Shown: positions 1 to 64,000 of the stretch, piece after piece | How the letters are laid out: each line of letters begins with the position of its first letter | Position numbering within the stretch: position 1 is the first letter of the stretch | Assembly: GCA_963752195.1 (NCBI GenBank) | Contig: CAVVXI010000004.1 | Coordinates: 2,053,641-2,117,640, forward strand | DNA from: an uncultured Bacteroidales bacterium | GTDB taxonomy: Bacteria; Bacteroidota; Bacteroidia; Bacteroidales; UBA10428 | Length of the DNA: 64,000 nt | Reading direction: 5' to 3' | Made by a program: the position numbers and the translations under genes | Notes under the pieces: model-generated | Told to the model about the DNA's origin: nothing | What the model saw: only the letters and a program-made list of their open reading frames with translations | Database searches by the model: none

Positions 1-82
1 TTTCATCCCCTGCCGGAACCGGCTGTGCATGAATACCAAAATTCAATCCAACAATAAATACCAGAAAAAGAATGTACTTCAT
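1..82 (-). CDS. 5' end of a CDS that runs off the left edge; the visible part is a Sec-type signal peptide (MKYILFLVFIVGLNFGIHAQPVPAGDE)
   Basis: ATG at 82 on the minus strand is followed by a hydrophobic core and an A-x-A-like context. Only 27 codons are visible and it is too short for the ORF track. Confidence 0.3.
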   Translation of the reverse strand, partial: MKYILFLVFIVGLNFGIHAQPVPAGDE

Positions 83-170
83 ATTTGGGTTCCAGAAATT
101 TATAATCTGTTTTACTATACGATAAAAAATGTCTTTGGGTTCATTTTACGTTCAAAACCCCATATTATAA

Positions 171-1607
171 TTATTGTCCGGCCTTAATCACAACGATCTG
201 TCGTGTGCTGCATTTCTTTGGATCTTCCGCAACCGCATGGCCCGTTTGCTTTCCCGATATTCCCAGTTGTAGCTGGTATATTCCCGGATAAAGGAATGTG
301 TGTTTCACTTTTTCACCGCTTGACCTGTATCCATCTCCAAAATCCCAGTAATATCCGCTCACCTGGTAATTTTTCAGGAACGTATTGTGTGCGTCAAGTG
401 TAAATTCCTGGCCTGCGCTGATCGTATCTGATGCAGTTATATAAGGCTGTTCAACATCTTCAACAAAAAAGCTGTCGCTTGCCTGGTTCAGGGCTACCTG
501 GTTAGTGAGCAAATCCACGACATTCAGCTGAACCAGGTAATTTCCCGGCTTGCTGTAACAGTGTTCGGCTTTCAGTTTCCTCACTTTGGTACCGTCGCCC
601 AGATCCCATTCATAGGCTAATACAGTTGTATCTAGTTCACTGTCGTTTGGTTCGTAAAACACATAACAATATTCATTTTCTTCCTGGGGTTTGCAATTTA
701 CAAATGTTGGAATTGAGGAATAGGCTGAAAAGATATCGGCTGATCCGTCTCTGTCTGAGACAAAATAACCGGTATCCATGGCAGCGTTGATAATAAATCC
801 GTAATCATCTCCTGCCGAGTTATAAGGCGATTCGAGTGCCACCGGTATCTGCCAGGCTCCATTCTCATTGACAGTATAATATATTTCCAGGTCATTTTTC
901 TGATGATGGCCACGCGATGCAAAATAAAGCCTGCCGCTGTGATGAAGAAATGGAAATACTTCGTTTTTGTCCGTATTTACATTGCTGCCCAGGTTTTCAG
1001 GCTTGCCCCACTGGCCATTTTCCTGCCGGGAAACATAAATATCATATCCACCCAGGCCGTCCGGACTGTCTGAGCAAAAGAACAATTCATTTCCATCTTC
1101 AGAGAGGCACGGGTAACCTGTATGGCAGTCGGGCCTGTTGTATCTGAAAGGGGTAATGTTGCTCCATTTTCCCCGACCAGAGGTGGCACTGAAAATGCCG
1201 AAGGTTGTATCTTCCCTCTGTTTGTTTCTCTTGCCGGTAGAAACATCAATGGTACGTGTGAAATAAATTGTGTTCCCGTCCTTACTGAAACAGGAGGGTC
1301 CTTCAAACAAATAGGTAGTGAGATCTTTGGATAGCAATACCGGGTTCTCAAATTTGCCGGGTTTTTTCTGGTCAGCCAGGTATAAATTGGTAAACAGACT
1401 GTTCCTCATATCTACGTAACTGGGAAAGAGATCTCTTTTTCTATCCGAACAAAAGACCAATCCATTTTTATAAAATGCCGGGGCCAGTTCTTTCGATGAG
1501 GTGTTGAAGGAAAGACGGTGCGATTCAACGTATGACTGTGCGAGAAGATCGCTGCCTGTAAAAAGCACTAAAATAAGAAACACATATATTTTGCTCCGGA
1601 TGATCAT
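171..1607 (-). CDS. Exported PD40/TolB-like beta-propeller protein with two C-terminal PKD domains
   Basis: It has an N-terminal signal peptide and PD40-like repeats (FCSDR, YFTR, LFFCSD, GGYDIYVS, LYFAS). Two PKD signatures are present (YEWDLGDGT, YYWDFGDGY). It lies 2 nt downstream of the PorP/SprF gene. Confidence 0.75.
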   Translation of the reverse strand: MIIRSKIYVFLILVLFTGSDLLAQSYVESHRLSFNTSSKELAPAFYKNGLVFCSDRKRDLFPSYVDMRNSLFTNLYLADQKKPGKFENPVLLSKDLTTYLFEGPSCFSKDGNTIYFTRTIDVSTGKRNKQREDTTFGIFSATSGRGKWSNITPFRYNRPDCHTGYPCLSEDGNELFFCSDSPDGLGGYDIYVSRQENGQWGKPENLGSNVNTDKNEVFPFLHHSGRLYFASRGHHQKNDLEIYYTVNENGAWQIPVALESPYNSAGDDYGFIINAAMDTGYFVSDRDGSADIFSAYSSIPTFVNCKPQEENEYCYVFYEPNDSELDTTVLAYEWDLGDGTKVRKLKAEHCYSKPGNYLVQLNVVDLLTNQVALNQASDSFFVEDVEQPYITASDTISAGQEFTLDAHNTFLKNYQVSGYYWDFGDGYRSSGEKVKHTFLYPGIYQLQLGISGKQTGHAVAEDPKKCSTRQIVVIKAGQ

Positions 1608-1609
1608 GT

Positions 1610-2518
1610 TTAAAATAGGGTTGGATTGGATGCCTTAACCTGGAAACCAAAATTGTATTCAAGAACTATCTCAATGGAATTACGGTTGTATTCATTGATG
1701 CCACTGATACCATAATCATAAGCCAGTCCCACATGTAACTGATAGTTTAACTTACAATCAAGGAGAAAAACGAGAGCCTGCTTTGAACGGTACGTACAAC
1801 CTGCCCGCAACAGGTCCCTGTATAGCAGGCTAACACCGGCATCGGCAATAATACCCGAGGGTATTTCATATTCCAGCAATGCGGAAGGCTGTAATACCCA
1901 ATTATCCGCCATCTTAATATTTACACCAGTGGTTAGATACCATGCATATTGATTAAAATCATGGTATACGGCAACTTTTCCTGATTCATTTGTCCTGTAA
2001 CCCAGGAGCAAGGGAACGGATAATCCCGCGTAGAAATTCCTGCTGTTATAATAAAAACCAAAGCCGAAATTGGGCAGTAAGTAATTGCTGGAATTTGCAT
2101 TGAAAACATCGTCATCGCCTTCCAGACTTGATACATCCATTTGGCCTGTAGCCAGACCGGCCTTTAAACCAAGTGCAAGTTTGCCATTTCCCACGGTAAG
2201 CCGGTGAGCGTAATTCATATAAAAGCCGGTATATTTTCGTAAGCCCATGCTTTCGTTCATAACCAGCAGGCCAAGTCCCATGGCGGTTTTCTTCAACGGT
2301 GTATGCGCTGCCAGTATATTATAAGAGGGTGCGCCTTCAAATCCCATCCATTGGCTCCGGTGGGATAGATTAACGCTGAGCATTTCGTGACTCCCGGCAT
2401 AGGCCGGATTAAGGGCAAGACCATTAAAAGTATAATGACTGTACATCAGTGCTTTTTCCTGTGCCTTCATTCCGATCCAGGAGAGCAATAAAACGATGAA
2501 AATAATAAATCTGCGCAT
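1610..2518 (-). CDS. PorP/SprF family type IX secretion system membrane protein
   Basis: The N-terminus is typical of the family (signal peptide, then YSHYTFNGLALNPAYAG ... SHRSQWMGFEGAP). The 302-aa length fits a beta-barrel. Its start abuts the stop of the type-B cargo gene. Confidence 0.9.
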   Translation of the reverse strand: MRRFIIFIVLLLSWIGMKAQEKALMYSHYTFNGLALNPAYAGSHEMLSVNLSHRSQWMGFEGAPSYNILAAHTPLKKTAMGLGLLVMNESMGLRKYTGFYMNYAHRLTVGNGKLALGLKAGLATGQMDVSSLEGDDDVFNANSSNYLLPNFGFGFYYNSRNFYAGLSVPLLLGYRTNESGKVAVYHDFNQYAWYLTTGVNIKMADNWVLQPSALLEYEIPSGIIADAGVSLLYRDLLRAGCTYRSKQALVFLLDCKLNYQLHVGLAYDYGISGINEYNRNSIEIVLEYNFGFQVKASNPTLF

Positions 2519-5500
2519 CTATCGTAAAATTTCAACAAATGACCTGAACTGGAATTCTTTCTCCCGCCCTTCAACTTTTATATCTGCAATATAAAAATAG
2601 GTGCCTTCGGGTAATTCAACCCCGTTCATGTTTTTTCCATCCCATGGATTTCCTTCGGCATAGTTATCCGATTCAAATACAAGGACACCGGTGGAATTAT
2701 AAATTTTCAACCTGATTTTTTCTGCGTGTAAAGCTCCCGGTTCGAAATTGTCATTTTTTCCGTCTCCGTTCGGTGAAAACCCCTTGGGAATTACAAGCGG
2801 ATTAATCAGAAGGTTAACCTGGTCAGAGACTTCGGCGCAATTGCCATTATGGACGGTCCATTTCAGGGTTGTTGCGTTTTCAAGTTCAACGACAACTGCA
2901 TCCGGCAGTGTATCATTATCAAAATCACCTGCTCCGCTCACAACAGTCCATTTTCCGGAACCAACTCTCGGAATTGCTGCTTCAAGCCGGGTTGTATAGG
3001 AAAAATCCAGAACCTGATCAGAACCTGCCTCTGCTGCATCCGGGTGTTCATTAAATATTACGCTTACTTCATCCTTATCGAAGCAATGCCAGTTATATTC
3101 ACTCCATGTAAACAGGTTGGATCCATATTGGTCTGCCGTCGCAACACAGGCCGGATCCTCAGGATCTGTAAATGTTGCACCGTCGGATGACCAAATTCCT
3201 TTTGATCCGGCAATACTTCTGCTTGCGGAGAGGGTATAAGTGTTGCTGCAAACTTCGTCATCGCTGCCTGCATTTGCCACGGGCACGTCGTAAACAACAG
3301 CATTCGCCTGTTCCATAAAATTTGAAATATCCGCAAAACAACCGCTGTCATCCGCAATGGTCTGCATAGTAAAGGATTGGGTAAAAGCGGGTATCAGCTT
3401 CACCGAGTCAGGCGATGCCATAATGCCATTTTTTGATTGCCCGCCTACCGTTACACTAAACGGAGGATGTACTCCGCCAACGTTAAATTTTACAACCAAT
3501 GTCTCTCCGGCACAAAGCGAATCCCTGCTTCCGATCAAATCACCCGATGGCAGCGGATTGATCCGCACTTCAACTGAACTGCTTGTATCCGCGCATTCAT
3601 GAATATCGGGAGAAGAGAATACAACTCTTCGGTAAAATAAAGGCGCCGTGAGCACCGGAGTGGTGTAATTCATTGCCATGCCGCTGGCCTGTGTCCAACC
3701 CGTATTGTCCAGGCTTTGCTGCCATTCATAGGAATAGCTTCCGCTGCCATTGGCAGGCTGTGAGCCGGTTAACAGCCGGTCTGAATTAAAGCAGGTATAT
3801 TGAATTGTTCCACCCGGAATAGTATTGTTCGTTATAGAAGGATAAACGGTAATTGCAATGACACTTGATGTATCCGAACAAATGTCGCTGATTGCTTTCC
3901 GGGAATAAAATGTTGTTGATGTCAAAGTACCGGGAGTATAAGATTCCTGGTTATTGGTGCCGTTTGCCTGCATCCAGCCTTGAATTTCCTGCTGTTTTTC
4001 GAGCCATTCATAAGTGAACGCGCCTCTGCCTCCTGTCGCCGGCAAGCCATTCAGAGATAAGGGAATACCGTTTTCACAGATGGTCTGATCTGCTTCCGCA
4101 ATGTTGTTCAGAATATACGGAACCACATCAATTACAAGTGCTGATGAAGTGTCACGGCATGCATTAAAAGAACCAGAAAGAACAATCCGGCTAAACTGTG
4201 TAATCGTATCTACAATTTCTGAAGGAGTATAATTTTGCATCGTGGCCCCCGCTATGGAATTCCAGTTTCCGGAAGTACGCAACAGCCATTGATAGCTGTA
4301 AACCAGGTTGCCGCCGCCAGGCATTGAGCCGGATACAAGCTCCGGTATTTCTCCCGCGCAGTATTTATTAACCGTTGAGGAAGGTATATTTCCGGAGATG
4401 AGGGGAAGCACATGAATTGTTTTTATTGCCGATGTATCCTTGCATGCCTGTCCATTCCCTGAATATACAATCCGGCGGTACAGGGTTGTGTCCGTGAGAA
4501 TCCCCGGATTATAGCGCTTAACATTGGAGGCAGGAAGAGAAGTCCAGTTGCCGTAGGTGGATCTGGATTGCCATAAATAGGCATAAGTTCCGTCCCCCTG
4601 ACCTGGTGACAAAGCATTCAGCAAACCTGTTCCCAGATCTTTGCAAATCACCGTATCGTCAGAGATAAAAACGTTATTTGTAATGGAAGGAAGTACCGTA
4701 ACCTTCACTGTATTGCTTGTATGGGAACAATAAGCCGCAGAGGTAACCTGGCGTCGGAAATAGAACGATTGCTGCAGGAGACCGGGACTAAAAGAGTCAG
4801 AATTTCCCCCGTTGTTCCATACAGACATGTTTGAACTGAATTGCCATTGGTACTGGTAAATGTTGTTTCCTCCTGCCGGATTTGTACCGGTAAGGGTCGC
4901 GGCCGGAAGATTATAGCAAATTGTGTCAGTCCCAGAAACTATATTGTTGGTGATGGCCGGGTACACAAAAATTTTAAGTGTACGGCTTGTATCGGAAATG
5001 ACATTTAATTTTTTATCTACGGATCTCACAATTCTTCTGTAGAAAGTGGTTTGTGTTAAGGCAGGCGGCCTGATGCTGTCACGGGACGTACTGCCAAGGG
5101 TAACCCAGGCAAGACTATCGATCGATTTTTGCCAGATCCATGTATAGGTGCCATCACCCCCTTTGGGATGGCTTCCGGTAATTTTGTTCGGAACCTGGCC
5201 GGCGCAAATGGTGTCCACTCCCCTGAGTGTATTGAACAGGAAACCGGTGAGGTTAAGGATCATGTTATTTATTTTGACACCGTAGTGTCCGTCATCACCC
5301 AGGTGAGAAAGGCATGCCCGGGTGGTTTTCCCTCCCAGAGTGTCCACTGTCAGTGAAGCTCCGGTGATGGCATTGCCTGAGTACCATAATACTCCGCCGC
5401 TTCCTCCGCCGCCGGAACCCGTACAATTTACAGCATTTCCCTTGCCTCCCTGACCACCATTAATTTTAACCGAAATGGCTCCTGAATAGTCTGTTGCATC

Positions 5501-6592
5501 GAGAAGCACAGTTCCTGCGCCACCTCCGCCCCCTGCACTGCCTGTGGCAGTCACGGTAACATTCTGCCCGCTGGCCTTTAAATAAGTTCCGCTTTTCGAA
5601 AACAGTGTGCCTGTAATAATAAAAATAATACCTCCTCCATTGCCTCCGTTTGTGGCTGTATTGGACGTCAGCAGGTTCTGAACACCGCTGCCGCCACCGC
5701 CGCCCATGATTACTGCACCGTTGTTCTTATACAACAGACCACAGGCCAGACCACCCCAGGCCCTGACCATAGATTCTGTGCATGCATCGGATTGTCTTCC
5801 TCCATCGCCACCCTGCCAGAAATTGCCACCACCGGCGCCCCCTGAAAACAACCCGTTTCCCCCGCCTCCCCCGTTAACCGCACATCCTGCACCCTTTGTG
5901 TATGGCCAGGCAATCGTATCAACGGTTATAATACCTTCTCCCTTATTCCCGGATTTGTTCAGTACATATTTTCCAAAATGCAGGGTATCCAATATTTCAT
6001 GGCCGGGCGTTGCATCAAAATCTTTACGGCAGCCACCGGTGTAATTTTCTTCAGGAACGGCTGCCCCCCTGAATCCCAATCCGCTTACATCCAGGTTTGC
6101 CTTCAGCTTAACCGAATCCATGCCAAGAATGGCGATGATGCCCCCTGTGGTTCCATCCCATGGTTTGGCCGTTACGTTTGCAGTAACTGTTACATTATCT
6201 CCTTCCACAAAACGAACTAACTGAATTCTTTCACCCGCATCATAGGTATTGACATGATCATCCGTAAATACTATGTAATTGCCGTTAACTTCCCCAATCT
6301 GCATGATTTCATACATCCCTGCATTTCTCCATTCCTCTTTGTACTTGTTGGGATTTGTCAGAAAACCGGGAATAGTTGGCATTGTGGCTCCTGTCATCTG
6401 TATCAGCAAAACCTTGTCGCCCGGATGAAAATAACTTAATTCGGTGGAAGGGGTAATCAATACCCTGCTGGTCTCAACGCTTATTACCCGGAGGTAATGA
6501 TTGATGACACCAGGCATTTCGACATTAATTTGTGAAAGGCCTGCCAGCAGCCAAAATAACAGGCCAGCGAATATGAATAATATACGTTTCAA
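2519..6592 (-). CDS. Giant cell-surface adhesin-like protein with a T9SS type B (gliding motility-associated, CHU_C) C-terminal sorting domain
   Basis: The 1357-aa ORF has a signal peptide, a Gly-rich block and six Cys-framed repeats. The C-terminus (PKGFSPNGDGKNDNFEP ... WDGKNMNGVELPEGTYFY) matches the type B CTD pattern. Confidence 0.85.
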   Translation of the reverse strand: MKRILFIFAGLLFWLLAGLSQINVEMPGVINHYLRVISVETSRVLITPSTELSYFHPGDKVLLIQMTGATMPTIPGFLTNPNKYKEEWRNAGMYEIMQIGEVNGNYIVFTDDHVNTYDAGERIQLVRFVEGDNVTVTANVTAKPWDGTTGGIIAILGMDSVKLKANLDVSGLGFRGAAVPEENYTGGCRKDFDATPGHEILDTLHFGKYVLNKSGNKGEGIITVDTIAWPYTKGAGCAVNGGGGGNGLFSGGAGGGNFWQGGDGGRQSDACTESMVRAWGGLACGLLYKNNGAVIMGGGGGSGVQNLLTSNTATNGGNGGGIIFIITGTLFSKSGTYLKASGQNVTVTATGSAGGGGGAGTVLLDATDYSGAISVKINGGQGGKGNAVNCTGSGGGGSGGVLWYSGNAITGASLTVDTLGGKTTRACLSHLGDDGHYGVKINNMILNLTGFLFNTLRGVDTICAGQVPNKITGSHPKGGDGTYTWIWQKSIDSLAWVTLGSTSRDSIRPPALTQTTFYRRIVRSVDKKLNVISDTSRTLKIFVYPAITNNIVSGTDTICYNLPAATLTGTNPAGGNNIYQYQWQFSSNMSVWNNGGNSDSFSPGLLQQSFYFRRQVTSAAYCSHTSNTVKVTVLPSITNNVFISDDTVICKDLGTGLLNALSPGQGDGTYAYLWQSRSTYGNWTSLPASNVKRYNPGILTDTTLYRRIVYSGNGQACKDTSAIKTIHVLPLISGNIPSSTVNKYCAGEIPELVSGSMPGGGNLVYSYQWLLRTSGNWNSIAGATMQNYTPSEIVDTITQFSRIVLSGSFNACRDTSSALVIDVVPYILNNIAEADQTICENGIPLSLNGLPATGGRGAFTYEWLEKQQEIQGWMQANGTNNQESYTPGTLTSTTFYSRKAISDICSDTSSVIAITVYPSITNNTIPGGTIQYTCFNSDRLLTGSQPANGSGSYSYEWQQSLDNTGWTQASGMAMNYTTPVLTAPLFYRRVVFSSPDIHECADTSSSVEVRINPLPSGDLIGSRDSLCAGETLVVKFNVGGVHPPFSVTVGGQSKNGIMASPDSVKLIPAFTQSFTMQTIADDSGCFADISNFMEQANAVVYDVPVANAGSDDEVCSNTYTLSASRSIAGSKGIWSSDGATFTDPEDPACVATADQYGSNLFTWSEYNWHCFDKDEVSVIFNEHPDAAEAGSDQVLDFSYTTRLEAAIPRVGSGKWTVVSGAGDFDNDTLPDAVVVELENATTLKWTVHNGNCAEVSDQVNLLINPLVIPKGFSPNGDGKNDNFEPGALHAEKIRLKIYNSTGVLVFESDNYAEGNPWDGKNMNGVELPEGTYFYIADIKVEGREKEFQFRSFVEILR

Positions 6593-6670
6593 ATGAACTA
6601 TGGGTTAGCTGGTTGGTTCGTTTAAGTAACCTGTTTATACATGGTTACCTTTCCCAAGGTTTCATTATAC

Positions 6671-9600
6671 TTACTTTTCTTCTGTTTTTTGTAAATTCCC
6701 GAAATAAGGCAATTCGATCAGAAAAGTTGTACCATGATTCACTTTTGTCTTAAACGTGATATGCCCGTCAAAAGATTCAATAATATTCTTGACAATTGTC
6801 AGGCCCAGACCCATACCACTCGTCTTGGTAGTAAAACTTGGTGTAAACAGCTTGCCCTGAAGTTCATCCGGTATGCCCTTACCATTGTCTGCAACGCTTA
6901 CCCTTATCCTTCCTCCTGATAAAACAGCATTGATCCCTATCCTTCCTTTTCTGTTTTCCGGAATCGATTGTATTCCATTTTTAATGAGGTTGATAAAAAC
7001 CCTCGACAATTGCTCCTTATCAGCAAATACAGGCAGGACGCTGCTTTCATAATCGAAAAGGAATTCCACATCTTCAGTATTTTCAAACAACTGAAGTATG
7101 GATTTAATGGCATCTACTAAATTGATCTCCTCGTTAACTGCCTTTGGCATCTTGGCAAAATTTGAAAACTCAGATGCAATAAAGGATAGGTTATCAATTT
7201 GTTCAATCAGGGTTTGAGTAACCCTTTCAAGATATGTATCAAAATCTTCACGGTTGTCCTTCCATGAGCGCCACAAGTGTTGCACGCTCAACTTCATGGG
7301 GGTGAGCGGATTTTTGATTTCATGGGCAATCTGCTTTGCCATTTCCCGCCATGCACTTTCTCGCTCTGAACGGGCCAGCATTTCAACACTTTTTGCCAAT
7401 TCCTTCACCATCCTGTTATATTCGTCCACAAGCCCGGCAATCTCATCCTTGCCGTTATAAATGATCTGTTCGCTTTTCTTTCCAAGCTTAATTTCGCTGA
7501 ATTTTTTCTGAATAAGCTTTAAGGGTCTGGTAATCTGATCGGAGATAATGACAGCCATAGCTATGGTAAGCAATACCAGCATGACGTATATATTCAGAAT
7601 GGCCACAACCAGTGTGGTTATGTCGTTCCTTAAAATATTCTGCTTGGTGAAATAAGGCAGATTTAAAAATGCCAATAGCTCTCCGTTCACATTTACAAAA
7701 GGAACATAAGCGGAAAGATAGGTGAGGTTGCCAATTTTTTCACGGTGAATAAATTCCGCCTGCTTTTCCATAACCATCTTTTCGTAGGCTACAGGATTCA
7801 TTTTCGCTCCCTGCATGCCCTGGTCAAAGATCTCCGATCGCGAAGTGGCCAGCAGGTTTCCTTTGGGATCATACAGGTTAATGTCGGAATAGAATATATC
7901 AGAAAACCGGATCAGCAACTGGTTCAGATTATCATAGTCGGGTCCGCGGGAATCCTTTCTAATTACTGGCAGATAAGCCAGTTTGTGATCGAGTTCAATG
8001 TAAACCGACTGGATTTTTTCACTCAGCTGGTCATGCTGTTTCTTCTGGTATTGCATGATACTGAAATAAATAGTCCCACCCCCGACGAGTAAAAGAGAAA
8101 GGAATAAAACAGCAATTATTGACAGCTGTATCTTATTTTTAAAGTTCAGATCGATGTTGCGCCCAATTTTTGAAAAATTGTTGGTGACCGAATACACCAG
8201 CAGTATTAGATAAAAGAATAAAAACAAATAGGAAAACGATACCAGTTTGTCAAAGAACAGCGTTTCTGGCAGACTGATGATGATTACACTGTTTTTATTC
8301 ACATAATAAATGAGGTGATTGTACCCGTCAAAATACATCAGGTGATTGTGGGCATCAAGCCGGTTGGACGAATTTCTGTATGTATCGAAATTCAGGCTGT
8401 ACTGAAAGGAACCTGATTGAGCAATCAGCTGGTTTTTATAATATTTGGCATAGGAATACTCATCCATCAGTTTGTTCTGCTTGAATTTCCCATCCAGCAG
8501 CAATTCAGGATAGCCAAGTTCCTCCGCAATAAGTCTCGATTGAAGTTCAATGTAAAAAGTAACAATTTTATTCTTTCCCGGTAGCTTGTATTTAATCCAT
8601 CCCAGGTAATTTATCCTCCCGTTTTGTACATCGAGGAAATAAAAATCCGTGCGGGGAAGCCTCGTGCTGCCCTTTGCCAACAAACTGTTGTAATAGTCAA
8701 AGCAATTCTGCTGTTTTTGAAAAGGCCCGTCATCCGTGGGAATTTCAGTATCAGGATAGCAATCCTGGAACATGATTTTATATTTGCCCCAAAAGCCATT
8801 GAAATAATTGATGCGTAAATGATTAAATATCTGGTCACTCGGAATGTTCATATTAAACAGGTACTTCGCCAGCGTTTCATCCTTTTCAATACGGCGGCTG
8901 ATGTCTTCAAGCAGGTATTCGGCAACCGGATCATGCTGGGCGGCAAGATTATCCGCCATAACGCGCATGTTTTCCACCGTCCGCTGTTTGGAATAATAAG
9001 ATATAAAGTAAACCGCGTACGCGGAGAAAAATACGACCATCAAAGACAACGGTGCATATCCCCCCATGGGAAGCTTCCTGTACTGAAACAGGGAAAGCAG
9101 GGCAAAAAGAAGAACAAAAGCAAGATGGGATCCGAAATCAAACTTAAAATGAAGCATGTATAATCCAAAAAACAAAAGGGAATTTACGATCAGGAACATC
9201 AGGAATACCTTGTCGGTTTTACAATTCCGGTTGCAAAGGGTCAGCATTTTATGGATCAGAAGCAACAGCGCTGTGAATTGCATGGCCGCAATTATCAATC
9301 CGATGATGGAAAAAATATCCAGACTGGCAACTTTATACGTTTCAAAATTGATCGTGGAATTGAGGATAAGGTTTGAAAAGATGGTATGTGTATAAATATA
9401 GAAACAAGTAAGAAGGATGGTCATCACAATGATAATCAACGGTGATCCTCCCTTTTTGGAATCATAGAACCACCGGGGAAAAGTAAAATCCCGGTTAAAC
9501 TGAACGATGAGAAAAAGTATGAAGATTGTATTTACGAAAATATCACCCAGCGAGGGGAGCCACTCTGATTTTCCGAAAGGAACAGGGCCGAATGCTTCCA

Positions 9601-10360
9601 GCGCATAGATATCACCGGGAATATGATACCTGTATTGAATGTACCTGAAAAGTGCCAGGAAAACCGTCAATCCGAAGATGGCAAAATTTTTAATCCGCCG
9701 GTTTGTGATTTGCCGTATCAATCCGCGCAGCAAGAGTAAAAATGAAAGCAGCGTAAGGAAATACAACAATGGGGTCAGGCGCTTTTCTACCCGGGAAAAC
9801 CGGAGTTCCTTCTGAGAGAATTTTACCGAAAAGAGATAAATGCCTTCCCAATCATGAACGGCAAACGATCCGGGCTGTGACTCCGTAAGTAATTCGGCAG
9901 AACCCGGCAATTTCAGATCAGGCTGAAAATGGCTTTTAAGAAATTCATTCTCATAAGGATATTGCGTTTTAACAAGGATCAGGGCATATGAACGGATTGA
10001 ATCCTTTTCATACGTTTTAATTACATAATATCCATTTGAAATAAATTCAAATCGTTTGCCGTCCACGAGGTTTTCATCAAATGGATAAAAAGTTATGCTG
10101 TTGTCTGACCAGTATAGCAAGTTATTATTGCGATAAGCAAGAAATAGTATGCCATTGTCCGGGACTACCGTAGTAAGCTGCCATTTATTTTCTTCAAGCT
10201 TATGCTGAATCCGGTCCGCCACTTTGAATTTTTCATCCATCTCCTTTTGAAGTCTCCTGTGTTCAGCGGCACGGTAATTGAAATTATCGAGAAAATAATC
10301 ACTGCCAAGGGTAAGTGCCAGAAGCGCAAGAAAAATAAAAAATGTTCTGTTCAGATTCAT
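6671..10360 (-). CDS. Large polytopic sensor histidine kinase (HAMP, HisKA, HATPase_c), NtrY-like catalytic core
   Basis: It has the H-box HEIKNPLTPM, an N-box region (INLIKNGIQS) and G-boxes (DNGKGIP, GMGLGL). About a dozen hydrophobic segments precede the HAMP-like ITRPLKLI. I moved the start to the internal ATG at 10360 (MNLNRTFFIFLALLAL), which gives a signal-anchor and removes the overlap with rlmH. Confidence 0.85.
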   Translation of the reverse strand: MNLNRTFFIFLALLALTLGSDYFLDNFNYRAAEHRRLQKEMDEKFKVADRIQHKLEENKWQLTTVVPDNGILFLAYRNNNLLYWSDNSITFYPFDENLVDGKRFEFISNGYYVIKTYEKDSIRSYALILVKTQYPYENEFLKSHFQPDLKLPGSAELLTESQPGSFAVHDWEGIYLFSVKFSQKELRFSRVEKRLTPLLYFLTLLSFLLLLRGLIRQITNRRIKNFAIFGLTVFLALFRYIQYRYHIPGDIYALEAFGPVPFGKSEWLPSLGDIFVNTIFILFLIVQFNRDFTFPRWFYDSKKGGSPLIIIVMTILLTCFYIYTHTIFSNLILNSTINFETYKVASLDIFSIIGLIIAAMQFTALLLLIHKMLTLCNRNCKTDKVFLMFLIVNSLLFFGLYMLHFKFDFGSHLAFVLLFALLSLFQYRKLPMGGYAPLSLMVVFFSAYAVYFISYYSKQRTVENMRVMADNLAAQHDPVAEYLLEDISRRIEKDETLAKYLFNMNIPSDQIFNHLRINYFNGFWGKYKIMFQDCYPDTEIPTDDGPFQKQQNCFDYYNSLLAKGSTRLPRTDFYFLDVQNGRINYLGWIKYKLPGKNKIVTFYIELQSRLIAEELGYPELLLDGKFKQNKLMDEYSYAKYYKNQLIAQSGSFQYSLNFDTYRNSSNRLDAHNHLMYFDGYNHLIYYVNKNSVIIISLPETLFFDKLVSFSYLFLFFYLILLVYSVTNNFSKIGRNIDLNFKNKIQLSIIAVLFLSLLLVGGGTIYFSIMQYQKKQHDQLSEKIQSVYIELDHKLAYLPVIRKDSRGPDYDNLNQLLIRFSDIFYSDINLYDPKGNLLATSRSEIFDQGMQGAKMNPVAYEKMVMEKQAEFIHREKIGNLTYLSAYVPFVNVNGELLAFLNLPYFTKQNILRNDITTLVVAILNIYVMLVLLTIAMAVIISDQITRPLKLIQKKFSEIKLGKKSEQIIYNGKDEIAGLVDEYNRMVKELAKSVEMLARSERESAWREMAKQIAHEIKNPLTPMKLSVQHLWRSWKDNREDFDTYLERVTQTLIEQIDNLSFIASEFSNFAKMPKAVNEEINLVDAIKSILQLFENTEDVEFLFDYESSVLPVFADKEQLSRVFINLIKNGIQSIPENRKGRIGINAVLSGGRIRVSVADNGKGIPDELQGKLFTPSFTTKTSGMGLGLTIVKNIIESFDGHITFKTKVNHGTTFLIELPYFGNLQKTEEK

Positions 10361-10394
10361 ACTTTTTCCCTTCCCGTTATAAATAAACTGAAAT

Positions 10395-10868
10395 TCAGGC
10401 GTGATGATAGGGTTCCCCCCGGATGATTGTAAATCCGCGGTAAAGCTGCTCAAGGAAAAGAAGCCGGATCATCTGGTGTGAAAATGTCATTTCCGACAGG
10501 GAGATCCGCCCGGGCACCGCCTTGTAAACTTCCTCAGAGAACCCAAACGGACCTCCCGCAACAAATGCCAGGCTTTTTGTACCCCGGTTCATGGCATTTT
10601 GAAGAAAAACCGAAAAACCTGAAGAATTCATTGCTTTTCCCCTTTCATCGAGCAGCACCTTGAAATCATAATTAGCAAGTGCTGAAAGGATGATTTTTCC
10701 TTCACTTTCCTTCTGCCATTTTTCCGGTTGACTTTTTGCCTGCCTGGCTTCCTGAAGATAAATCATTTCAAACGGCACATAATGGCGAAGCCTGCTTTCA
10801 TATATGGCAAGACCGTCACGGAGCCAGGACTCGGTTGTGCGACCTATGTTCAAAAACGCTATTTTCAT
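10395..10868 (-). CDS. rlmH: 23S rRNA (pseudouridine1915-N3)-methyltransferase RlmH
   Basis: The length is about 157 aa from the internal ATG at 10868 (MKIAFLNIGRT). SPOUT-type motifs are present (LDERGK, FVAGGPFGFSEEV, LSLSEMTFSHQM) and the C-terminus reads GEPYHH. Confidence 0.9.
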   Translation of the reverse strand: MKIAFLNIGRTTESWLRDGLAIYESRLRHYVPFEMIYLQEARQAKSQPEKWQKESEGKIILSALANYDFKVLLDERGKAMNSSGFSVFLQNAMNRGTKSLAFVAGGPFGFSEEVYKAVPGRISLSEMTFSHQMIRLLFLEQLYRGFTIIRGEPYHHA

Positions 10869-11016
10869 GGCTGGAAATACAAAAAGTAAAACCTTAAAGG
10901 CAATACGGAATTGTTGGCAAGGAATTTGAACATAATGATAATTCAATTAAATAATTAAATTTGCCATGCAAACGGATACATTCCTGTTCAAAAATACTTT
11001 TTATTTTAAAAGAAGT

Positions 11017-11442
11017 ATGATAAACATTACTTTGAAGATCAACAGTTTTATATTATCCCTGCTATTCCTTTTTTATTTTGTCCCCCTGCACGCGGAAAAT
11101 AAGATGGCTGAAGATATTCCGCAGGCTGTGATCGATGCTCTCCGCACTGGCAACACCACTGCATTGTCGGGATATTTCAATACGAGCATTGAACTGGCGA
11201 TCCTCGACAAAGAAGATATTTACAGCAGGCAGCAAGCAGAACTGATCATTAAGGATTTCTTTGCAAAACACGTGCCAAGCGGCTTTACTATACTGCATAA
11301 GGGAGGAAAAGAAGGTTCACAATATGCGATAGGCAACCTGGTCACATCATCCGGAACATTCAGGGTAACACTCTGGATTAAAATGACACAGAATAAACCA
11401 TATATTCACCAACTCCGATTCGAAGAGGGAAATGCCGAATAG
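11017..11442 (+). CDS. Small exported hypothetical protein (possibly DUF4783-like)
   Basis: A signal peptide follows the ATG at 11017 (MINITLKINSFILSLLFLFYFVPLHA). The position immediately upstream of nadC is common for this family in Bacteroidota. The family assignment is from memory only. Confidence 0.5.
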   Translation: MINITLKINSFILSLLFLFYFVPLHAENKMAEDIPQAVIDALRTGNTTALSGYFNTSIELAILDKEDIYSRQQAELIIKDFFAKHVPSGFTILHKGGKEGSQYAIGNLVTSSGTFRVTLWIKMTQNKPYIHQLRFEEGNAE

Positions 11443-12316
11443 CTATTTCGACGAATTCATTGACAACGCACTGAAAGAAGATATTGGTGACGGGGATCAT
11501 ACCTCCCGCGCCTGTATTCCGCGAAATGCGACAGGCAAAGCCCAGTTGCTTGTAAAAGAAGAAGGTATCCTGGCCGGCGTAAACGTTGCCTTGCGAATAT
11601 TCAATAAGCTTGATCCGACTGTTCAAACCGAAGTATATAAACAGGATGGGGACTGGGTTGCCCCTCCGGATATAGCTTTTGTTGTGGAAGGAAAGATCCT
11701 GGCCTTGCTGAAAGCTGAGAGGCTGGTCCTCAATATTATGCAGCGCATGAGTGGCATAGCCACAACCACACACCGGTATGTGGGTCAATTACAGGGGTTG
11801 AAGACACGAATTCTAGATACCCGGAAAACTACACCCGGTATGCGGCTTCTTGAAAAGGCGGCTGTAAAAACCGGGGGTGGGGAAAATCACCGGTTCGGAT
11901 TGTTTGATATGATCCTGATAAAGGACAATCACATCGATTTTTCCGGTGGCATACCCCATGCGATTTACAGGGTAAAGGAATATATGCAGCAAACAGGAAA
12001 AAACCTGAATATTGAAATAGAAGCCCGGAGCCTGGAGGATGTTCAGACAATAATGGATATAGGTGGTATTCAGCGGATCATGCTTGACAATTTCAATATT
12101 CCGGATACCCGGAAGGCAGTGGAAATGATCAACGGACGTTACGAAACGGAATCATCGGGAGGTATTACATTTGAGAATATCCGCTCGTATGCAGAATGCG
12201 GAGTGGATTTCATTTCCGTTGGAGCATTGACGCACCAGATAAAAAGCCTCGATCTGAGTTTGAAGGCATTAAATTACAAGACAGATGAATTCGGACCGTC
12301 CCGCCAGTATCTATAA
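11432..12316 (+). CDS. nadC: Nicotinate-nucleotide diphosphorylase (carboxylating), also called quinolinate phosphoribosyltransferase
   Basis: Conserved blocks are RKTTPGMRLLEKAAVKTGGGENHRFGLFDMILIKDNHI and MLDNF. The length is 294 aa. Confidence 0.9.
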   Translation: MPNSYFDEFIDNALKEDIGDGDHTSRACIPRNATGKAQLLVKEEGILAGVNVALRIFNKLDPTVQTEVYKQDGDWVAPPDIAFVVEGKILALLKAERLVLNIMQRMSGIATTTHRYVGQLQGLKTRILDTRKTTPGMRLLEKAAVKTGGGENHRFGLFDMILIKDNHIDFSGGIPHAIYRVKEYMQQTGKNLNIEIEARSLEDVQTIMDIGGIQRIMLDNFNIPDTRKAVEMINGRYETESSGGITFENIRSYAECGVDFISVGALTHQIKSLDLSLKALNYKTDEFGPSRQYL

Positions 12317-13217
12317 AGCTTATTTCCACAACAAAAGACTTGTGAGGTGGAGCAAGCAGATTAAATTTCCGGGAACACGCGGACTGTCTGCCTATGAAGT
12401 GATATCCTATTTTATAAGGGGATTGTCGAAAGGATCGCTGAATATAAGGGCAACCTCTATTGCGTTCCATTTTTTGCTGGCCCTCGGTCCGGCCATCGTT
12501 TTTTTGCTTGGCCTTATTCCTTATCTTCCAATCCGTAACTTTCAGCAGGGACTCATGGATATTCTGATGGAAGTAATACCAAAGAATTCATATGCAGCTC
12601 TTGAGGTATTGCTCCAGGTTAAGCATAACGGATTGCAGATATTCGGTTTTGTGGTTACTGTTTTTTTCGTTCAGAAAGGAATCAACGGCATCCTTGAAGC
12701 CTTTAATGCCACCTACCATACAATTGAAACCCGTCAGTGGATTGACCGTCGTTTAATAGCTGTCGGATTGTTCGCGATCCTTTTTGTGCTGGTAACTTTT
12801 GCATCGGTCCTGTTATTTTTTAGCAACCTGGGCATCCGGTATCTTTATATGCATGGTATAATTATGGATTATGGCAATTATCTTCTCCTCCAGCTCGGCA
12901 AATGGATTGTAATTCTTACACTGACCTTTCTCGCCATTTCTTTTCTCTACTTTCTGGCGCCTTCGAGAAAAACAAGATTGAGATTTTTTACTCCCGGATC
13001 CATACTGGCTACCCTGTTGTCAATCCTCACATCCATTGGATTTTCTTATTTTGTTAATCACTTTGCCCCTTTTAACAAATTCTTCGGACCGATTGGCACT
13101 CTTATCGCCGTCATGCTATGGATGAATTTTAATGCTGTGGCTCTGCTGGCAGGCTTTGAACTTAATGCCAGCATAAGGAATGCGAGGGATATAAAATTTG
13201 AACCAATGGCGATCTGA
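12285..13217 (+). CDS. YihY/virulence factor BrkB family membrane protein
   Basis: It has a multi-pass membrane profile. The family-typical N-terminus is present (YFIRGLSKGSLNIRATSIAFHFLLALGPAI) and the C-terminal block reads IAVMLWMNFNAVALLAGFELNA. Confidence 0.8.
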   Translation: MNSDRPASIYKAYFHNKRLVRWSKQIKFPGTRGLSAYEVISYFIRGLSKGSLNIRATSIAFHFLLALGPAIVFLLGLIPYLPIRNFQQGLMDILMEVIPKNSYAALEVLLQVKHNGLQIFGFVVTVFFVQKGINGILEAFNATYHTIETRQWIDRRLIAVGLFAILFVLVTFASVLLFFSNLGIRYLYMHGIIMDYGNYLLLQLGKWIVILTLTFLAISFLYFLAPSRKTRLRFFTPGSILATLLSILTSIGFSYFVNHFAPFNKFFGPIGTLIAVMLWMNFNAVALLAGFELNASIRNARDIKFEPMAI

Positions 13218-13246
13218 GGTGTTGTATACGCACATCCCCGCAGAAC

Positions 13247-13885
13247 ATGTCGGAAATAAACGAAATCAGAAAAGAATATACGTATGCCCAGCTTGAAATT
13301 GACAACCTGGATATTGATCCTATTGTACAATTCCGGTACTGGCTGAATGACGCACTTAAAGCGAATGTGACGGAGCCAACCGGCATGGTATTATCCACAG
13401 CAGGAAGCGACGGAAAACCTTCTTCAAGGGTGGTATTGCTGAAAAACCTGGATCGCGACGGGTTTACCTTTTTCAGCAATTATGAAAGCAGGAAGGGTAT
13501 TCAGATCCAGCAAAACCCTAACGCATCCCTGCTCTTTTTTTGGCCCCTGATTGAACGCCAGGTGAGAATCGAGGGCAGGGTTGCGAAAACCCCGCGTCAT
13601 ATATCAGATGAATATTTTCAGTCACGTCCGGAAGGAAGCAAGATTGGAGCCTGGGCATCTCCACAGAGTACTGTGGTACCCAGCCGGGAGTACCTTGATA
13701 ATCTCCAGAAAGATTATGTTATGCTGTTTAAAAAAAAGGCTCTTGAAAGACCTGAAAACTGGGGAGGTTACAAGCTATTTCCACATACGATCGAATTTTG
13801 GCAGGGAAGAGAAAACCGGCTCCATGACCGGTTCGAATATAAGTTAAATGGCAGTATCTGGGAGATTCACCGGCTTGCGCCTTGA
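13247..13885 (+). CDS. pdxH: Pyridoxamine 5'-phosphate oxidase
   Basis: Motifs are LSTAGSDGKPSSRVVLLK, FFSNYESRKG, RIEG and IEFWQGRENRLHDRFEY. The length is 212 aa. Confidence 0.92.
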   Translation: MSEINEIRKEYTYAQLEIDNLDIDPIVQFRYWLNDALKANVTEPTGMVLSTAGSDGKPSSRVVLLKNLDRDGFTFFSNYESRKGIQIQQNPNASLLFFWPLIERQVRIEGRVAKTPRHISDEYFQSRPEGSKIGAWASPQSTVVPSREYLDNLQKDYVMLFKKKALERPENWGGYKLFPHTIEFWQGRENRLHDRFEYKLNGSIWEIHRLAP

Positions 13886-13891
13886 TTAAAT

Positions 13892-13920
13892 GCAGAAACA
13901 AGGCAATGCCTTGTCTCTGC
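13892..13920. terminator. Hairpin between the convergent pdxH and RCC1-cargo genes (candidate bidirectional terminator)
   Basis: gcagaaacaaggca / tgccttgtctctgc is a near-perfect inverted repeat with one mismatch. An A/T-rich flank follows (gatttta). Confidence 0.45.
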
Positions 13921-13954
13921 GATTTTATCTCCGGTGAAACCTCGTCCCCTGACC

Positions 13955-16502
13955 CTATCTGATCACAACCATTCTCCTTTTCCCTGAAACAGAATTGCCA
14001 TCTATCAGCATGGTGTAAAAATACACACCCGCCGGAAGATTCTGCAGATCAAAGGTCACACTCGAATTTCCCTTGCCGGCTATTGGATACTGACCAACCA
14101 CAAAACCCGACATGTTATAAACCAATATTTTGGCGTTCCCTGCGTTTTCTGACACATAGCAATCAATGGTGGTGGTGGTGGTGGCAGGATTCGGATAATT
14201 TTGTTCCATACCCGATAATTGTAAATCTTCTTCCATTGGCAGGGCAGACTCGTCTGCAGCAATGTGAAATCCCGATTTCATCTCCGATGCGGGGGCGTTT
14301 ACGCAGGCATAGAAAGATCTGCCTTCGTGTGTTCCATCCCCAAGCTGGCCCTCATTGTTGACTCCGGTGCCACAATAACTGCCGTCCGGGTTCATTATTA
14401 TTGAATAAAAAAAGCCTGCCGCAATCATGGAGCAGTTGTTCATGCCTTCCACCGGATCAATTGTAAACATGGCGTCCCCGTTAAAACCATTTCCAAGTTG
14501 TCCATAATAATTGTATCCCCATGACCATACGGATCCGTCAGCCTTCATTGCCAATGAATGCTGATAGCCGGTGGAAATATCTTTCCAGTCCGTGGCATTA
14601 TCTATCATGAAAGGCTTAAGATGGGTTGCTTTGGAAGTATCAGCCAATTGACCATAATTATTACGTCCCCATCCCCATAGTGTTCCGTCCGATTTGAGGG
14701 CCAAAGCATGATCCCATCCGGCAGATATAGTTTTCCAGTCTTTGTCAGATCCTACTTGAACAGGTGAATGTTTATCAATGGTTGTGCCATCGCCCAGCTG
14801 GCCGCGGTCGTTACTGCCCCAGGCCCATAAAGTACTATCCTTTTTCAGCGCCAGCGTGAAATTATTGCGGGTAACCACCATCTTCCAGTCTGTTGAAGCT
14901 CCGATTCTTACAGGGTTTTTTGAGCTCGATGTCAGAACCATTTCCCAGCTGTCCTTTGTCATTGTAGCCCCATGCCCAGAGTGTTCCGTCCGTCTTTATC
15001 GCAAGGGAATAATAATATCCGCCGGTTACCTGTCTCCAGTTATTGGCTGTTCCTATCCTGAAAGGTGTGATTTTTTCTGTTGTTGTTCCGTCGCCCAATT
15101 GTCCTACTATATTAGCTCCCCACACCCATAACGATCCATCCATTTTGATGGCCAGGGTATGATTATAGCCAGGAGAAGCCTGTTTCCAATCGTTGGCGCC
15201 AATCTTCACCTGGGAATATCGGTCAGTTTTGGTTCCGTCACCGATTTCTCCATTTATGTTGCCGCCCCATGCCCACAGGCTTCCGTCCGTTTTCAGGACT
15301 AAACTATGATGGTAAAAAGCGGTCATCTTATCCGCAATTATATATTTAACAATTAACCTGGGCCACCTGGCTGAATCGGGAAATTCCCGCGAACAGAAAG
15401 CCATCCTGCTGTATTTTAGCTCACTTTGTAAGCGAAGCATAAAGCCAAAGCTTTCACCCGGGTTAATCACCATATCCTGAACCATACCGGTGACATCATA
15501 GTTCACATAGTCCTCATCACTGGTTCGAGATTCCGGTAATGCCAGCCTGTGGCTTGTGGATGTGGCCGGCTGTGAATTATAAGTTACTGTTGATTCAGTC
15601 CAGGTTGATGTAATCCTTTCAATATAGCTTGCATTTGACCTGTAAACTGAACCCGGTTTTACCAGGCTGCTTGAATGCTTTGACTCATCATTGATCTGCG
15701 GAGCAAAAGAATAAAGTGTGAGCTGCGCTTCCACAATGACAGCATCAGCAGGAATTGAAGCCACATCAAAATCCATTACACTTCGTTGATTCACCCGGTA
15801 ATTACTTGCAGTCCATTCACCCGAGTAGATTTTAGTGCTTGTCCCGTAATTTGTATTTGCATAGTAATCATAACCGGGTTTTGCAGTCATATACAGGTAA
15901 GCATCCTTGCTGGATGTGAGCGTTACCGTTTTTGTTGCTGATAACGATTGATTGACAAGGGAAGCGTCTGCAGCCATCATCTTATTCTTATACTTTGTTT
16001 TACCGCTTTTTCCGTTATCGTCAGGGTCATGTTTTCTTACAAAATCCATGGAATCAATTCTGGCCATTGCCCTTTTCCATTTTTCTCTTTCGTGTTTTGA
16101 ATTAACTGCTTTTCCGTCAGCGCTTTTTTCATTAATGACAATATTCCTTCCTGCCCTGTCTTCCCCTTCTATCAGCACAAACGGATCTTCAAGCTGTCCT
16201 ATGATCTTGATATAAACCCTATTATCGAGAAGGAAAAAGTCAGTTGCCTTATTGGTCGAAATATTGCGCGTAAAATAGGGCCGGGTTTTGTCATTATAGG
16301 TTACATATAATTTAACAAACCGCGATATATCTTCGGCCTTTAATACGCAATACAACGTAGTCATTGTATCGCTTTTGGATGTCAGCCTGTACTCAAATTC
16401 ATATGTTGGAGTTATCTGGTATGATCGTTCCTGCGCATATGCGTGGGAGAATAGTACCGTCCCACATGCTGCCAAAACAATAAAGCGGATTATTCTTTTC
16501 AT
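13955..16502 (-). pseudogene. Frameshifted gene for a DNRLRE-domain, RCC1-repeat protein with a T9SS type A sorting domain
   Basis: Two overlapping ORFs (14862..16571 and 13955..14962) both carry RCC1 repeats (GQLGDG/GEIGDG ... LWAWG). Removing one A from the coding-strand A6 run (plus-strand T6 at 14916..14921) joins them as GQLGNGSDIELKNPVRIGASTDWK, which fits the repeat pattern. The start ATG at 16502 gives the signal peptide MKRIIRFIVLAACGTVLFSHAYAQ. The C-terminus reads NYPNPATTTTTI ... LPAGVYFY. Confidence 0.65.
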
Positions 16503-16583
16503 GATGAATTGGGATTTAATATTTCTCTTATTACGACATTTCACTGCCTGACGTAATATAAAATTGACCAATCCACCTATTCA

Positions 16584-16680
16584 GAGTGACGAGTGACAAG
16601 AACCCGGGGATAAGTTGGAAATTGAGAAATGAAAAATGAAGAACTAAAAGATAAAAGTGACTGGTGACTGGTGACTGGTG
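16584..16680. repeat. Phased heptamer block: (GAGTGAC)2, then nine consecutive in-phase heptamers drifting from GAAATTG through AAAAGTG to (ACTGGTG)3
   Basis: Read directly from the sequence. Units start every 7 nt from 16618 to 16680 with no phase break. Confidence 0.85.
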
Positions 16681-16697
16681 ACGCTTACGCCGCTGAC

Positions 16698-16769
16698 CTG
16701 CAGAACTGCAGAACTGCAAAACTGCAAAACTGCAAAACTGCAAAACTGCAAAACTGCAAAACTGCAAAA
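16698..16769. repeat. Octamer tandem array: (CTGCAGAA)2(CTGCAAAA)7, 9 units
   Basis: Read directly from the sequence. It is a perfect 8-bp register. A twin array lies at 36224..36295 in the same plus-strand orientation. Confidence 0.95.
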
Positions 16770-16794
16770 CTATTTCCAACCTACAGCCTGGCAG

Positions 16795-16842
16795 CCTAAA
16801 CCCCTAAACCCCTAAGCCCCTAAGCCCCTAAGCCCCTAAGCC
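16795..16842. repeat. Octamer tandem array: (CCTAAACC)2(CCTAAGCC)4, overlapping the valS stop codon
   Basis: Read directly from the sequence. On the minus strand it reads GGC TTA GGG GCT TAG, which is the last four codons (GLGA) and stop of valS. Confidence 0.95.
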
Positions 16843-19455
16843 CCTGATCGCATCCTCTATAGCCCTGATTTTGTGTTCGGCATCGGCTTTTTTGCGGTTT
16901 TCGAGTTCAATCACCTTGGCGGGAGCATGGCTTGTAAAATGCTCATTGTTAAGTTTTTTCATTACCGTTTCAAGAAATCCCTGCACATATTCCAGTTCCT
17001 TTCGGAGTTTAGCCAGTTCATCCTCGGCATTATGAAAATCACCTAACGGCAGATAAAATTCAGCGTAGGAGAGAATCAGGCTGGCAGCGCCTTCCGGTTT
17101 CTCCTCTATGATGATAATCTCTTCGAGGTTGCCCTGCTTAATAATAACCGGATTAAAATCCCCCTGGTAATTGGACGCTTTTACATACAGCGTGAGTTTG
17201 TTTTTACCGGGTATCTGGTTATCGACCCGTACATTACGGATAAATGTCACGATTTCCTTAACCTGTTCAAAAAGGCGGAGCTTTTCATGATCGATGGGCT
17301 TTACCGTGGGTGTTCTTTCATACATAATGCTGAATCCCTGTGGTCGCTCTTTCAGCAAGTGCCAGATTTCTTCCGTAATGAAAGGAACAAATGGATGAAG
17401 GACTTTAAGCAGCACCTCAAACATTTCAATTGTGGTTTGATACGTACGGCCGTCTATCGATTTCTGGTATTCCGGCTTAATTATTTCAAGATACCACGAT
17501 GAAAACTCATCCCAGAATAACTTATAGGCAATCATGAGCGCCTCCGAGATACGGTATTGGGCAAAAGCTTCCTCAATTTCAGAAACGCCCTGTTTTAACC
17601 GCTCATAGAACCATACCGTAGCCCTTTCAGATGCCGGTGTGGGATAGAGGGTTTTATCCACATTCCATGATTTTACAAGCCGGAAAGCATTCCATATTTT
17701 GTTTGTGAAATTCCGTCCCTGTTCAGGTAAACTTTCATCAAACAGCAAGTCATTCCCGGCAGGGGAACACAACAACATCCCCACCCTTACACCATCGGCG
17801 CTGTACTTGGCAATCAGATCAAGGGGATCAGGGGAATTGCCAAGAGATTTTGACATTTTACGCTTTCTCGCATCGCGAACTATGCCGGTAAGATATACAT
17901 TCTTAAATGGCTTGTCTTTCCTGTACTCATACCCGGCCATGATCATTCGGGCCACCCAGAAAAAGAGAATTTCAGGGGCTGTAATCAGATCATCTGTAGG
18001 ATAATAATAGTTAATATCCGCATTCCCCGGATTCCGGATTCCGTCAAATACGGAAATCGGCCAAAGCCAGGAAGAAAACCATGTGTCCAGAACATCCTCA
18101 TCCTGCCGGAGATCATCCTCATTCAGGGCTGGATTGCCTGTTTTAAGCCGCGCAGCTTCCAGGGCCTCCTGCGGATTCAATGCAACAACATAATCAGAGC
18201 CTGTTCCGATATAATAAGCAGGTATCCGCTGGCCCCACCATAACTGGCGGGAGATACACCAATCCCTGACATTTTCCATCCAGTTCCGGTAGGTGTTCTT
18301 GAACTTCGGGGGACACAGGGTTATATTGTCGTTCATTACATTTTCAAGGGCCGGCCCTGCCAATTGTTTCATCTTAACGAACCACTGGATGCTTAAACGA
18401 GGCTCAATGACGGAATCCGTACGTTCTGAAAAACCGACTTTGTTTACATACTCTTCAGTCTTAACAAGCAACCCTTCTTCATTTAATCGGTCGACCACCA
18501 GATCCCGTGCTTTAAACCGGTCGGTTCCTACAAAAAGCAGGGCTTTCTCGTTCAATGTGCCATCAAGGTTAAAAATATCGATTACGGGAAGATTGTATTT
18601 TATGCCAATTTCATAATCATTGATATCATGGGCCGGGGTGATTTTAAGGCAGCCGGTTCCAAATTCCATTTCAACATATGCATCCTGGATTATGGGAACA
18701 ACACGATTTACCATGGGCACAATTGCTTTTTTACCTGCCAGGTGCCGGTAACGTTCATCTGCCGGATTCACACATACGGCAGTATCACCAAGGATAGTTT
18801 CGGGCCGGGTGGTTGCGATGGTTACAAATTCGTCCGAACCTTCAATCCGGTATTTGACATAATACAATTTGGACTTCACTTCACGGTAGAGCACTTCTTC
18901 ATCCGAAACCGCAGTACGAGCCTGGGGATCCCAGTTTACCATGCGGATACCCCTGTATATAAGACCCTTCTTAAACAAATCCACAAATACACGAATAACA
19001 CTTTCTGACATTTCATCATCCATCGTAAATTTTGTCCGTTCCCAGTCACAGGATGCTCCCAGTTTTTTTAGCTGTTCAAGGATAATTCCCCCGTGCTTTT
19101 GCTTCCATTCCCATGCATAACTCAGGAATTGCTCTCGTGTCAGTGTATTTTTATCAATGCCTTCACTTTTCAGTTTGGCTACCACCCTTGCTTCGGTTGC
19201 AATTGAAGCATGATCCGTGCCAGGCACCCAGCAGGCATTCTTTCCCTGCATCCTTGCCCTGCGAACCATAATATCCTGGATTGTATTGTTCAGCATATGA
19301 CCCATATGCAATACACCTGTAACATTAGGAGGCGGAATTACGATTGTATACGGCTTCCGGCTGTCCGGCACCGATTTAAAGAAATCCCTTGCCATCCAGT
19401 AACTATACCATTTATCTTCAACTTGTTTAGGGTCATATTTGCTCGGAATTTCCAT
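16828..19455 (-). CDS. valS: Valine--tRNA ligase
   Basis: Class I signatures are [13 protein letters not shown] (HIGH) and KMSKSLGN (KMSKS). A C-terminal coiled-coil is present. The start was set to ATG 19455 ([17 protein letters not shown]), the usual ValRS N-terminus. Confidence 0.95.
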
Positions 19456-19625
19456 GGGGTAGAATATTTTTGTCAGTATCAACTCATTTTAAGCCCACAA
19501 AAATAGAACTTTTCGGTTGATTGTTGGCACAACTGTCAACTATCACCGACCAACCCTCAACTAATTTACTGCATATGCCTAACATGATTTATGTATTAAA
19601 ATGCAAAACATATGATGAAAACCAT

Positions 19626-19633
19626 TATTTTTG
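19626..19633 (+). promoter_or_regulatory. Candidate Bacteroidota -7 promoter box (TATTTTTG) for the DUF1573 gene
   Basis: It matches TAnnTTTG and lies 27 nt upstream of the ATG at 19660. No convincing -33 TTTG was seen. Confidence 0.3.
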
Positions 19634-19659
19634 CAGCTTCAAAGAAACACCATTAAGTT

Positions 19660-20067
19660 ATGAAAAAGGTTTTTTCAGTTTTCTTCTTTGCTGTATGCGG
19701 GTTAATGATAAGCTGTTCACAAACACAGAGCACTTCGGAAAACATTAGCGGAGCCGGCATTCAGTTTGAAACCGACGAACATGATTTTGGTACGATACCT
19801 GAAAAGGGGGATGGAACTTTCACCTTTGTGTTCAGGAACACAGGGAAAGAGCCTCTTATTTTAAAGAATGTTCGGTCATCCTGTGGATGCACAGTTCCGG
19901 AATGGCCCAAGGAACCCATTAAAAAAGGCAACAAGGGGACTATCAAAGTAAGTTATAACACCCGCATTACAGGAAGTTTTTCAAAAACGATTACCGTTTA
20001 TTCCAATGCTGAAGGTGATCCTGTTGTGCTTAAGATAAAAGGAAAGGTGGAGACGGCGGCGAATTAA
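19660..20067 (+). CDS. DUF1573 domain-containing lipoprotein
   Basis: A lipoprotein signal is present (LMISC). The DUF1573 core reads HDFGTIPEKGDGTFTFVFRNTGKEPLILKNVRSSCGCTVPEWPKEPI. Confidence 0.85.
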   Translation: MKKVFSVFFFAVCGLMISCSQTQSTSENISGAGIQFETDEHDFGTIPEKGDGTFTFVFRNTGKEPLILKNVRSSCGCTVPEWPKEPIKKGNKGTIKVSYNTRITGSFSKTITVYSNAEGDPVVLKIKGKVETAAN

Positions 20068-20128
20068 ATCCGAATCACCAGGGTAAAACCCGCACTAAAC
20101 AGGATTTTCTAATTTAACGCCACATATA

Positions 20129-21328
20129 ATGCCTACTATATCGAACCGGGGCCAATTAATGCCCAATTCCCCAATCCGGAAACTCGTCCCTCTTGCTGAA
20201 GAAGCTGCTAAAAGAGGTTGCACCGTTTACAGGCTGAATATCGGCCAGCCCGATATTCTCACTTCACCCAATGCAATTGAAGCGATCCGGAATATAGACT
20301 CAAAAATCATCGATTACGGCCATAGCGCAGGGAATGAATCCCTGCGCCGGAAATTCACCGACTATTATAAAACGATCGGGGTAGATCTTGACTACCAGGA
20401 TATTCTTATTACAACCGGCGCTTCGGAGGCTATTACGCTTACCCTGCTTACCTGCCTGAATGCCGGGGATGAGATCATTGTGCCTGAGCCTTTCTATGCC
20501 AATTATTTCAGTTTCGCCACGGCTTCCGATGTAATTGTGGTCCCTGTTACATCCAGCATAGAAAGCGGATTCGCCCTTCCTCCCATCCGCGAATTCGAAA
20601 AGAAGATAACGAACCGTACACGCGCAATAATTATCTGCAACCCGAATAATCCGACGGGCTACCTTTATTCAAAAGCAGAACTTGAGCAGTTACGTGACCT
20701 CGTTAAAAAACATGACCTGTTCTTTCTTTGTGATGAGGTTTACAGGGAACTCTGCTATGACGGCGGTGAATTCACATCGGCCATGCAACTGGCGGGAATT
20801 GAACAAAACCTGATCCTCATAGATTCTGTATCTAAAAGGTATAGTGCCACCGGACTCCGGGTGGGAGTTCTTGCATCCAGAAACAGGGAGTTGCTCCAGA
20901 CTGCCCTGAAATTCTGCCAGGCAAGGCTTTGTCCGCCCAACCTGGGCCAGCTGGCCGCTGAGGCAGCGCTCGACTCCCCCCAGCAATATCTTGATTATGT
21001 GTACAATGAATTCCTCGAAAGACGGAATTTTGTGGTAAAAGCCCTTAATGATATAAAAGGAGTATTCTGCCCCATGCCCCGTGGTGCATTTTATGTTATG
21101 GCCAAGTTGCCGGTAGATGACGCAGAGAAATTTTCCATGTGGATGCTCCAGGAATTCGATTATAAAAAGCAAACCGTAATGCTGGCCCCCGGTTCCGGTT
21201 TTTACTTCAATACAGACCTCGGCAGGCAGGAAGTTCGTATAGCCTATGTACTTAACCTCGATGACCTGAAAAAAGCCATGGAATGCCTGCGGTACGGGTT
21301 GGAAGCATACCCCGGCAGAATTCAGTGA
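20129..21328 (+). CDS. Pyridoxal phosphate-dependent aminotransferase (class I/II, aspartate aminotransferase-like)
   Basis: Blocks are NPNNPTG, DEVY and the PLP-lysine block SVSKRYSATGLRVG. The length is 399 aa. Confidence 0.88.
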   Translation: MPTISNRGQLMPNSPIRKLVPLAEEAAKRGCTVYRLNIGQPDILTSPNAIEAIRNIDSKIIDYGHSAGNESLRRKFTDYYKTIGVDLDYQDILITTGASEAITLTLLTCLNAGDEIIVPEPFYANYFSFATASDVIVVPVTSSIESGFALPPIREFEKKITNRTRAIIICNPNNPTGYLYSKAELEQLRDLVKKHDLFFLCDEVYRELCYDGGEFTSAMQLAGIEQNLILIDSVSKRYSATGLRVGVLASRNRELLQTALKFCQARLCPPNLGQLAAEAALDSPQQYLDYVYNEFLERRNFVVKALNDIKGVFCPMPRGAFYVMAKLPVDDAEKFSMWMLQEFDYKKQTVMLAPGSGFYFNTDLGRQEVRIAYVLNLDDLKKAMECLRYGLEAYPGRIQ

Positions 21329-21418
21329 AAAGATAAAAACGAATAACTATAAGTTGAAGATCATTCCAGTTAATGATGTGGTTTTCCACTTTTAGTTTTT
21401 ATCTTTTAGTTTTTCACT
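21324..21418. repeat. Inverted heptamer-repeat arms between convergent genes
   Basis: The left arm is AGTGAAAAGATAAAAAC and contains the aminotransferase stop TGA at 21326-21328. The right arm is the heptamers CTTTTAG TTTTTAT CTTTTAG TTTTTCA at 21389-21416. GATAAAAAC pairs with GTTTTTATC, and AGTGAAAA pairs with TTTTCACT. Confidence 0.6.
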
Positions 21419-21424
21419 AAAATT

Positions 21425-22222
21425 TTAAAATTCGAAATTCAATCTTCCCTGGTCAGCAGTTTTTCCCAGCGTAAAAACATCTGTGGGCGCATGCCGGGAA
21501 GTAAGTCGAATATTGTATTTTTCTTTTAATTCTTCGAAACGGCCGATTGCCTTCTCAGGGGTGTTGTTTTCTGCTGAAAGGTGACTGAGGAAAACCACTT
21601 CAAGCTGGGCTCCGGAATGGTTTTTCAGCAGTTCAAAAGCCTGGTCGTTCGACAGGTGACCGTGTTCGGAGGATATGCGCTGTTTTAGAGACCACGGATA
21701 ACTGCCTTCCATTAACATGGTATGGTCATAATTGGATTCAAGAAAAAGGGCATGGCACATTACAAGGTGCATACGTACATTGTCGCAGGCACTTCCTATA
21801 TCTGTAAATACGCCAACATGCATTCCTTCATGTTCTACCCTGAATGAACACGGCTCGGCAGCATCATGGTTTTTTAAAAAGGTATGAATGAGAAAACTCC
21901 CAACCTGGATTGCCTGGCCGGGTTCAAAGAACCGGGGAGACAGGGGCTTCTGATTGGGATACATCCCGACAAAAGTCCGGGAAGTCAGGAATACCGGAAT
22001 ATGCAGCCTTTTACTCAGCACCCTTGCCCCCATTGCGTGATCGGAATGTTCATGGGTGATGAATATGGCCTTTATTCGCGAAGCTTCCAGGTTCTGTTTT
22101 TTCATCCTTGCCAGGATCAACCTTGCAGATATTCCGGCATCCACCAATACTGCATCCCGGTTATTGCCAATATAATAGCAATTTCCATTGCTGCCGGAGG
22201 CAATCGCACACAGTTCAACCAT
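21425..22222 (-). CDS. MBL-fold metallo-hydrolase
   Basis: The HxHxDH motif is present (THEHSDH). Downstream His/Asp ligand positions are present and the length is 265 aa. Confidence 0.85.
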   Translation of the reverse strand: MVELCAIASGSNGNCYYIGNNRDAVLVDAGISARLILARMKKQNLEASRIKAIFITHEHSDHAMGARVLSKRLHIPVFLTSRTFVGMYPNQKPLSPRFFEPGQAIQVGSFLIHTFLKNHDAAEPCSFRVEHEGMHVGVFTDIGSACDNVRMHLVMCHALFLESNYDHTMLMEGSYPWSLKQRISSEHGHLSNDQAFELLKNHSGAQLEVVFLSHLSAENNTPEKAIGRFEELKEKYNIRLTSRHAPTDVFTLGKTADQGRLNFEF

Positions 22223-22451
22223 TAAATTATTGCTTTATTTACGACCTGAATTTCCCTGCAAGTTACTAAACTTTTTGCTTAAATTTAAAAGAAGAACCCG
22301 ATCCGTAAACCCGGATAGGCCGAATCGAATCCCTCCTTCGCCCGCCGCTGGTTCTGTTTGCATTGTTTTATTAAAAGCTGTTCGTTCAAAATGGTATTCT
22401 GTTTCAATAAGAGGAACCCAGGGAAAATCAAAATCGTTGCCCGGAAACAGA

Positions 22452-23294
22452 TTAAATTGAATAAAAATCTTTGAGCAGTTTTATAAAAGCGGCAGGATTG
22501 TGTTTCCACGGGGTATGTCCGCTTGATGGCACAATCTCATGCCGGCCCTCCGGAAAGCGTTCAAATACATATTCCCTGCTCTTTCCATAGGCATCGTTAT
22601 CGCCATATGTAATCATTACCGGGTAATTTGTATGACCAAAGGGAATGAGCGGAGGATGCGCAACTATGAACGGTCTGGTTCGGTTTACAGGCGGTGCATT
22701 TATTTTTGCCAGCTTTTCCGGTTCCGGAGGACCAACCGGATAGCCTTTATGGTAATTTATGATCACTTGTCGGAATAATCTTCTGCAAGCCCGGTCGCTT
22801 CCCAACATGCCCAACAGCGAATGAATGCCCATGCCAAGCCATTCCAGGCGGGATGAACGGTTTTTTAAATATTTCAGAACTTCCCGTTCCGTTATTTTCC
22901 ATACCGGGCCGCATCCGGAAGCAGGGCTGCACAGGAACAGACTCAGGATTCTTTCAGGATGTTCACCCGCATACAGCTGGGCATATAAACCGCCCCAGGA
23001 ATGGCCGAACAGGTGAAAGGATGTTAGTTTGAAAAAGCCGGCAACATTACTTACATCCTGCAGATAATCCTCCATCGTGTATGTGCAGTTTTTGTGATCC
23101 CCGCTGCCGGTTCCCCGTTGATCGAATACAACGACCTGGTATTTCAGGTTCAGCGTTTCCCTCACTTCCGTCATATCGTCCGGTACGCCCGGACCCCCGT
23201 GAAGCAGCATTACTGTATCTGCACCTGTCATCGGAAACAGCTTTGCTTCAATAGTGCAGTTTCCGCTTTGCAGGACAAAGATTTCCGGATTCAT
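22452..23294 (-). CDS. Alpha/beta hydrolase (proline iminopeptidase-like)
   Basis: It has HGGPG near the N-terminus, the nucleophile elbow GHSWGG and a C-terminal His region (SSGHTPW). Confidence 0.85.
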   Translation of the reverse strand: MNPEIFVLQSGNCTIEAKLFPMTGADTVMLLHGGPGVPDDMTEVRETLNLKYQVVVFDQRGTGSGDHKNCTYTMEDYLQDVSNVAGFFKLTSFHLFGHSWGGLYAQLYAGEHPERILSLFLCSPASGCGPVWKITEREVLKYLKNRSSRLEWLGMGIHSLLGMLGSDRACRRLFRQVIINYHKGYPVGPPEPEKLAKINAPPVNRTRPFIVAHPPLIPFGHTNYPVMITYGDNDAYGKSREYVFERFPEGRHEIVPSSGHTPWKHNPAAFIKLLKDFYSI

Positions 23295-23318
23295 GTTCTT
23301 AAAAATAAATTCCTATCA

Positions 23319-24524
23319 TCAACGGGCAAAATCAGGATAAAGAAGATAGGCTGCCCTTTTTTTACAGAAATTTTCCAAACCCGGCTGCCAGGTTTGTCGG
23401 ATTTGCTGTTCCGATAGCCCCTGCAGGATCTGTTCCCTGAATTCGGCGGTACCTGCCAGGCGATCAAAATAGGGGATGAAGAAATCCTTGCCCCTGTCCA
23501 TTTTTCGGCTGACATCCACCAGCCAGGTAAGTTTAAGGTTTGTTATCTGCTCAAGGCTGTCAAGCGGGAGGTTCTGCAAACTGATCCCGTAACAGATCTG
23601 GTCTTTAAGCAGAGGATTCGGGTTGGATTTGCCTGCCCTGGGGATGAAGGAGAAACCCGTATCGGGGTAATCGGGATGTCCGATCACCCGGAAAGGAGAA
23701 GAGGTGCCTCTCCCAAGGCTCATGATGGTTCCTTCAAAAAAGCAAACGGACGGGTAAAGATAGACTGCCTGCATGCAGTTCAGGTTCGGCGAAGGATTTA
23801 CCGGCAGCTGGTACCGTGTATTGTGATCATATCCCGAACAGGGGATCACTTCGAGCCGGCATTTTTCCCCGTCTTTTAACCATCCTTCGCCATTAATCAT
23901 CTGAGCCAGTTCACCCGGCGTCATCCCATATACTACCGGTATGGGGTGCATACCCACGAAAGACCGGAACTCGTTTTCCATGATCGGCCCATCCACATAA
24001 TAACCCAATGGATCGGGCCTGTCGAGAATAAGCAGGGGAATATCGTTCTCGGCACATGCTTCCATCAAATAATGAAGCGTTGAAATATAAGTATAAAACC
24101 GCACTCCTACATCCTGAATGTCGTAAATCAGGATATCGATTCCTGCCAGGTCGCCAGGCAAAGGTTTTTTCTTGTTTCCGTAAAGTGACACAACCGGAAT
24201 ACCGGTGGTTGCATCCACGTCGTTGAGAATATCCGCGCCAGCTTCTGCATCTCCCCGAAATCCATGCTCGGGTGCAAAAATTCGCGTTATTCTAATTCCC
24301 TGCCGGATGAGAAAATCAGCGAGGTGTTCTTTACCAATGATGGTCGTATGGTTTGCCACCAGGCCAACCGATTTGCCTTCCAGTTTTGGCAGATACAATT
24401 CAGTTCGTTCGCTGCCTGTCAGAACTGCCTGCTGTGAAGGGGCTGTATTACAGGAAGCAAAGATCAGGACTGCGACAATCCACAAATGAGCGGCTTTTTC
24501 CCGGAAGGTAAACATGATGTCCAT
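23319..24524 (-). CDS. DUF1343 (NamZ-like exo-beta-N-acetylmuramidase family) protein
   Basis: Family blocks are NHTTIIG, FAPEHGFRG, IDILIYDIQDVGVRFYTYISTL and ILDRPDPLG. A signal peptide is present. Confidence 0.85.
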   Translation of the reverse strand: MDIMFTFREKAAHLWIVAVLIFASCNTAPSQQAVLTGSERTELYLPKLEGKSVGLVANHTTIIGKEHLADFLIRQGIRITRIFAPEHGFRGDAEAGADILNDVDATTGIPVVSLYGNKKKPLPGDLAGIDILIYDIQDVGVRFYTYISTLHYLMEACAENDIPLLILDRPDPLGYYVDGPIMENEFRSFVGMHPIPVVYGMTPGELAQMINGEGWLKDGEKCRLEVIPCSGYDHNTRYQLPVNPSPNLNCMQAVYLYPSVCFFEGTIMSLGRGTSSPFRVIGHPDYPDTGFSFIPRAGKSNPNPLLKDQICYGISLQNLPLDSLEQITNLKLTWLVDVSRKMDRGKDFFIPYFDRLAGTAEFREQILQGLSEQQIRQTWQPGLENFCKKRAAYLLYPDFAR

Positions 24525-24598
24525 GGTTATCAGTTGGGTAAATATAATTAAATGTAGGGCAATAATTAATATCTTTGAAACAAACGTAATCGCAACGC

Positions 24599-25843
24599 TT
24601 GAAAACAGGTCTGTTTATAGCCAATCGCCTCACCTTCAATAAAGAAGGCAAAAATTCCCTGTCAGGGCCTATCATCCGCATTTCGATAACGGGAATCGCC
24701 CTCAGCCTGGCGGTAATGATTATATCTGTTGCCACGGTAACCGGCTTTAAGAATGAGATACGTCGAAAGATCATTGGCTTCGGCTCCCATATCCAGATCA
24801 TCAATTATGATTCCAATAATTCATTTGAAACCGAACCCATTAACAGGAAACCGGCTTTCCTTCCCCTGCTGAAGGATTTGCCAGGTGTAAACCATGTTCA
24901 GGTATTTGCAACAAAGCCGGGTATCATCAAAACAAAAACCGACATACAGGGAGCCATTGTCAAAGGGATCGGAAGCGATTTCGACTGGCGTTTTTTCTCG
25001 GAGAATCTGGTTGAAGGATCTCTTTTCAAGGTAAAGGATGGGGCTAAAACCGATAAGGTATTGATTTCAAAATATCTTTCAGGCCTGCTGAAATTAAAAA
25101 CGGGGGATCGCTTTGCCATGTATTTTATAAATGACAAGCCCAGAGGCCGGTCGTTTGAGATTTCAGGCATTTATCAAACCAGCCTGGTTGAATTCGACAA
25201 GCAGTTTATCCTGGCCGACCTGGCACATGTGCAGGATTTGAACAACTGGGACAGCAGCCAGGTTTCCGGCTTTGAGATACTAATCTCCGATTATAGCCAG
25301 CTCAGGAAACTGACCAATGAGGTGTTTAATATAGCGGGGGTATCTTTCGATCAGAACGGTGCCAAAATGAGGGTGATAAATATACGGGAACGATTTCCGC
25401 AAATATTTGACTGGCTGGGATTGATCGACAAAAATGTATGGGTTCTTCTTGGATTGATGTTGATTGTCTCTGTGTTTAATATGATTTCCGGTTTGCTGAT
25501 CATAATTCTCGACCGTACTACTATGATTGGCATTCTCAAAGCATTGGGAATGAATAACCGGGGTATACGCAGCATCTTTCTGTACCAGTCTTTTTATCTT
25601 ATTGTTAAAGGACTATTCTGGGGTAACCTGATAGGGATAAGCATATGCCTGATACAACAACATTTCCGGATCATCACGCTTAACCCTGAATCTTATTTTT
25701 TGTCCTTTGTTCCGATGAACTTAAATCTATACGGCTTATTTTTGCTAAATGCGGGTACATTGGTTGTCACCCTTGTTGTACTAATGCTGCCCTCTATGAT
25801 CATAGCCCGGATCAATCCGGCCAGGACTATTCGATTTGACTGA
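24599..25843 (+). CDS. FtsX-like ABC transporter permease (LolC/LolE-like)
   Basis: It has the MacB/FtsX topology with a large periplasmic loop between TM1 and TM2. The C-terminal FtsX block is ILKALGM and it ends ARINPARTIRFD. The start codon is TTG. Confidence 0.85.
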   Translation: MKTGLFIANRLTFNKEGKNSLSGPIIRISITGIALSLAVMIISVATVTGFKNEIRRKIIGFGSHIQIINYDSNNSFETEPINRKPAFLPLLKDLPGVNHVQVFATKPGIIKTKTDIQGAIVKGIGSDFDWRFFSENLVEGSLFKVKDGAKTDKVLISKYLSGLLKLKTGDRFAMYFINDKPRGRSFEISGIYQTSLVEFDKQFILADLAHVQDLNNWDSSQVSGFEILISDYSQLRKLTNEVFNIAGVSFDQNGAKMRVINIRERFPQIFDWLGLIDKNVWVLLGLMLIVSVFNMISGLLIIILDRTTMIGILKALGMNNRGIRSIFLYQSFYLIVKGLFWGNLIGISICLIQQHFRIITLNPESYFLSFVPMNLNLYGLFLLNAGTLVVTLVVLMLPSMIIARINPARTIRFD

Positions 25844-26480
25844 AATGACGAAAAACTGGGAAGAAAAACTGGCTGCGGAATTAAAAAAACCATTGCCGGG
25901 AATTGATGCACAGTTTAGAATGTCCCCCGATGTCAGGCGTCCCGTTTCCATGGAATATCCGTTAAAAAATGCCGGGGTACTCATCCTGCTGTATCCGGAC
26001 AGGAACCATATATGCACGGTCTTCATCAAACGCACGGAATATGATGGTGTGCATAGCGGACAGGTGAGCCTTCCCGGAGGAATGTTCAAAGAGGAAGATG
26101 GTTTGCTTATGAACACTGCCTTGCGGGAGGCAAACGAGGAAACAGGTATCGATATTTTATCGGTAACAATTATCGGCCAATTAACACCCTTGCATATACC
26201 GGTCAGCAATGTAAATGTGTATGCATTTGTTGGAGTGGCCGGCAGCCGGCCGGCTTTCATCCACGATCCGGCTGAAGTACAGTACCTGATTGAGGAAAGC
26301 CTGGAAGAGCTTTTAAGCGAAGTAAATCACAAAACAAAAACCATGACTTTGTTTGGAAATGAAGTCATTGTTCCCTATTTCGACATTAAAGGCAATCATA
26401 TTTGGGGCGCCACCGCTATGATCATCAGTGAGTTTTCGGAGATTGTGAAGAGAGTGAAAAAAATGATGAATGATGAATGA
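25836..26480 (+). CDS. NUDIX hydrolase (CoA pyrophosphatase-like)
   Basis: The NUDIX box is present (LPGGMFKEEDGLLMNTALREANEETGI). The last five codons and stop (MMNDE*) lie in a GATGAAT heptamer array. Confidence 0.8.
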   Translation: MTEMTKNWEEKLAAELKKPLPGIDAQFRMSPDVRRPVSMEYPLKNAGVLILLYPDRNHICTVFIKRTEYDGVHSGQVSLPGGMFKEEDGLLMNTALREANEETGIDILSVTIIGQLTPLHIPVSNVNVYAFVGVAGSRPAFIHDPAEVQYLIEESLEELLSEVNHKTKTMTLFGNEVIVPYFDIKGNHIWGATAMIISEFSEIVKRVKKMMNDE

Positions 26481-26645
26481 TGAATTATGAATGGCGGGAA
26501 GCGTACTATTATCAAAATGAAAAAACCTCCGGAGGTCAAAACTCCGGAGGTCCGTATCTTAAATCTGATATTATCATTAGCGCGCATTGCGCCATTCATA
26601 ATTCATAATTCATAATTCATAATTCATAATTCATAATTCATAATT
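26463..26645. repeat. Large inverted heptamer-repeat structure between convergent genes
   Basis: The left arm is (GATGAAT)3(TATGAAT)GGCG at 26463-26496. The right arm is CGCC...(CATAATT)7 at 26590-26645. The innermost 15 bp (GAATTATGAATGGCG / CGCCATTCATAATTC) are perfectly complementary. The spacer holds CTCCGGAGGTC twice and a GCGCGCATTGCGC mini-palindrome. Confidence 0.85.
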
Positions 26646-26652
26646 TCCTCCC

Positions 26653-28074
26653 TTACTTTCCCACAATATTCTTATAATGCTGATACCGATCCAGCACTTC
26701 AGAAACATACCGGAAGGTTTCCACCCCGCGGCAGGATCCAAACTTTACAACCGGATCATTGTAATATTTAGGTTCTGCTTTTGACAGCAGAAAGCGGGCC
26801 ACATTATCATCCCATACATCGGGATTTGCGCCGTTTTTCCTGGCAAGGTTACGGGCATCAATGATATGGCCGGGACCGATATTATAGGCTGCTAGAACAA
26901 ACTTGATCCGCTCATTTGCATCGGGTACATCGCGAAATAATTTATTCAGCCAGAGGATGAATTCGGATCCGGCTCTGATCTGATCCGATGCGCTGGACTC
27001 GGGTTCTATGCCATATCGTTTGGCTGTTGTAGGCATCAGCTGCATAATCCCGGAGGCCCCTACCTGCGAAGTTACATCCACTTTAAAATGCGATTCCTGG
27101 TAGATGAGCGAAGCAAGCAAACGCCAGTCCCATCCCAATTGCTGGCTGCATTTCCGGATATCCTGATCATACGGAGAAATACGACCGGTATTGATCGCAT
27201 AAAAATCATTTTCCACCATGGTGGCCGATTTTTTGTTTTCGAAATACCGGGCATACATGTTTTTAAACTTACGCGTCTGCGTAAAATCCACGATCCAGTT
27301 ATTCAGTTCCTTTTGAAGGGAAGTGGATCCTTTTCTTACTGCCCAGGCCATGTTCTGTTGAAGGCTCAAAGGCGTACTGATATCTACATTGGGATAGTAC
27401 GTATTGTTAACCGACGCAATTACATTATCACTCACGGTATACGGAATTTCCCCAACGGATACGAGGTACATGAGTTGTTCAACGCTCTCATCTACTTCAA
27501 TTACATTAATGTTTGCTCCCGTTTTCGCTGATAGTTCCCGCAAGTTGGATGCATAAGCCGAGCCCCGCATTACATAAACAGTTTTCCCCTTCAGATCTTC
27601 CTTTGTAGTAACAAGGGCAGACTGTATTTCCTTCTCGCTCATTTTTTTCCAGTTTTCAGGTTTTCTTTGAACCAGAACCTGGTAAGCCTGCATGTGGGGA
27701 ACTATGAAATTTACAAAACCTTTCCTGTCAGGTATAATCGTAAGGTTTTGTGCTATCAGGTCGGCTTTCCCTGAACGCAGGAGGGCAAAACTCTCATTGA
27801 GACTTCTGCTTACGCGAACTTCAAGGCGAACTGACAAATGATTGGCCAGTTGCTGTAACATTTCGTATTGAAATCCAAGAGGCTGGCCCTTATAAATAAA
27901 ATAATCGGTTGAACTGTAATCGGTAAGAACAGTGATTTTACCCTTTTCCTTGATCGCTTCGAGATCCTGAATTGCCAGGTCAAAATTTTCTTCTTGTCGG
28001 GAATGGAAAGAGCAGGATGTTAGTGTAATAAAAATTAGGAGAACAAAATAATATGTTTCTTTTTTAAACATCAT
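26653..28074 (-). CDS. MltF-like lytic transglycosylase (periplasmic solute-binding domain plus SLT domain)
   Basis: The N-terminus has an SBP_bac_3-like region. The C-terminal SLT motifs are YQESHF, GASGIMQLMP and AAYNIGPGH. Confidence 0.85.
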   Translation of the reverse strand: MMFKKETYYFVLLIFITLTSCSFHSRQEENFDLAIQDLEAIKEKGKITVLTDYSSTDYFIYKGQPLGFQYEMLQQLANHLSVRLEVRVSRSLNESFALLRSGKADLIAQNLTIIPDRKGFVNFIVPHMQAYQVLVQRKPENWKKMSEKEIQSALVTTKEDLKGKTVYVMRGSAYASNLRELSAKTGANINVIEVDESVEQLMYLVSVGEIPYTVSDNVIASVNNTYYPNVDISTPLSLQQNMAWAVRKGSTSLQKELNNWIVDFTQTRKFKNMYARYFENKKSATMVENDFYAINTGRISPYDQDIRKCSQQLGWDWRLLASLIYQESHFKVDVTSQVGASGIMQLMPTTAKRYGIEPESSASDQIRAGSEFILWLNKLFRDVPDANERIKFVLAAYNIGPGHIIDARNLARKNGANPDVWDDNVARFLLSKAEPKYYNDPVVKFGSCRGVETFRYVSEVLDRYQHYKNIVGK

Positions 28075-28148
28075 AAATTAAATTTAGTGAATACTGCCGA
28101 GATGTTCAATCAAGTGACAATAATCTTATCACTATGATATTAACAATC

Positions 28149-30134
28149 TTAATCGTAAAAAGTCCACGAAAGACCAAATTTTATATTACGTTCGTTTCTC
28201 GGATAGTGTAGTACAGAAAAGTAATTTGCCTCACCCCAGCTGGAGTTGACGTGTTCATATTTGATATAACCTCTTAATCGTTTTAATTGCACATTTAAAA
28301 AAGGATCGAAATAGAAATGGTTTCCCAGTTCCTTTTCCGATTGCCTGTAAAAAGTTGTCAGGGGAGGCATATAAGCATCCGCGTAATACTTTGAATTATA
28401 AAAAAGGTCAAAACCTATCATAACCAGTAATTTTCCACCTGTCGACCTGAAATTAATCATATGCGTCAGGTATGATGAATTGTACAAAACAATTTCGGGT
28501 AGTCCTAATACCCTTTGATTATCTGTTTTCTGATACACTACCTTGTTCACACTTGAAAACTTCCAGACATCAAAACGTTTATAAGCGCTCAGTGATAAAA
28601 TTGACAATCCTGGTCCATATTGCTCTGGAAAAGCCATTTCATTAAAGTAAACCAGGTTGTGAAGTAAGACATAATCTCCTTTAATGGCAAATTTCTTTGA
28701 TGAAACGGACAAATCAATTGACAAACTGTTGATTGTGGTCTGTTTGAAATTTTTTGTCCACATGAAATTGTTGGATGCGTAGTGGGTATAAAGAAAATCA
28801 GGTGTCTTTAATTCATTGGAAGCGGCAAAGAGTATACTGTTCTGTTTTCCTGATTTACCGGTAAACAGTCGCAGATTTCCCGAGAGATTGAAATCTCCGG
28901 CCCTGTAACCGGAAAGGAACAGTCGTCCGAACAGATTAAGTTCAACATGATTAACGAATACCTTATTAAACCCGCTTGAAGCATAGGCATTAAAAACCTG
29001 CGTATTGATCTTAAGTCCCGGTAACACAATTTTATCCGAAATAAACCAGTGTTCGGGAAGGGTGTCATTGGGGTTTTGCGGCGGATTAACGATGTTGTAC
29101 CGCATGAGTTCGTAATTGTAATCGATAAAATAATGGTTGCTTCTTTTCCCCTGGAACTGGAGTCGTAATGAATTATAGATCTTCCAGTACACCATGGAAT
29201 CGGAAGTGGACTTATCGTTAAAGATCAGATCCGGATATAGTCCGGCATTATACCCGATGGTATCGATTTTATCCCGAAACAGCCTGACAGTGCGATTAAA
29301 GTAGAAAATATAGATCAGTTTGGGATAAAAAATAGTAAGCTTTTTAATATTTACAGCAGAGTCGGCTTTCCCTGGTTTTTTCCTGAAGGAAATTTCCTGC
29401 ATAGTAAACAGGTTCATATTTTTCACCTGGGTATAAACATCCGGGTCATGGTGGGAAGTATTATCCGTTCCCCCGAAAAGAGTGGGAATGTCCTTATTAA
29501 AATCATATTTGGTGCTGGCCAGCAGTGTATCGTTAAGGATTCCGCCGTTTTCGTCCGCAATGATTTTATTAATGTTAAAGCTCAGATGATAGGAATATAC
29601 CGGATTGGAGAGGCTGCTGAAAAAATTGAACGAGTTGTTTTTCACTTTCTGGAACCGGTATTGTCCAAGGGCGTTAATGGTGGTATAGTGCAAGCCCACA
29701 TTGAGCGTTTTAGTGAGATTTTGTGTATGAAAGGCGTCCAGTTTTTCGTCCTTAGTCTGGTTATTGCCCCCCTTGAAATATCCGACCTGGGTAAAAGGTT
29801 TCCGGGTATTGACATAGCGGGTATTCGTAAATAATTTCATATAAGGGTAAAAGGGGTTGATCAGTACAAATTCGTGGTTTTGGTCGCGTTCCACATAAAC
29901 ATTGCTTTCGGCGGGTTGGGAATAGTTGCCAAGGGTGGAGGCGGAGGTATAATTCCGGTAAACAGGATTTTGGTTTTGAATATTATCGAGGAGTGTATCT
30001 ACAGGGATACGGATATGGTTTGAGAATGACTCATCGAGTTTCCATGAATATACTACCGTATTGGTGTCGATCTGTGCTTTGATCAGAGCCGGAATGCTGA
30101 GAAGAACCGTTATGGCCAGCACCAGTTTATTCAT
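28149..30134 (-). CDS. Putative outer-membrane beta-barrel protein (Bacteroidota 'putative porin' type)
   Basis: A signal peptide follows ATG 30134 (MNKLVLAITVLLSIPALIKAQ). The sequence is aromatic-rich with alternating patterns and ends with a terminal aromatic (WTFYD). The family call is from memory only. Confidence 0.5.
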   Translation of the reverse strand: MNKLVLAITVLLSIPALIKAQIDTNTVVYSWKLDESFSNHIRIPVDTLLDNIQNQNPVYRNYTSASTLGNYSQPAESNVYVERDQNHEFVLINPFYPYMKLFTNTRYVNTRKPFTQVGYFKGGNNQTKDEKLDAFHTQNLTKTLNVGLHYTTINALGQYRFQKVKNNSFNFFSSLSNPVYSYHLSFNINKIIADENGGILNDTLLASTKYDFNKDIPTLFGGTDNTSHHDPDVYTQVKNMNLFTMQEISFRKKPGKADSAVNIKKLTIFYPKLIYIFYFNRTVRLFRDKIDTIGYNAGLYPDLIFNDKSTSDSMVYWKIYNSLRLQFQGKRSNHYFIDYNYELMRYNIVNPPQNPNDTLPEHWFISDKIVLPGLKINTQVFNAYASSGFNKVFVNHVELNLFGRLFLSGYRAGDFNLSGNLRLFTGKSGKQNSILFAASNELKTPDFLYTHYASNNFMWTKNFKQTTINSLSIDLSVSSKKFAIKGDYVLLHNLVYFNEMAFPEQYGPGLSILSLSAYKRFDVWKFSSVNKVVYQKTDNQRVLGLPEIVLYNSSYLTHMINFRSTGGKLLVMIGFDLFYNSKYYADAYMPPLTTFYRQSEKELGNHFYFDPFLNVQLKRLRGYIKYEHVNSSWGEANYFSVLHYPRNERNIKFGLSWTFYD

Positions 30135-30215
30135 GAAGGTGATATTTGTAATAATTTTCGGCAAGTTAGTGTAAACAGGGCATAAATAAAAGCCTTCCGA
30201 GGAACTGCAGATAAC

Positions 30216-30248
30216 AAAAAAAAATCCCGACATCTTACGATGTCGGGA
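30216..30248 (-). terminator. Rho-independent terminator of the rRNA operon
   Basis: On the minus strand the stem is TCCCGACATC, the loop GTAA, then GATGTCGGGA followed by T9. It lies immediately after the 5S rRNA. Confidence 0.85.
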
Positions 30249-30253
30249 TGAAG

Positions 30254-30362
<109 letters not shown>

Positions 30363-30431
30363 ATTTTGCCCCGCCATCGGCGGGGGTTATATTTTAACAC
30401 GCCGGAAACATTGTATATTAAGCTGTCAACA

Positions 30432-33328
<2,897 letters not shown>

Positions 33329-33382
33329 TTGTACTTACAACTTAATATACAAATTATTCCAGCATGTCAAAGAACTTAATTT

Positions 33383-33417
33383 AATTATGAATTATGAATT
33401 ATAAATGATGAATTTAA
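33383..33417. repeat. Heptamer array AATTATG AATTATG AATTATA AATGATG AATTTAA in the 23S/tRNA-Ala spacer
   Basis: Read directly from the sequence. It is the same motif family and plus-strand orientation as the left arm at 26463. Confidence 0.85.
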
Positions 33418-33539
33418 AATCCACACCCATAAAAAAACAAGCAGTAATGAAACAACCGAATGTTTCCGTTTCCTAAACTACATTACTTATTTAAAAGAAC
33501 TGAAATTTCGAATTTTAATAGACCACAAACTAAAATTTG

Positions 33540-33613
33540 TGGAGAATAAGGGATTCGAACCCTTGACCCCCTGCGTGCAAGGCAGGTGCTCTAGCCAGCT
33601 GAGCTAATTCCCC
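33540..33613 (-). tRNA. tRNA-Ala (anticodon TGC)
   Basis: The minus strand reads GGGGAATTAGCTCAGCTGGCTAGAGCACCTGCCTTGCACGCAGGGGGTCAAGGGTTCGAATCCCTTATTCTCCA. The cloverleaf has a 7-bp acceptor stem and CCA is not encoded. Confidence 0.95.
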
Positions 33614-33634
33614 GAGGAATTATCTGTTTATTTT

Positions 33635-33692
33635 TTGATTCGTTGATTTGTTGATTTTAAATCATCAAATCAATAGATCATCAAATCGACAA
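33635..33692. repeat. Octamer inverted repeat filling the tRNA-Ala/tRNA-Ile spacer
   Basis: The left arm is TTGATTC GTTGATTT GTTGATTTT. The right arm is AAATCATC AAATCAAT AGATCATC AAATCGAC. The arms are imperfectly complementary. Confidence 0.8.
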
Positions 33693-33698
33693 ATTAAG

Positions 33699-33772
33699 TA
33701 GTCCCGCGCAGATTTGAACTGCGGACCCCTACATTATCAGTGTAGTGCTCTAACCAACTGAGCTACGGGACT
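33699..33772 (-). tRNA. tRNA-Ile (anticodon GAT)
   Basis: The minus strand reads AGTCCCGTAGCTCAGTTGGTTAGAGCACTACACTGATAATGTAGGGGTCCGCAGTTCAAATCTGCGCGGGACTA. The acceptor stem is AGTCCCG/CGGGACT. Confidence 0.95.
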
Positions 33773-33946
33773 GTGTTAATCCGGTATACTCAGCTCAGCC
33801 TGTCCCGGCCTCTTCAGCAAACAGGCTACTGAGCTTAAATTCATCTGCAATTCAAAGTGCCGGGAACACTTTTCAGGGAATTAATATTTTATAAAAAAAA
33901 GAAGAGACTCGAAGGAAAGGAGAGGATTAAGAGTAAATCTCTCTCT

Positions 33947-35468
<1,522 letters not shown>

Positions 35469-35724
35469 GTAATTAAAAATTTAAATATTGCTCAAGATTC
35501 ACTCAAAATTCCCTGCATTGCTGCAAGGACCTTATATTACTATAAGGGTTTTCCTTTTCCTTACCTTCTTTGTCTCTTCAATCTTTTCAAAGAACTTATC
35601 TATAAAATGGGACGACAAAATTAATAAACTTTCTTAATCGCGTCACCTTTTTAACAAAATCTTTTTAGAACGTTTTTTTGGATTCTTCATTCGAAATTTG
35701 ACTTCCGAATTTTGAAGCGGAGTG

Positions 35725-35755
35725 CAAAGATAAAACTTCTTTTTTCATTTGCAAA
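35725..35755 (-). promoter_or_regulatory. Candidate rRNA promoter (proximal): -33 TTTG, 19-nt spacer, -7 TATCTTTG
   Basis: The minus strand reads TTTGcaaatgaaaaaagaagtttTATCTTTG. It matches the Bacteroides -33/-7 consensus (TTTG / TAnnTTTG) and lies about 255 nt upstream of the 16S 5' end. Confidence 0.5.
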
Positions 35756-35837
35756 AATAAATCGAAATTTATTTTTTTTGATCCGATTTTTAACTTCCAA
35801 AACTTTAAAGAACTACTCTTGTTTTTTTAAGAGGCTG

Positions 35838-35868
35838 CAAAGGTAAAAACATTTTTTTAATCTGCAAG
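35838..35868 (-). promoter_or_regulatory. Candidate rRNA promoter (middle): -33 CTTG, 19-nt spacer, -7 TACCTTTG
   Basis: The minus strand reads TTGcagattaaaaaaatgttttTACCTTTG. Confidence 0.45.
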
Positions 35869-35928
35869 AACTATTTTTATTTTTTTGTTTTCCCCTGTTG
35901 ACAGTCACTCAAAGAACCAAAGCGGGCA

Positions 35929-35958
35929 CAAAGGTAAAATAATATTCTTCATTCCAAT
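35929..35958 (-). promoter_or_regulatory. Candidate rRNA promoter (distal): weak -33 ATTG, 18-nt spacer, -7 TACCTTTG
   Basis: The minus strand reads ATTGgaatgaagaatattatttTACCTTTG. Confidence 0.35.
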
Positions 35959-36223
35959 ATCCGCCTGCATCTTTTTTTCTGATTTTCTTCTACAAAACCA
36001 ATACTGGCTTGATAATGACGAAACTAAATGTTAAAAATAAATTGATATCTATTCCAGGGGTTAATATATAAGGCCTTCTGTTTTGCTGTCCGTAAGTTCT
36101 GATCGAATGGAGGTGAACGAACATATCTCCTTATTACAAGCATTTTGCAAAAATTTACCGCAGAGTCCTCGGGAGGGTGTCCAGCAGAACCGAACAATTC
36201 CTGCCAGCGAAATCATCTTCAGA

Positions 36224-36295
36224 CTGCACGACTGCAAAACTGTACGACTGCAAAACTGCAAAACTGCAAAACTGCAAAACTGCAAAACTGCAAAA
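36224..36295. repeat. Octamer tandem array: CTGCACGA CTGCAAAA CTGTACGA (CTGCAAAA)6, 9 units
   Basis: Read directly from the sequence. It has the same motif, unit count and plus-strand orientation as 16698..16769. It lies 56 nt upstream of the GTG start at 36351 and about 270 nt upstream (on the minus strand) of the distal rRNA promoter candidate. Confidence 0.95.
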
Positions 36296-36350
36296 CCTCT
36301 TTTTGATTTAAAATAATATCATACCTTCGTATTCACTAATTTAATCCTGT

Positions 36351-37091
36351 GTGAACAAGGCCATTGTAATTATACCCACCTATAACGAGAAAGAAAACAT
36401 TCTAAAGATGGTGCAAACCATTTTATTGCTCCCTGTCCCCTATGATATACTTGTAATTGATGATGGCTCACCGGATGGTACCGGTGAAATCGTCCGTTCC
36501 TTGCAAGGTTCATCCCACGAACGTCTCTTCCTCCTGGAAAGAAAGGGAAAACAGGGACTGGGAACAGCCTATATCATGGGGTTTCAGTGGGCTGTCGATC
36601 GAAAATATGACTACATCTTTGAAATGGATGCTGATTTCTCCCATAATCCCCAGGATTTGATGATCCTTCATCAGGCATGCATCGACGGGGCTGACATGGC
36701 CATCGGTTCACGTTACAAATCCGGAGTGAACGTGGTCAACTGGCCTATGGGCCGTGTGCTTATGTCCTATTGCGCATCGATGTATGTACGCTTTATCACC
36801 GGAATGAATATTTACGATACTACCGCAGGCTTTAAATGCTATCGCAGGCATGTTCTGGAGGCAATTGACCTTGATAAGATAAAATTCAAGGGATATGCCT
36901 TCCAGATTGAAATGAAATTTACCGCCTGGAAACTTGGATTCCAAATTGAAGAGGTTCCTATTGTCTTTACCGATCGCAGAGAAGGAACTTCCAAAATGTC
37001 GGGAGGAATATTCAATGAAGCCCTCTGGGGAGTATTGCGGATGAAGTTTTCCAGTTTTTTCAGGGAATATAAACCAAAAAACGGGGTATGA
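36351..37091 (+). CDS. GT2 family glycosyltransferase, polyprenol/dolichol-phosphate mannose synthase-like
   Basis: Blocks are IIPTYNEKENI, VIDDGSPDGTGEIV and DADFSHNPQD. The length is 246 aa and the start codon is GTG. Confidence 0.85.
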   Translation: MNKAIVIIPTYNEKENILKMVQTILLLPVPYDILVIDDGSPDGTGEIVRSLQGSSHERLFLLERKGKQGLGTAYIMGFQWAVDRKYDYIFEMDADFSHNPQDLMILHQACIDGADMAIGSRYKSGVNVVNWPMGRVLMSYCASMYVRFITGMNIYDTTAGFKCYRRHVLEAIDLDKIKFKGYAFQIEMKFTAWKLGFQIEEVPIVFTDRREGTSKMSGGIFNEALWGVLRMKFSSFFREYKPKNGV

Positions 37092-38428
37092 GCACAACGC
37101 TAATCACAAGGGCGACTATTATCAATGAAGGAAAACAGGGAAAAGCCGACCTGCTGATCCGCGATGAGCGGATAGATAAAATCCTTCCTGCTGGAACGGA
37201 ACTCCCCTTTATACCCGATAATACCATTGATGCCAGCGGCAGTTACCTGATTCCCGGCGTAATCGATGACCAGGTACATTTCAGGGAGCCCGGATTAACA
37301 CATAAGGGTGACCTTTACCATGAATCGCGTGCGGCCGTTGCCGGCGGCGTGACTTCCTTCATGGAAATGCCAAATACAATACCTCAGGCCACCACACAAC
37401 AGCTGCTGCAGGAAAAATATGACCTGGCTTCCATGGTATCCCTGGCAAATTACTCCTTTTACATGGGCGCCACCAATGATAACCTCGACGAATTGCTTAA
37501 AACCGATCCGGCGAATGTCTGCGGAATTAAAATATTCTTGGGCTCCTCGACCGGCAATATGCTGGTGGACAATCCGGACAGCCTGAAATCCATTTTTTCC
37601 CGCTCCCCTGTGCTGATTGCCGTTCATTGCGAGGATGAGACGATTATACGCAATAATATATCCCTGGCCCGGGAACGTTTCGCAGAAGACGTTCCTGTAT
37701 ATCTCCATCCGGCAATCCGCAGTGCGGAGGCATGCTTCCAATCTTCCCAACTGGCGGTCTCCCTCGCAGAAAAATACAATACCCGTCTGCATATCCTGCA
37801 TATGTCCACTGCTGTTGAAATGTCATTGCTAAAATCGGGCATTCCACTGGCAGAAAAACGCATTACGGCAGAAGTATGCGTTCATCACCTGTTGTTCGAT
37901 GAACGGGATTATTTTACACGCGGCAACCTCATAAAATGGAACCCTGCCATAAAAACAGCAACCGACAAAGATGCACTGTTGCAGGCTTTAATCGACGGTA
38001 AGATTGATGTTGTGGCAACCGATCACGCACCACATACGCTGGAAGAAAAACAAAATACGTATTTTAAGGCTCCTTCCGGCGGACCCATGGTGCAACATTC
38101 ACTTGCCGCGATGCTCGAGTTTTGCAACCAGGGGAAACTGCCACCCGAAATGGTCGTTGAAAAAATGTGCCACGCTCCTGCCACGCTCTTTAAAGTATCT
38201 AACCGCGGTTTCATCCGGGAAGGGTATTTTGCCGACCTGGTATTGGTCAACCCGAACAAACCCATGACTGTTTCGACCAACAACCTGCATTATAAATGCC
38301 AGTGGTCTCCGCTATTGGGAATGAGCTTTTCAAACAGCGTGACACATACCTTTGTCAATGGGCACCTTGCTTATTGCGAAGGTGCATTTTTCGAAGAAAA
38401 GAAAGGTCAACGCCTGCTATTCTGCTAA
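37088..38428 (+). CDS. pyrC: Dihydroorotase (long, allantoinase-like class)
   Basis: Blocks are PGVIDDQVHFREPG, the HCED region, HILHMST and VATDHAPH. The length is 446 aa. Confidence 0.88.
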   Translation: MSTTLITRATIINEGKQGKADLLIRDERIDKILPAGTELPFIPDNTIDASGSYLIPGVIDDQVHFREPGLTHKGDLYHESRAAVAGGVTSFMEMPNTIPQATTQQLLQEKYDLASMVSLANYSFYMGATNDNLDELLKTDPANVCGIKIFLGSSTGNMLVDNPDSLKSIFSRSPVLIAVHCEDETIIRNNISLARERFAEDVPVYLHPAIRSAEACFQSSQLAVSLAEKYNTRLHILHMSTAVEMSLLKSGIPLAEKRITAEVCVHHLLFDERDYFTRGNLIKWNPAIKTATDKDALLQALIDGKIDVVATDHAPHTLEEKQNTYFKAPSGGPMVQHSLAAMLEFCNQGKLPPEMVVEKMCHAPATLFKVSNRGFIREGYFADLVLVNPNKPMTVSTNNLHYKCQWSPLLGMSFSNSVTHTFVNGHLAYCEGAFFEEKKGQRLLFC

Positions 38429-40220
38429 AACCGCTATTGATTTGGCATTATCTTTGCCCTTATTCTTACATTTTACCTGGCCCTTGAATATATCGATTTT
38501 TATCCTCCTCATAACGGCCTCTTTGAATTTTTTGCTGGCCCTGTATTCCCTCCGTTACCGCAAATCCCCCGGAATACTGATTTATTTCTTCCTCCTGCTG
38601 GCAATAAGCATTTATTCCTTTGGATATGCCTATGAATTGCAGGCAGATAATTCAGGATCCCTGCTATATTGGCTGCGTATAGAATACATTGGCATATCGT
38701 TCATTCCGTCCCTGATAATCATGCTGGCCCTGCGGTATACCGGAAATTCGGGACTTCTTAAACCGTGGGTGATCATTACCCTGATTTTCTATGGAATTGT
38801 GATCCTTTTTATGCAATTCACAAATTTTAACACCCTTTTTTACCGAAGCTTCAATATAGTTTACAGTGAAAACCTGGTTTTTGCGGATTTTGCTCACGGA
38901 CCCGTATATTGGGTGCATCAGACCGTAATGAATATGATGCTGCTGGCCAGCACGATTTTATACCTGTTGCATTTTGGCAAAACAAAAGGACTAAACCGGG
39001 TCAGGTCATTTATTATGTTTATCTCCTGTATTGTTCCGTATATCATCTACCTGGTTTACATCAGCGGATATCGTCCCCATAACCTCGATCTGAATCCGTT
39101 TTCTTTTACCCTGGTCGGTTTCCTGTTTGCCTTGGGTGTTTTTAGATTTCAATTACTTGAATACCTGCCAATTACATTAGAGCACGTTTTTAATAGTATG
39201 GCAGACGGGGTCGTCATTCTCGATAACCACGGAAATCTGGTAAGCTATAACCAGTCTGCAACCCGACTTTTTCCCCGGTTAATCAACCGAATGAAAGGGG
39301 AACCGCTGGATATCATCATCAAAGGGTTGCCTTCCCTGTCAGAACTCAAAGACGGGTATGAAACGGAAATTGAAATACCCGAAAACAATTGTCCTGCTTT
39401 TTTTCACCTCCGCCTTGTAACGGTTAGAAATGAGCGAAATAAGCCGAAAGGCTGGACGGTAATATTTACCGATGTTACTGACAGGCGGGTTAAGGAAAAC
39501 AAACTGGTGCAGAAAGAGCAAACGCTGAAAGGGTTGAACGCAAGCAAGGACAAGTTCCTGGCAATCATCGGGCATGACCTTCGGAATTCCTTTCATCTCA
39601 TGATTAATTTATCGGACATGCTGATCGCAAATATTGAAAAGGATAACAAGGAAGGGGCTCTTAAAAAGGCAAACATTATTTATGATACTTCGGTTGGCAC
39701 ATATCATCTTCTTCAAAATCTCCTTGAATGGGCCCTTTTGCAGCAAAAAGGAATGCAACTGAACAAAACCAGTCAGAATATTACTGTTTTGGTCGATGAG
39801 GAAGTACAGGGACTTAAAACCCTGTATGAGCAAAAGAACCTGACCATATCACATATTACCGGCATACCGGTTATTGCAATGGCGGATCGTGAAATGATCA
39901 AGACCATTTTGCGGAATCTTATCTCTAATGCCATCAAGTATTCCTATACAGGTGGGAACATCCGGATTACAGAAATGATAAGGTCCGGTAAGGTTACTGT
40001 ATCGATCAGTGATAACGGAACCGGTATGACGGCAGAGGAACAGGAACTTCTCTTTGGCGCAGATGGCCTTCTCTCAAAGAAAGGCACCGCCTCGGAAGAT
40101 GGAACAGGCTTGGGATTGCGCCTCTGCCGGGAGTTTGTCCACTTGCACCAGGGGGAAATCAAAGTAACCAGCCAACCTGAAAAAGGGAGTACGTTTTCGT
40201 TTACCATTCCCCTGGCATAA
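38352..40220 (+). CDS. Sensor histidine kinase with an N-terminal 7TM (HisKA_7TM-like) domain, PAS, HisKA and HATPase_c
   Basis: Seven hydrophobic helices are present (YWLRIEYIGISFIP and others), followed by a PAS-like region. The H-box is FLAIIGHDLRNS, the N-box is NLISNAIKYS and the G-boxes are DNGTGM and GTGLGL. The ORF-track start overlaps pyrC by 77 nt. An in-frame TTG at 38442, just after the pyrC stop, is an alternative start. Confidence 0.85.
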   Translation: MSMGTLLIAKVHFSKKRKVNACYSAKTAIDLALSLPLFLHFTWPLNISIFILLITASLNFLLALYSLRYRKSPGILIYFFLLLAISIYSFGYAYELQADNSGSLLYWLRIEYIGISFIPSLIIMLALRYTGNSGLLKPWVIITLIFYGIVILFMQFTNFNTLFYRSFNIVYSENLVFADFAHGPVYWVHQTVMNMMLLASTILYLLHFGKTKGLNRVRSFIMFISCIVPYIIYLVYISGYRPHNLDLNPFSFTLVGFLFALGVFRFQLLEYLPITLEHVFNSMADGVVILDNHGNLVSYNQSATRLFPRLINRMKGEPLDIIIKGLPSLSELKDGYETEIEIPENNCPAFFHLRLVTVRNERNKPKGWTVIFTDVTDRRVKENKLVQKEQTLKGLNASKDKFLAIIGHDLRNSFHLMINLSDMLIANIEKDNKEGALKKANIIYDTSVGTYHLLQNLLEWALLQQKGMQLNKTSQNITVLVDEEVQGLKTLYEQKNLTISHITGIPVIAMADREMIKTILRNLISNAIKYSYTGGNIRITEMIRSGKVTVSISDNGTGMTAEEQELLFGADGLLSKKGTASEDGTGLGLRLCREFVHLHQGEIKVTSQPEKGSTFSFTIPLA

Positions 40221-40406
40221 TTCTTTATCCGGGGCTGTGTCATTTAAAAATTATGACCTCACGTTCGGACAAGGCTCCACCTTGGACAAATTTATGTTAC
40301 CAGGCTCCGCCTGATAATTATTACAAGATTGCAAGTAAAATATCACCGCGAATATCACAGAAACCTCATTGCATTTGATTAACCGGTAAAAAAAAGGTAC
40401 ATACTA

Positions 40407-40433
40407 TCCGCGAGATTCGCGAGATCAGCGAGA
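40407..40433. repeat. Nonamer tandem repeat TCCGCGAGA TTCGCGAGA TCAGCGAGA
   Basis: Read directly from the sequence, in the spacer between the convergent HK and amidotransferase genes. One isolated CTGCAAAA unit follows at about 40453. Confidence 0.8.
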
Positions 40434-40471
40434 GAATAAGCCCCGATCCGAACTGCAAAATTACCGAACCT

Positions 40472-41146
40472 CTAAAGAATGTTTATAAAAGCATGTCCGA
40501 TCTTTCCGGAAAGCGGATGTTCCAGGCTCATCCTTTCCGGATGCCATTGCACCGCCAGGCAAAATTGCCGTCTTTGCTCAATAAATTCCGCAGCTTCAGG
40601 TATACCGTCTTCACTATAAGCGGAAATAAGCAAACCCGATCCCGTCTTATCCATCGCCTGGTGATGGGAGCTGTTTACGGTTTCACCGGTGATGCCTGCA
40701 ATCCTGTTCAATTGTGATCCCGGTAAAACTGAAATTTCGTGATATACATCCTGTCGATCCTTATGGATTATATGGCCTGAAAGCGCACCAATATCAGTAA
40801 TCAGCGTTCCACCCAAAAAAACGTTCAACAACTGCATACCACGGCAAATAGCCAATATGGGAATTCCACAGGTTAATGCTGCTTCAAGCATGCTAAATTC
40901 AAGGTCGTCCCTTTTAATATCGATACCCTGGCAGTGATGCTCCGGATCGAAATTTCCATAGAGCGATGGATGGATATCGCCCCCTCCGGAAAGAACCAAT
41001 CCTGCGAATTGATCCACCCGGTTTTTGAAATCATCCCGATCCCGTCCTTCATAGTTTACAATTTCAAGTGACGGATCCAGTTTTTTCAACCAGATTTCGT
41101 AATTCGGCCCAAGCCGTGACACCGCAATTTTTGTAATCCTATGCAT
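40472..41146 (-). CDS. Class I glutamine amidotransferase-like / peptidase C26 (gamma-glutamyl-GABA hydrolase family) protein
   Basis: The catalytic Cys block is ILAICRGMQLLNV, and SSHHQA and VQWHPE are present. The start was set to the internal ATG at 41146 (MHRITKIAVS). The longer ORF would run into the divergent promoter region. Confidence 0.8.
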   Translation of the reverse strand: MHRITKIAVSRLGPNYEIWLKKLDPSLEIVNYEGRDRDDFKNRVDQFAGLVLSGGGDIHPSLYGNFDPEHHCQGIDIKRDDLEFSMLEAALTCGIPILAICRGMQLLNVFLGGTLITDIGALSGHIIHKDRQDVYHEISVLPGSQLNRIAGITGETVNSSHHQAMDKTGSGLLISAYSEDGIPEAAEFIEQRRQFCLAVQWHPERMSLEHPLSGKIGHAFINIL

Positions 41147-41233
41147 GTTGGCTAAAATAATCGAAGATAAAGATAATCGGACATACACTAAATCCAGGGC
41201 ACAATAGTTATCTTTAAAATAAATCAACAATTC

Positions 41234-41743
41234 ATGAAGATGAGTCTTAAAATAATGATGTCCGCCTGGCTTGTTCTCCTTTTCACATCCTGCCATAATC
41301 ATACCCCTGAGGTACAAGCGACTGCTCAGTTAGCAGACTCAGGGATTACCAAAAACATGGAGGTGGCTGATACAATCATTTACCAGGTCATCATCAGCAA
41401 TCCCAATCCTGATGATTCGTGGACCACCGAATGCCTGCGGGGACTTAACCGAAAGACGCTTGTTGACAGTATTTTCAAAATGGTTTATGATGGGAGACTT
41501 ATTGCTGTCAACCGTGAAACCCGCGAAAAATTAACGGTAAAGCAGTTGCGGGATATGGAAAAAGCCGATGGATTCAGCCGGGATGAAATTGGCATGATCC
41601 AGTTCACGGAGGCCTGGTATCTTGATCCTGCCAACAGGAACATGACAAAAAAAGTACTGGCTATGGACCTCGGATACAATTACTACACCAGTGAAGGTGA
41701 CCTGGTCGGATATAAATCCCTGTTCAGGGTGGAAATGAAATAG
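41234..41743 (+). CDS. Hypothetical lipoprotein
   Basis: A lipoprotein signal is present (LVLLFTSC). I recognised no family. Confidence 0.5.
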   Translation: MKMSLKIMMSAWLVLLFTSCHNHTPEVQATAQLADSGITKNMEVADTIIYQVIISNPNPDDSWTTECLRGLNRKTLVDSIFKMVYDGRLIAVNRETREKLTVKQLRDMEKADGFSRDEIGMIQFTEAWYLDPANRNMTKKVLAMDLGYNYYTSEGDLVGYKSLFRVEMK

Positions 41744-41836
41744 GGACGAGTGACAAGTGACAAGAGACAAGCCAAATGCCAAACCCCAGAACATCTTCTT
41801 TCGTGTCCCTCGTCACTTGTCCCTTGTCCCTTTTTT
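41743..41836 (+). terminator. Long heptamer-built hairpin plus T6 (intrinsic terminator-like)
   Basis: The left arm is GGGACGA GTGACAA GTGACAA GAGACAA G (41743-41771). The right arm is CGTGTCC CTCGTCA CTTGTCC CTTGTCC C (41802-41830). By my count 24 of 29 positions pair. TTTTTT follows at 41831-41836 and the loop is 30 nt. Confidence 0.7.
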
Positions 41837-41873
41837 ACTATTTTAGCGTCGGAAATACATTCAAATTGACTTT

Positions 41874-43277
41874 ATGAATATGCAAAAAATACTTACGGTA
41901 GAAAAAATTGGCGGATCCTCAATGTCCAAATTCCATGATGTGCTGAATAACATTATTATGCGCACCTGTGATGACTGTAACTATTATAACCGCATTTTCA
42001 TCGTGTCTGCCTATAATGATGTCACCAACTGGCTTCTTGAACATAAAAAAACAAAACAACCCGGCATTTACCAGAAGTTTGTGAACGGCGAGGATTATAG
42101 TCGCGCCATGATTGAATTGCTCGACAAGCTGATTGCCATCAACCGAACATTTGAATCAATAGGGCTCGACCAGGGCAAAGCGGATGCATTTATAACAGAC
42201 CGCATTGTTCAGGCAAAAAATTACCTCAAGAGCCTGGCCGAAGTGCTGGCCACTGGTTATGTCAACAGGCAAAACATCCTGCTTGCAGCCCGGGAAATAT
42301 TGTCTTCATTAGGAGAGGCACATTCTGCGTTCAACTCCGTAAATATTCTCCTCAATAACGGGATTAACGGTATCCTGATCGATCTCTGCGGTTTCAATGA
42401 TTCTGAATATTTATCCATTGACGAACGAATTCACAGGGCGTTTGCGCATATTGACTACACCCGCACCATGCCGGTCGTAACGGGTTATACCAAGGGCACA
42501 GAAGGTATCATGCGGGAATTTGACAGGGGTTACAGCGAAGTCACTTTTAGTAAAGTGGCTGTTGAAGTAAAAGCGGCTGAGGCAATCATTCATAAGGAAT
42601 ATCATCTCTCCTCGGCGGATCCGAATATAGTGGGCGTTTCAAAATCAATTCCCGTTGGTTTTACCAATTTCAACGTGGCTGATCAGCTGGCTGACATAGG
42701 CATGGAGGCTATTCATCCCAAGGCATCCAAACCACTTGAAATGGCAGGCATCAATATACGAATCAAAAATACCTTTGAACCCGAACATCCGGGAACGCTG
42801 ATCTCAAAGGATTATGTCGGGGAAAAATCAAAGGTTGAGATCATTTCGGGAACCGACAAGGTAATTGCCATCGAGATCCATGATCCACTGATGGTGGGCC
42901 AGGTTGGTTATGACCGGGCCATTATGCAGTCATTTGAACAATATAACATCAGTTACATTCTGAAAGCGACCAACGCGAACAGCATTACCCAGGTAATATG
43001 GGAAGAGGACCTTTCTACGGACCTCATTGCGGAATTAAAATCAAGATATTATGAGGTTACGGTAAAGGCAGTTGCCCTGGTCTGCACGCTGGGTACAAAT
43101 ATAGCCCAGCCCGGTATCATTGCCAAAGCTACCATGGCCCTGGCTGCCAACCATATTAACGTTGATGCCATTTCGCAATCCCTCAAGCAGGTCAATATGC
43201 AATTTGTGATAGGAAGGGATGATTACAATAAAGCCATCATTGCCCTGAATGACGCACTTTGCGTTAGGAATAGCTAG
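41874..43277 (+). CDS. Aspartate kinase (467 aa, with C-terminal ACT-like regulatory region)
   Basis: The N-terminal kinase block is VEKIGGSSM. It has the amino-acid kinase fold length and a C-terminal ACT-like region (VALVCTLGTN ... ISQS). It diverges from the second aspartate kinase at 56634. Confidence 0.75.
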   Translation: MNMQKILTVEKIGGSSMSKFHDVLNNIIMRTCDDCNYYNRIFIVSAYNDVTNWLLEHKKTKQPGIYQKFVNGEDYSRAMIELLDKLIAINRTFESIGLDQGKADAFITDRIVQAKNYLKSLAEVLATGYVNRQNILLAAREILSSLGEAHSAFNSVNILLNNGINGILIDLCGFNDSEYLSIDERIHRAFAHIDYTRTMPVVTGYTKGTEGIMREFDRGYSEVTFSKVAVEVKAAEAIIHKEYHLSSADPNIVGVSKSIPVGFTNFNVADQLADIGMEAIHPKASKPLEMAGINIRIKNTFEPEHPGTLISKDYVGEKSKVEIISGTDKVIAIEIHDPLMVGQVGYDRAIMQSFEQYNISYILKATNANSITQVIWEEDLSTDLIAELKSRYYEVTVKAVALVCTLGTNIAQPGIIAKATMALAANHINVDAISQSLKQVNMQFVIGRDDYNKAIIALNDALCVRNS

Positions 43278-43330
43278 ATATGCAGGATGTAAGCAAATTA
43301 TCCTAACTTTGCTGTTTAATCCAATTTTCA

Positions 43331-45790
43331 ATGATCAAATTCATCGCACGATCGGCACAACCAGCCCTGGTTGGCAAGAATCTGAGTATATCCTATGATC
43401 AACTGCTTTCCCGCATCCAATATTTTTCTACTTTATTAAGGAAAATCCACAGCCAGCGAATTGTTATTTTTTCGGAAAACAGGCCGGAATGGATTTATGC
43501 TTTATATGCCGGATGGAAACAAGGATCCACCGTTATTCCGATCGACGTACTTTCTTCGCGTGAGGATGTGGCTTATATTTTGCATGATTGCTCTCCTCAT
43601 ACGGTATTTTGCTCGGCAGAAAAAGCTGAATTTGTCCGTCTGGCCCTTAAGGATGCAGGCAGAGATCCTGAAATTCTGATTTTTGAAGAAATACCGGATT
43701 CAGCCGATGCACCGGATACAGATGAATTTATCATTGAAGATGAATCCAGTACAGCCCTTATTTTATACACGTCAGGAACCACGGGAAATCCCAAAGGGGT
43801 TATGCTTTCATTCAAAAACCTTTTGGCAAATCTGAATGCTGTTTGCCGTGATGTGCCGATCTATGTGGAAGGAGACCGGGTAATGATTTTACTGCCTTTC
43901 CATCACATATTACCCCTTGTCGGTACGATCGTTGCACCTCTTTATTCAGGAGGCACCATGGTGCTTAATACCTCCCTGGCTGCTGAGGATCTGATGGCCA
44001 CCCTCAAGCAGTATAAGGTTACCATTATGATCGGTGTCCCCAGGCTTTATCAGCTTATATATAAAGGTCTGCGGGAAAAAATCAATGGCAGCCCGATAGC
44101 CCGCATATTGGTCAAGCTCGCCGAAAGTGTGGATTCACTTTCATTTTCGCGAAAAATATTTGGTTCCGTACAGAAAAAATTCGGAGGAAACCTTAAGTAC
44201 CTGGTTTGCGGGGGCGCTCCCATTGATCCTGAGGTTACAAAGCTTTTTAAAACGCTGGGGTTTGAAATACTGGAAGGATTCGGAATGACGGAAACTGCCC
44301 CCATGATCACTTTTACCAGACCCGGCACCGTTTTGCCCGGTGTACCCGGCCATCTGCTGCCCGGCATCAAAATAAAGTTTGAAGAAGGAGAGATAGTGGT
44401 TGCCGGGGACAATGTTATGCAGGGATATTACAATAAACCGGAAGATACCGCCCAGGTATTAAAAGACGGCTGGCTGCATACCGGTGACCTTGGATATCTT
44501 GATGACAAAGGATACCTGCACATCACAGGGCGAAAAAAAGAAATCATTGTTTTGCCCAACGGCAAAAATATTAATCCCGAGGAAGTGGAACGTACCCTTA
44601 TTAAAAACTCGGAATTTGTAAAAGAAGTGGGTGTATTTCTGAAGGAAGGAATCTTGCAGGCCATTATTCTTCCCGATTTCAGAAAGCTCGGTGAAGCCGG
44701 AATTACGGATCTTGATGACCATTTCAGATGGCAGGTGATCGACAAGGTTAACCGCATCGTATCCCCCTATAAGAAAATTCTGAGGTTTCACATTACATCG
44801 GCAGAGTTACCCAAAACAAGGCTTGGAAAAATAAAGCGGTATCTCCTGCCCGATATGGCAAGTGTTAAGAAAGAAACGATCCAGGATGAACCCAAAACCA
44901 GGGAATACCAGGCGATCAAGAAATTCCTCGAAGACGAAACCCAGCAAACTGTCCATCCTTCCGATCACATTGAACTCGACCTGGCGCTCGACTCCTTGGG
45001 AAAAGTCAGCCTTACGGCCTTTATTGAAACAGCCTTCGGTGTCGAAATCCCGGAAAATAGTCTTGCCGATTATCAATCCGTTGCAAAACTTGCGGAACAT
45101 CTCCATCATAAAAAGACCCGGCTTAATTTTGATGGGATCAGCTGGTCACAGATCCTGAAGGAAAAGGTACACATTAAACTACCGGAATCCGGAATTTCCC
45201 ACAACCTGATCAAAAATATGTTCCAGGTAATTTTCCGCTTATCCCTTCGCATTAAAGCCCACGGTTTGGAAAATCTTCCGGAGGAAGCATGCATCATTGC
45301 CCCCAATCACCAGAGTGTGCTCGATGGCTTTCTTGTAGCATCTTTGCTGAAACGTCGTTTTATGAAAAAAACCTACGTTTATGCCAAGGAAAAACATTTC
45401 AGGGGCCCTTTCCTTCGATTTATAGCAAACCGGAATAACATAATTCTGGTGGATGTAAACAAAGACCTTAAACTATCGATCCAGAAACTGGCAGAAGTAT
45501 TGAAAAAAGGAAAAAACCTGATGATATTCCCAGAAGGTACAAGAACACTTACCGGTAAACTGGGTGATTTCAAACAGACTTTCGCCATACTTAGCCAGGA
45601 GTTGAAAGTGCCCGTTATTCCGGTAGCGATCAAGGGTTCCTATGATATTCTTCCCTCAGGATCGCGTTTTCCAAGATTATTCCGCAGGGTTTCTATTGAA
45701 TTTCTGCAACCTGTGTATCCTGAAAATCACACGTATGAATCTTTAAAAAATCTGGTTTACCAGCGTTTGGCTAATAAACTGAACGATTAA
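43331..45790 (+). CDS. Tri-domain protein: acyl-AMP ligase (AMP-binding), carrier-protein domain and lysophospholipid acyltransferase (PlsC/LPLAT) domain
   Basis: The AMP motif is LYTSGTTGNPKGV (nt 43763-43801) and the ligase also has GDLGYLDDKGYLHITGRKK. The phosphopantetheine-site-like block is LDSLGKVS (Ser codon at 44993-44995). The acyltransferase has HX4D as NHQSVLD (45308-45325) and FPEGTRT. Confidence 0.85.
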   Translation: MIKFIARSAQPALVGKNLSISYDQLLSRIQYFSTLLRKIHSQRIVIFSENRPEWIYALYAGWKQGSTVIPIDVLSSREDVAYILHDCSPHTVFCSAEKAEFVRLALKDAGRDPEILIFEEIPDSADAPDTDEFIIEDESSTALILYTSGTTGNPKGVMLSFKNLLANLNAVCRDVPIYVEGDRVMILLPFHHILPLVGTIVAPLYSGGTMVLNTSLAAEDLMATLKQYKVTIMIGVPRLYQLIYKGLREKINGSPIARILVKLAESVDSLSFSRKIFGSVQKKFGGNLKYLVCGGAPIDPEVTKLFKTLGFEILEGFGMTETAPMITFTRPGTVLPGVPGHLLPGIKIKFEEGEIVVAGDNVMQGYYNKPEDTAQVLKDGWLHTGDLGYLDDKGYLHITGRKKEIIVLPNGKNINPEEVERTLIKNSEFVKEVGVFLKEGILQAIILPDFRKLGEAGITDLDDHFRWQVIDKVNRIVSPYKKILRFHITSAELPKTRLGKIKRYLLPDMASVKKETIQDEPKTREYQAIKKFLEDETQQTVHPSDHIELDLALDSLGKVSLTAFIETAFGVEIPENSLADYQSVAKLAEHLHHKKTRLNFDGISWSQILKEKVHIKLPESGISHNLIKNMFQVIFRLSLRIKAHGLENLPEEACIIAPNHQSVLDGFLVASLLKRRFMKKTYVYAKEKHFRGPFLRFIANRNNIILVDVNKDLKLSIQKLAEVLKKGKNLMIFPEGTRTLTGKLGDFKQTFAILSQELKVPVIPVAIKGSYDILPSGSRFPRLFRRVSIEFLQPVYPENHTYESLKNLVYQRLANKLND

Positions 45791-45832
45791 AAAGAGTATC
45801 TTTAACCGTTAAATCATTAAACCCAATTATAC

Positions 45833-46090
45833 ATGGATACCAAAAGTGAAAGACTCAGGGATGCTTGCGAACTTGCCGCTCAGACCTTTCATAAAATGAA
45901 ACAGCCTGATTTTGAGGAAATCATTTCCAAACTTGAATTTTGCATTGGCAGTTATAATTTCGACAAAAATCCTGCCGGTTTGGTTGAATATGGTTTTAAG
46001 GCAATGGAAATTTTAAAGGAGATCCGAAAGAAGAATTCCAGAAAAGTTTCGGTTGAAATCATCAATGCACTGGAAGAAAGCCTGGCCTAA
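45833..46090 (+). CDS. Small hypothetical protein (85 aa, helical, no signal peptide)
   Basis: The only evidence is an ORF with plausible spacing between neighbours. I recognised no family. Confidence 0.4.
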   Translation: MDTKSERLRDACELAAQTFHKMKQPDFEEIISKLEFCIGSYNFDKNPAGLVEYGFKAMEILKEIRKKNSRKVSVEIINALEESLA

Positions 46091-46137
46091 ATTTTCGGTC
46101 TGCTTCCTGCCGCACTGAATAATATCTATCCGCGTAT

Positions 46138-46848
46138 ATGCTGAAAAAGCTCCTGTTGGCATTTCTACCCTTGTTATGTGTCCTGAATCTTGCGGCCCAA
46201 AAAGAATTTACACCTTCTACTTATCTGGGGATTGCTGCAGGCGGTGCTTTTAGCCATGCTGGTTTTACTCCTTCCGTTAAACAGAAAATGGTTGCCGCCA
46301 ATTCCTATGGTCTGATTTTCAGGCATGTTTCCGAACCCCATATCGGTATTCAGCTCGAACTCAATTATGCAGGACGGGGATGGACTGAAAACAGGGATTC
46401 TTTGGGCGATTACACGCGAAAACTCAGTGTCATTGATATACCCGTTACTGCCGTATTTATTATCGGAAGCAAAAACCTGAGATTTGCTTTTAACCTGGGC
46501 CCGGATGTGACGTACCTGGCAGATGACAAGGAGGAGATTTCGATTATAGATGCCGAGTATGTTCCCGATTATTACCGGTTTGTACACGACGGTAAATTAT
46601 ATCCCGAATATGGCAATCCCCTGTATTATGGCTATTACGGCAAACCTCTTACACAGGCCTGGTCGTTCGGATTTATTGGCGGAGCCTCGGTAGAATGGTA
46701 TACAAAATTTGGTGCCTTTGGTATCCGCGCCTCATATAGCTATATGCTTACAAATTATTTCCCGCTTGATGAGGATGTTTTTTATTACGAGGCCTCCAAA
46801 TCACAAACGCTCAACCTGGGTGTAAGTTATTTTATAACGCTGCACTAA
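46138..46848 (+). CDS. Outer-membrane beta-barrel protein (PorT/OmpA-like small porin family)
   Basis: It has a signal peptide (LNLAAQ) and alternating hydrophobic/aromatic beta-strand patterning. The terminal strand is aromatic-rich (LNLGVSYFITLH). Confidence 0.65.
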   Translation: MLKKLLLAFLPLLCVLNLAAQKEFTPSTYLGIAAGGAFSHAGFTPSVKQKMVAANSYGLIFRHVSEPHIGIQLELNYAGRGWTENRDSLGDYTRKLSVIDIPVTAVFIIGSKNLRFAFNLGPDVTYLADDKEEISIIDAEYVPDYYRFVHDGKLYPEYGNPLYYGYYGKPLTQAWSFGFIGGASVEWYTKFGAFGIRASYSYMLTNYFPLDEDVFYYEASKSQTLNLGVSYFITLH

Positions 46849-47896
46849 TAAGATTCAAGAAAGTACAAGTCCGGATTATCCAGAAATCGTTCATCCCTCA
46901 TGCCTGTATGGTTAAACATGATCACACTTCCTACCCCAGCTTCCGGGTAAATCCGGATTTCGCAATAATATCCGCCCCCTCCGCCCGCATGTGTATAAAA
47001 TTGTTTGCCCTTTAATCTTCCTGTGAACCAGGATAAACACATCCCTGTTGGCGTGTTACCGTTGGTTATGTTTTCAGTGAACATCTTTTTTTGATACTTG
47101 ACATAATAATCCTTAAACGGCTTCCATTGATGCTCGGGTGCATCCATGAATTTTGATTTATCGATAAGCAAACCCAATACAGCATTTGAAAGGCTGAAAT
47201 TTTTGTGGTATCCTTTTGCGTGTTGATTTGTCCCTATTTCAAAGCCAAGTTCATTTTCAGGAATATTTAAAGGCTTGATTATTGTAGAATGAATGTGGTT
47301 CTCATAACTCATTCCGCTTACTCTTTCAATCACTTGCCCCAGTAAAACATAGCCCAGGTTCGAATAGGCGAATTTTTCATTTGGCTTGAATTTTACCTTA
47401 AATTCTCCGCTTTTTTGCCTTGTCCAAGCAGGATTTGACCAAGTCCGATCGGGCTTACTGTGTTTGGATCATCGATATAGCCCTGATTCTGTACTATAGA
47501 TTGCTGGAAATAAAATTGCGCCCTTGTCTTTTCTCCGGCAAAATGAGCCAACAGTCCTGCAATCTCATAAGCCCTTTGAGTCGGGATGTATCTTCTCCAT
47601 CAGGGTATTCACCAGTTCCAGGGCTTCTTTTTCCTTCCCCTGGCTGACATAGCAATAGCCCAGCAGCTTGTATGTATCCCAGTAGGAGGTACTGTTGAGT
47701 TCAAGGAATTTTTTAAGCCCGCTTTCTGACCGTTCCGGTTTGTTTCCATTATTTTGCTGTTCCCGGTCCGCATTCTTCACCCGGTTGCGAATAACCGGAG
47801 CTTCAAAACCTTCTTTCATAATAACTACATAATGCTTCTGTGCGGATATTCCGAGGGAAAATGCCAGCATCAAAATAAGAATAAATGATTCTTCAT
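46845..47896 (-). pseudogene. Decayed gene: signal peptide, TPR-like segment and the C-terminal two-thirds of a beta-lactamase-family serine hydrolase, split over four reading-frame segments
   Basis: The hydrolase part keeps the YxN motif (FAYSNLGYVLLGQVIERVSGMSY) and a late HAGGGGGY block, but I found no SxxK nucleophile motif. Three frame changes coincide with homopolymers: plus-strand A4 at 47872-47875, G3 at 47583-47585 and T6 at 47411-47416. Single-base length changes at these runs restore one continuous frame starting MKNHLFLFLMLAFSLGISAQ (ATG at 47896). Confidence 0.55.
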
Positions 47897-48091
47897 AAAT
47901 ATAAATTATAAAATAAAACCTCCTGAAAATCGGTCCTGTTGCATGGACAATACCTACGTAACAATAAAGTTAAATTTTTGTTAAAGTGAAGGGCTAAATT
48001 GGATGGAATCGGTCTAATTATGGGACCTTGCAATCGCTTTATTCGTATTCTTCCTCTTTTTTCGAATTATATCATTAAATTACGCATTCAC

Positions 48092-48137
48092 GGGGAACCC
48101 TTATATCAAGCGAACCAAAATCGGGGGGACCCTTAAT
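48092..48137 (+). promoter_or_regulatory. Direct repeat GGGGAACCCTTAT / GGGGACCCTTAAT upstream of the exported-protein cluster (candidate operator)
   Basis: Two copies start 33 nt apart, and the second ends 25 nt upstream of the ATG at 48162. The function is inferred only. Confidence 0.25.
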
Positions 48138-48161
48138 CTATAATTCAACAAAATTTCAGTT

Positions 48162-50135
48162 ATGGTTTACTTAAAAACAGTATGGAAGCTTGGAATAATT
48201 TTAATTATCGTTCTAATCCCTTCTTCACTTTTCGCCCAGCCTGAAGTAATGGCGTGGGGCAATATCACAGGCATCCGCGTGGAGGGTCAGTTAATGGAAT
48301 TTGAATCCAGCGTGAGGATTGTGGAAGAAGGCTGGGCGAATTATTCTTCTACCGGGAAGGAAAAACAACAGCCGAAATATGACCGCGACGGGTTGAAGCA
48401 AACGATAACTACCGGTATGAAAGGATTCCGGATTTCAGAAGTTGTGGAGGAATCCGGCAAGGGGATGGCATCGGTAAGCCTGAAAACTACCGCACTGGTT
48501 GATACACTCATCGAAGGGGTTTTTTTCTGTATTGAATTACCGGAAAATTACTATTCTGATTCAAAAATAAAATTTGTCAAGGGATCCCCGGCCACACGGT
48601 CAGGGATAAATCTTTCCGGCATTTCTGCAAAGAATGCCCTGAAGCCTTTCAGGGTGAATGCGGACGGTTTGATCATTACTTCCGCGGAAAGACAACTTGA
48701 ATTGAATTTTGAGGGGAACATGACGGTTTTTGTAAGAAAAGAAGAGGATAAACCGGGTGTGCATATATATATAGGTATAATGGGGCCCGGGATTAAAAAA
48801 GGACAAGAGGTGCAAAAATCGATTACAATAAAAGCCTCCGGCAATATTGACAGGGCACCTGCAGAGATTGTCCTGGATGCTGGTCAGCCCGGAAGGAAAT
48901 TCGACGGACTGGGTGGCAATTTCCGTCTTCAGAATCCGAAAACCGATCCCCCGGTAATCGACTATTGTATAGATAACCTGCGTGTTGCCTGGGGCAGGGT
49001 TGAAATGCCATGGAGCTTATGGCATCCCGAAGAAAATAAAAGTCCGATCGAAACTGCCCTGTCAGGACACCTCGATCCGCGTGTTCGTTCCGCGATGGAA
49101 ATGGCCAGAAGGTTGGACAGCATTGGAATGCCTATTATAATAAGTGATTGGTCCGCCCCAGCCTGGGCAATTATCGGAGATCCACGGGATGCCTATCGTT
49201 ACCGGTCCGAAGGAATTTATGGCTATCCGTTGAATTCAGCCAAAATGGATAAGATATATCAATCGATTGGAGATTATCTTGTTTATCTGAAACAACATTA
49301 TGGTGTTGAGCCAAAAGCCTTTTCATTCAATGAATCCGACCTGGGAATCAATATCCGGCATACCGGAAGGGAACACGCTGATTTTATAAAAGGACTGGGC
49401 GCCCATCTTGCAGTGAGGGGACTTTCAACCAAATTGCTTTTGGGGGATAATTCAGATGCCACCACTTTTGACTTTATTGTACCGGCCATGGATGATGAGG
49501 AAACACATAAGTACATAGCTGCCATTTCGTTTCATTCCTGGCGTGGTTGTACGGATGATATCCTCCGGAAATGGGCCGGAGCAGCAAAACGGATGAATCT
49601 GCCATTGATTGTGGGTGAGGGCAGCACGGATGCTGCCGCATGGAATTATCCCGAGATTTTTTCCGAATCTTCCTTCGCTTTGTATGAGATTAACCTGTAT
49701 ATGAAACTGTGTGCAATTTGCCAGCCAGTTTCTATTTTGCAATGGCAACTGACAGCTGACTATTCGCTTTTGACGGGAGACGGAGTGTTTGGCACTTCGG
49801 GTCCTTTGAAACCGACGCAACGGTTCTGGAACCTTAAACAGCTTTCCTTCACTCCGGAGGGCTCATTCGCCATACCGGCCGCCGTCAGTAAGGAAGGAAT
49901 AAATTGTGCGGCATTCGGGAATATATCCCGGGGAAAATATGCTGTGCATGTTGTAAATAACGGCGCAGAAAGAGATGTTGTTGTAAAAGGCATTCCCCCG
50001 GAAATAAAATACTTTTCAATTTACATTACGGATTCAGTCAGAGGTATGGAAAAGGCCGGGGAAGTGCAGGTCATTAATGGAAATGCCGGATTCAAACTTT
50101 CCGCCGCTGCATTTACATCACTTATAAGTTTATAA
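48162..50135 (+). CDS. Exported clan GH-A-like (GH30/GH5-like TIM barrel) glycoside hydrolase candidate with an unassigned N-terminal domain of about 230 aa
   Basis: A signal peptide is present. The candidate acid/base strand is FSFNESDLG and the candidate nucleophile strand is LIVGEGS, in the order expected for clan GH-A. The family was not verified. Confidence 0.5.
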   Translation: MVYLKTVWKLGIILIIVLIPSSLFAQPEVMAWGNITGIRVEGQLMEFESSVRIVEEGWANYSSTGKEKQQPKYDRDGLKQTITTGMKGFRISEVVEESGKGMASVSLKTTALVDTLIEGVFFCIELPENYYSDSKIKFVKGSPATRSGINLSGISAKNALKPFRVNADGLIITSAERQLELNFEGNMTVFVRKEEDKPGVHIYIGIMGPGIKKGQEVQKSITIKASGNIDRAPAEIVLDAGQPGRKFDGLGGNFRLQNPKTDPPVIDYCIDNLRVAWGRVEMPWSLWHPEENKSPIETALSGHLDPRVRSAMEMARRLDSIGMPIIISDWSAPAWAIIGDPRDAYRYRSEGIYGYPLNSAKMDKIYQSIGDYLVYLKQHYGVEPKAFSFNESDLGINIRHTGREHADFIKGLGAHLAVRGLSTKLLLGDNSDATTFDFIVPAMDDEETHKYIAAISFHSWRGCTDDILRKWAGAAKRMNLPLIVGEGSTDAAAWNYPEIFSESSFALYEINLYMKLCAICQPVSILQWQLTADYSLLTGDGVFGTSGPLKPTQRFWNLKQLSFTPEGSFAIPAAVSKEGINCAAFGNISRGKYAVHVVNNGAERDVVVKGIPPEIKYFSIYITDSVRGMEKAGEVQVINGNAGFKLSAAAFTSLISL

Positions 50136-50138
50136 CAT

Positions 50139-51293
50139 ATGGGATATTTTGCCAGAAATATAAATGATGTTGCCCGGCATATTCTGTCCTTATGGATCCT
50201 CCTGCTTTTACCGCTTATTTGCAGCGGACAGCCTTTCCAAACCGACACATTATGGATAAAAGAAGCAGCGTTTGCGCCGGTTATCGATGGAAATCCGTCT
50301 GATGATTGCTGGGAATCCATTGCCTGGGAATCCATCAGCCAGGTTTGGATACCCTGGGGAAGTTCCGTCGATTCCGCTGATTTTAGCGGCCGATACAAGG
50401 TGTTATGGTCGTCTGCGCAAAATCTGCTGTATGTTCTGGCTGAAATCACGGATGATATTTATGTTGACGGGTATGTATACAAGAGCAGTCCTGAAAATAA
50501 CAACTATCCCGACTACGATCTCCTGGAAGTTTTTCTCGATGAAAATGCCTCAAAAGGGAAGCATGTGTTCGATGGAACAGGCCAAACAGGAATCGACTGG
50601 GGATATAATGCCGAAAATGCCTGGTCTTATCATATTATGGTCAATAGTCCGCCAGATGGAGATACTACGCAGAAAAAGAACGTGTGTGATATTGCAGGTA
50701 CAAACTGGTCAGATGAATGGATTGTAAATTATAGGGACCACATGCCCGAATTTGCCCTTTCCAGGCAGGGAAACCATTATTGCTGGGAATTTTCGCTTAA
50801 GGTTTTTGATGAGAATTACAATCCGGCTGATCCTTCCGACGAAAACAGGATAATGCTTCAACCGGGTAAAATCATGGGTTTGTCGTTTGCTTATTGCGAC
50901 AATGATGAAGCGGGGACAACGCGTGATAATTTCATTGGTTCGGTTTGGGTACCTGAGGAAAATTTTAATGATCATTGGATTAATGCCGATTACTTCAGGG
51001 CTGCAAGGCTCACAGGCAATTCCATTCCGACAGGGGGTGAAGATAATCCCGAAAACACTGCGCAGTTGCTTTATGATCCTTTGCTGCGCGAACTTACAGT
51101 TATTCCGAATCCCGTTTTCACACAGGTAACCCTGTACAATATGCAGGGTATGCCAGTTCAAAAACAGGATCCTAAACGGAATTGCCAGAACTGTACAAAG
51201 AATTTTTCGTTTATAAATTTGCCTGATGGCATTTATCTTGTAGCATCCGAATCAAAGGGCCACAGAGATGTTATCAAACTAATAGTTTATTGA
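50139..51293 (+). CDS. CBM9-like (DOMON-like) sugar-binding protein with a T9SS type A sorting domain
   Basis: A signal peptide is present. The CBM9-like opening is IDGNPSDDCWESIAW ... LLYVLAEITDD. The C-terminus reads VIPNPVFTQVTLYN ... LPDGIYLV ... IKLIVY. Confidence 0.6.
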   Translation: MGYFARNINDVARHILSLWILLLLPLICSGQPFQTDTLWIKEAAFAPVIDGNPSDDCWESIAWESISQVWIPWGSSVDSADFSGRYKVLWSSAQNLLYVLAEITDDIYVDGYVYKSSPENNNYPDYDLLEVFLDENASKGKHVFDGTGQTGIDWGYNAENAWSYHIMVNSPPDGDTTQKKNVCDIAGTNWSDEWIVNYRDHMPEFALSRQGNHYCWEFSLKVFDENYNPADPSDENRIMLQPGKIMGLSFAYCDNDEAGTTRDNFIGSVWVPEENFNDHWINADYFRAARLTGNSIPTGGEDNPENTAQLLYDPLLRELTVIPNPVFTQVTLYNMQGMPVQKQDPKRNCQNCTKNFSFINLPDGIYLVASESKGHRDVIKLIVY

Positions 51294-53317
51294 TCATCGC
51301 AAAATATTTGACTTTTGAAATTATCGGGAATGATAAGCCTATGAAAAAAATGGTACAATTCCTCCGAAATTTGTTCGGCAAACCGCGTACCGCATTTTAT
51401 GCGGCCGGAATAACCTCAACCATATGGTTCCTGATTCGCGTAATTCCCAAGCCGACCCGTGCATCGTATCCGTGTATGCGAGCTGCAGCGCCCATTATGT
51501 CGGGATTTGTAATCTACATGGCTGGTCTCTGGGCTTCTGCATTTGCCTTTAAACAGGCACGGATAAGTTTTTCGCGGAACAGGTATACCCATGGATTCAT
51601 GTTCCTTCTTGTGCTCCCTGTGTTCCTGGTCATTGCCGCCTCGGGGGATGTAAAACCATCCTGGGCGGTACAGGCAATGGTCCAGGATCCGCCCGACGGC
51701 GCGAACCAGCCTGTAGGTATTGCGCAAGGCATTATTCCGGGCAGGGTTGCCTGGGCCTATGACAGGGCTTCTACCGATTCCCTGTGCACAAACAATGCCG
51801 GCGATCGCTATTACCGGGCGGAGAATTATGACCAGTCAATCATCGACAGTATGATGAGGAAATCGGTGCTGGGCATTACCGGTGCCCTGAACATTAAAGA
51901 TGCATGGGATAGTATTTTCACCTATCATAATATCCGGAAAACAAACCAGAGAAAAAGCTACCTGCCGGGTGAAACAATCTTCATAAAAATTAACCAGGGA
52001 ACGGCAAGCTGGCTGTATATGAACGGAACTGCTTACGAGGCACCCGATGTGATTCCGCCAAGCGACGAATGGAAAACTGCCTATGCAGGCGCCTGTGAGG
52101 CATCACCCCCGGTTGCACTGGCCCTTCTCCGGCAACTTGTCAATGTCTATGGAATTGAACAGCAGAATATTCTGATTGGTGATCCGATTTCCCATATATA
52201 CAAGCACAATTATGATGCCTGGCATGGTGAATTTCCGGATATTAAGTTTATTGACAGGTCCGGTGATTTCGGAAGAACGATTATCCATCCGGGCGATATG
52301 GCTGCCATGCATTATTCCGACCTGGGGACAACTATGCCGGATGCTGTTTCGGACAAACTCTACAAAGAGATGACCGATGCAGCCTATATGATCAATATTG
52401 CTAACCTGAAGCCGCATATTCGCGCAGGGATTACCCTTTGCGCAAAAAACCATTTTGGTTCCCATACCCGGAACGGCGCAGATCACCTGCATCCATCCCT
52501 GATATGCCCGGCAGCCGATGGAAGTCCCACCAATGCAGGATACCAGAAATACAGGGTGCAGGTTGATATAATGGGAAACCGGTTCCTTGGCAGGAATACA
52601 ATGCTGTTTATCGTTGACGGTTTGTGGGGTGGCGGTCCGGAAGAGACAAAGGCCCCCAAAAAATGGAAAATGCCCCCTTTCAACAACGACTGGACTTCCT
52701 CGATATTTATGTCTCTTGACCAGGTTGCGCTGGAGTCAGTATGCTTCGATTTTATCCGTACAGAATTCAATGGCGTGAACCAGCCGGAAACAACTCCAAA
52801 CTGGAGCGGAGTGGATGATTATCTTCACCAGGCCGCCGACAGGCAGAACTGGCCCGATGCAATTACCTATGATCCCAATGAAGAAGGTATTGAATTACCG
52901 AGCCTGGGAACCCATGAACACTGGCAGAATTCCACCACCATGGCCTACAGCAGGAACCTGCAGATTGGCAACGGTATTGAATTATACAGGGTTCCGGCTG
53001 TCAGAACCTATATACCCACCGGTATATCCGCCAGGGAAGAGAATGCCCGCTTTGAAGTTATTTGTTATCCCAACCCTTTTACAGGCTCCACCGCATTCTC
53101 ATATACACTTCTGCAACCTTCACAGGTTAAGATTTCTGTATATGATATGAATGGCAGGTTAATCAAATGCCTCATCAATGACTCCGAACCTGCAGGCGAC
53201 AAACATCTTATCTGGCAGGCTGGCAACGTTGCACCCGGATATTATATGGGATATATTGAAATTGCCTGTCAACAGGAACATTTCCGAAAAACAATCAAAA
53301 TTCAAATAAATAACTAA
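51290..53317 (+). CDS. DUF362-like protein with an N-terminal hydrophobic/YPCM region and a T9SS type A sorting domain (paralog 1)
   Basis: DUF362-like blocks are ETIFIKIN and NLKPHIRAGITLCAKNHFGS. The C-terminus reads CYPNPFTGSTAFSY ... YDMNGRLI ... APGYYMGYI. The start is uncertain: TTG at 51290 overlaps the upstream stop, and ATG at 51341 (MKKMVQF) is the alternative. Confidence 0.7.
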   Translation: MIIAKYLTFEIIGNDKPMKKMVQFLRNLFGKPRTAFYAAGITSTIWFLIRVIPKPTRASYPCMRAAAPIMSGFVIYMAGLWASAFAFKQARISFSRNRYTHGFMFLLVLPVFLVIAASGDVKPSWAVQAMVQDPPDGANQPVGIAQGIIPGRVAWAYDRASTDSLCTNNAGDRYYRAENYDQSIIDSMMRKSVLGITGALNIKDAWDSIFTYHNIRKTNQRKSYLPGETIFIKINQGTASWLYMNGTAYEAPDVIPPSDEWKTAYAGACEASPPVALALLRQLVNVYGIEQQNILIGDPISHIYKHNYDAWHGEFPDIKFIDRSGDFGRTIIHPGDMAAMHYSDLGTTMPDAVSDKLYKEMTDAAYMINIANLKPHIRAGITLCAKNHFGSHTRNGADHLHPSLICPAADGSPTNAGYQKYRVQVDIMGNRFLGRNTMLFIVDGLWGGGPEETKAPKKWKMPPFNNDWTSSIFMSLDQVALESVCFDFIRTEFNGVNQPETTPNWSGVDDYLHQAADRQNWPDAITYDPNEEGIELPSLGTHEHWQNSTTMAYSRNLQIGNGIELYRVPAVRTYIPTGISAREENARFEVICYPNPFTGSTAFSYTLLQPSQVKISVYDMNGRLIKCLINDSEPAGDKHLIWQAGNVAPGYYMGYIEIACQQEHFRKTIKIQINN

Positions 53318-53327
53318 TTAAGAATTT

Positions 53328-54329
53328 ATGTTACAGAAACTGAAATTTCCACTACTGGCCTTAGGTATAACGGCATTTTTGCTGCCTTGCTGCAAACCCG
53401 ATGAAGGCTCCAAAAATTCAATTGCCGGAAGCATAGTCAAATCGATCTATATAGAACCCGATGGCACTAAATGGTTTGCAACCGACAAGGGTATATCCTC
53501 ATTTGATGGAACAACGTGGATCAATTTTGATGAAAGTGACGGTTTGCCTGTTGCCGGGTTTAATGGCATAACACAGTCGTCATCAGATCAAGGCACTAAT
53601 CTCTGGCTTGCAACTACCAGGGGAGCTATTGCAACCCATTGCGAAACAAATATTATGTCAATTGAAAACAGTTTCACCAAAGAAAACTCTGAACTTCTTA
53701 ATGATACAGTGCTGGCCATAGCCCTTGACAAGGCAGGATACCTGTGGATGGGTACCAGCATGGGACTGAATGGGTTAAAAAATAATACCGAATGGATTTT
53801 ACCTACAAAACAAATATTTACAAAACCCATAAGCTCAATCGGATCCTCCCAAGACGGATGGAATTATTTTGCAACTCTGGGCGCAGGCGTTGGAAGAAAC
53901 CAGACTTCCGTGGACGGCATTTCGGCAGCCTCTAACTATGAAATGCCCTGGGCAGGATTACCCTCCGACATTGTAAATACGGTTTATGTAGATCCGGGTA
54001 CCGGCAACCAATGGTTTGGCACGCCATCCGGAGCGGCCTACCATGTGGGAACTGAAACCAAGAGAAACTGGACAGTTTTCACTACAGCGGATGGACTTAT
54101 CAACGATGAAATACTTTCCATAGCCGGTGATTCCGATGGCAACATCTGGTTTGGAACAAAAGGCGGCGTGTCAAAATTAAGCAATTCAGTCTGGACATCT
54201 TATTCGACAACAGATGGTCTTGCCGGCAGTACGGTTTACGCAATTGCCCTTGATACCGACGGTTCCCTGTGGTTTGGAACCGATAAGGGCGTATCGCATT
54301 TTACCTCGGAACAATGGCTTAACTACTGA
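53328..54329 (+). CDS. Stand-alone two-component-regulator-propeller (Reg_prop) repeat lipoprotein
   Basis: A lipoprotein-like signal is present (AFLLPCC). Repeated W[FLM][GA]T..G blocks are KWFATDKGIS, LWLATTRGAI, LWMGTSMGLN, QWFGTPSGAA, IWFGTKGGVS and LWFGTDKGVS. Confidence 0.7.
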   Translation: MLQKLKFPLLALGITAFLLPCCKPDEGSKNSIAGSIVKSIYIEPDGTKWFATDKGISSFDGTTWINFDESDGLPVAGFNGITQSSSDQGTNLWLATTRGAIATHCETNIMSIENSFTKENSELLNDTVLAIALDKAGYLWMGTSMGLNGLKNNTEWILPTKQIFTKPISSIGSSQDGWNYFATLGAGVGRNQTSVDGISAASNYEMPWAGLPSDIVNTVYVDPGTGNQWFGTPSGAAYHVGTETKRNWTVFTTADGLINDEILSIAGDSDGNIWFGTKGGVSKLSNSVWTSYSTTDGLAGSTVYAIALDTDGSLWFGTDKGVSHFTSEQWLNY

Positions 54330-54367
54330 TAAATATTCAATGAAGTTACCTGACTAAAAAAATAACT

Positions 54368-56380
54368 ATGAAAAACATGTGGAGAAAAATCATGGATTGG
54401 ATGTTTATCTGCCATCCCGAGACAGGAAAAATCAGCGGATTCCGGAAACCAAAACTTTTTACCGTCATCCCTTTTATTATAATTGGCCTGGGTTCATTCA
54501 TCTGGTTATTGATCCGCGTGCTTCCCAAGCCAAGCCGGATAACATATCCCTGTATGAAGGTTGCGATGCCTCTGGCATTTTCATTCCTGGCCTACCTGGC
54601 TTCCATGAGTGCGACGGTTGTGCTTTTCCGGAAATCAATTACAAACTTCAAGGCACTCCGGTATAAATATGCCCTGCTTTTCCTGGTTTTTGCCCTCGTT
54701 GCGGGGACAGGGACACTGATATACGAGTCATTGCCATCCAATGCCGCCGGTGTGCATAGTCATGCTACTCTTTTTGAAGATCCCCTCGGCCCGAATACAC
54801 CCATAGGGACACCAAAGGGACTTTTCCCGGGCAGGGTGGTATGGGCTTTCAATCCGGATGCAACCAATGCGGCCTGCACGAACAGCAATCACAGCAATGC
54901 CTACTGGCTTGAAAAAAACTGCGATCAGGCAGTGGTGGATAAAATGTTTTCTGACGGCATTAAAGCATTAACCGGGAAAGAAACTCATGCCGAGGCCTGG
55001 GATGCTATTTTTCATTATTTCAATACGAACCATGCAAAGGGAGATATAGGCTATGCACCTGACGAGACCATCTTTATTAAAATAAACGCGGTTACTGCCT
55101 GGAGCGGCGCTGAACCGGATGGCGTTATGCCTGATTACCTGGGCATTGAAGACGATACATCACCACAGGCTATCCTTGCTTTGTTGAGACAACTTGTGAA
55201 TGAAGCCGGTGTTCCCCAGGAGAATATATTCATTGGTGACCCCATGGCCGATATTTGGAATACGTTATATGATAAATTTTATGCCGAATTCCCCGATATT
55301 AACTATACATCAAAAAGAACAATTACCGGAAGATATAAGTTAACGCCTGACACAAAGCCCGGTATCTATTATTCTGACAAAGGAACGGTGATGGATGATG
55401 ATCCTTCAAATTTCCATGCCAGCCATTGTTTCTTTAAAGAAATGGAAGATGCCGATTACATCCTGAATGTACCTGCAATGAAAGGTCACCGCTGGGGTGG
55501 TGTCACGATGTTCGCAAAAAATTATTTCGGGGCGAATACCACGGATGGGTCATGGCAGCTTCACAAAGGCCTGATGAAACCCGACAGCGATCCTTTACGG
55601 ACAGGCTACAATCACTACCGTGTTTTTGTGGATCTGATGTCGAGCAAATACCTGGGGGGTAAAACTTTGCTGTATTTTATGGACGCACTGTGGTCAACCA
55701 GCTTTGAACATCAGAAACCACAGAAATTCAGGACCGCTCCGTTTAACAATGACTGGTGTTCTTCCCTTTTGTTTTCGCTGGATCCGGTAGCCATTGAATC
55801 CGTTGGGCTCGATATTCTGCAGAAAGAATTTACAGTGGAAGAAATCGACAATAACAACAGTACACCAGATCGTTATACCTACGTTCAGTGGAATGGCGTC
55901 GATGATTATTTACACCAGGCTGCAAGCAGCGACTGGTGGCCTGAAGGCATAACCTATGATCCCGACAGTTCCGGCACACCGATTGGTAGCCTGGGTGTTC
56001 ATGAACACTGGAACAATACGACCGATATGGAATATTCAAGGAACCTGGGAACCGGTGAAGGAATTGAACTTGTAAAATTGTTTGAAATCCCTACCGCCAC
56101 CAGGGAAAACTTATCTGATTTTACGCTGGAAGCATTCCCCAACCCGACGACAACAACTGCAACGATTCGCTTTCATCTTGACCAAGGCAGCCGGACCAGG
56201 ATCGACATCTATTCCATTGATGGGAAATTTATCCTGACTTTAGTAAATGGTCAGCTTCAGGCCGGTGATCAACATATCGAATGGAATCCGGGAAATCTGA
56301 AAGGCACCTATTTTGTGAAACTGATCCTTTTTGACGGATCGGCACAAAAGGTATATAAGACGAGATTGCAGGTTATTTAA
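54368..56380 (+). CDS. DUF362-like protein with an N-terminal hydrophobic/YPCM region and a T9SS type A sorting domain (paralog 2)
   Basis: It aligns over its full length with 51290..53317. Shared blocks are ETIFIKIN, LALLRQLVN, PFNNDW, GVDDYLHQAA, ITYDP and HEHW. The C-terminus reads FPNPTTTTATIRF ... YSIDGKFI ... LKGTYFVKL. Confidence 0.7.
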   Translation: MKNMWRKIMDWMFICHPETGKISGFRKPKLFTVIPFIIIGLGSFIWLLIRVLPKPSRITYPCMKVAMPLAFSFLAYLASMSATVVLFRKSITNFKALRYKYALLFLVFALVAGTGTLIYESLPSNAAGVHSHATLFEDPLGPNTPIGTPKGLFPGRVVWAFNPDATNAACTNSNHSNAYWLEKNCDQAVVDKMFSDGIKALTGKETHAEAWDAIFHYFNTNHAKGDIGYAPDETIFIKINAVTAWSGAEPDGVMPDYLGIEDDTSPQAILALLRQLVNEAGVPQENIFIGDPMADIWNTLYDKFYAEFPDINYTSKRTITGRYKLTPDTKPGIYYSDKGTVMDDDPSNFHASHCFFKEMEDADYILNVPAMKGHRWGGVTMFAKNYFGANTTDGSWQLHKGLMKPDSDPLRTGYNHYRVFVDLMSSKYLGGKTLLYFMDALWSTSFEHQKPQKFRTAPFNNDWCSSLLFSLDPVAIESVGLDILQKEFTVEEIDNNNSTPDRYTYVQWNGVDDYLHQAASSDWWPEGITYDPDSSGTPIGSLGVHEHWNNTTDMEYSRNLGTGEGIELVKLFEIPTATRENLSDFTLEAFPNPTTTTATIRFHLDQGSRTRIDIYSIDGKFILTLVNGQLQAGDQHIEWNPGNLKGTYFVKLILFDGSAQKVYKTRLQVI

Positions 56381-56388
56381 GGCAACCT

Positions 56389-56416
56389 TCTCATCTCTCA
56401 TCTCTCATCTCTCATC
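56389..56416. repeat. Heptamer array (TCTCATC)4
   Basis: Read directly from the sequence. It starts 9 nt after the stop of the DUF362 paralog 2 gene. Confidence 0.9.
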
Positions 56417-56500
56417 CGACCGCTTCAAGGGTCTGCGACCACTTGAAGGGTCTGGCATTGCCAAAAAGGAAAGTATAATTCCTATTGTATGACGTTTCAT

Positions 56501-56528
56501 TAGTTGTTAGTTGCTAGTTGATTATTGG
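56501..56528. repeat. Heptamer array TAGTTGT TAGTTGC TAGTTGA TTATTGG
   Basis: Read directly from the sequence. Confidence 0.85.
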
Positions 56529-56551
56529 TTCTGAAGTCCTGTGGCGCCAGC

Positions 56552-56586
56552 GTCACTCGTCACTCGTCACACGTCACTCGTCACTT
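56552..56586. repeat. Heptamer array GTCACTC GTCACTC GTCACAC GTCACTC GTCACTT (complement of the GAGTGAC family)
   Basis: Read directly from the sequence. The same family occurs at 16584 and 41743-41830. Confidence 0.9.
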
Positions 56587-56594
56587 TCTTATCA

Positions 56595-56650
56595 CTTTTA
56601 GTTTTTCGTTTTTAGTTTTTAGTTTTTAGTTTTTCATTGTTCATTGTTCA
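56595..56650. repeat. Heptamer array CTTTTAG TTTTTCG (TTTTTAG)3 TTTTTCA (TTGTTCA)2, overlapping the aspartate kinase stop
   Basis: Read directly from the sequence. It holds an in-phase 7-nt register over 8 units. On the minus strand it reads AAC AAT GAA CAA TGA, the C-terminal NNEQ and stop of the gene at 56634..57914. The same TTTTTAG family occurs at 21389. Confidence 0.9.
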
Positions 56651-57914
56651 CTGAACCAAGATCCTTCACCACCATTTGAACCGTTGTCTTTGTCCGCTGA
56701 GAAAGCAGCAGGTCTTTATTGACAAGCACACGTGAAAGGGTGGCATCATCAAAGTAACGGATGGTAATCAGCTCCAGACCTGTTGAAAAACTCACCCTGA
56801 ACTCTTTTTCCAGTTCCGCAATTACCCCGGGTATCCGGCTTTTATCATTGCTTACACAAACATCAAAACTGACTGCAGAATTCTGCATGAGGTTTATCTT
56901 CAGACCGTATAATGCAAAACACCGGAATATTTTCTCCAGGTTATCCTCTGCGACAAAGGAAAAATCCATCGGGTGAATATGGATCAATACCTGGTCGATC
57001 TTAAATATGAAGGAAGGGATCAGTTTTTCATAATCATTCTCGCCGATGACAGTTCCGGGATCCCCCGGCTGAAGGAATGACTTGACGAATAATTTGATAC
57101 CCTTGTTTTTCAGGGGCTGTATGGTTTTTGGATGGATTACGCTGGCACCATAATAGGCCAGTTCAATGGCGTCCACATAGGAAATCTTTTCAAGTCTGAC
57201 CGTTTCGTCAAACCACTTGGGATCCGCATTCAGCACGCCGGGAACATCCTTCCATACAGTGACGGAATCGGCCGACAACACATGGGCCAGGATGGCTGCC
57301 GTATAATCGGACCCTTCTCTTCCGAGTGTCGTTGTGAGGTTATTCACGGTTGACCCGATAAACCCCTGGGTTATATACAATCCGGTATGCCTGAAACTAA
57401 ACCGTTCGCTGACTCTCACGGAAGTCATATCCCAGTCAACACGAGCCTCCCGGAATGTTCCATCGGTTTTCAAAAATTGCCTTGCATCGGCCCATTCATT
57501 TGGCATGCCTATGTTGTTCAGGTAATTGCTTACAATAATCGTTGAAATGATCTCTCCCCAGGAAACAAGCTGATCATATTCTTCATTATAGGTTCCCGCG
57601 GGCGATACCTCCATTTTTTTTACCAGTCCCTCAAAAATATGCGCCAGCTCCCCGAACATTGCATGTTGCCGGTCAGGGATAAGTTCCCCTGCAATTTTTA
57701 AATGATATTCGCGGATGGAGTGGATTTCTGTTACAGCCCCTACCCTGTCCCCACTTATGTAGGCATGCAAAACGCGCTCAAGGGCATTCGTGGTTTTGCC
57801 CATTGCTGATATCACCACCACCATATTCACTTCGAATTTTCGAAGGATAGAAGCGATGTTCCTCACAGATTCCGGATCTTTAACGGATGCACCTCCAAAT
57901 TTGAAGACTTTCAT
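56634..57914 (-). CDS. lysC: Aspartate kinase (LysC-type, two C-terminal ACT domains)
   Basis: The N-terminus is MKVFKFGGASV. Other blocks are VVVISAMGKTTN and GREGSDYTAA. The length is 426 aa. Confidence 0.85.
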   Translation of the reverse strand: MKVFKFGGASVKDPESVRNIASILRKFEVNMVVVISAMGKTTNALERVLHAYISGDRVGAVTEIHSIREYHLKIAGELIPDRQHAMFGELAHIFEGLVKKMEVSPAGTYNEEYDQLVSWGEIISTIIVSNYLNNIGMPNEWADARQFLKTDGTFREARVDWDMTSVRVSERFSFRHTGLYITQGFIGSTVNNLTTTLGREGSDYTAAILAHVLSADSVTVWKDVPGVLNADPKWFDETVRLEKISYVDAIELAYYGASVIHPKTIQPLKNKGIKLFVKSFLQPGDPGTVIGENDYEKLIPSFIFKIDQVLIHIHPMDFSFVAEDNLEKIFRCFALYGLKINLMQNSAVSFDVCVSNDKSRIPGVIAELEKEFRVSFSTGLELITIRYFDDATLSRVLVNKDLLLSQRTKTTVQMVVKDLGSVNNEQ

Positions 57915-57963
57915 TGTTTTGCATTTTAGTTCAAAAATAATCTTTTCAAAATATATTAATCCC

Positions 57964-57971
57964 TAATTTTG
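57964..57971 (+). promoter_or_regulatory. Candidate -7 promoter box TAATTTTG upstream of or overlapping the annotated mfd start
   Basis: It matches TAnnTTTG. A near -33 (TTTC) lies about 19 nt upstream. It overlaps the TTG at 57969 used by the ORF track. Confidence 0.3.
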
Positions 57972-60900
57972 TGCCTTCAATTATCCGAATTATCTGTGGC
58001 TTTAGCTGAACTCATCCAACATTACAGGCAACATCCCGCATGCAGCGACCTCGCCTCCCTTTTAATATCCAATAACAACCGGAAGATTCTTTGTTCCGGC
58101 CTGACCGGTTCATCTAAAAGCCTGCTGACAGCTGCCATTATCCCCCAGCTGGCTGGAATACATCTTATCATGATGCCGGATAAGGAGGATTCAGCCTATT
58201 TTTACAACGATCTTGTTAATTTGCTTGGCAGTGAACATGTTTTATTCTTTCCCTCTTCTTTCAAGCGGTCGGTTCATTATAACCAGTTTGATAATGGAAA
58301 TATCATCCTGCGCACCAACGTAATTAACCGGCTGGGAAATTTTAACAGTGAAAAAGACGAATACCTGGTCCTGGTCACTTATCCCGAAGGCCTTTCCGAA
58401 AAAGTGATCACCCACAAAAAGCTGAAAAAAAACACGCTGCAACTGGTAAAAGGTGAAAAGATCCCGGTTTCCTTCGTTGGTGAAGTGATGGAGGAATACC
58501 GGTTCACCCAGGTTGACTTTGTTTATGAACCGGGACAATATTCGATCAGGGGCAGCATATTTGATATTTTTTCCTTTTCAAGTCCGGATCCCTACCGGAT
58601 CGACTTTTTCGGCGATGAGGTTGAAACCATCCGCACTTTTGATGTGGAAACCCAGTTATCAAAGGGTTTTCTTGAAAAAATAAACATTCTTCCCAACATC
58701 CAGGAACTGACACTCGAGGACGTAAGCGAGCCCCTCACTGACTATCTTGATCCCACAGCTATTCTTTGGATCCAGGATATCCGGTATTCAACCGACAAGC
58801 TGAATGACATATTTGATGCCATTTCCCATCGTGCCGAAAAGAGTGAGGAAACCGTTCCTTTAACCGGTAGCCAGCTTACGACAGGAAGATACCTGCTTGG
58901 AAAAATTCCCGATTTCAGGCTGGTTGAATTCGGTGTCCGAAGTTTCTACCCCCACAGCAGGGTAATAACATTCAATACAACGCCACAGCCGGCTTTCAAC
59001 AAAAATTTCAACTTGCTGGCTGAGGATCTGCTATCGCTCGCGGCAGAAAGGTATAAAAATTACATTATCAGTGATAATGAAAAACAGATTGAACGGTTAA
59101 CCTCCATCTTTCACGACATTAACCACAACATCCGTTTTACTCCTCTTTTGAAAACCCTGCACGAGGGATTCATTGACCGCGACCTGCTCATTAGCTGCTA
59201 TACTGATCACCAGATTTTCGAACGTTTCCATAAATATACGCTGCAGAATTATTTCTCCAACCGCGGGGCAATCACGCTGAAGGAATTAAAAGGCCTGCAG
59301 CCCGGAGATTATGTAGTGCATATTGATCATGGAATCGCAAAATTTGGCGGACTTGAGAAAATTGACATCAATGGCAAGATGCAGGAATCAGCCCGGCTTG
59401 TATACCAGGATAATGACATTCTGTATGTCAGTATCCACGCATTGCACCGTATTTCGAAATACAAAGGTAAAGAAAATGAGGCGCCCCGCTTATACAAACT
59501 GGGAACCGGTGCATGGCAAAAGCTGAAACAAAACACCCGGAAAAAAATCAAGGATATTGCCCGCGAACTGATCGACCTGTATGCCCGGAGGAAAATGCAA
59601 AAAGGTTTTGCCTTTGCACCGGACACGTATATGCAGACGGAATTGGAGGCCTCCTTTATTTACGAAGATACACCCGACCAGGTAAAAGCCACAAAAGCCA
59701 TCAAGGAGGATATGGAATCCGAAAATCCGATGGACCGCCTTATTTGCGGCGATGTAGGATTTGGAAAAACGGAGGTAGCAGTCCGTGCTGCCTTTAAGGC
59801 GGTTGCCGACAATAAACAGGTGGCCATCCTGGTACCTACCACCATCCTGGCACTCCAGCATTATCATACATTCAATGACCGGCTGAAGGATTTTCCCTGC
59901 AATGTGGAATACATTAACCGATTTAAAAAAGGCAGCCAGCAAACCGATATTACAAAAAGGCTGGCGGATGGTAAAATCGATATTATCATTGGCACGCACC
60001 GCCTGCTGGGCTCTGACATTAAATTCAAAGATCTTGGACTCCTGGTAGTGGATGAAGAACAAAAATTCGGTGTATCCGCCAAAGAAAAGTTGAAAAATAT
60101 TAAACTGAACGTCGATACACTTACGTTAACAGCCACTCCAATACCCCGCACATTGCAGTTTTCCCTCATGGGCGCCCGCGACCTTTCGGTAATTAATACG
60201 CCTCCGCCCAACCGGCATCCGATCGTAACCGAATTACACACATTCAATGATGATATTGTGCGTGAAGGCATTGATTATGAAATTTCACGGGGAGGCCAGG
60301 TTTTTTTCATCAATAACCGCGTCCAAAACATCAATGAGGTGGAAGCTCTTATCCGAAAGTTGTGTCCGGGCGTGAAAACCTGTGTGGCACATGGCCAGAT
60401 GGAAGGACATGAACTTGAGAAAGCCATGACCGATTTTATCCGGGGCGATTATGACGTGCTGGTTGCTACTGCCATTATAGAATCAGGTCTTGATATTCCC
60501 AATGCAAACACTATTTTCATTAACAATGCACATCATTTCGGGCTGAGTGACCTTCACCAGTTGCGCGGACGTGTCGGAAGATCAAATAAGAAAGCCTTCT
60601 GTTATCTGCTCTCTCCGGCCCCTACCCTGTTGACACCTGAAGCACGCCGCAGGCTGAAAGCGGTGGAGGAATTGTCCGACCTGGGAAGCGGATTTAACAT
60701 TGCATTGCAGGACCTGGATATCCGGGGCGCCGGCAATATGCTGGGAGGGGAGCAAAGCGGATTTATCGCCGACATTGGTTTTGAAACATACAACCGTATC
60801 CTGAACGAAGCGATGCAGGAACTGAAAGAAACAGAATATCCTGATTTGTTTCCCGCCAAAGAAAAGGTTGATGAAGAAGGAGAGCACGTATTTGTGGACG

Positions 60901-61355
60901 ATTGCCAGATTGACACAGACCTGGAACTGCTGTTTCCCGAAGAATATGTATCCAATATTTCGGAACGGATGAACCTTTACAGGGAACTTGATCAGATTCA
61001 GCGGCAAGAGGACCTTCACGTTTTTGAAAAGGGACTGGTCGACCGCTTTGGTCCGCTTCCGGGTCCCGGCCGCGACCTTCTGCAGGTGGTGAATCTGCGG
61101 CAACTGGCAAACCGGTTGGGATTTGAAAAGATTGTACTGAAAAATGAAAAGATGATCGGGTATTTTGTTTCAAACCAGGATTCTCCTTTATATAAATCAA
61201 AGGTATTTACCCGTATCCTGAGTTTTGTCCAAAAACAACCCCGTCTTTTCAGGATGAAGGAACAAAACAACAAACTCACACTGGCATGCGAGCCAATTCA
61301 TTCGGTAATGGCCGCCTGTGAATTGCTAAAAACATTGTACACAGGGGAAGACTGA
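57969..61355 (+). CDS. mfd: Transcription-repair coupling factor
   Basis: Blocks are the helicase motif I GDVGFGKTEVA, the DEEQKFG box, QLRGRVGR, a CarD/TRCF-like region (PGDYVVHIDHGIAKF) and a TRG-like region. The start is uncertain: it could be TTG at 57969 or the in-frame GTG at 57996. Confidence 0.92.
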   Translation: MCLQLSELSVALAELIQHYRQHPACSDLASLLISNNNRKILCSGLTGSSKSLLTAAIIPQLAGIHLIMMPDKEDSAYFYNDLVNLLGSEHVLFFPSSFKRSVHYNQFDNGNIILRTNVINRLGNFNSEKDEYLVLVTYPEGLSEKVITHKKLKKNTLQLVKGEKIPVSFVGEVMEEYRFTQVDFVYEPGQYSIRGSIFDIFSFSSPDPYRIDFFGDEVETIRTFDVETQLSKGFLEKINILPNIQELTLEDVSEPLTDYLDPTAILWIQDIRYSTDKLNDIFDAISHRAEKSEETVPLTGSQLTTGRYLLGKIPDFRLVEFGVRSFYPHSRVITFNTTPQPAFNKNFNLLAEDLLSLAAERYKNYIISDNEKQIERLTSIFHDINHNIRFTPLLKTLHEGFIDRDLLISCYTDHQIFERFHKYTLQNYFSNRGAITLKELKGLQPGDYVVHIDHGIAKFGGLEKIDINGKMQESARLVYQDNDILYVSIHALHRISKYKGKENEAPRLYKLGTGAWQKLKQNTRKKIKDIARELIDLYARRKMQKGFAFAPDTYMQTELEASFIYEDTPDQVKATKAIKEDMESENPMDRLICGDVGFGKTEVAVRAAFKAVADNKQVAILVPTTILALQHYHTFNDRLKDFPCNVEYINRFKKGSQQTDITKRLADGKIDIIIGTHRLLGSDIKFKDLGLLVVDEEQKFGVSAKEKLKNIKLNVDTLTLTATPIPRTLQFSLMGARDLSVINTPPPNRHPIVTELHTFNDDIVREGIDYEISRGGQVFFINNRVQNINEVEALIRKLCPGVKTCVAHGQMEGHELEKAMTDFIRGDYDVLVATAIIESGLDIPNANTIFINNAHHFGLSDLHQLRGRVGRSNKKAFCYLLSPAPTLLTPEARRRLKAVEELSDLGSGFNIALQDLDIRGAGNMLGGEQSGFIADIGFETYNRILNEAMQELKETEYPDLFPAKEKVDEEGEHVFVDDCQIDTDLELLFPEEYVSNISERMNLYRELDQIQRQEDLHVFEKGLVDRFGPLPGPGRDLLQVVNLRQLANRLGFEKIVLKNEKMIGYFVSNQDSPLYKSKVFTRILSFVQKQPRLFRMKEQNNKLTLACEPIHSVMAACELLKTLYTGED

Positions 61356-61362
61356 TTCCGGT

Positions 61363-61614
61363 CTATTTTTTACTTTTAAACAACAAGGCGAGAATGATGG
61401 CTGTTCCACTCAGGATAAGCCCCAGGGAAAATAATCCATAGCGCACATTTTTCATTCCGTCACCGATCGCATTATTCACATCAATTATTATTGTAAAGGC
61501 AACAATCATAAAAAACAAACCCAACAAGGCAATCAGAAAATTTCTTACCCCTCTCATCTTAGTTTTGAGCTTTGACTTACCATAGATTTTCTTTTCGAAA
61601 TCTGAATATATCAT
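61363..61614 (-). CDS. Small two-TM membrane protein, hypothetical
   Basis: The 83-aa ORF has two clear hydrophobic helices. I recognised no family. Confidence 0.45.
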   Translation of the reverse strand: MIYSDFEKKIYGKSKLKTKMRGVRNFLIALLGLFFMIVAFTIIIDVNNAIGDGMKNVRYGLFSLGLILSGTAIILALLFKSKK

Positions 61615-61739
61615 GCTGTTATTTTTATAGATTTACCTGGATATAATTCTCATCAAAGCGTGAAAATTAAACTATTTTAAAGTAAAAACATCAAAATAAA
61701 ATTAACAATTTTAAATTTGTTGCTGATTTAGCTTTTTAT

Positions 61740-63155
61740 ATGCCCGGTATACCTGTTTCTCTCTCCTTGCTGCTGATCTTCTGCATCCTTTTAGCTCTGA
61801 CTTTTGAATTTATTAACGGTTTTCATGATACCGCAAATGCTGTAGCCACGGTTATCTATACACACGCCCTGAAACCGGGTACAGCAGTTGTCTGGTCAGG
61901 CATCTGGAATTTTATCGGGGTAAACGTAGGGGGAATTGCTGTTGCGATTGGCATCGTGAACCTTCTGCCTGTGGAAGCATTGACAGATACCAATATCCAG
62001 CATAACCTGGCAATGGTAATGGCCCTTTTGGTCACAGCTATAATCTGGAATATCGGAACCTGGTACCTGGGTATTCCCTGTTCCAGTTCCCACGCATTGA
62101 TCGGTTCAATTACCGGTGTGAGCCTGGCCTATATAATGCTTCCCGGAAACCATGCCATAACATTGAACTGGACAAAAGTGGCGGAGGCCGGATTGTCGCT
62201 CATAGTTTCTCCGATTGTTGGATTTGTTCTGGCCATGTTTTTTATGTATATCTTTAGTAAAACGGTCACCAACAAGGCGATTAATAAAGAAGCACCGGCA
62301 AAGAAGGCACCTCCGCTGTGGATCAGGTTAATATTAATTCTTTCAAGCACATTTGTCAGTTTCTCCCATGGGTCTAACGATGGCCAGAAAGGGGTGGGTC
62401 TGATGATGATTATTCTTATTGCTATCGTTCCAATGAAATTTTCCCTGAATCTCACCAGGGATCCGGCGCAGCTGAGGCATAATGTGGATAATCTGATCCG
62501 GCTGACTTCCGAATTGGATACTTCAACACTGACACCCGTTGAAAAGGATGCTTATTACCGGATCGGTATTAACCTTGATTCCCTCAATCGCAGGATGACC
62601 GGAGTAGGTACTTTTAAACAAATGGGCACAGCGGGATTAACAAATACGCGTAAGGATATTCTTATCTTGTCAAAACAGTCAGGCATGTTGAAATACAATC
62701 TGATGGGAGATAACAGAAATCCAATAACAAAAAAATGGATAACCGATTTTTCGGAACAGGTAAAGGAAATCCGTACTTATACAGAATATTCACCCTGGTG
62801 GGTCATTTTTATGATTTCAATTGCACTGGGGTTAGGAACCATGATCGGATGGAAAAGAATCGTGGTAACCATCGGTGAAAAAATAGGCAAAACCCACCTC
62901 ACTTATGCACAGGGGGCAATAGCGAATCTGATTGCAGCCGGTACTATATCGGCTTCCAGCGGATATGGAATGCCGGTAAGTACAACTCATGTGCTATCTT
63001 CGGGGATTGCAGGCAGTATGGTTTCCGGGAACGGGATAAAAAACCTGCAAAAGAAGACAATTGCATCTATTGGAATAGCCTGGATCATAACCATTCCGGC
63101 TACTGTTTTGATGGCAGGCCTGCTTTTTCTGCTTCTCAGGGTTTTGCTCGGATAA
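61740..63155 (+). CDS. Inorganic phosphate transporter, PiT family
   Basis: PiT signatures are GFHDTANAVATVIY at the N-terminus and a repeated C-terminal half (PVSTTHVLSSGIAGSM). A long central loop is present. Confidence 0.88.
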   Translation: MPGIPVSLSLLLIFCILLALTFEFINGFHDTANAVATVIYTHALKPGTAVVWSGIWNFIGVNVGGIAVAIGIVNLLPVEALTDTNIQHNLAMVMALLVTAIIWNIGTWYLGIPCSSSHALIGSITGVSLAYIMLPGNHAITLNWTKVAEAGLSLIVSPIVGFVLAMFFMYIFSKTVTNKAINKEAPAKKAPPLWIRLILILSSTFVSFSHGSNDGQKGVGLMMIILIAIVPMKFSLNLTRDPAQLRHNVDNLIRLTSELDTSTLTPVEKDAYYRIGINLDSLNRRMTGVGTFKQMGTAGLTNTRKDILILSKQSGMLKYNLMGDNRNPITKKWITDFSEQVKEIRTYTEYSPWWVIFMISIALGLGTMIGWKRIVVTIGEKIGKTHLTYAQGAIANLIAAGTISASSGYGMPVSTTHVLSSGIAGSMVSGNGIKNLQKKTIASIGIAWIITIPATVLMAGLLFLLLRVLLG

Positions 63156-63163
63156 TCCGCTGA

Positions 63164-64000
63164 TCAATAAAGTTTTATGGTTGCCAGTTTCTGCTCGTAT
63201 TTTTTAACCACCAGTTCCTGGGCTGCAATTTTCGTTTTTACATCCTCCTGAAGCGATTGTTGTTCCGGTATTTCCTTTTCCGCGTCTTTAATTGTCTTGT
63301 TTGCCTTTTTAATCTTTTTTTCTGCTGATTCGATATCCTTCCCGATTTTCTTTTTCCTCTTGTCCATATCCTTTATATATTTTTCCTTGTCATTTTTCAC
63401 CGGGCCTTCTGTCATTGAAGTAAACTGGATATTTTGATTGCTGATTTCCGAAACCAGGTTTTCAAGTTCCGAATTGAGCGCAGTAAGATTATCCTCCTCT
63501 TCCTTAATTGATTTCTCCGATGATTTTATGTCATCCTTCAGGTTTGATTCTTTTTTTTCATAATCCGACAGCTGTTTTTTCAACTGATGTAGCGTGTCTT
63601 CCTCTGCTTTTAGCTGTGAACTGGCCGTTTCAATATACTGATTTTTTGCAAAATCCTTGAGATAGTTTTGAAGCTTCAACATATCGGAAGATTGTTTTTC
63701 GATAAATATGTCTTTCTTCAGTTCAACTGCTGCACGCAACTCTACCAAAGAATCCAGATTAACCAGTTTACTGTAAATGTTTACTGGAGTAGCAGACAGG
63801 TTCTTGACATTTGCGCCAAAAATGGACCATTCCCCATTTTCTATAACCACCTTTGATCTGGTTTTTGTCTCAAGTTCATTCTTCCAGACCTTTTGCAGTT
63901 TCTCATAGTTGGCTTCCGGAACGGTTACTATAACTCCGGGGTATTTACTTTTACCATAATCAATGCTGTCTTCATAAACACGAATGGGTTGCTGTGAATA
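63164..64000 (-). CDS. Coiled-coil protein, 5'-truncated by the window edge
   Basis: The reading frame stays open from 63850 to base 64000 (50 more codons: YSQQPIRVYEDSIDYGKSKYPGVIVTVPEANYEKLQKVWKNELETKTRSK). The ORF-track GTG start is therefore probably internal. The C-terminal half is K/E-rich with heptad-like character. Confidence 0.6.
   Translation of the reverse strand, partial: YSQQPIRVYEDSIDYGKSKYPGVIVTVPEANYEKLQKVWKNELETKTRSKVVIENGEWSIFGANVKNLSATPVNIYSKLVNLDSLVELRAAVELKKDIFIEKQSSDMLKLQNYLKDFAKNQYIETASSQLKAEEDTLHQLKKQLSDYEKKESNLKDDIKSSEKSIKEEEDNLTALNSELENLVSEISNQNIQFTSMTEGPVKNDKEKYIKDMDKRKKKIGKDIESAEKKIKKANKTIKDAEKEIPEQQSLQEDVKTKIAAQELVVKKYEQKLATIKLY

Follow-up and report, generated by a model that had tools for sequence, protein, structure and literature searches.

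Background

The REP, BIME and REPIN elements are short, dispersed, hairpin-forming sequences of proteobacterial 3' spacers, often convergent ones, where they serve as terminators or mRNA stabilisers; inverted doublets occur among them. Each REP is one imperfect palindrome, ~20-40 nt long, whose GTAG/CTAC end is conserved, and it is mobilised by a RAYT transposase. [quoted passage not shown] Hairpins formed by STRR sequences occur in spacers (PMC2670836).

The heptamer arrays of Xanthomonas and Nostoc, built of GGGAATC or GGGGAYT units (Rehm et al. 2015, PMC4692102), are 89-93% intergenic, show a strong bias towards positions adjoining or overlapping a stop codon, favour convergent over divergent spacers, and include 70-75 inverted pairs able to form stem-loops. 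Sister species carry them at the same loci in different lengths, a role in termination was tested, and transcript ends are enriched at the repeats (PMC4692102). Long simple sequence repeats with 5-11-nt units were surveyed by Mrazek et al. 2007; in the summary given by PMC4679880, heptanucleotides are dominant, the phylogenetic distribution is sporadic, non-triplet units are excluded from coding DNA, and polymerase slippage was proposed. In the Bacteroidetes, several distinct heptamer direct repeats lie next to each other in spacers of Gramella, Aequorivita and Elizabethkingia (MacGregor 2015, PMC4679880), and these "assemblages of heptamer repeats" are missing from the same spacer in close relatives.

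The window analysed here, a stretch of 64,000 nt from an uncultured Bacteroidales rather than a cyanobacterium, harbours families of 7- and 8-base tandem repeats in its non-coding spacers (Table 1). With a probability of roughly 60%, we regard them as dispersed short tandem repeat families (heptamers, octamers and rarely nonamers) of the same kind as the cyanobacterial STRR and the long simple sequence repeats. They are the Bacteroidales counterpart of repeats known from cyanobacteria and Xanthomonas, and not a new kind of system; an earlier, sequence-only reading of the window knew of no description of such a system, for which precedents are in fact published (STRR; PMC4692102; PMC4679880).

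Distribution of the arrays

All nine spacers listed in the sequence-only reading carry tandem arrays, as identified by Tandem Repeats Finder (TRF) and also visible in the raw sequence. TRF detected 13 arrays of period 7-9 with a score of at least 40 (best, 134) in the real spacers, whereas 100 dinucleotide-preserving shuffles averaged 0.03 arrays and scored 44 at best; chance is therefore excluded. The strong arrays of the window have periods of 7 and 8, with a single 9-base exception. When relatives of at least 90% identity are included, the periods are 7 (26 arrays), 8 (20) and 9 (2), with no array of period 6 or 10. Array length is 18-74 nt. The 5168 non-coding bases, 8% of the window, hold 572 of the 626 array bases (91%), and the remaining 54 belong to the last few codons of three ORFs. 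Across 161 Bacteroidota sequences, arrays amount to 0.13 bp/kb of coding DNA and to 3.5-13.2 bp/kb of spacers.

Arrays often start at or within a stop codon, as in the case of valS, the NUDIX gene, aspartokinase and block H. Among spacers of at least 50 nt in the window, arrays are present in 4 of 5 convergent, 2 of 10 co-directional and 1 of 5 divergent ones, and in both array-bearing co-directional spacers the array begins at the upstream stop codon. The proposed location after stop codons, especially between convergent genes, thus holds within the window (hypergeometric p = 0.03, by our own arithmetic), but the 3'-end bias is only a trend in the 161 Bacteroidota sequences (odds ratio 2.2, p = 0.13), and block F is an exception, with a 5' context and no preceding ORF.

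Table 1. Arrays and associated features of the window, with positions, strand where assigned, and composition
Feature	Position	Strand	Composition and context
Block A	16584-16845		TRF: GAGTGAC x2, GTGACTG x3.7, CTGCAAAA x9.2, CCTAAGCC x6.4
A module 1	16584-16600		GAGTGAC x2 then AAG (from sequence); unit family common to H arms and I 56551-56585 (opposite strand)
A module 2	16619-16656		Degenerate A-rich heptamers; reverse complement of TTTTATC/TTTTAGT/TTCATTT module in B and I
A module 3	16657-16692		GTGACTG x3.7 (TRF) and non-repeat flank GCTTACGCC
A module 4	16698-16771		CTGCAGAA x2 then CTGCAAAA x7; octamer family shared with F
A module 5	16795-16845		CCTAAACC x2 then CCTAAGCC x4; abuts and overlaps valS stop codon (16828-16830, minus strand)
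Block B	21321-21421		Hairpin between convergent genes; TRF: CTTTTAG x3.7 at 21389-21414
C left arm	26462-26493		(GATGAAT)3 then TATGAAT; TRF: AATGATG x4.6; overlaps NUDIX gene stop codon
C inner hairpin	26523-26553	minus	Conventional terminator-like hairpin between C arms; GGACCTCCGGAG stem then T6
C right arm	26594-26645		ATTCATA x7.4, 100% purity; ends 7 nt from SLT-domain gene stop codon; pairs with 26462-26493
Block D	33383-33432	minus	rRNA spacer tRNA-Ala/23S; AATTATG x4.6 and degenerate complementary partner, small helix (z -3.7)
Block E	33622-33694	minus	rRNA spacer tRNA-Ile/tRNA-Ala; TGTTGATT x4 facing AAATCATC x3.6, octamer-array hairpin
Block F	36223-36296		ACTGCAAA x9.2, variant units at left end; 55 nt upstream of GT2 gene start
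Block G	40406-40460		Between convergent genes; ATCCGCGAG x3.1 (9-mer, 40406-40433), then one AACTGCAAAA unit at 40451-40460
Block H	41741-41838	plus	Long-stem intrinsic-terminator-like hairpin; starts at TAG stop codon
Block I	56389-56650		Six arrays (TRF)
I module 1	56389-56416		TCTCATC x4; begins 8 nt past stop codon of DUF362/T9SS gene
I module 2	56500-56520		TTAGTTG x3
I module 3	56536-56585		Flank GGCGCCAGC then CGTCACT x5; colinear with reverse complement of A 16657-16692
I modules 4-5	56596-56650		TTTTAGT x5.6 then TTCATTG x2.6; overlaps aspartokinase stop codon (minus strand)

Hairpin-forming and arm-less blocks

Hairpins made of paired complementary arrays are present in blocks B, C, D, E and H, with folding z-scores versus shuffles of -4.3, -8.4, -3.7, -3.8 and -6.4, respectively. 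Inverted arms had been described as a frequent property of the arrays, which is true of these five blocks but not of A, F, G and I, where complementary arms are absent. The right arm of B (21379-21421) consists of TTTTAGT/TTTTATC heptamers, and the left arm (21321-21363), which overlaps the aminotransferase gene's stop codon, is its imperfect complement (43 nt, 74% complementary; z -4.3 and -4.1). The C arms (47 nt, 83% complementary; z -8.4 and -8.7) enclose an inner hairpin of 12 pairs, 7 of them G-C, followed by TTTTTTCATTTTG. The spans assigned by TRF are 33383-33418 for D, 33625-33687 for E and 41745-41832 for H. Orthologues of D contain 4.4-4.6 units in relatives L164, L165 and L166. The E arms extend over 36 nt (75% complementary), and the hairpin is conserved in L164-L166, with 28 pairs kept and no compensatory changes in the three genomes compared.

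The left arm of H is composed of GGGACGA, GTGACAA, GTGACAA and GAGACAA, and the right arm, beyond a 23-nt loop, of GTGTCCC, TCGTCAC, TTGTCCC and TTGTCCC, followed by T6 (folding energy -39.4 kcal/mol). L164-L167 keep this architecture; each arm there has 4-6 units, octamer arrays lie within the loops, and the z-scores in five genomes range from -4.6 to -9.2. Owing to its conserved long-stem hairpin and T-run, H is likely an intrinsic terminator; judging by this anatomy, it may work as an extended Rho-independent terminator or 3'-end stabiliser. The same probably applies, on anatomical grounds, to B and the outer stem of C. D and E are rRNA-spacer helices, presumably removed during rRNA processing. 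The notion that the arrays build terminators is therefore retained for H but not as a general reading, given the arm-less blocks, the conventional hairpin in C and the 5' location of F. The array-free spacer at 13892-13920 contains an ordinary terminator hairpin of 12 bp, in which one mismatch separates 5 from 7 pairs.

Folding does not exceed that of shuffles in F, in G and distally in I (modules 4-5, z -0.1), and it is somewhat better in A (z -3.9) and proximally in I (z -1.95); in module 4 of A, the minus-strand RNA is predicted to self-pair via UUGCAG (z -3.9). The arm-less arrays are most likely tolerated by-products without a dedicated function.

Units and modules shared among loci

In an all-against-all BLAST of the spacers, the block pairs A-F, A-B, A-H, A-I, B-I, C-D and H-I have stretches of 14-73 nt in common (79-100% identity), and array-free spacers share nothing, one promoter-like match excepted. 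The earlier claim that motif families recur at distant loci is thereby borne out, and the blocks can be considered one window-wide family with shared units. Module 1 of A matches H (18 nt, 94%) and I (14 nt, 100%), module 2 matches B (20 nt, 95%) and the H-spacer of L164 (35 nt, 89%), and module 3 matches a non-orthologous spacer of L164 (198-226; 29 nt, 96.6%). Colinearity between blocks A and I extends over >50 nt and takes in two different arrays and the flank GGCGNNAGC.

Composite modules also recur between genomes. B 21381-21416 and positions 15517-15552 of L165, in the H-spacer and hence at a non-orthologous site, are identical in 35 of 36 nt (97%), and other spacer sequence between the window and the relative genomes sharing this module no longer aligns. 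The H-spacer of L165 also contains the composite of I modules 4-5 (39 nt, 90%), and GGCGTNAGCGTCACCAGTCAC is present 3' of valS in the window and 3' of the SLT gene in L164. Within L166, the junction (AACTGCAR)n-CTTCTTC-(CTNGTCC)n is found in both the G and H spacers, and CTGCAGAACTTCTTC..GTCCC at two loci. Relative to permuted controls, the ACCGATT unit occurs at 5 loci versus 0.35 expected, and exact cross-genome unit matches number 14 (several of them orthologous) versus 1.3 expected. The T-module has no match in 2.9 million viral contigs.

Evolution in related genomes

Five relatives with syntenic gene order (90-93% protein identity) have arrays in the same spacers but differ in copy number and unit variants. 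This rules out artefacts, and the arrays evolve in the manner of microsatellites. Such differences are seen at several orthologous spacers. Block F has 9.2 units of CTGCAAAA in the window versus 3.5-4.5 units of CTGCAGAA in relatives, whose assemblies contain many frameshifted genes, such that exact counts may carry small errors; these orthologues read (AACTGCAG)3.5-4.5, preceded by (GATCYGCGA)n. In the valS 3' spacer, (TTTTGCAG)9 of the window corresponds to a single CTGCAG in L161 (a 93%-identity relative), at the site of A module 4. An array orthologous to that of module 5 is present in L161, and the GGGGCTTA array is retained there with fewer and degenerate units. The G spacer of L166 is an expanded form, (GATCTGCGA)3.4-(AACTGCAR)5.5-CTTCTTC-(CTNGTCC)4, and the PNPOx 3' spacer contains (GGGACAA)2 in L163 versus 4 units in L162. 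Single degenerate seed units occupy orthologous sites, namely CCCCAGAAC in the H loop of the window and the CTGCAG of L161. Array density among the relatives ranges from 0 to 30 bp/kb.

Across four genomes, D and E show hardly any change. That arrays persist for so long in the same spacers might reflect function instead of neutrality.

Origin of the arrays

Under the proposed mechanism, a small clade-wide vocabulary of units (GGGACNN/CTTGTCC, GTCACNN, TTTTAGT/TTTTATC, TTCATTG, TATGAAT, NACTGCAR, GATCYGCGA and GGGGCTTA) would be found across many spacers, singly as seeds or in short runs, which may expand, contract and homogenise in situ, presumably by replication slippage and, for paired arrays, by template switching between the arms of the quasi-palindrome. 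Arrays would survive only where the sequence is unconstrained, i.e., in non-coding spacers as far as the stop codon, which is sometimes part of the array, and in variable helices of rRNA spacers, and a run facing its own complement would yield a long imperfect hairpin. Slippage alone cannot account for the composite modules and non-repeat flanks shared by non-orthologous spacers; inter-locus copying or selection must be added. This feature would also suit a small element of composite build, mobile or copy-pasted (REPIN- or MITE-like), with modules in fixed order, seeding 3'-spacer hairpins whose unit number is merely tuned by slippage, as would the A/I colinearity, the near-identical B module in L165, the sequence common to the valS and SLT 3' spacers, the repeated L166 junction and the unit recurrence above permuted controls. 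We consider such an element rather unlikely, since the order of modules varies between blocks, neither terminal inverted repeats nor target-site duplications can be seen, the 40 window ORFs scanned include no transposase, RAYT or reverse transcriptase, and the T-module is missing from the viral contigs. The degenerate seeds at orthologous sites fit local expansion and contraction, and a restricted vocabulary would produce some similarity by convergence.

The sequence-only reading had envisaged a purpose-built, genome-specific system for terminators and "frame-proof" gene ends, in which stop-bearing units of non-triplet length close all three frames within three units. Arrays starting at stop codons are in line with this, as is the enrichment of 4-mers in the units of 46 genomes, which is highest for those containing TGA (ATGA, TGAC, GTGA; z 3.1-3.8), and in L164 and L165 the TAG preceding H is replaced by CAG and the ORF extends into the array region. 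In L164, however, the ORF reads through the four-unit left arm of H and ends ~50 nt beyond. Stop content is not significantly above chance: 16 of 20 units (not independent of one another) contain a stop on either strand versus 59-67% (about 61%) expected from ordinary spacer k-mers (p = 0.06), and in the 161 Bacteroidota sequences 29 of the 39 arrays that immediately follow a stop codon have a closed sense strand versus 24.9 expected (p = 0.08). Moreover, 4 of the 5 arrays 3' of valS leave the sense strand open, F is located upstream of a gene, D and E are inside the rRNA transcript, the general 3' bias is a trend only, and any spacer closes frames within a few dozen codons. Frame-proofing is thus very improbable. 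Slightly less probable still are multimeric sites for a regulatory or nucleoid-organising DNA- or RNA-binding protein, as proposed for TAACTGA repeats and Nostoc heptamers (PMC4679880; bioRxiv 10.1101/2022.06.06.494920): units are kept across genomes, almost unchanged in D and E, but at least eight unrelated unit families would demand a separate binder each, close relatives differ freely in copy number and unit sequence, and unit orientation relative to neighbouring genes is inconsistent. Assembly or sequencing artefacts were rejected and have a negligible probability; repeats can be mis-assembled, and the relatives' assemblies do contain frameshifts, but five independent assemblies from different samples show related units at the same spacers, and arrays of this length are well within a read.

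Comparison with known systems

Like the REPs, the dispersed tandem arrays of the window are short and hairpin-forming, lie in 3' spacers, often convergent ones, and include inverted doublets; the REPs differ in having no 7/8-nt periodicity or unit-number variation, and the window ORFs scanned include no RAYT. Block H resembles an intrinsic terminator in its G+C-containing stem followed by T5-6 just past a stop codon, and C holds a standard example, but the H stems of 28-30 bp (four to six heptamers per arm) are far longer than usual, and the loops in relatives reach 100-230 nt with further arrays. The assemblages of MacGregor 2015 (PMC4679880) are similar in their side-by-side heptamer arrays in Bacteroidetes spacers. 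The TAACTGA repeat, in contrast, was not found in the window; it lies mostly just upstream of start codons, and no hairpin pairing or octamers are described for it (PMC4679880). Heptamer dominance, sporadic distribution, exclusion from coding DNA and the idea of slippage are shared with the survey of Mrazek et al. 2007, which, as summarised in PMC4679880, defines a statistical class rather than a system and does not address composite modules and paired arrays. The Xanthomonas and Nostoc arrays (PMC4692102) have in common with the window their intergenic, stop-adjacent location, convergent bias, inverted pairs, and same loci with different lengths; they consist of a single G-rich, quadruplex-forming unit, whereas the window contains many AT-rich or mixed units without G-tracts, octamers and composite blocks.

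As in the STRR, several families of ~7-nt units are arranged in tandem and recur throughout a single genome at many non-coding loci, hairpin formation is often possible, and structural-RNA helices are also occupied (RNase P RNA for the STRR, rRNA spacer helices in the window). Transcript stability has been proposed as a function of the STRR. The canonical STRR units CCCCAGT, TTGGTCA and CAACAGT do not occur in tandem in the window. The window further differs from the STRR in its phylum, Bacteroidota, in octamers that are nearly as common as heptamers, and in blocks that are composites of several different arrays.

Tandem arrays in the window and their host

Tandem arrays were found by Tandem Repeats Finder (TRF) and in the raw sequence at all nine sites that the sequence-only reading had named (blocks A to I, see table). 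In the window spacers, 13 arrays of period 7-9 reach a TRF score of 40 or more, versus a mean of 0.03 in 100 dinucleotide-preserving shuffles of the same spacers. The period is 7 in 13 of 20 window arrays, 8 in six and 9 in one; together with the closest relatives, 26 arrays have period 7, 20 have period 8 and two have period 9, with none of period 6 or 10. Several are highly pure, such as ATTCATA (7.4 units, 100%), CTGCAAAA (9.2 units, 98%) and TCTCATC (4 units, 100%). According to a gene map built from ORFs, Pfam and Rfam, 572 of the 626 array bases lie within the 5168 non-coding bases of the window, and the remaining 54 belong to the last codons of valS, a NUDIX gene and an aspartokinase gene.

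Coordinates of the repeat-array blocks (TRF boundaries) and of the rRNA operon, with the facing arms and their folding
Feature	Position	Strand	Facing arms	Complementarity	Fold z vs shuffles	Other
Block A	16584-16845
Block B	21389-21414		43 nt	74%	-4.3
Block C	26462-26645		47 nt	83%	-8.4 / -8.7
Block D	33383-33418				-3.7	small helix
Block E	33625-33687		36 nt	75%	-3.8
Block F	36223-36296
Block G	40406-40433
Block H	41745-41832		32-39 nt	up to 84%	-6.4
Block I	56389-56650
rRNA operon	30253-35470	minus				tRNA-Ile and tRNA-Ala in spacer

[quoted passage not shown] The window encodes type IX secretion (T9SS) sorting domains, CHU_C, PorP/SprF and Porin_10, and the near homologues of its valyl-tRNA synthetase (ValRS) all come from Bacteroidales/Bacteroidota metagenome-assembled genomes (best identity 74% among GTDB representatives, 73% among metagenome contigs and up to 93% in a large protein collection).

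Some features of the gene content may be recorded here. Two paralogous genes with DUF362 and a T9SS sorting domain (51290-53317 and 54368-56380) lie 1 kb apart and have a common 75-nt stretch of 72% identity (at 52802 and 55889). The RCC1/CBM96/T9SS-tail gene (13955-16571, minus strand) is divided into two overlapping ORFs (13955-14962 and 14862-16571); the protein is a single chain of 815-849 aa in the relatives, and the split is due either to a frameshift or to a sequencing error in the assembly of origin. Two neighboring ORFs lie on the minus strand at 46845-47333 and 47565-47873: one, of 162 aa, aligns with no more than the C-terminal half of the beta-lactamase family, and the other has no family hit. 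Because the relatives carry a 353-aa beta-lactamase gene at this site, the window gene (46845-47873 region) is probably disrupted.

Genomic context of the arrays

Convergent gene pairs flank blocks B, C, G and I. A and H stand in co-directional pairs, where each comes after the stop codon of the first gene, and D and E are inside the 16S-23S spacer. A glycosyltransferase gene begins 55 nt downstream of block F, which lies in a divergent region common with the rRNA promoter where no ORF ends. The claim that the arrays favor gene 3' ends stands within the window, where, among spacers of at least 50 nt, arrays are present in four of five convergent, two of ten co-directional and one of five divergent spacers (hypergeometric p = 0.03). 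In a larger set of 161 Bacteroidota sequences, covering 2.6 Mb around valS, it is a trend only (per-spacer odds ratio 2.2, p = 0.13), with array densities of 0.13 bp/kb in coding DNA and 13.2, 10.9 and 3.5 bp/kb in convergent, co-directional and divergent spacers, respectively. Many arrays in this sample lie no more than 10 nt from a stop codon, and some abut a start codon.

A hot spot specific to valS was considered and rejected: arrays are present in 5 of the 161 valS 3' spacers, the same as the overall rate of about 4% per spacer. The 160 Bacteroidota valS loci (L001-L160) also display a second peak of tandem-repeat periods at 21-23 (38 arrays), besides that at 7-8; it recalls the 23-nt "BrickBuilt" minisatellite of Porphyromonas.

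Shared unit families and composite modules

All-against-all BLAST of the window spacers links A with F, B, H and I, B with I, C with D, and H with I. The array-free spacers have no common sequence in this comparison, apart from one promoter-like match. At least four unit families occur at two to three loci each within the 64 kb, and block A, read on the reverse strand, is colinear with block I over two different arrays together with a flanking non-repeat sequence: GGCGNNAGC-(GTCACNN)n-(TTTTATC/TTTTAGT)n-(TTCATTN)n. Since the spacers are linked by BLAST and A and I are colinear, the arrays were correctly described as a window-wide family.

Near-identity extends to non-orthologous spacers of different genomes. 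Positions 21381-21416 in block B match 15517-15552 of the relative L165 at 35 of 36 nt, and 16664-16692 in block A match 198-226 of L164 at 28 of 29, non-repeat flank included. A CTGCAGAACTTCTTC..GTCCC junction is found at two loci of L166, and the recurrence of some units across genomes exceeds that in permuted controls. A GACT/ACTG core common to different phyla was considered and set aside: among 136 4-mers, ATGA, GTCA and AGTC are enriched in the units with z of about 3.3-3.8, which is borderline after multiple testing.

Two other repeats were observed. Block I has a 19-nt direct repeat between its heptamer arrays (CGACCRCTTSAAGGGTCTG, two copies, 56417-56454), and the two copies together make a local stem (ACCGCUUCAAGGGUC / GACCACUUGAAGGGU). 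A 30-nt inverted match of 83% (TGTTTTGCATTTTA...) connects the divergent, array-free spacers at 19581-19610 and 57915-57944, and may represent a common promoter or operator motif.

Arrays in syntenic relatives

Seven syntenic loci (L161-L167) were compared. The ValRS of L161 is 93% identical to that of the window and those of L162 and L163 80-81%, while the glycosyltransferases of L164-L167 are 90-93% identical; the closest DNA compared is that of relatives at 90-93% protein identity. The relatives carry arrays at the same spacers as the window, with differing unit numbers and unit variants, and the arrays are therefore not assembly artefacts, an explanation for which the sequence-only reading had left room.

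In the three relatives whose sequence reaches the rRNA spacer (L164-L166), block D has AATTATG repeated 4.4-4.6 times. The octamer-arm hairpin of E is also kept, with no compensatory changes among three sequences, too few to inform on covariation. At F, (CTGCAAAA)9 in the window corresponds to (AACTGCAG)3.5-4.5 preceded by (GATCYGCGA)n in the relatives. At G, the window has (ATCCGCGAG)3 and one octamer, versus the full composite (GATCTGCGA)3.4-(AACTGCAR)5.5-CTTCTTC-(CTNGTCC)4 in L166. The plan of H, stop-(GGGACNN)4-6 ... CTTCTTC-(CTTGTCC)4-T5-6, is kept in five of five genomes (z -4.6 to -9.2), its loop carrying a NACTGCAN array of 4-8 units in the relatives and one degenerate unit in the window. 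In the valS 3' spacer, L161 retains the GGGGCTTA array and has a single CTGCAG versus nine octamers in the window, beyond which point the alignment is lost. A convergent spacer of L161 contains an inverted heptamer pair (CTGGATG/CATCCAG) and (CCGAATA)6.7, where the window counterpart has a plain 12-bp terminator hairpin only. Array density is 0 bp/kb in L001, L162 and L163 and 13-30 bp/kb in L164-L166, L002 and L030 (Tangfeifania). The arrays thus undergo microsatellite-type evolution on persistent sites, and the graded relatives render the birth, expansion and loss of single arrays traceable spacer by spacer. Such arrays are likely to be hypervariable strain markers and breakpoints in short-read assemblies.

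H is preceded by TAG in the window and L167, and by CAG in L164 and L165 (14730-15350 and 14914-15504, respectively, orthologues of window 41234-41743), so that the called ORF continues into the heptamer array for 27-37 codons; in L164, its frame stays open owing to an 8-nt variant unit.

Predicted hairpins and terminators

Five blocks (B, C, D, E and H) contain complementary arrays that face each other. The predicted hairpin of H starts from the TAG stop codon (-39.4 kcal/mol) and is followed by T6; its stem of 28-30 bp comprises four heptamers per arm. This combination of a stable stem-loop and a U-tract, on the sense strand and 3' of a stop codon, is kept in L164-L167 and gives H the predicted anatomy of a Rho-independent (intrinsic) terminator. 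In block C, the arrays form an outer stem, and the terminator itself, an ordinary predicted one with a 12-bp stem and T6 (minus strand, 26553-26523), lies between them. The UUUUGCAG array of A pairs with itself through a UGCA core (z -3.9); F, G and distal I fold no better than shuffles. The proposal that the arrays build hairpins and terminators is supported for about half of the blocks (hairpins in B, C, D, E and H). A simple consensus terminator scan, which is blind to long-loop stems like that of H, did no better overall than on shuffles (21 vs. 22.0 and 27 vs. 22.2). The arrays would lengthen terminator hairpins, as predicted by folding, and the helices of the rRNA spacer.

The sole convergent spacer of the window without arrays has a plain intrinsic-terminator-like hairpin at 13892-13920 (GCAGAAACAAGGCA / TGCCTTGTCTCTGC, then GATTTTATC; z -4.7); the ACAAGG/CCTTGT core of the GGGACAA units lies within its stem.

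Stop codons in the repeat units

The suggestion that the units provide frame-proof gene ends found no support. Stop enrichment was tested in two ways, neither of them significant: a stop is present on one or both strands in 16 of 20 units, versus 59-67% for ordinary spacer k-mers read as tandem units (p = 0.06, the units being non-independent), and, in the 161 sequences, 29 of the 39 arrays that immediately follow a stop codon are closed in the sense direction, versus 24.9 for base-shuffled units (p = 0.08). On the 3' side of valS, four of five arrays are open on the sense strand, and the called ORF of L164 and L165 continues through the H-spacer array. The most enriched 4-mers in the units contain TGA (z 3.1-3.8), which needs no function, because arrays that start at a stop codon duplicate only units containing it.

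Origin and spread of the modules

The near-identical composite modules at non-orthologous spacers are not explained by slippage in place. These could point to REPIN-like copying, in which the arrays would be the part that can be seen of a composite micro-element, self-propagating and specific to Bacteroidales, with slippage-prone 7/8-nt array arms, whose modules would be copied between 3' spacers and there install or lengthen terminator hairpins. One such module would be (GATCYGCGA)n-(AACTGCAR)n-CTTCTTC-(CTNGTCC)n and another GGCGNNAGC-(GTCACNN)n-(TTTTAGT/TTTTATC)n-(TTCATTG)n, with copying achieved, for example, by hairpin-primed template switching or by a trans-acting enzyme. The scanned window ORFs and the module alignments, however, yielded no transposase-like gene, terminal inverted repeat or target duplication, and we consider such an element improbable. 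We favor in-situ slippage on a common seed vocabulary with occasional ectopic copying, to which we assign the probability remaining beyond the 15-20% or so accorded to REPIN-like copying. The array set makes it testable why periods of 7 and 8 nt are favored, and how one unit vocabulary and its composite modules reach unrelated spacers.

Carriage of the modules by phages was rejected: the T-module (the TTTTAGT/TTTTATC heptamer array of B, I and, reverse-complemented, A) was not found in 2.9 million viral contigs, and the presence of CTTGTCC x3 in eight viral contigs (G+C 0.23-0.61) shows no more than that this heptamer array arises in many unrelated genomes. These IMG/VR contigs (L168-L175), which include a giant-virus genome, carry GGGACAA/CTTGTCC arrays of 4-21 units; given their range of G+C, the unit therefore expands in very different genomes.

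Comparison with known systems

Several classes of repeat were compared with the window arrays. REP/REPIN sequences are single imperfect palindromes with a conserved terminal tetranucleotide and an associated RAYT, whereas the window arms are periodic arrays with no fixed palindrome, and no RAYT/Y1 transposase occurs among the 40 window ORFs scanned. MITEs are defined inserts flanked by terminal inverted repeats and a target-site duplication, whereas neither the five T-module copies nor A and I align with common boundaries or duplications. The simple sequence repeats of phase-variable contingency loci lie inside coding regions or between promoter elements, where the unit number switches expression; those of the window instead come after stop codons or belong to rRNA spacers, and the sole array upstream of a gene, F, is itself upstream of a conserved promoter-proximal 60 nt.

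The arrays, at 13 against 0.03 in dinucleotide shuffles, do qualify as long simple sequence repeats in the sense of Mrazek 2007 (1-11-nt units, longer than chance). As that work is summarised in PMC4679880, heptanucleotide repeats are the most abundant such class in prokaryotes and are excluded from coding DNA, polymerase slippage being their proposed source. The arrays resemble STRR sequences in their units of about 7 nt (here joined by octamers and one nonamer) and in the dispersal of the same unit families over multiple loci (two to three each in 64 kb). STRR heptamers are described as forming hairpins in spacers (PMC2670836) and as occurring inside the RNase P RNA gene (Vioque 1997, cited in PMC2858038). 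STRR hosts are heterocyst-forming cyanobacteria, whereas the window host belongs to the Bacteroidales, and the canonical units CCCCAGT, TTGGTCA and CAACAGT form no tandem dimer in the window, where none of the published repeat units occurs.

The GGGAATC arrays of Xanthomonas, as described in PMC4692102, are 89-93% intergenic, next to or overlapping a stop codon, rarer between divergent genes and arranged in 70-75 inverted pairs; sister species have them at the same loci but with different lengths, and they show an excess of transcript ends. PMC4679880 mentions in passing several different heptamer repeats in spacers of Gramella, Aequorivita and Elizabethkingia, whose close relatives are without them, and our search for Bacteroidales-specific descriptions returned nothing beyond that paper. 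Because heptamer arrays have been published in cyanobacteria, Xanthomonas and Bacteroidetes, the phenomenon is already known, contrary to the initial impression that no such system had been described. What is new is that it occurs in Bacteroidales, and there with octamers and composite blocks; a phenomenon recorded so far chiefly in cyanobacteria and Xanthomonas is thereby extended to an uncultured clade of Bacteroidales.

Follow-up and report, generated by a model that had tools for sequence, protein, structure and literature searches.

Dispersed heptamer repeats have been known for about 35 years, and to our knowledge neither an origin nor a function has been accepted for the STRR sequences, the G-quadruplex-forming (G4) heptamers or the TAACTGA repeats. 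The STRR heptanucleotide repeats of filamentous cyanobacteria, reportedly described by Mazel et al. in 1990, resemble the spacer studied here in consisting of tandem 7-nt units that belong to a few motif families, occupy hundreds of intergenic sites and vary in copy number. The present spacer, which lies next to the valyl-tRNA synthetase gene valS in a 64,000-nt stretch of Bacteroidales DNA (the window), is likewise made of head-to-tail 7-nt units, here accompanied by 8-nt units, and the same motifs occur at many intergenic loci. However, STRR belong to heterocystous cyanobacteria and have canonical motifs, whereas the host here is an uncultured member of the Bacteroidales and the motifs are others; octamers are as prominent as heptamers, the motif families number about 90, and a cassette of arrays in fixed order, joined by linkers, recurs more than 30 times. 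The arrays of the spacer work like STRR, but they are not members of the cyanobacterial family. The term STRR (short tandemly repeated repetitive) is also used in PMC2670836 and PMC4046671.

Rehm et al. 2015 (PMC4692102) described G-quadruplex-forming heptamers, GGGAATC in Xanthomonas and GGGGA(C/T)T in Nostoc, for which a preference for about four units is reported. Like the arrays seen here, they have their G-rich strand on the coding side, reach or overlap a stop codon or end less than 50 bp from it, occur in excess where neighbouring ORFs share a direction and seldom where these diverge, and show no tie to surface genes. Such G tracts are found at the end of valS, where the array reads (GGGGCTTA)4(GGGGTTTA)2 on the sense strand and overlaps the stop codon. 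Unlike the heptamers of Rehm et al., however, this stop-proximal array consists of six units of the octamer GGGGCTTA, and the other four modules of the spacer are not G-rich. Direct repeats of the heptamer TAACTGA, found in Beggiatoaceae, Cyanobacteria and five Bacteroidetes (MacGregor 2015, PMC4679880), also form intergenic arrays that follow orientation rules with respect to the neighbouring genes, and they share with the present arrays a patchy phylogeny suggestive of transfer without a known mechanism. Yet TAACTGA is one motif, placed mostly just 5' of gene starts, whereas the motifs here are many and occur mostly at stops and in cassettes.

In the window, valS (Pfam tRNA-synt_1, Anticodon_1 and Val_tRNA-synt_C) occupies 16828..19482 on the minus strand. 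The next gene, at 13955..16502 on the same strand, codes for a CBM96/RCC1-repeat protein that is secreted and has a T9SS sorting domain, according to Pfam, the ORF list and the gene calls in relatives; it is present here as two overlapping frames (14862-16502 and 13955-14962), and in relatives as a single gene of about 850 aa. A conserved non-repeat stretch 5' of its ATG (16504..16583, minus strand), alignable in the relatives G020, G024, G047, L121 and L123, is probably the promoter and leader of this gene (..GGTCAATTTTATATTACG..TCGTAATAAGAGAAATATTAAATCC..). An earlier sequence-only reading had described a spacer of about 260 bp at 16584-16842. The limits have to be moved: the spacer proper is 16572-16827, and the last array reaches 18 nt into valS, stop codon included.

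That reading had divided the spacer into five successive blocks, and a recount finds every one of them in place. All features lie on the minus strand. The (GAGTGAC)2 array (16584-16597) adjoins the promoter region and is followed by a 20-nt linker, AAGAACCCGGGGATAAGTTG (16598..16617), part of which is kept in L123 (AACTTATCCC on the sense strand). Nine heptamers then run from 16618 to 16680 in a single 7-nt phase, which the recount also finds unbroken, as had been claimed. They make up three modules: GAAATTG AGAAATG AAAAATG (16618..16638), a decayed AATGAAY module; AAGAACT AAAAGAT AAAAGTG (16639..16659), a shortened AAAAACT/AAAAGAT module; and (ACTGGTG)3 (16660..16680), which recount and alignment with ortholog and paralogs identify as the GTGACNR module with its four GTGAC cores. 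The linker (AC)GCTTACGCCGCTGAC (16681..16697) fits the family consensus GCTGACGCSGCTGA and is kept in at least 30 paralogs and in L123. It leads to the octamer array (CTGCAGAA)2(CTGCAAAA)7 at 16698-16769 (TRF score 134), which is (UUUUGCAG)n on the mRNA strand. A 25-nt linker, CTATTTCCAACCTACAGCCTGGCAG (16770..16794), holds remnants of the ACAGCCT motif family, and the pairing of AAGCCCCT with ACAGCCT is seen again at C4:118267. The array (CCTAAACC)2(CCTAAGCC)4 at 16795-16842 (feature 16795..16845; TRF score 88) completes the spacer on the valS side. The bases ATTTCCAACCTA of the 25-nt linker are 92% complementary to 16611-16622, and the resulting 12-nt pair (16611-16622 with 16772-16783), the only inverted repeat of the spacer, was considered as a TIR-like element and rejected: it is at chance level (about 0.2 such pairs expected, by our own rough estimate) and absent from the paralogs.

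The description of the spacer as almost entirely repetitive is mostly correct, if slightly generous, as 197 of its 259 nt (76%) fall into blocks. The claim that the repeats keep register holds inside the blocks and across the three heptamer sub-blocks; elsewhere it fails, because the linkers of 20, 17 and 25 nt are not multiples of the adjoining periods. TRF independently recovers the three perfect arrays (scores 52, 134 and 88). Among the six degenerate heptamers alone, autocorrelation at lag 7 reaches 0.66; compared with shuffles this gives P = 0.0006 at that lag and P = 0.005 when all lags between 3 and 12 are considered. When the 2.7-Mb contig was simulated with a third-order Markov model, there was no period-7 or period-8 array at a TRF score of >=40, against 465 in the real sequence.

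The same modules occur elsewhere in the genome in a fixed order: (AATGAAY)n, (AAAAACT/AAAAGAT)2, a 12-nt junction ATGAAGAAAGTG, (GTGACNR)4, a linker GCTGACGCSGCT and (CTGCARAA)n, the last sometimes followed by (CCCTAARC)n. These copies sit in intergenic gaps, operon-internal ones included. A search with nhmmer for the 118-nt core found 33 copies in the genome at >=68 bits, which is a lower bound on their number, and ranked the valS copy 27th (78 bits, E = 1e-21, model positions 5-118). At valS the order and the linker between the GTGAC and CTGCA arrays are preserved (GCTTACGCCGCTGAC versus GCTGACGCSGCT), whereas the junction ATGAAGAAAGTG, which L123 and 24 of the 29 scorable paralogs retain, is missing; we read its absence as a derived loss and not as exclusion from the cassette family. 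The valS copy has the minority orientation among cassette copies, and its best paralog is 79% identical, compared with a family median of 92%. Beyond the cassette, all four perfect motifs of the spacer are genome-wide families of 16 to 71 loci each: AAAACTGC is the commonest family of the genome (71 loci), the AAGCCCCT and AAACCCCT family has 25 loci, with seven of the ten in the valS orientation lying <=5 nt from a stop, and the ACGAGTG and ACCAGTC families have 21 and 16. We consider it likely that the spacer represents a mosaic cassette of dispersed type, in a decayed copy lying in reverse orientation, and not an array that grew and drifted in situ; taken alone, it is an ordinary, rather worn member of its family. 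Dispersal is meant here in terms of copy number and similarity only, as no mobilising enzyme, target-site duplication or pair of filled and empty sites was identified. The higher-order organisation of arrays into a cassette of fixed order, with more than 30 copies, is one reason why the locus deserves attention.

An exact look-up of the valyl-tRNA synthetase for strains of the same species returned none, the closest relative found being L123 (93.8% identical in this protein). The orthologous site of L123 holds this cassette too, with its orientation unchanged, and the two spacers align over their whole length at 84% mean column identity. Between the AAAAGTG and GTGAC modules L123 keeps 19 nt that are missing at valS here. 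In the paralogs the junction moves the GTG register by 5 nt, and the 24 copies that keep it have 12 nt between AAAAGTG and GTGAC; a distance of 0 is found only at valS and one other locus. Since the valS copy lacks 19 nt present in L123, its seamless heptamer phase is the product of a secondary deletion. L123 further differs in having GAGTGAC/AAGTGAC units where (ACTGGTG)3 stands here, a heterogeneous octamer array and no GGGGCTTA array. Its orthologous copy is 92% identical to one paralog in the present genome, and the cassette consensus is better conserved between the species than the orthologous copy.

These comparisons bear directly on the proposal that the whole spacer grew in situ by unit duplication and point divergence, with the drift of motifs as the record of that growth. 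Significant period 7 even in the degenerate heptamers speaks for such growth, and so do three features in which this part of the sequence-only reading was well founded. Each octamer array consists of two sub-types that differ at one base (CTGCAGAA/CTGCAAAA and CCTAAACC/CCTAAGCC). The GGGGCTTA array is specific to this lineage and agrees with native codons of valS. In a sister lineage, the spacers of L122 and L121, whose valyl-tRNA synthetases are identical, differ only by one 7-nt unit (4 versus 5 units) in the orthologous (CACTCGT)n array. As a full account, however, in-situ growth is already contradicted by the sequence comparisons, and we regard it as very unlikely. The succession of motifs is not a drifting local array, for these modules, in this order and with these linkers, are found again at no fewer than 33 other loci and in L123, and every perfect motif is a genome-wide family. 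Nor is the conserved phase a trace of growth, having been made seamless by the 19-nt deletion where the paralogs have a 12-nt junction. Independent insertions, which had been offered as the alternative, do not describe the spacer any better: the blocks came together, as one cassette.

Comparison with L123 shows that the cassette copy dates back to their common ancestor and has since been remodelled in place. The 19-nt deletion joined three heptamer modules into a single phase, GAGTGAC/AAGTGAC units gave way in concert to CTGGTGAC, and the TTTTGCAG units became homogenised. The array at the stop codon starts inside the last valS codons, the last five or so of which (R-G-L-G-A) overlap the CCTAAGCC array, and each of its units contains a TAG, the one at 16828-16830 being the valS stop codon. 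A C-terminal RGLG-x is kept in the enzymes of 15 relatives, which marks RGLG as native. The (GGGGCTTA)6 array evidently arose by slippage from the native last codons AGG GGC TTA GGG, and it now supplies the stop. More generally, unit numbers would shift by replication slippage, while modules may move or be swapped between loci by ectopic recombination, gene conversion or some unknown mobilisation. A single orthologous spacer can thus be followed through deletion, concerted replacement of units and homogenisation, up to the emergence of an array out of the last codons of a gene.

Genome-wide statistics raise the question of selection. At a TRF score of >=40 the genome has 562 arrays, 503 of them intergenic and most of the others artefacts of ORF calls, the gene calls behind these figures being an ORF-based approximation. 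The 3' ends of genes are enriched in arrays: convergent gaps hold 33% of the arrays but make up 15% of the gaps, and divergent gaps are depleted. Within 5 nt of a stop the orientation of each motif is fixed, GCAGTTTT being on the sense strand in 21 of 21 arrays, and the distribution of heptamer arrays by unit number (222 with three units, 199 with four and 51 with five) has a shoulder at about four, as in the G4 heptamers (PMC4692102). The stop-orientation rules, this shoulder and the conservation of the cassette consensus could mean selection, and a purely neutral filler would not predict them. The arrays might then be cis-acting RNA or DNA signals, either a 3'-end or terminator-like element of valS, composed of a G-quadruplex at the stop and a U-tract-bearing (UUUUGCAG)n fold-back, or else modules that separate cistrons by RNA processing or as insulators, and their grammar would reflect function. 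Judged by their sequence, the G4 tracts of (GGGGCTTA)4(GGGGTTTA)2 are quadruplex-prone; (UUUUGCAG)n is self-complementary through UGCA and G-U pairs, and its predicted fold-back is the only helix kept in the centroid fold of the spacer. The stems of intervening sequences bearing S23p genes are, moreover, substrates of RNase III (PMC4990558).

On the other hand, a terminator scan of the spacer found no terminator-like site, and its RNA fold z-score of -1.9 is not convincing. Promoter-like sites occur in the spacer only at chance level, an Rfam search of the region gave one chance match (mir-991, E = 0.74), and the same search over the whole window returned nothing beyond rRNA and tRNA. The orthologous valS, nuoJ-nuoK and trpG-trpD spacers contain different module sets in each congener, some with flipped orientations or no arrays at all; the nuo, dcw and trp operons contain cassettes at places where termination would do harm; and the valS copy is decayed and in the minority orientation. 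A selected signal therefore seems an unlikely explanation, though one with several observations in its favour. The valS spacer has probably not been selected for any function of its own and would fill the room that the valS stop leaves before the conserved promoter region of the following gene, with quadruplex-prone tracts at the stop and the (UUUUGCAG)9 fold-back with its U tracts as possible side effects on the mRNA.

A different kind of function could be imagined for (GAGTGAC)n alone, namely that of a contingency (phase-variation) repeat tuning the promoter of the RCC1/CBM96 gene. The array directly precedes the conserved promoter-like region. All relatives in which the downstream gene is found have it at this position, in about 2 to 5 units, two samples differ by one unit, and the gene product is a secreted protein of surface type. 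Yet the array is outside the conserved core, some 80 nt from the ATG, the motif is present at 21 loci beside unrelated housekeeping genes, and Rehm et al. saw no link of this repeat class to surface genes (PMC4692102). Of the explanations weighed here this is the least credible.

Mosaics of short intergenic modules also bring to mind the BIMEs and the REP-RAYT systems of Proteobacteria, reportedly described by Gilson et al., Nunvar et al. 2010 and Bertels and Rainey 2011. BIMEs too are intergenic mosaics, in which short repeat modules follow a set order and are joined by conserved linkers. The present genome has seven Y1_Tnp matches, three of which are flanked by hairpin repeat families of their own, in the manner of RAYT genes, and two of these hairpins adjoin heptamer modules in some cassettes (CAATAACCGTGGGTG.AACCC.CGG and TTCTACCGATAG..AATCCCT...GGGATT). 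The spacer might accordingly be a BIME-like mosaic in which the arrays are accessory motifs spread by REP-associated tyrosine transposases. However, REP-like hairpins adjoin arrays only sometimes in this genome and are absent from the valS spacer, as is any palindromic REP unit, and from most cassette copies; the building blocks, unlike those of BIMEs, are tandem arrays without palindromes, and stem-loops such as Y1 transposases recognise are lacking in the heptamer arrays. RAYT as the mobiliser was rejected, the RAYT genes being flanked by hairpin REPs and not by heptamer arrays. An origin in REP/RAYT systems is thus highly improbable.

Intervening sequences of 23S rRNA in Coxiella, Leptospira and others carry an S23p ORF (Warrier et al. 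2016, PMC4990558), and their arrangement, a four-helix-bundle gene of the S23p family between complementary termini, is repeated in the present genome. The stem of the Coxiella element has 28 bp (four times seven) and strain-variable tandem heptamers (PMC4990558), and here all six PF05635 genes, members of the same four-helix-bundle family, are framed by inverted arrays of 7- or 8-nt units. Their arm motifs are RAGGGAC, AACTATC, AATCGGT, CTGCAGAA, AATTATG and AAAAACT. Inverted arrays frame only 14 of 4,055 ORFs, and PF05635 genes account for six of these 14. In nine congeners, complementary flanks well above shuffles were found at 16 of 24 scorable PF05635 genes, and were 7- or 8-periodic at 15 of the 16; the arms were scored by local alignment of flanks against shuffles, a strict detector of exact runs having undercounted them. 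Several motifs of the spacer are PF05635 arms: CTGCAGAA and AAAAACT in this genome, GTGACTGGTGAC and AAGTGACGAGTGAC in congeners. The (ACTGGTG)3 motif forms the arms of such a gene in congener G010, the AAAAACT/AAAAGAT module those of the gene at C4:1565888, and the AAAAACT module of the cassette with its junction resembles the left end of that element. No PF05635 gene with CCCTAARC arms was seen.

Unlike 23S intervening sequences, the S23p genes here lie outside rRNA, and the valS spacer has neither a PF05635 ORF nor paired arms. An origin from arm relics is indirect at valS, because only about 10% of arrays (104 of 992) form inverted same-motif pairs and no such partner of the valS arrays lies within 5 kb. 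The motifs may nevertheless have started as inverted arms of small gene cassettes of the S23p/23S-rRNA-intervening-sequence type, in which case the spacer would be a stack of unpaired arm relics that have no gene. As a tentative and rather doubtful extension of the cassette reading, we suggest that STRR-like arrays are more than products of slippage. They would be arms of undescribed selfish S23p/Avd-like cassettes akin to the intervening sequences of 23S rRNA, or what remains of such cassettes after loss of the gene or of one arm. In the present Bacteroidales genus these relics would have fused further, and the resulting composite cassette would spread, or undergo homogenisation, as a whole, reaching even the spacers of operons. 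S23p genes could, instead, have landed in pre-existing arrays without bringing arrays along. If the suggestion is true, the heptamer repeats of cyanobacteria, Xanthomonas, Beggiatoaceae and Bacteroidetes would have a common origin. The statistical match between the repeat vocabulary and the inverted arms of S23p-type genes makes the origin of the repeats testable. The single PDDEXK_3 (GxxExxY) gene of the genome is not framed by arrays. As a separate observation, the genome contains one split reverse transcriptase locus.

On recount, the gap between valS (16828-19482, minus strand) and the gene for a secreted CBM96/RCC1 protein (ATG at 16502, minus strand) contains four array stretches: (GAGTGAC)2 at 16584-16597, nine heptamers at 16618-16680 that keep a single 7-nt phase without a break, (CTGCAGAA)2(CTGCAAAA)7 at 16698-16769 and (CCTAAACC)2(CCTAAGCC)4 at 16795-16842. 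These blocks take up 197 of the 259 nt, with three linkers of 20, 17 and 25 nt. This is the layout, including the nine in-phase heptamers, that the sequence-only reading had described, and its coordinates agree with ours. The perfect arrays were picked up independently by TRF (scores of 52, 134 and 88), and the proposed period is borne out in the six degenerate heptamers by a lag-7 autocorrelation of 0.66 (against shuffles, P = 0.0006 at lag 7 and 0.005 at any lag from 3 to 12). In a third-order Markov simulation of the contig, no 7- or 8-nt array reached a TRF score of 40, compared with 465 in the real contig. The last array extends into valS and so takes in the TAG stop (16828-16830) and roughly five codons. 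Downstream of the spacer, the CBM96/RCC1/T9SS gene (13955-16502, minus strand) is split into two frames, 14862-16502 and 13955-14962, that overlap by about 100 nt; in relatives it is one gene of about 850 aa, and the split represents either a frameshift or pseudogene, or else an assembly error.

The valS spacer is not unique in its genome. Five other loci of the same kind lie within the window, and the 4.99-Mb genome contains 329 period-7 and 233 period-8 arrays (TRF score of at least 40). Some 90 different motifs make up these arrays, with a handful predominating (AAAACTGC at 71 loci, AATTATG at 63, AACAATG at 33), and each motif that the spacer repeats perfectly belongs to a genome-wide family. 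By gene calls that are ORF-based and approximate, 503 of the 562 arrays are intergenic, the remainder being mostly gene-calling artefacts, and about 9% of intergenic DNA consists of arrays. They are over-represented in convergent gaps, which hold 33% of them and account for 15% of all gaps, and under-represented in divergent gaps (9% of arrays, 17% of gaps). Arrays abutting a stop codon have an orientation fixed for each motif, with the reverse orientation found some 100-150 nt further downstream, and the distribution of heptamer unit counts has a shoulder at 3-4 units before falling off sharply. These rules of location, orientation and unit number agree with those of the G-rich heptamers of Rehm et al. 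(PMC4692102). Within the window, the rRNA operon (minus strand) carries a hairpin of mirrored octamer arrays, (GATTTGAT)n then (ATCAACAA/ATCAACGA)n, at 33625-33692, in the 16S-23S spacer between its two tRNA genes, as well as (AATTATG)n directly upstream of the 23S gene (33383-33418) and, at 36223-36296, (ACTGCAAA)9 some 750 nt upstream of the 16S gene. Three further mosaics (26462-26645, 41745-41832 and 56389-56634) include (AATGATG)n and (ATTCATA)n flanking a duplicated CTCCGGAGGTC hairpin, mirrored (GACAAGT)n/(ACTTGTC)n arrays and a six-module stack.

When the multi-array gaps were mapped, block orders were found to recur, and sequence comparison showed that the non-repeat linkers between arrays are conserved as well. 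The common order is (AATGAAY)n, GAAAAACTAAAAGATAAAAACTAAAAGTG, a junction ATGAAGAAAGTG, (GTGACNR) with four GTGAC cores, a linker beginning GCTGACGCSGCT and (CTGCARAA)n, followed in some copies by CTATTCA and (CCCTAARC)n. With the 118-nt core as profile, nhmmer recovers 33 copies scoring at least 68 bits; the valS spacer, at 78 bits and in 27th place, is one copy of this composite cassette. Of the 33 copies, 23 have their left end towards the 3' end of a gene, and the valS copy has the minority orientation (head, tail). The GTGAC array almost always has four cores, and the octamer array has anything between 0 and 22 units. A search of 24 congeners and 16 genomes from other families of the order, 40 in total, did not recover the full core in any; the congeners have single modules only. 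Outside the window, full copies are also seen within classical operons, in the spacers trpG-trpD (C1:1204832), nuoJ-nuoK (C4:383821) and murD-ftsW (C4:2134160). The pair most alike, C4:1489972-1490348 and C4:1495266-1495562, is 96-97% identical to the query; each copy has a CCCTAARC array at its end, and the two lie inverted about 4.9 kb apart, enclosing a small cluster of genes, among them one like galactokinase. Neither a mobilising activity nor a target signature was found for the cassette.

The unbroken phase had been taken, in the sequence-only reading, as a trace of growth by unit duplication followed by point divergence. It does hold over all nine heptamers, but comparison of copies shows that it is secondary rather than original: AAAAGTG is separated from the first GTGAC by 12 nt in 24 of 29 scorable copies, moving the GTG register by 5 nt, and by zero nt only at valS and in one further copy. 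The search for relatives gave no genome of the same species; in the closest relative found, the contig L123 (ValRS 93.8% identical), the same cassette occupies the same site in the same orientation, and the spacer aligns along its full length at a mean column identity of 84%. Present in L123 but missing from the valS copy are 19 nt, made up of the 12-nt junction and one TTTTAGT unit. The valS copy has CTGGTGAC units in place of the GAGTGAC/AAGTGAC of L123; with two changes in each of three units, the replacement was concerted. The valS copy also has seven identical TTTTGCAG units where the L123 array is heterogeneous, and a (GGGGCTTA)6 array that L123 lacks. The RGLG-x end of ValRS is common to all 15 relatives examined, so this array grew out of native codons (AGG GGC TTA GGG), and the valS stop is now provided by one of the array's units. 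The valS core is among the most decayed of the family: its closest paralog matches it at 79% identity, where the family median is 92%. The L123 core is 92% identical to a paralog in the genome under study and 76-82% to its own ortholog at valS, which suggests either a conserved master sequence or ongoing homogenisation.

Turnover is also seen beyond this pair. Unit-number polymorphism, for which the sequence-only reading had proposed a test, is found between two metagenome contigs of a sister lineage with identical ValRS, whose spacers differ by one 7-nt unit of a (CACTCGT)n array and are otherwise identical; these contigs, however, are not of the species under study. Within the genus, the contents of the valS 3' spacer vary: different arrays, plain hairpins or nothing. 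In the clade sharing the RCC1 gene, the promoter-adjacent 80 nt are conserved and a GTCACTC-type array of roughly 2 to 5 units is always there. Two operon spacers, nuoJ-nuoK and trpG-trpD, behave alike in relatives, having skeletons in common, with modules swapped and octamer orientation flipped; congeners carry different array sets in both, and in two congeners the trpG-trpD spacer is short and array-free.

Nothing shows a dedicated function at valS. That the arrays are functional there seems unlikely: the rules that govern their orientation, and a cassette consensus conserved between species, would favour it, yet a scan of the spacer gave no terminator-like site, the region matches no Rfam family, and the fold z-score is only -1.9, with the (UUUUGCAG)9 fold-back kept in the centroid structure.

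A possible source of the motifs is offered by genes of the PF05635 family (23S_rRNA_IVP, S23p-type four-helix bundle). All six in the genome (C4:2586828, C4:1337023, C4:2678296, C4:2685043, C4:2696006 and C4:1565888, outside the window) lie between inverted 7- or 8-nt arrays, with arms drawn from the same vocabulary, one motif each: RAGGGAC, AACTATC, AATCGGT, CTGCAGAA, AATTATG and AAAAACT. Inverted arrays frame 14 of 4,055 ORFs, and six of these 14 are the PF05635 genes; the other eight are not. In nine congeners, the flanks are complementary far above shuffles in 16 of 24 scorable PF05635 genes, with 7- or 8-periodic arms in 15 of the 16, and these arms include GTGACTGGTGAC and AAGTGACGAGTGAC, both GTGAC motifs of the valS spacer. 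RNase III cuts the Coxiella 23S IVS, which combines an S23p ORF, a 28-bp terminal stem and tandem heptamers that vary between strains (PMC4990558). Inverted same-motif pairs account for only about 10% of arrays, and none of the valS arrays is paired in this way, so that the best reading of the spacer is a stack of arm relics that have lost their pairing. Across the 54 inverted same-motif pairs genome-wide, the purine fraction is 0.60 in the 5' arm and 0.39 in the pyrimidine-rich 3' arm, a bias that holds on either strand because the pairs are inverted; the pairs thus have the form X...rc(X) with X purine-rich, the reverse being rare. PDDEXK_3 was also considered as an array-framed gene, and the single one in the genome has no framing arrays. 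Three RAYT-like Y1 transposase genes outside the window (C4:1217276-1217722, C4:829989-830477 and C1:1391557-1392021) each have their own family of hairpin repeats in their flanks, in some places adjoining arrays; no RAYT-type hairpin occurs in the valS spacer. Two of the three hairpins are also found inside or beside heptamer cassettes, and one lies in the valS spacer of the congener G047.

Follow-up and report, generated by a model that had tools for sequence, protein, structure and literature searches.

The locus lies in a window of 64,000 nucleotides (the whole stretch of DNA that was analysed) from an uncultured Bacteroidales bacterium, and comprises five co-directional open reading frames, all on the + strand; the coordinates, gene order and domain calls of the first-pass annotation hold for g1 through g5. 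The genes and their relevant parts are:

48162..50135, + strand: g1, exported GH30-like clan GH-A glycosidase, 657 aa
50139..51293, + strand: g2, CBM9-like carbohydrate-binding protein, 384 aa
51341..53317, + strand: g3, secreted DUF362 paralog, 658 aa (alternative TTG start at 51290)
51341..51667, + strand: g3 leader, a two-helix hairpin with an invariant loop, then a signal peptide
53328..54329, + strand: g4, stand-alone Reg_prop beta-propeller, 333 aa, probable surface lipoprotein
54368..56380, + strand: g5, second secreted DUF362 paralog, 670 aa
54368..54745, + strand: g5 leader, residues 1-126, from AlphaFold helices and invariant residues
54770..56101, + strand: g5 core, residues 135-578, DUF362 domain with a LarA-like two-lobed fold (model)
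56129..56380, + strand: g5 type-A T9SS C-terminal sorting domain, an Ig-like beta-sandwich

The spacers given earlier were reproduced: 3 nt between g1 and g2, a 4-nt overlap between g2 and g3 (47 nt if g3 begins at ATG 51341), and then 10 and 38 nt. Since all close g3 homologs start at the equivalent of ATG 51341 when their N-termini are compared, the spacer of 47 nt is the likelier. No SusC/SusD pair, regulator or transporter is found in or adjoining the cluster, so that the description of the locus as not a classical PUL is correct for the window; it fails elsewhere, where the DUF362/Reg_prop/CBM9 trio occurs within SusC/SusD loci (L090, L005, L006 and L010).

The diverged paralogs g3 and g5 (38-39% identity) each carry a central DUF362 domain (Pfam scores of 38.6 bits for g3 and 43.7 bits for g5, cut-off 24) and, as had been proposed, a sorting signal in the form of a type-A T9SS domain (TIGR04183, 26.6 bits for g3 and 33.3 bits for g5, cut-off 23; PF18962, 27.4 bits for g5, cut-off 27). 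In g3 the leader spans residues 1-109, the core ~118-560 and the T9SS tail ~575-658; the tail of g5 forms beta-strands at 588-669 in the AlphaFold model. The family profile matches the solved T9SS tails in 8glk and 8glj, and PorP/SprF and other T9SS cargo are encoded in the window. A recognisable T9SS tail is absent in about a quarter of family members (79 loci), and hence some may act in the periplasm. Homologs of g5 form more than 1,799 clusters, and the family comes mostly from metagenome-assembled genomes of Bacteroidales, Ignavibacteriota, Calditrichota and KSB1, groups taken as largely anaerobic, in which oxygen-dependent auxiliary enzymes are unavailable. DUF362 was rightly called biochemically uncharacterised: no publication in the searched literature assigns these proteins a function (activity, substrate or ligand).

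The gene g2 encodes a signal peptide, a CBM9_1 domain (68 bits, E 1.3e-18, cut-off 23.4) that matches CBM9-2 of Thermotoga Xyn10A (1i82, E 0.0018), and a short T9SS C-terminal domain that scores below threshold (PF18962, Por_Secre_tail, 22 bits, E 2e-4, against a cut-off of 27; TIGR04183, 20.8 bits, under the cut-off of 23). The Reg_prop propeller of g4 (68 bits, E 1.5e-19, cut-off 20.4) follows a lipoprotein-type signal (…LLPCCKPDEG), and the protein is probably a surface lipoprotein; Reg_prop partners in different genomes carry either a lipoprotein signal or a T9SS tail. Homologs of g4 include the periplasmic sensor propellers of hybrid two-component systems in Bacteroides (3v9f, E 2e-29; 4a2l, E 8e-28), which bind oligosaccharide signals, and, as a weak match, PorZ (5m11). 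Unlike these, g4 is a single stand-alone propeller, in which a Pfam scan found no Y_Y_Y, kinase, receiver or HTH domain and which scores far under the PorZ cut-off (57 bits versus 260). The product of g1 has a signal peptide and an extra N-terminal domain of ~230 aa, no T9SS tail and no match to Pfam or NCBIfam domains; its single sequence matches the GH30 xylanase 6iuj (E 5e-5), GH30 enzymes are the only PDB matches to its family profile (E 9.4e-10), and N390-E391 and E486 are invariant among 37 homologs.

The N-termini of the DUF362 proteins, passed over by the first-pass annotation, are not simple signal peptides but conserved three-helix leaders (g3, 109 residues; g5, 126 residues). Throughout the family, two helices form a hairpin around an invariant PKPSRAxYPC loop, and a classical signal peptide with an invariant Ala at its end follows; such a leader is undescribed. 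The AlphaFold model of g5 has helices at 30-51 and 61-95 and a hydrophobic helix at 99-120 preceded by a basic loop; the invariant loop reads R50-V-L-P-K-P-S-R-I-T-Y-P-C62 and the leader ends in an A/S-x-A126 cleavage motif, while in g3 the YPC of the loop is residues 43-45 and the signal peptide ends in PSWA (Ala109). All 87 sequences have Ala at position -1, and 86 of them have A, S, V, L, I or T at position -3; the motif lies inside a variable linker, and the g5 model has low pLDDT at 124-134. A search with the leader profile retrieved 1,049 representative clusters, and a DUF362 core is present in all 62 of the listed matches of at least 350 aa (61 by the core profile, P0361 by Pfam).

Comparison with other genomes indicates which of the five genes belong together. 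Of 15 genes of the g3 type, 13 have CBM9 or Reg_prop as a neighbour or as a fused module, in agreement with the earlier remark that DUF362 lies next to carbohydrate-binding partners and in support of a functional tie to them, and a g4 homolog lies directly downstream in 10 of the 15 or is fused to DUF362. Such links are found for 8 of 55 genes of the g5 type, which are usually solitary or in tandem arrays (at L081, alone among housekeeping genes). At 8 of 79 loci a g2-like CBM9 forms the C-terminus of a single DUF362 chain, and at others it is adjacent; DUF362 is fused to Reg_prop at 3 of 79 loci and, among the 120 best g3 homologs, in at least 19. Of 33 long family members, 10 contain CBM9. 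Other phyla show these three modules again, both side by side and fused, so that the linkage of g2, g3 and g4 is beyond chance. We hypothesize, with somewhat better than even confidence, that these three genes encode a conserved module which acts on glycans at the surface or outside the cell, with g5 as an extra enzyme paralog and g1 as an unrelated upstream glycosidase.

The first-pass annotation had instead treated the five genes as one unit, and a dedicated operon in which the GH30-like hydrolase and DUF362 act stepwise on one substrate would agree with the single strand, the spacers of 3 to 47 nt and the lack of + strand terminator-like sites inside the cluster, although the terminator scan, like that for promoters, carries little information on co-transcription. 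The five-gene order is also repeated in the close relative L080, and homologs 74-86% identical suggest that g1, g3 and g5 occur together in several further close relatives. However, g1 homologs lie beside DUF362 at 0 of 79 loci from other, more distant genomes, and those of 60-67% identity, none of them near DUF362, stand alone or with GH26, GH5, GH2, CE2 and SusC/D; some g1 homologs sit in mannan-type loci. The adjacency therefore appears recent and limited to one lineage, g1 is a lineage-specific neighbour outside the conserved module, and a five-gene system is improbable.

In multimodular family members DUF362 is the sole non-binding globular module, the others being CBM6/35, CBM9, CBM96, CBM4_9, malectin and the T9SS tail; examples are DUF362+malectin+PKD+2xCBM6/35+Calx-beta+CBM4_9 and DUF362+3xBig_7+3xCBM6+CBM96+T9SS tail. 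This architecture is that of a carbohydrate-active enzyme. As in the modular T9SS CAZymes of Bacteroidota, one conserved globular module is combined with variable CBMs (CBM6/35, CBM9, CBM96, CBM4_9, malectin, F5/8-C), Ig-like spacers and a Por_Secre_tail, in neighbourhoods rich in GH43, GH51, esterases and SusC/D. Neighbours at most two genes away (60 loci) include other T9SS cargo (14), GH51 (4), GH43 (3), esterases (3), hybrid two-component sensors (3-4), and GH94, GH97, GH26 and GH2 (2 each). Unlike in those CAZymes, the candidate catalytic module falls outside the glycoside-hydrolase, lyase and esterase families of Pfam, its model resembles no PDB member of such families, and the N-terminal leader differs from a plain signal peptide. 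A glycan role is tentative for g5, since neighbourhoods vary and genes of its type are often alone among housekeeping genes.

The pairing of DUF362 with CBM9 has been seen before: Wong et al. 2017 (PMC5742341) reported, in passing and as co-occurrence only, DUF362-CBM9-dockerin proteins from beaver and moose enrichment metagenomes, which belong to lignocellulose-degrading anaerobes and are predicted to be extracellular. Those are single chains with dockerins and are predicted to sit on cellulosomes, whereas in the window the pair is split over adjacent genes and predicted to be routed to the T9SS, with Reg_prop as a third partner. The locus is still a candidate for an undescribed system, as had been suggested, in that the searched literature assigns it no function, but the pairing itself is not wholly new.

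Conservation of the DUF362 core is enzyme-like. In alignment A2 (87 sequences, 49-86% identical to g5, save g3 at 39%) about 35 polar residues are invariant; those of the g5 core include K238-x-N240, D291, K372-G-H374, K384-N385, H399, E447, D472, D512-D513 and H545-E-H547-W, of which K238, N240, H374, K384, N385 and D472 remain invariant down to 20-46% identity. Read directly, the family sequences contain K-x-N, K-G-H and K-N-x-F-G, motifs of generic DUF362. That so many polar residues, these motifs among them, are invariant across phyla argues against a non-enzymatic binding, adhesin or scaffold module to which the CBMs add avidity only, as does the position of DUF362, which stands where a catalytic module would and is the only domain neither CBM nor Ig-like in the multimodular proteins. 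We consider such a surface module unlikely, although adhesins exist among T9SS cargo, the fold resembles that of enzymes only weakly and the searched literature contains no catalytic activity for DUF362.

The AlphaFold model of the g5 core (pLDDT 92.6, pTM 0.93) bears a distant resemblance to LarA: the top 18 Foldseek matches in the PDB are all LarA-family racemases (best E 1.3e-3, TM ~0.35-0.40, ~12% identity), and no structural relative there lies outside this LarA/lactate racemase superfamily (DUF2088, CL0471; 5huq, 7s91, 9q3j), whose two-lobed alpha/beta fold class the model shares. DUF362 and DUF2088 also belong to a common Pfam clan (PMC11770544). A local alignment sets H374 on the catalytic H174 of LarA, and its ungapped extension pairs K384 with K184, which tethers the cofactor, and leaves H399 one residue off the nickel ligand H200; the His-x9-Lys spacing and later His of LarA may be kept. 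Given the low TM scores and a profile-profile comparison that was not significant, these active-site equivalences are leads only. One DUF362-Reg_prop fusion (L091) adjoins UxuA, MR_MLE dehydratases and RraA-like sugar-acid genes, as might be expected of a true LarA-type enzyme that racemises or epimerises a 2-hydroxy acid, such as a glycan-derived sugar acid, in the periplasm or outside by means of the nickel-pincer nucleotide. We regard such an enzyme as very unlikely: the alignment probability is below 0.2 and an alternative register exists, R75 and H108 of LarA have no equivalent, and the family has no Pfam match to DUF2088. Moreover, LarA is cytoplasmic and linked to lar cofactor genes, whereas secreted DUF362 is exported via Sec and T9SS and linked to CBMs, and lar genes are absent from the window. 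The Sec-type leader, with no twin-arginine motif, implies that the protein would cross the membrane unfolded, whereas LarB, LarE and LarC make the cofactor in the cytoplasm, and its use is unlikely.

The secreted family scores above the Pfam gathering threshold of generic DUF362 (PF04015, COG2006), a cytoplasmic group frequently joined to 4Fe-4S ferredoxin domains, and differs from it by an obligatory three-helix leader, a ~100-residue N-terminal extension, a ~85-residue C-terminal extension (DDYLHQAA and HEHW motifs), a T9SS tail or CBMs, the lack of an Fe-S motif and a predicted extracytoplasmic location. CBM9-like domains, for their part, share their fold with DOMON and cytochrome domains. 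An extracellular redox module in which the DUF362/CBM9-like pair shuttles electrons to or from a substrate, as the generic DUF362-Fe-S association (Pfam; PMC5742341) and the largely anaerobic hosts could suggest, is the least probable reading, given that mature g5 has four scattered Cys (170, 185, 354, 464) and no Fe-S motif, that ferredoxin, cytochrome or flavin domains occur in 0 of 33 long members, and that g2 aligns to a true carbohydrate-binding CBM9.

For the glycan-acting module of g2, g3 and g4, with g5 as an additional enzyme, we propose that the three-helix leader would insert each DUF362 protein into the inner membrane, that signal peptidase I would cleave after the invariant Ala (Ala126 in g5, Ala109 in g3), and that the mature protein would fold in the periplasm, where its type-A C-terminal domain would hand it to the type IX secretion system for delivery to the cell surface or medium. 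There g2, itself putative T9SS cargo, and the putative lipoprotein g4 may serve as in-trans glycan-binding arms of the g3-type enzyme, of which CBM9 and Reg_prop are fused C-terminal modules in other genomes. The DUF362 core would be the catalytic module, acting on a plant-cell-wall-type polysaccharide, most likely hemicellulose or a pectic side chain, via the His/Lys/Asp/Glu constellation common to DUF362 and the LarA fold but independently of the cytoplasmic nickel-pincer cofactor. Because CBM9 is a reducing-end binder, one might loosely guess that the step takes place at chain ends and is non-hydrolytic, of an isomerase, epimerase or lyase type. Taken with the sugar-binding partners fused elsewhere, the LarA-like fold makes secreted DUF362 a large, unstudied candidate family of enzymes acting on polysaccharides.

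The five open reading frames of the cluster (g1 to g5) all lie on the forward strand, at the positions and with the spacers proposed by a first-pass annotation made from the sequence alone:

48162-50135, forward strand: g1, matched to GH30 enzymes only, in PDB searches
50139-51293, forward strand: g2, CBM9_1 (PF06452) at 68 bits, cut-off 23.4
51341-53317, forward strand: g3, DUF362 at 38.6 bits, TIGR04183 at 26.6, PF18962 at 24.5
53328-54329, forward strand: g4, Reg_prop at 68 bits
54368-56380, forward strand: g5, DUF362 at 43.7 bits, TIGR04183 at 33.3, PF18962 at 27.4

Four of the five labels in that annotation (g2 to g5) held in the HMM scans; g1, labelled a hydrolase, matched no Pfam or NCBIfam model and was linked to GH30 only through the PDB. 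All close homologs of g3 begin at the equivalent of ATG 51341, and the 47-nt spacer between g2 and g3 is therefore the likelier one. The reading of the central domains as DUF362 is borne out, g3 and g5 both exceeding the PF04015 gathering threshold of 24 bits; the model aligned over its C-terminal half only (about 89-200) in these two proteins and over 1-200 in other members, and DUF362 was matched in all 33 long members of the family. Housekeeping genes flank the cluster, and, as had been noted before, no SusC/SusD pair, regulator or transporter was found in or beside it (nor any adjacent SusC/SusD pair in the 46-57 kb region of the window or at its flanks). Scans of the cluster for sigma-70 promoters and terminators were uninformative, the sequence being Bacteroidota-like, and reading of the upstream region gave no clear match to a promoter motif. 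Just upstream of the cluster, a 162-aa ORF (46845-47333, reverse strand) that matches only positions 156-319 of 329 in a beta-lactamase/transpeptidase model is probably a truncated gene remnant.

When one genome per species was scanned, a secreted DUF362 protein proved to be encoded in at least 584 genomes, belonging to Bacteroidota, Ignavibacteriota, Calditrichota, KSB1, Marinimicrobia and one Planctomycete, and a search with g3 returned 3,696 protein clusters. ORFs were called in the 79 loci returned by the scan and labelled with the window's proteins (L-numbers below denote loci in other genomes, some of them outside these 79). Eight of the 79 encode DUF362 with CBM9 fused at its C-terminus, and others have the two side by side; Reg_prop fusions number 3, and in many loci Reg_prop lies directly downstream; g1 was found in none. 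When the DUF362 genes were sorted by the paralog they resemble, CBM9 or Reg_prop proved to be fused or adjacent in 13 of 15 g3-type genes versus 8 of 55 g5-type genes. At least 19 of the top 120 g3 homologs are single chains of DUF362 and Reg_prop (about 900-950 aa); a g5-type gene is often a solitary one amid housekeeping genes (as in L081) or part of a tandem array. The conserved module, on this locus tally, the fusions and the paralog sorting, is therefore g2, g3 and g4, which replaces the five-gene unit of the first-pass annotation. On these sequence comparisons g5 is an extra paralog and g1 a lineage-specific neighbour, present beside the DUF362 cluster only in close relatives (L080, with the data suggesting a few others). 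The L080 contig also carries a GH35/GH42-type gene (12112-13623), absent from the window, between its g5 ortholog and an aspartate-kinase gene; split genes, of which this contig has several, suggest frameshifts in the long-read assembly.

The g1 protein is matched to GH30 structures by its single sequence (6iuj, E 5e-5) and by its family profile (E 9.4e-10, GH30 being the only family matched), although the profile match lies mainly in the C-terminal beta-sandwich and Pfam GH30 is not matched. Residues at catalytic-type positions (NE391 and E486) are invariant in 37 homologs and align with 6iuj in the single-sequence alignment. The family comprises at least 2,439 clusters, has no Pfam model and is extended at the N-terminus by an additional domain of about 230 aa, and may possibly constitute an unclassified GH30-related subfamily. 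Distant homologs occur alone or with GH26, GH5, GH2, CE2/SASA and SusC/D (for example L086, L088 and L089), neighbours that resemble mannan-type loci and suggest that the family takes part in degrading beta-mannan or glucomannan.

What the conserved module acts upon is indicated by the architectures of its homologs. Among the 33 long members, DUF362 occurs in 33, Por_Secre_tail in 21 and CBM9 in 10, with CBM6/35, CBM96, CBM4_9, malectin, F5/8-type C, fn3, PKD, Big and beta-helix modules each in fewer; one chain consists of DUF362, malectin, PKD, two CBM6/35, Calx-beta and CBM4_9, and another of DUF362, three Big_7, three CBM6, CBM96 and a T9SS tail. In such multimodular members DUF362 is the sole module that is neither a binding module nor a spacer, and it occupies the position held by the catalytic module in secreted carbohydrate-active enzymes. 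The domain fusions point clearly to polysaccharides. Within two genes of DUF362, in 60 loci, we found other T9SS cargo (14), Reg_prop (7), GH51 (4), GH43 (3), esterases (3), hybrid two-component sensors (3-4), and GH94, GH97, GH26 and GH2 (2 each). SusC/SusD are present in some homologous loci (L090, L005, L006 and L010), and in L090 (1-18028) a SusC/SusD locus encloses the DUF362/Reg_prop/CBM9 trio; an ECF sigma/anti-sigma pair and a 1,158-aa T9SS cargo protein with fn3 and a faint RGI_lyase match are also encoded there. In L091 (510-10841) the genes directly upstream of a DUF362-Reg_prop fusion are those of sugar-acid catabolism (UxuA, two MR_MLE dehydratases, two RraA-like proteins and an SBF transporter), a single case that hints at acidic sugars as substrates; a SusD gene is located near this fusion.

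Of the two partners of g3, g2 matches the reducing-end-binding CBM9-2 of Thermotoga Xyn10A (1i82) at E 0.0018 over residues 46-153, an alignment that stops halfway through the domain and places the first Trp of the ligand-clamping aromatic pair of CBM9-2 opposite a Pro with Tyr residues near. g4 matches oligosaccharide-sensing propellers from the hybrid two-component systems of Bacteroides (E 2e-29 and 8e-28), and consists of Reg_prop repeats only: no Y_Y_Y, kinase, receiver or HTH domain was detected in it. An identity with PorZ was rejected for g4, the PorZ model scoring 57 bits against a cut-off of 260. The Reg_prop partner bears a T9SS C-terminal domain in L012, L013, L034, L037, L043 and L066 (about 433-459 aa), and is a short lipoprotein with Cys followed by D/E/K/N in L057, L076 and L077 (about 340-360 aa); lipidation and the T9SS tail would represent two alternative routes of this partner to the outer surface.

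Secretion of the DUF362 proteins themselves by the T9SS is indicated by their tails (cut-offs of 23 bits for TIGR04183 and 27 bits for PF18962). The type-A tails recognized earlier on both paralogs were recovered, g5 passing both models and g3 TIGR04183 only, and the family profile matches the solved T9SS tails 8glk and 8glj. The assignment of g2 as T9SS cargo was recovered only in part: it has a tail-like match, but at sub-threshold scores (TIGR04183 20.8 bits, PF18962 22 bits). The presence of a T9SS in the organism follows from a component and other cargo encoded in the window:

1610-2518, reverse strand: PorP/SprF, a T9SS component
13955-14962, reverse strand: Por_Secre_tail protein, other T9SS cargo

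None of the core genes porK, porL, porM, porN and sov is visible in the window. Next to the PorP/SprF gene is one whose 1,357-aa product bears a type-B (CHU_C) T9SS signal (1610-6592 together, reverse strand); type-B cargo is usually paired with its own PorP-like partner. The Por_Secre_tail ORF belongs to an RCC1-repeat/CBM96/Por_Secre_tail protein split in two (13955-16571, reverse strand), and the overlap of about 100 nt between its ORFs (13955-14962 and 14862-16571) may reflect a frameshift, a pseudogene or a sequencing error. The window also holds a complete rRNA operon (16S, two tRNAs, 23S and 5S; 30253-35470, reverse strand).

At their N-termini the DUF362 proteins depart from the simple exported-protein reading, under which they would begin with a plain signal peptide. 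Their leaders (g5, 54368-54745; g3, 51341-51667) consist of a two-helix hairpin with an invariant PKPSRAxYPC loop, followed by a segment that resembles a cleavable signal peptide and carries a conserved A/S-x-A motif. In the AlphaFold model of g5 the leader helices span residues 30-51, 61-95 and 99-120, with a disordered linker at 124-134, and the loop between helices 1 and 2 is invariant across phyla (W46, R50, P53-K-P55, R57, Y60-P61-C62, P68 and F73). Helix 3, with the basic loop that precedes it, looks in this model like a classical signal peptide, of Sec type and without a twin-arginine motif. In the motif after helix 3, position -1 is Ala in all 87 sequences and position -3 is one of A/S/V/L/I/T in 86 of them, in otherwise variable surroundings; such a -3/-1 pattern is characteristic of signal peptidase I. 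The leader is matched by no model in Pfam or NCBIfam, and its profile retrieved 1,049 representative clusters at 50% identity. That the leader might be a portable module found on other families was rejected: the core is present in all 62 listed matches of at least 350 aa (61 by core profile, the last by Pfam), and the leader is therefore tied to the DUF362 enzyme family rather than being a general export signal. It is present in the Planctomycete member too, which has no T9SS tail.

We modelled g5 by AlphaFold with 87 homologs. The full-length model (pLDDT 85) was swamped in Foldseek by Ig-like matches to the tail, and the core (residues 135-578) was therefore trimmed and re-modelled, with pLDDT 92.6 and pTM 0.93. 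The top 18 PDB matches to the core were all LarA-family racemases, with no others among them, the best being malate racemase 7s91 (E 1.3e-3, probability 0.99, TM 0.37/0.40). This fold agrees with the placement of DUF362 and DUF2088 in a common Pfam clan, CL0471 (PMC11770544). By sequence, whether single or as an 87-sequence profile, the core search of the PDB returned nothing but T9SS tails; no LarA chain appeared in the profile search at E up to 10, nor any DUF2088 match in the HMM scan at E up to 0.1.

Might the secreted proteins then work as LarA does? In LarA, K184, H200 and R75 bind the cofactor and H108 and H174 are catalytic (PMC11770544). A weak local alignment places H374 of g5 on the catalytic H174, and when that alignment is extended without gaps, K384 falls on K184, which tethers the cofactor, and H399 misses the nickel ligand H200 by one residue. 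The hhalign comparison of the core with LarA is, however, not significant (probability <0.2) and gives two alternative registers, for which reason we do not claim conservation of the cofactor site, and no Arg or His stands at the R75 and H108 positions in the weak alignments; the residue equivalences offer a lead. None of the cofactor-synthesis genes larB, larC and larE was found in the 64-kb window. Assembly of the nickel-pincer cofactor takes place in the cytoplasm, and together with the Sec-type leader this makes a LarA-type mechanism unlikely for secreted DUF362, which shares the LarA fold but not its sequence family and probably not its cofactor. Fe-S and redox readings are ruled out by the missing Cys motifs, no Fer4 or 4Fe-4S motif having been found in the scan of g3 and g5 or in the 33 long members, and mature g5 having four scattered Cys.

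The pattern of conservation in the core strongly resembles that of an enzyme. In an alignment of 87 secreted DUF362 sequences (members 49-86% identical to g5; g3, 39%) about 35 polar residues are invariant, and K238-x-N240, H374, K384-N385 and D472 remain so even among members 20-46% identical. Secreted DUF362 behaves like a modular T9SS-secreted CAZyme, but falls in no Pfam glycoside-hydrolase, lyase or esterase family, and to our knowledge the LarA-like fold is not among the carbohydrate-active enzyme families.

Building on the domain content, the fold class, the fusions, the gene neighbourhoods and the anatomy of the leader, we infer the following pathway. The protein would be inserted through Sec via its leader, cleaved after Ala126 (g5) or Ala109 (g3), folded in the periplasm and exported by the T9SS with the C-terminal domain as guide. 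At the surface, the CBM9 protein and the Reg_prop lipoprotein would serve in trans as glycan-binding arms of the g3-type enzyme, and the DUF362 core would catalyse a reaction on a plant-cell-wall-type glycan. Our weak guess is that this reaction would be a non-hydrolytic one at the chain ends, given that CBM9 is a binder of reducing ends and that the fold is one of isomerising enzymes. We tentatively propose, while thinking it somewhat less probable than its alternatives taken together, that the secreted DUF362 core is a new carbohydrate-active enzyme class on the LarA fold, exported by a previously undescribed bipartite leader. Such a class may carry out a non-hydrolytic step on plant polysaccharides in Bacteroidota, Ignavibacteriota, Calditrichota, KSB1 and related phyla, which are probably largely anaerobic; its leader, an invariant-Cys hairpin before a cleavable signal peptide, may serve in maturation or in passing the protein on to the T9SS.

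Literature searches found no functional study of DUF362/PF04015/COG2006, of LarA with CBM9 or of CBM9 with T9SS, consistent with the earlier view that homologs lack a defined biochemical function; its members carry no annotation beyond 'DUF362 domain-containing protein'. The only published remark found is a co-occurrence of DUF362, CBM9 and dockerin in enrichment metagenomes (PMC5742341). Apparent DUF362 matches in an acyltransferase paper were discarded as prefix matches to DUF3623.

DUF362 is a large family of no known function, of which an extracytoplasmic branch, itself large and cross-phylum, is defined here, and the family thereby gains its first testable substrate class. The obligatory leader of hairpin and signal peptide poses a separate puzzle for protein export and for the handling of T9SS cargo. 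If the core is catalytic, it would represent a new enzyme class in anaerobic plant-biomass degradation, with a bearing on carbon cycling in sediments and digesters and on enzyme discovery.
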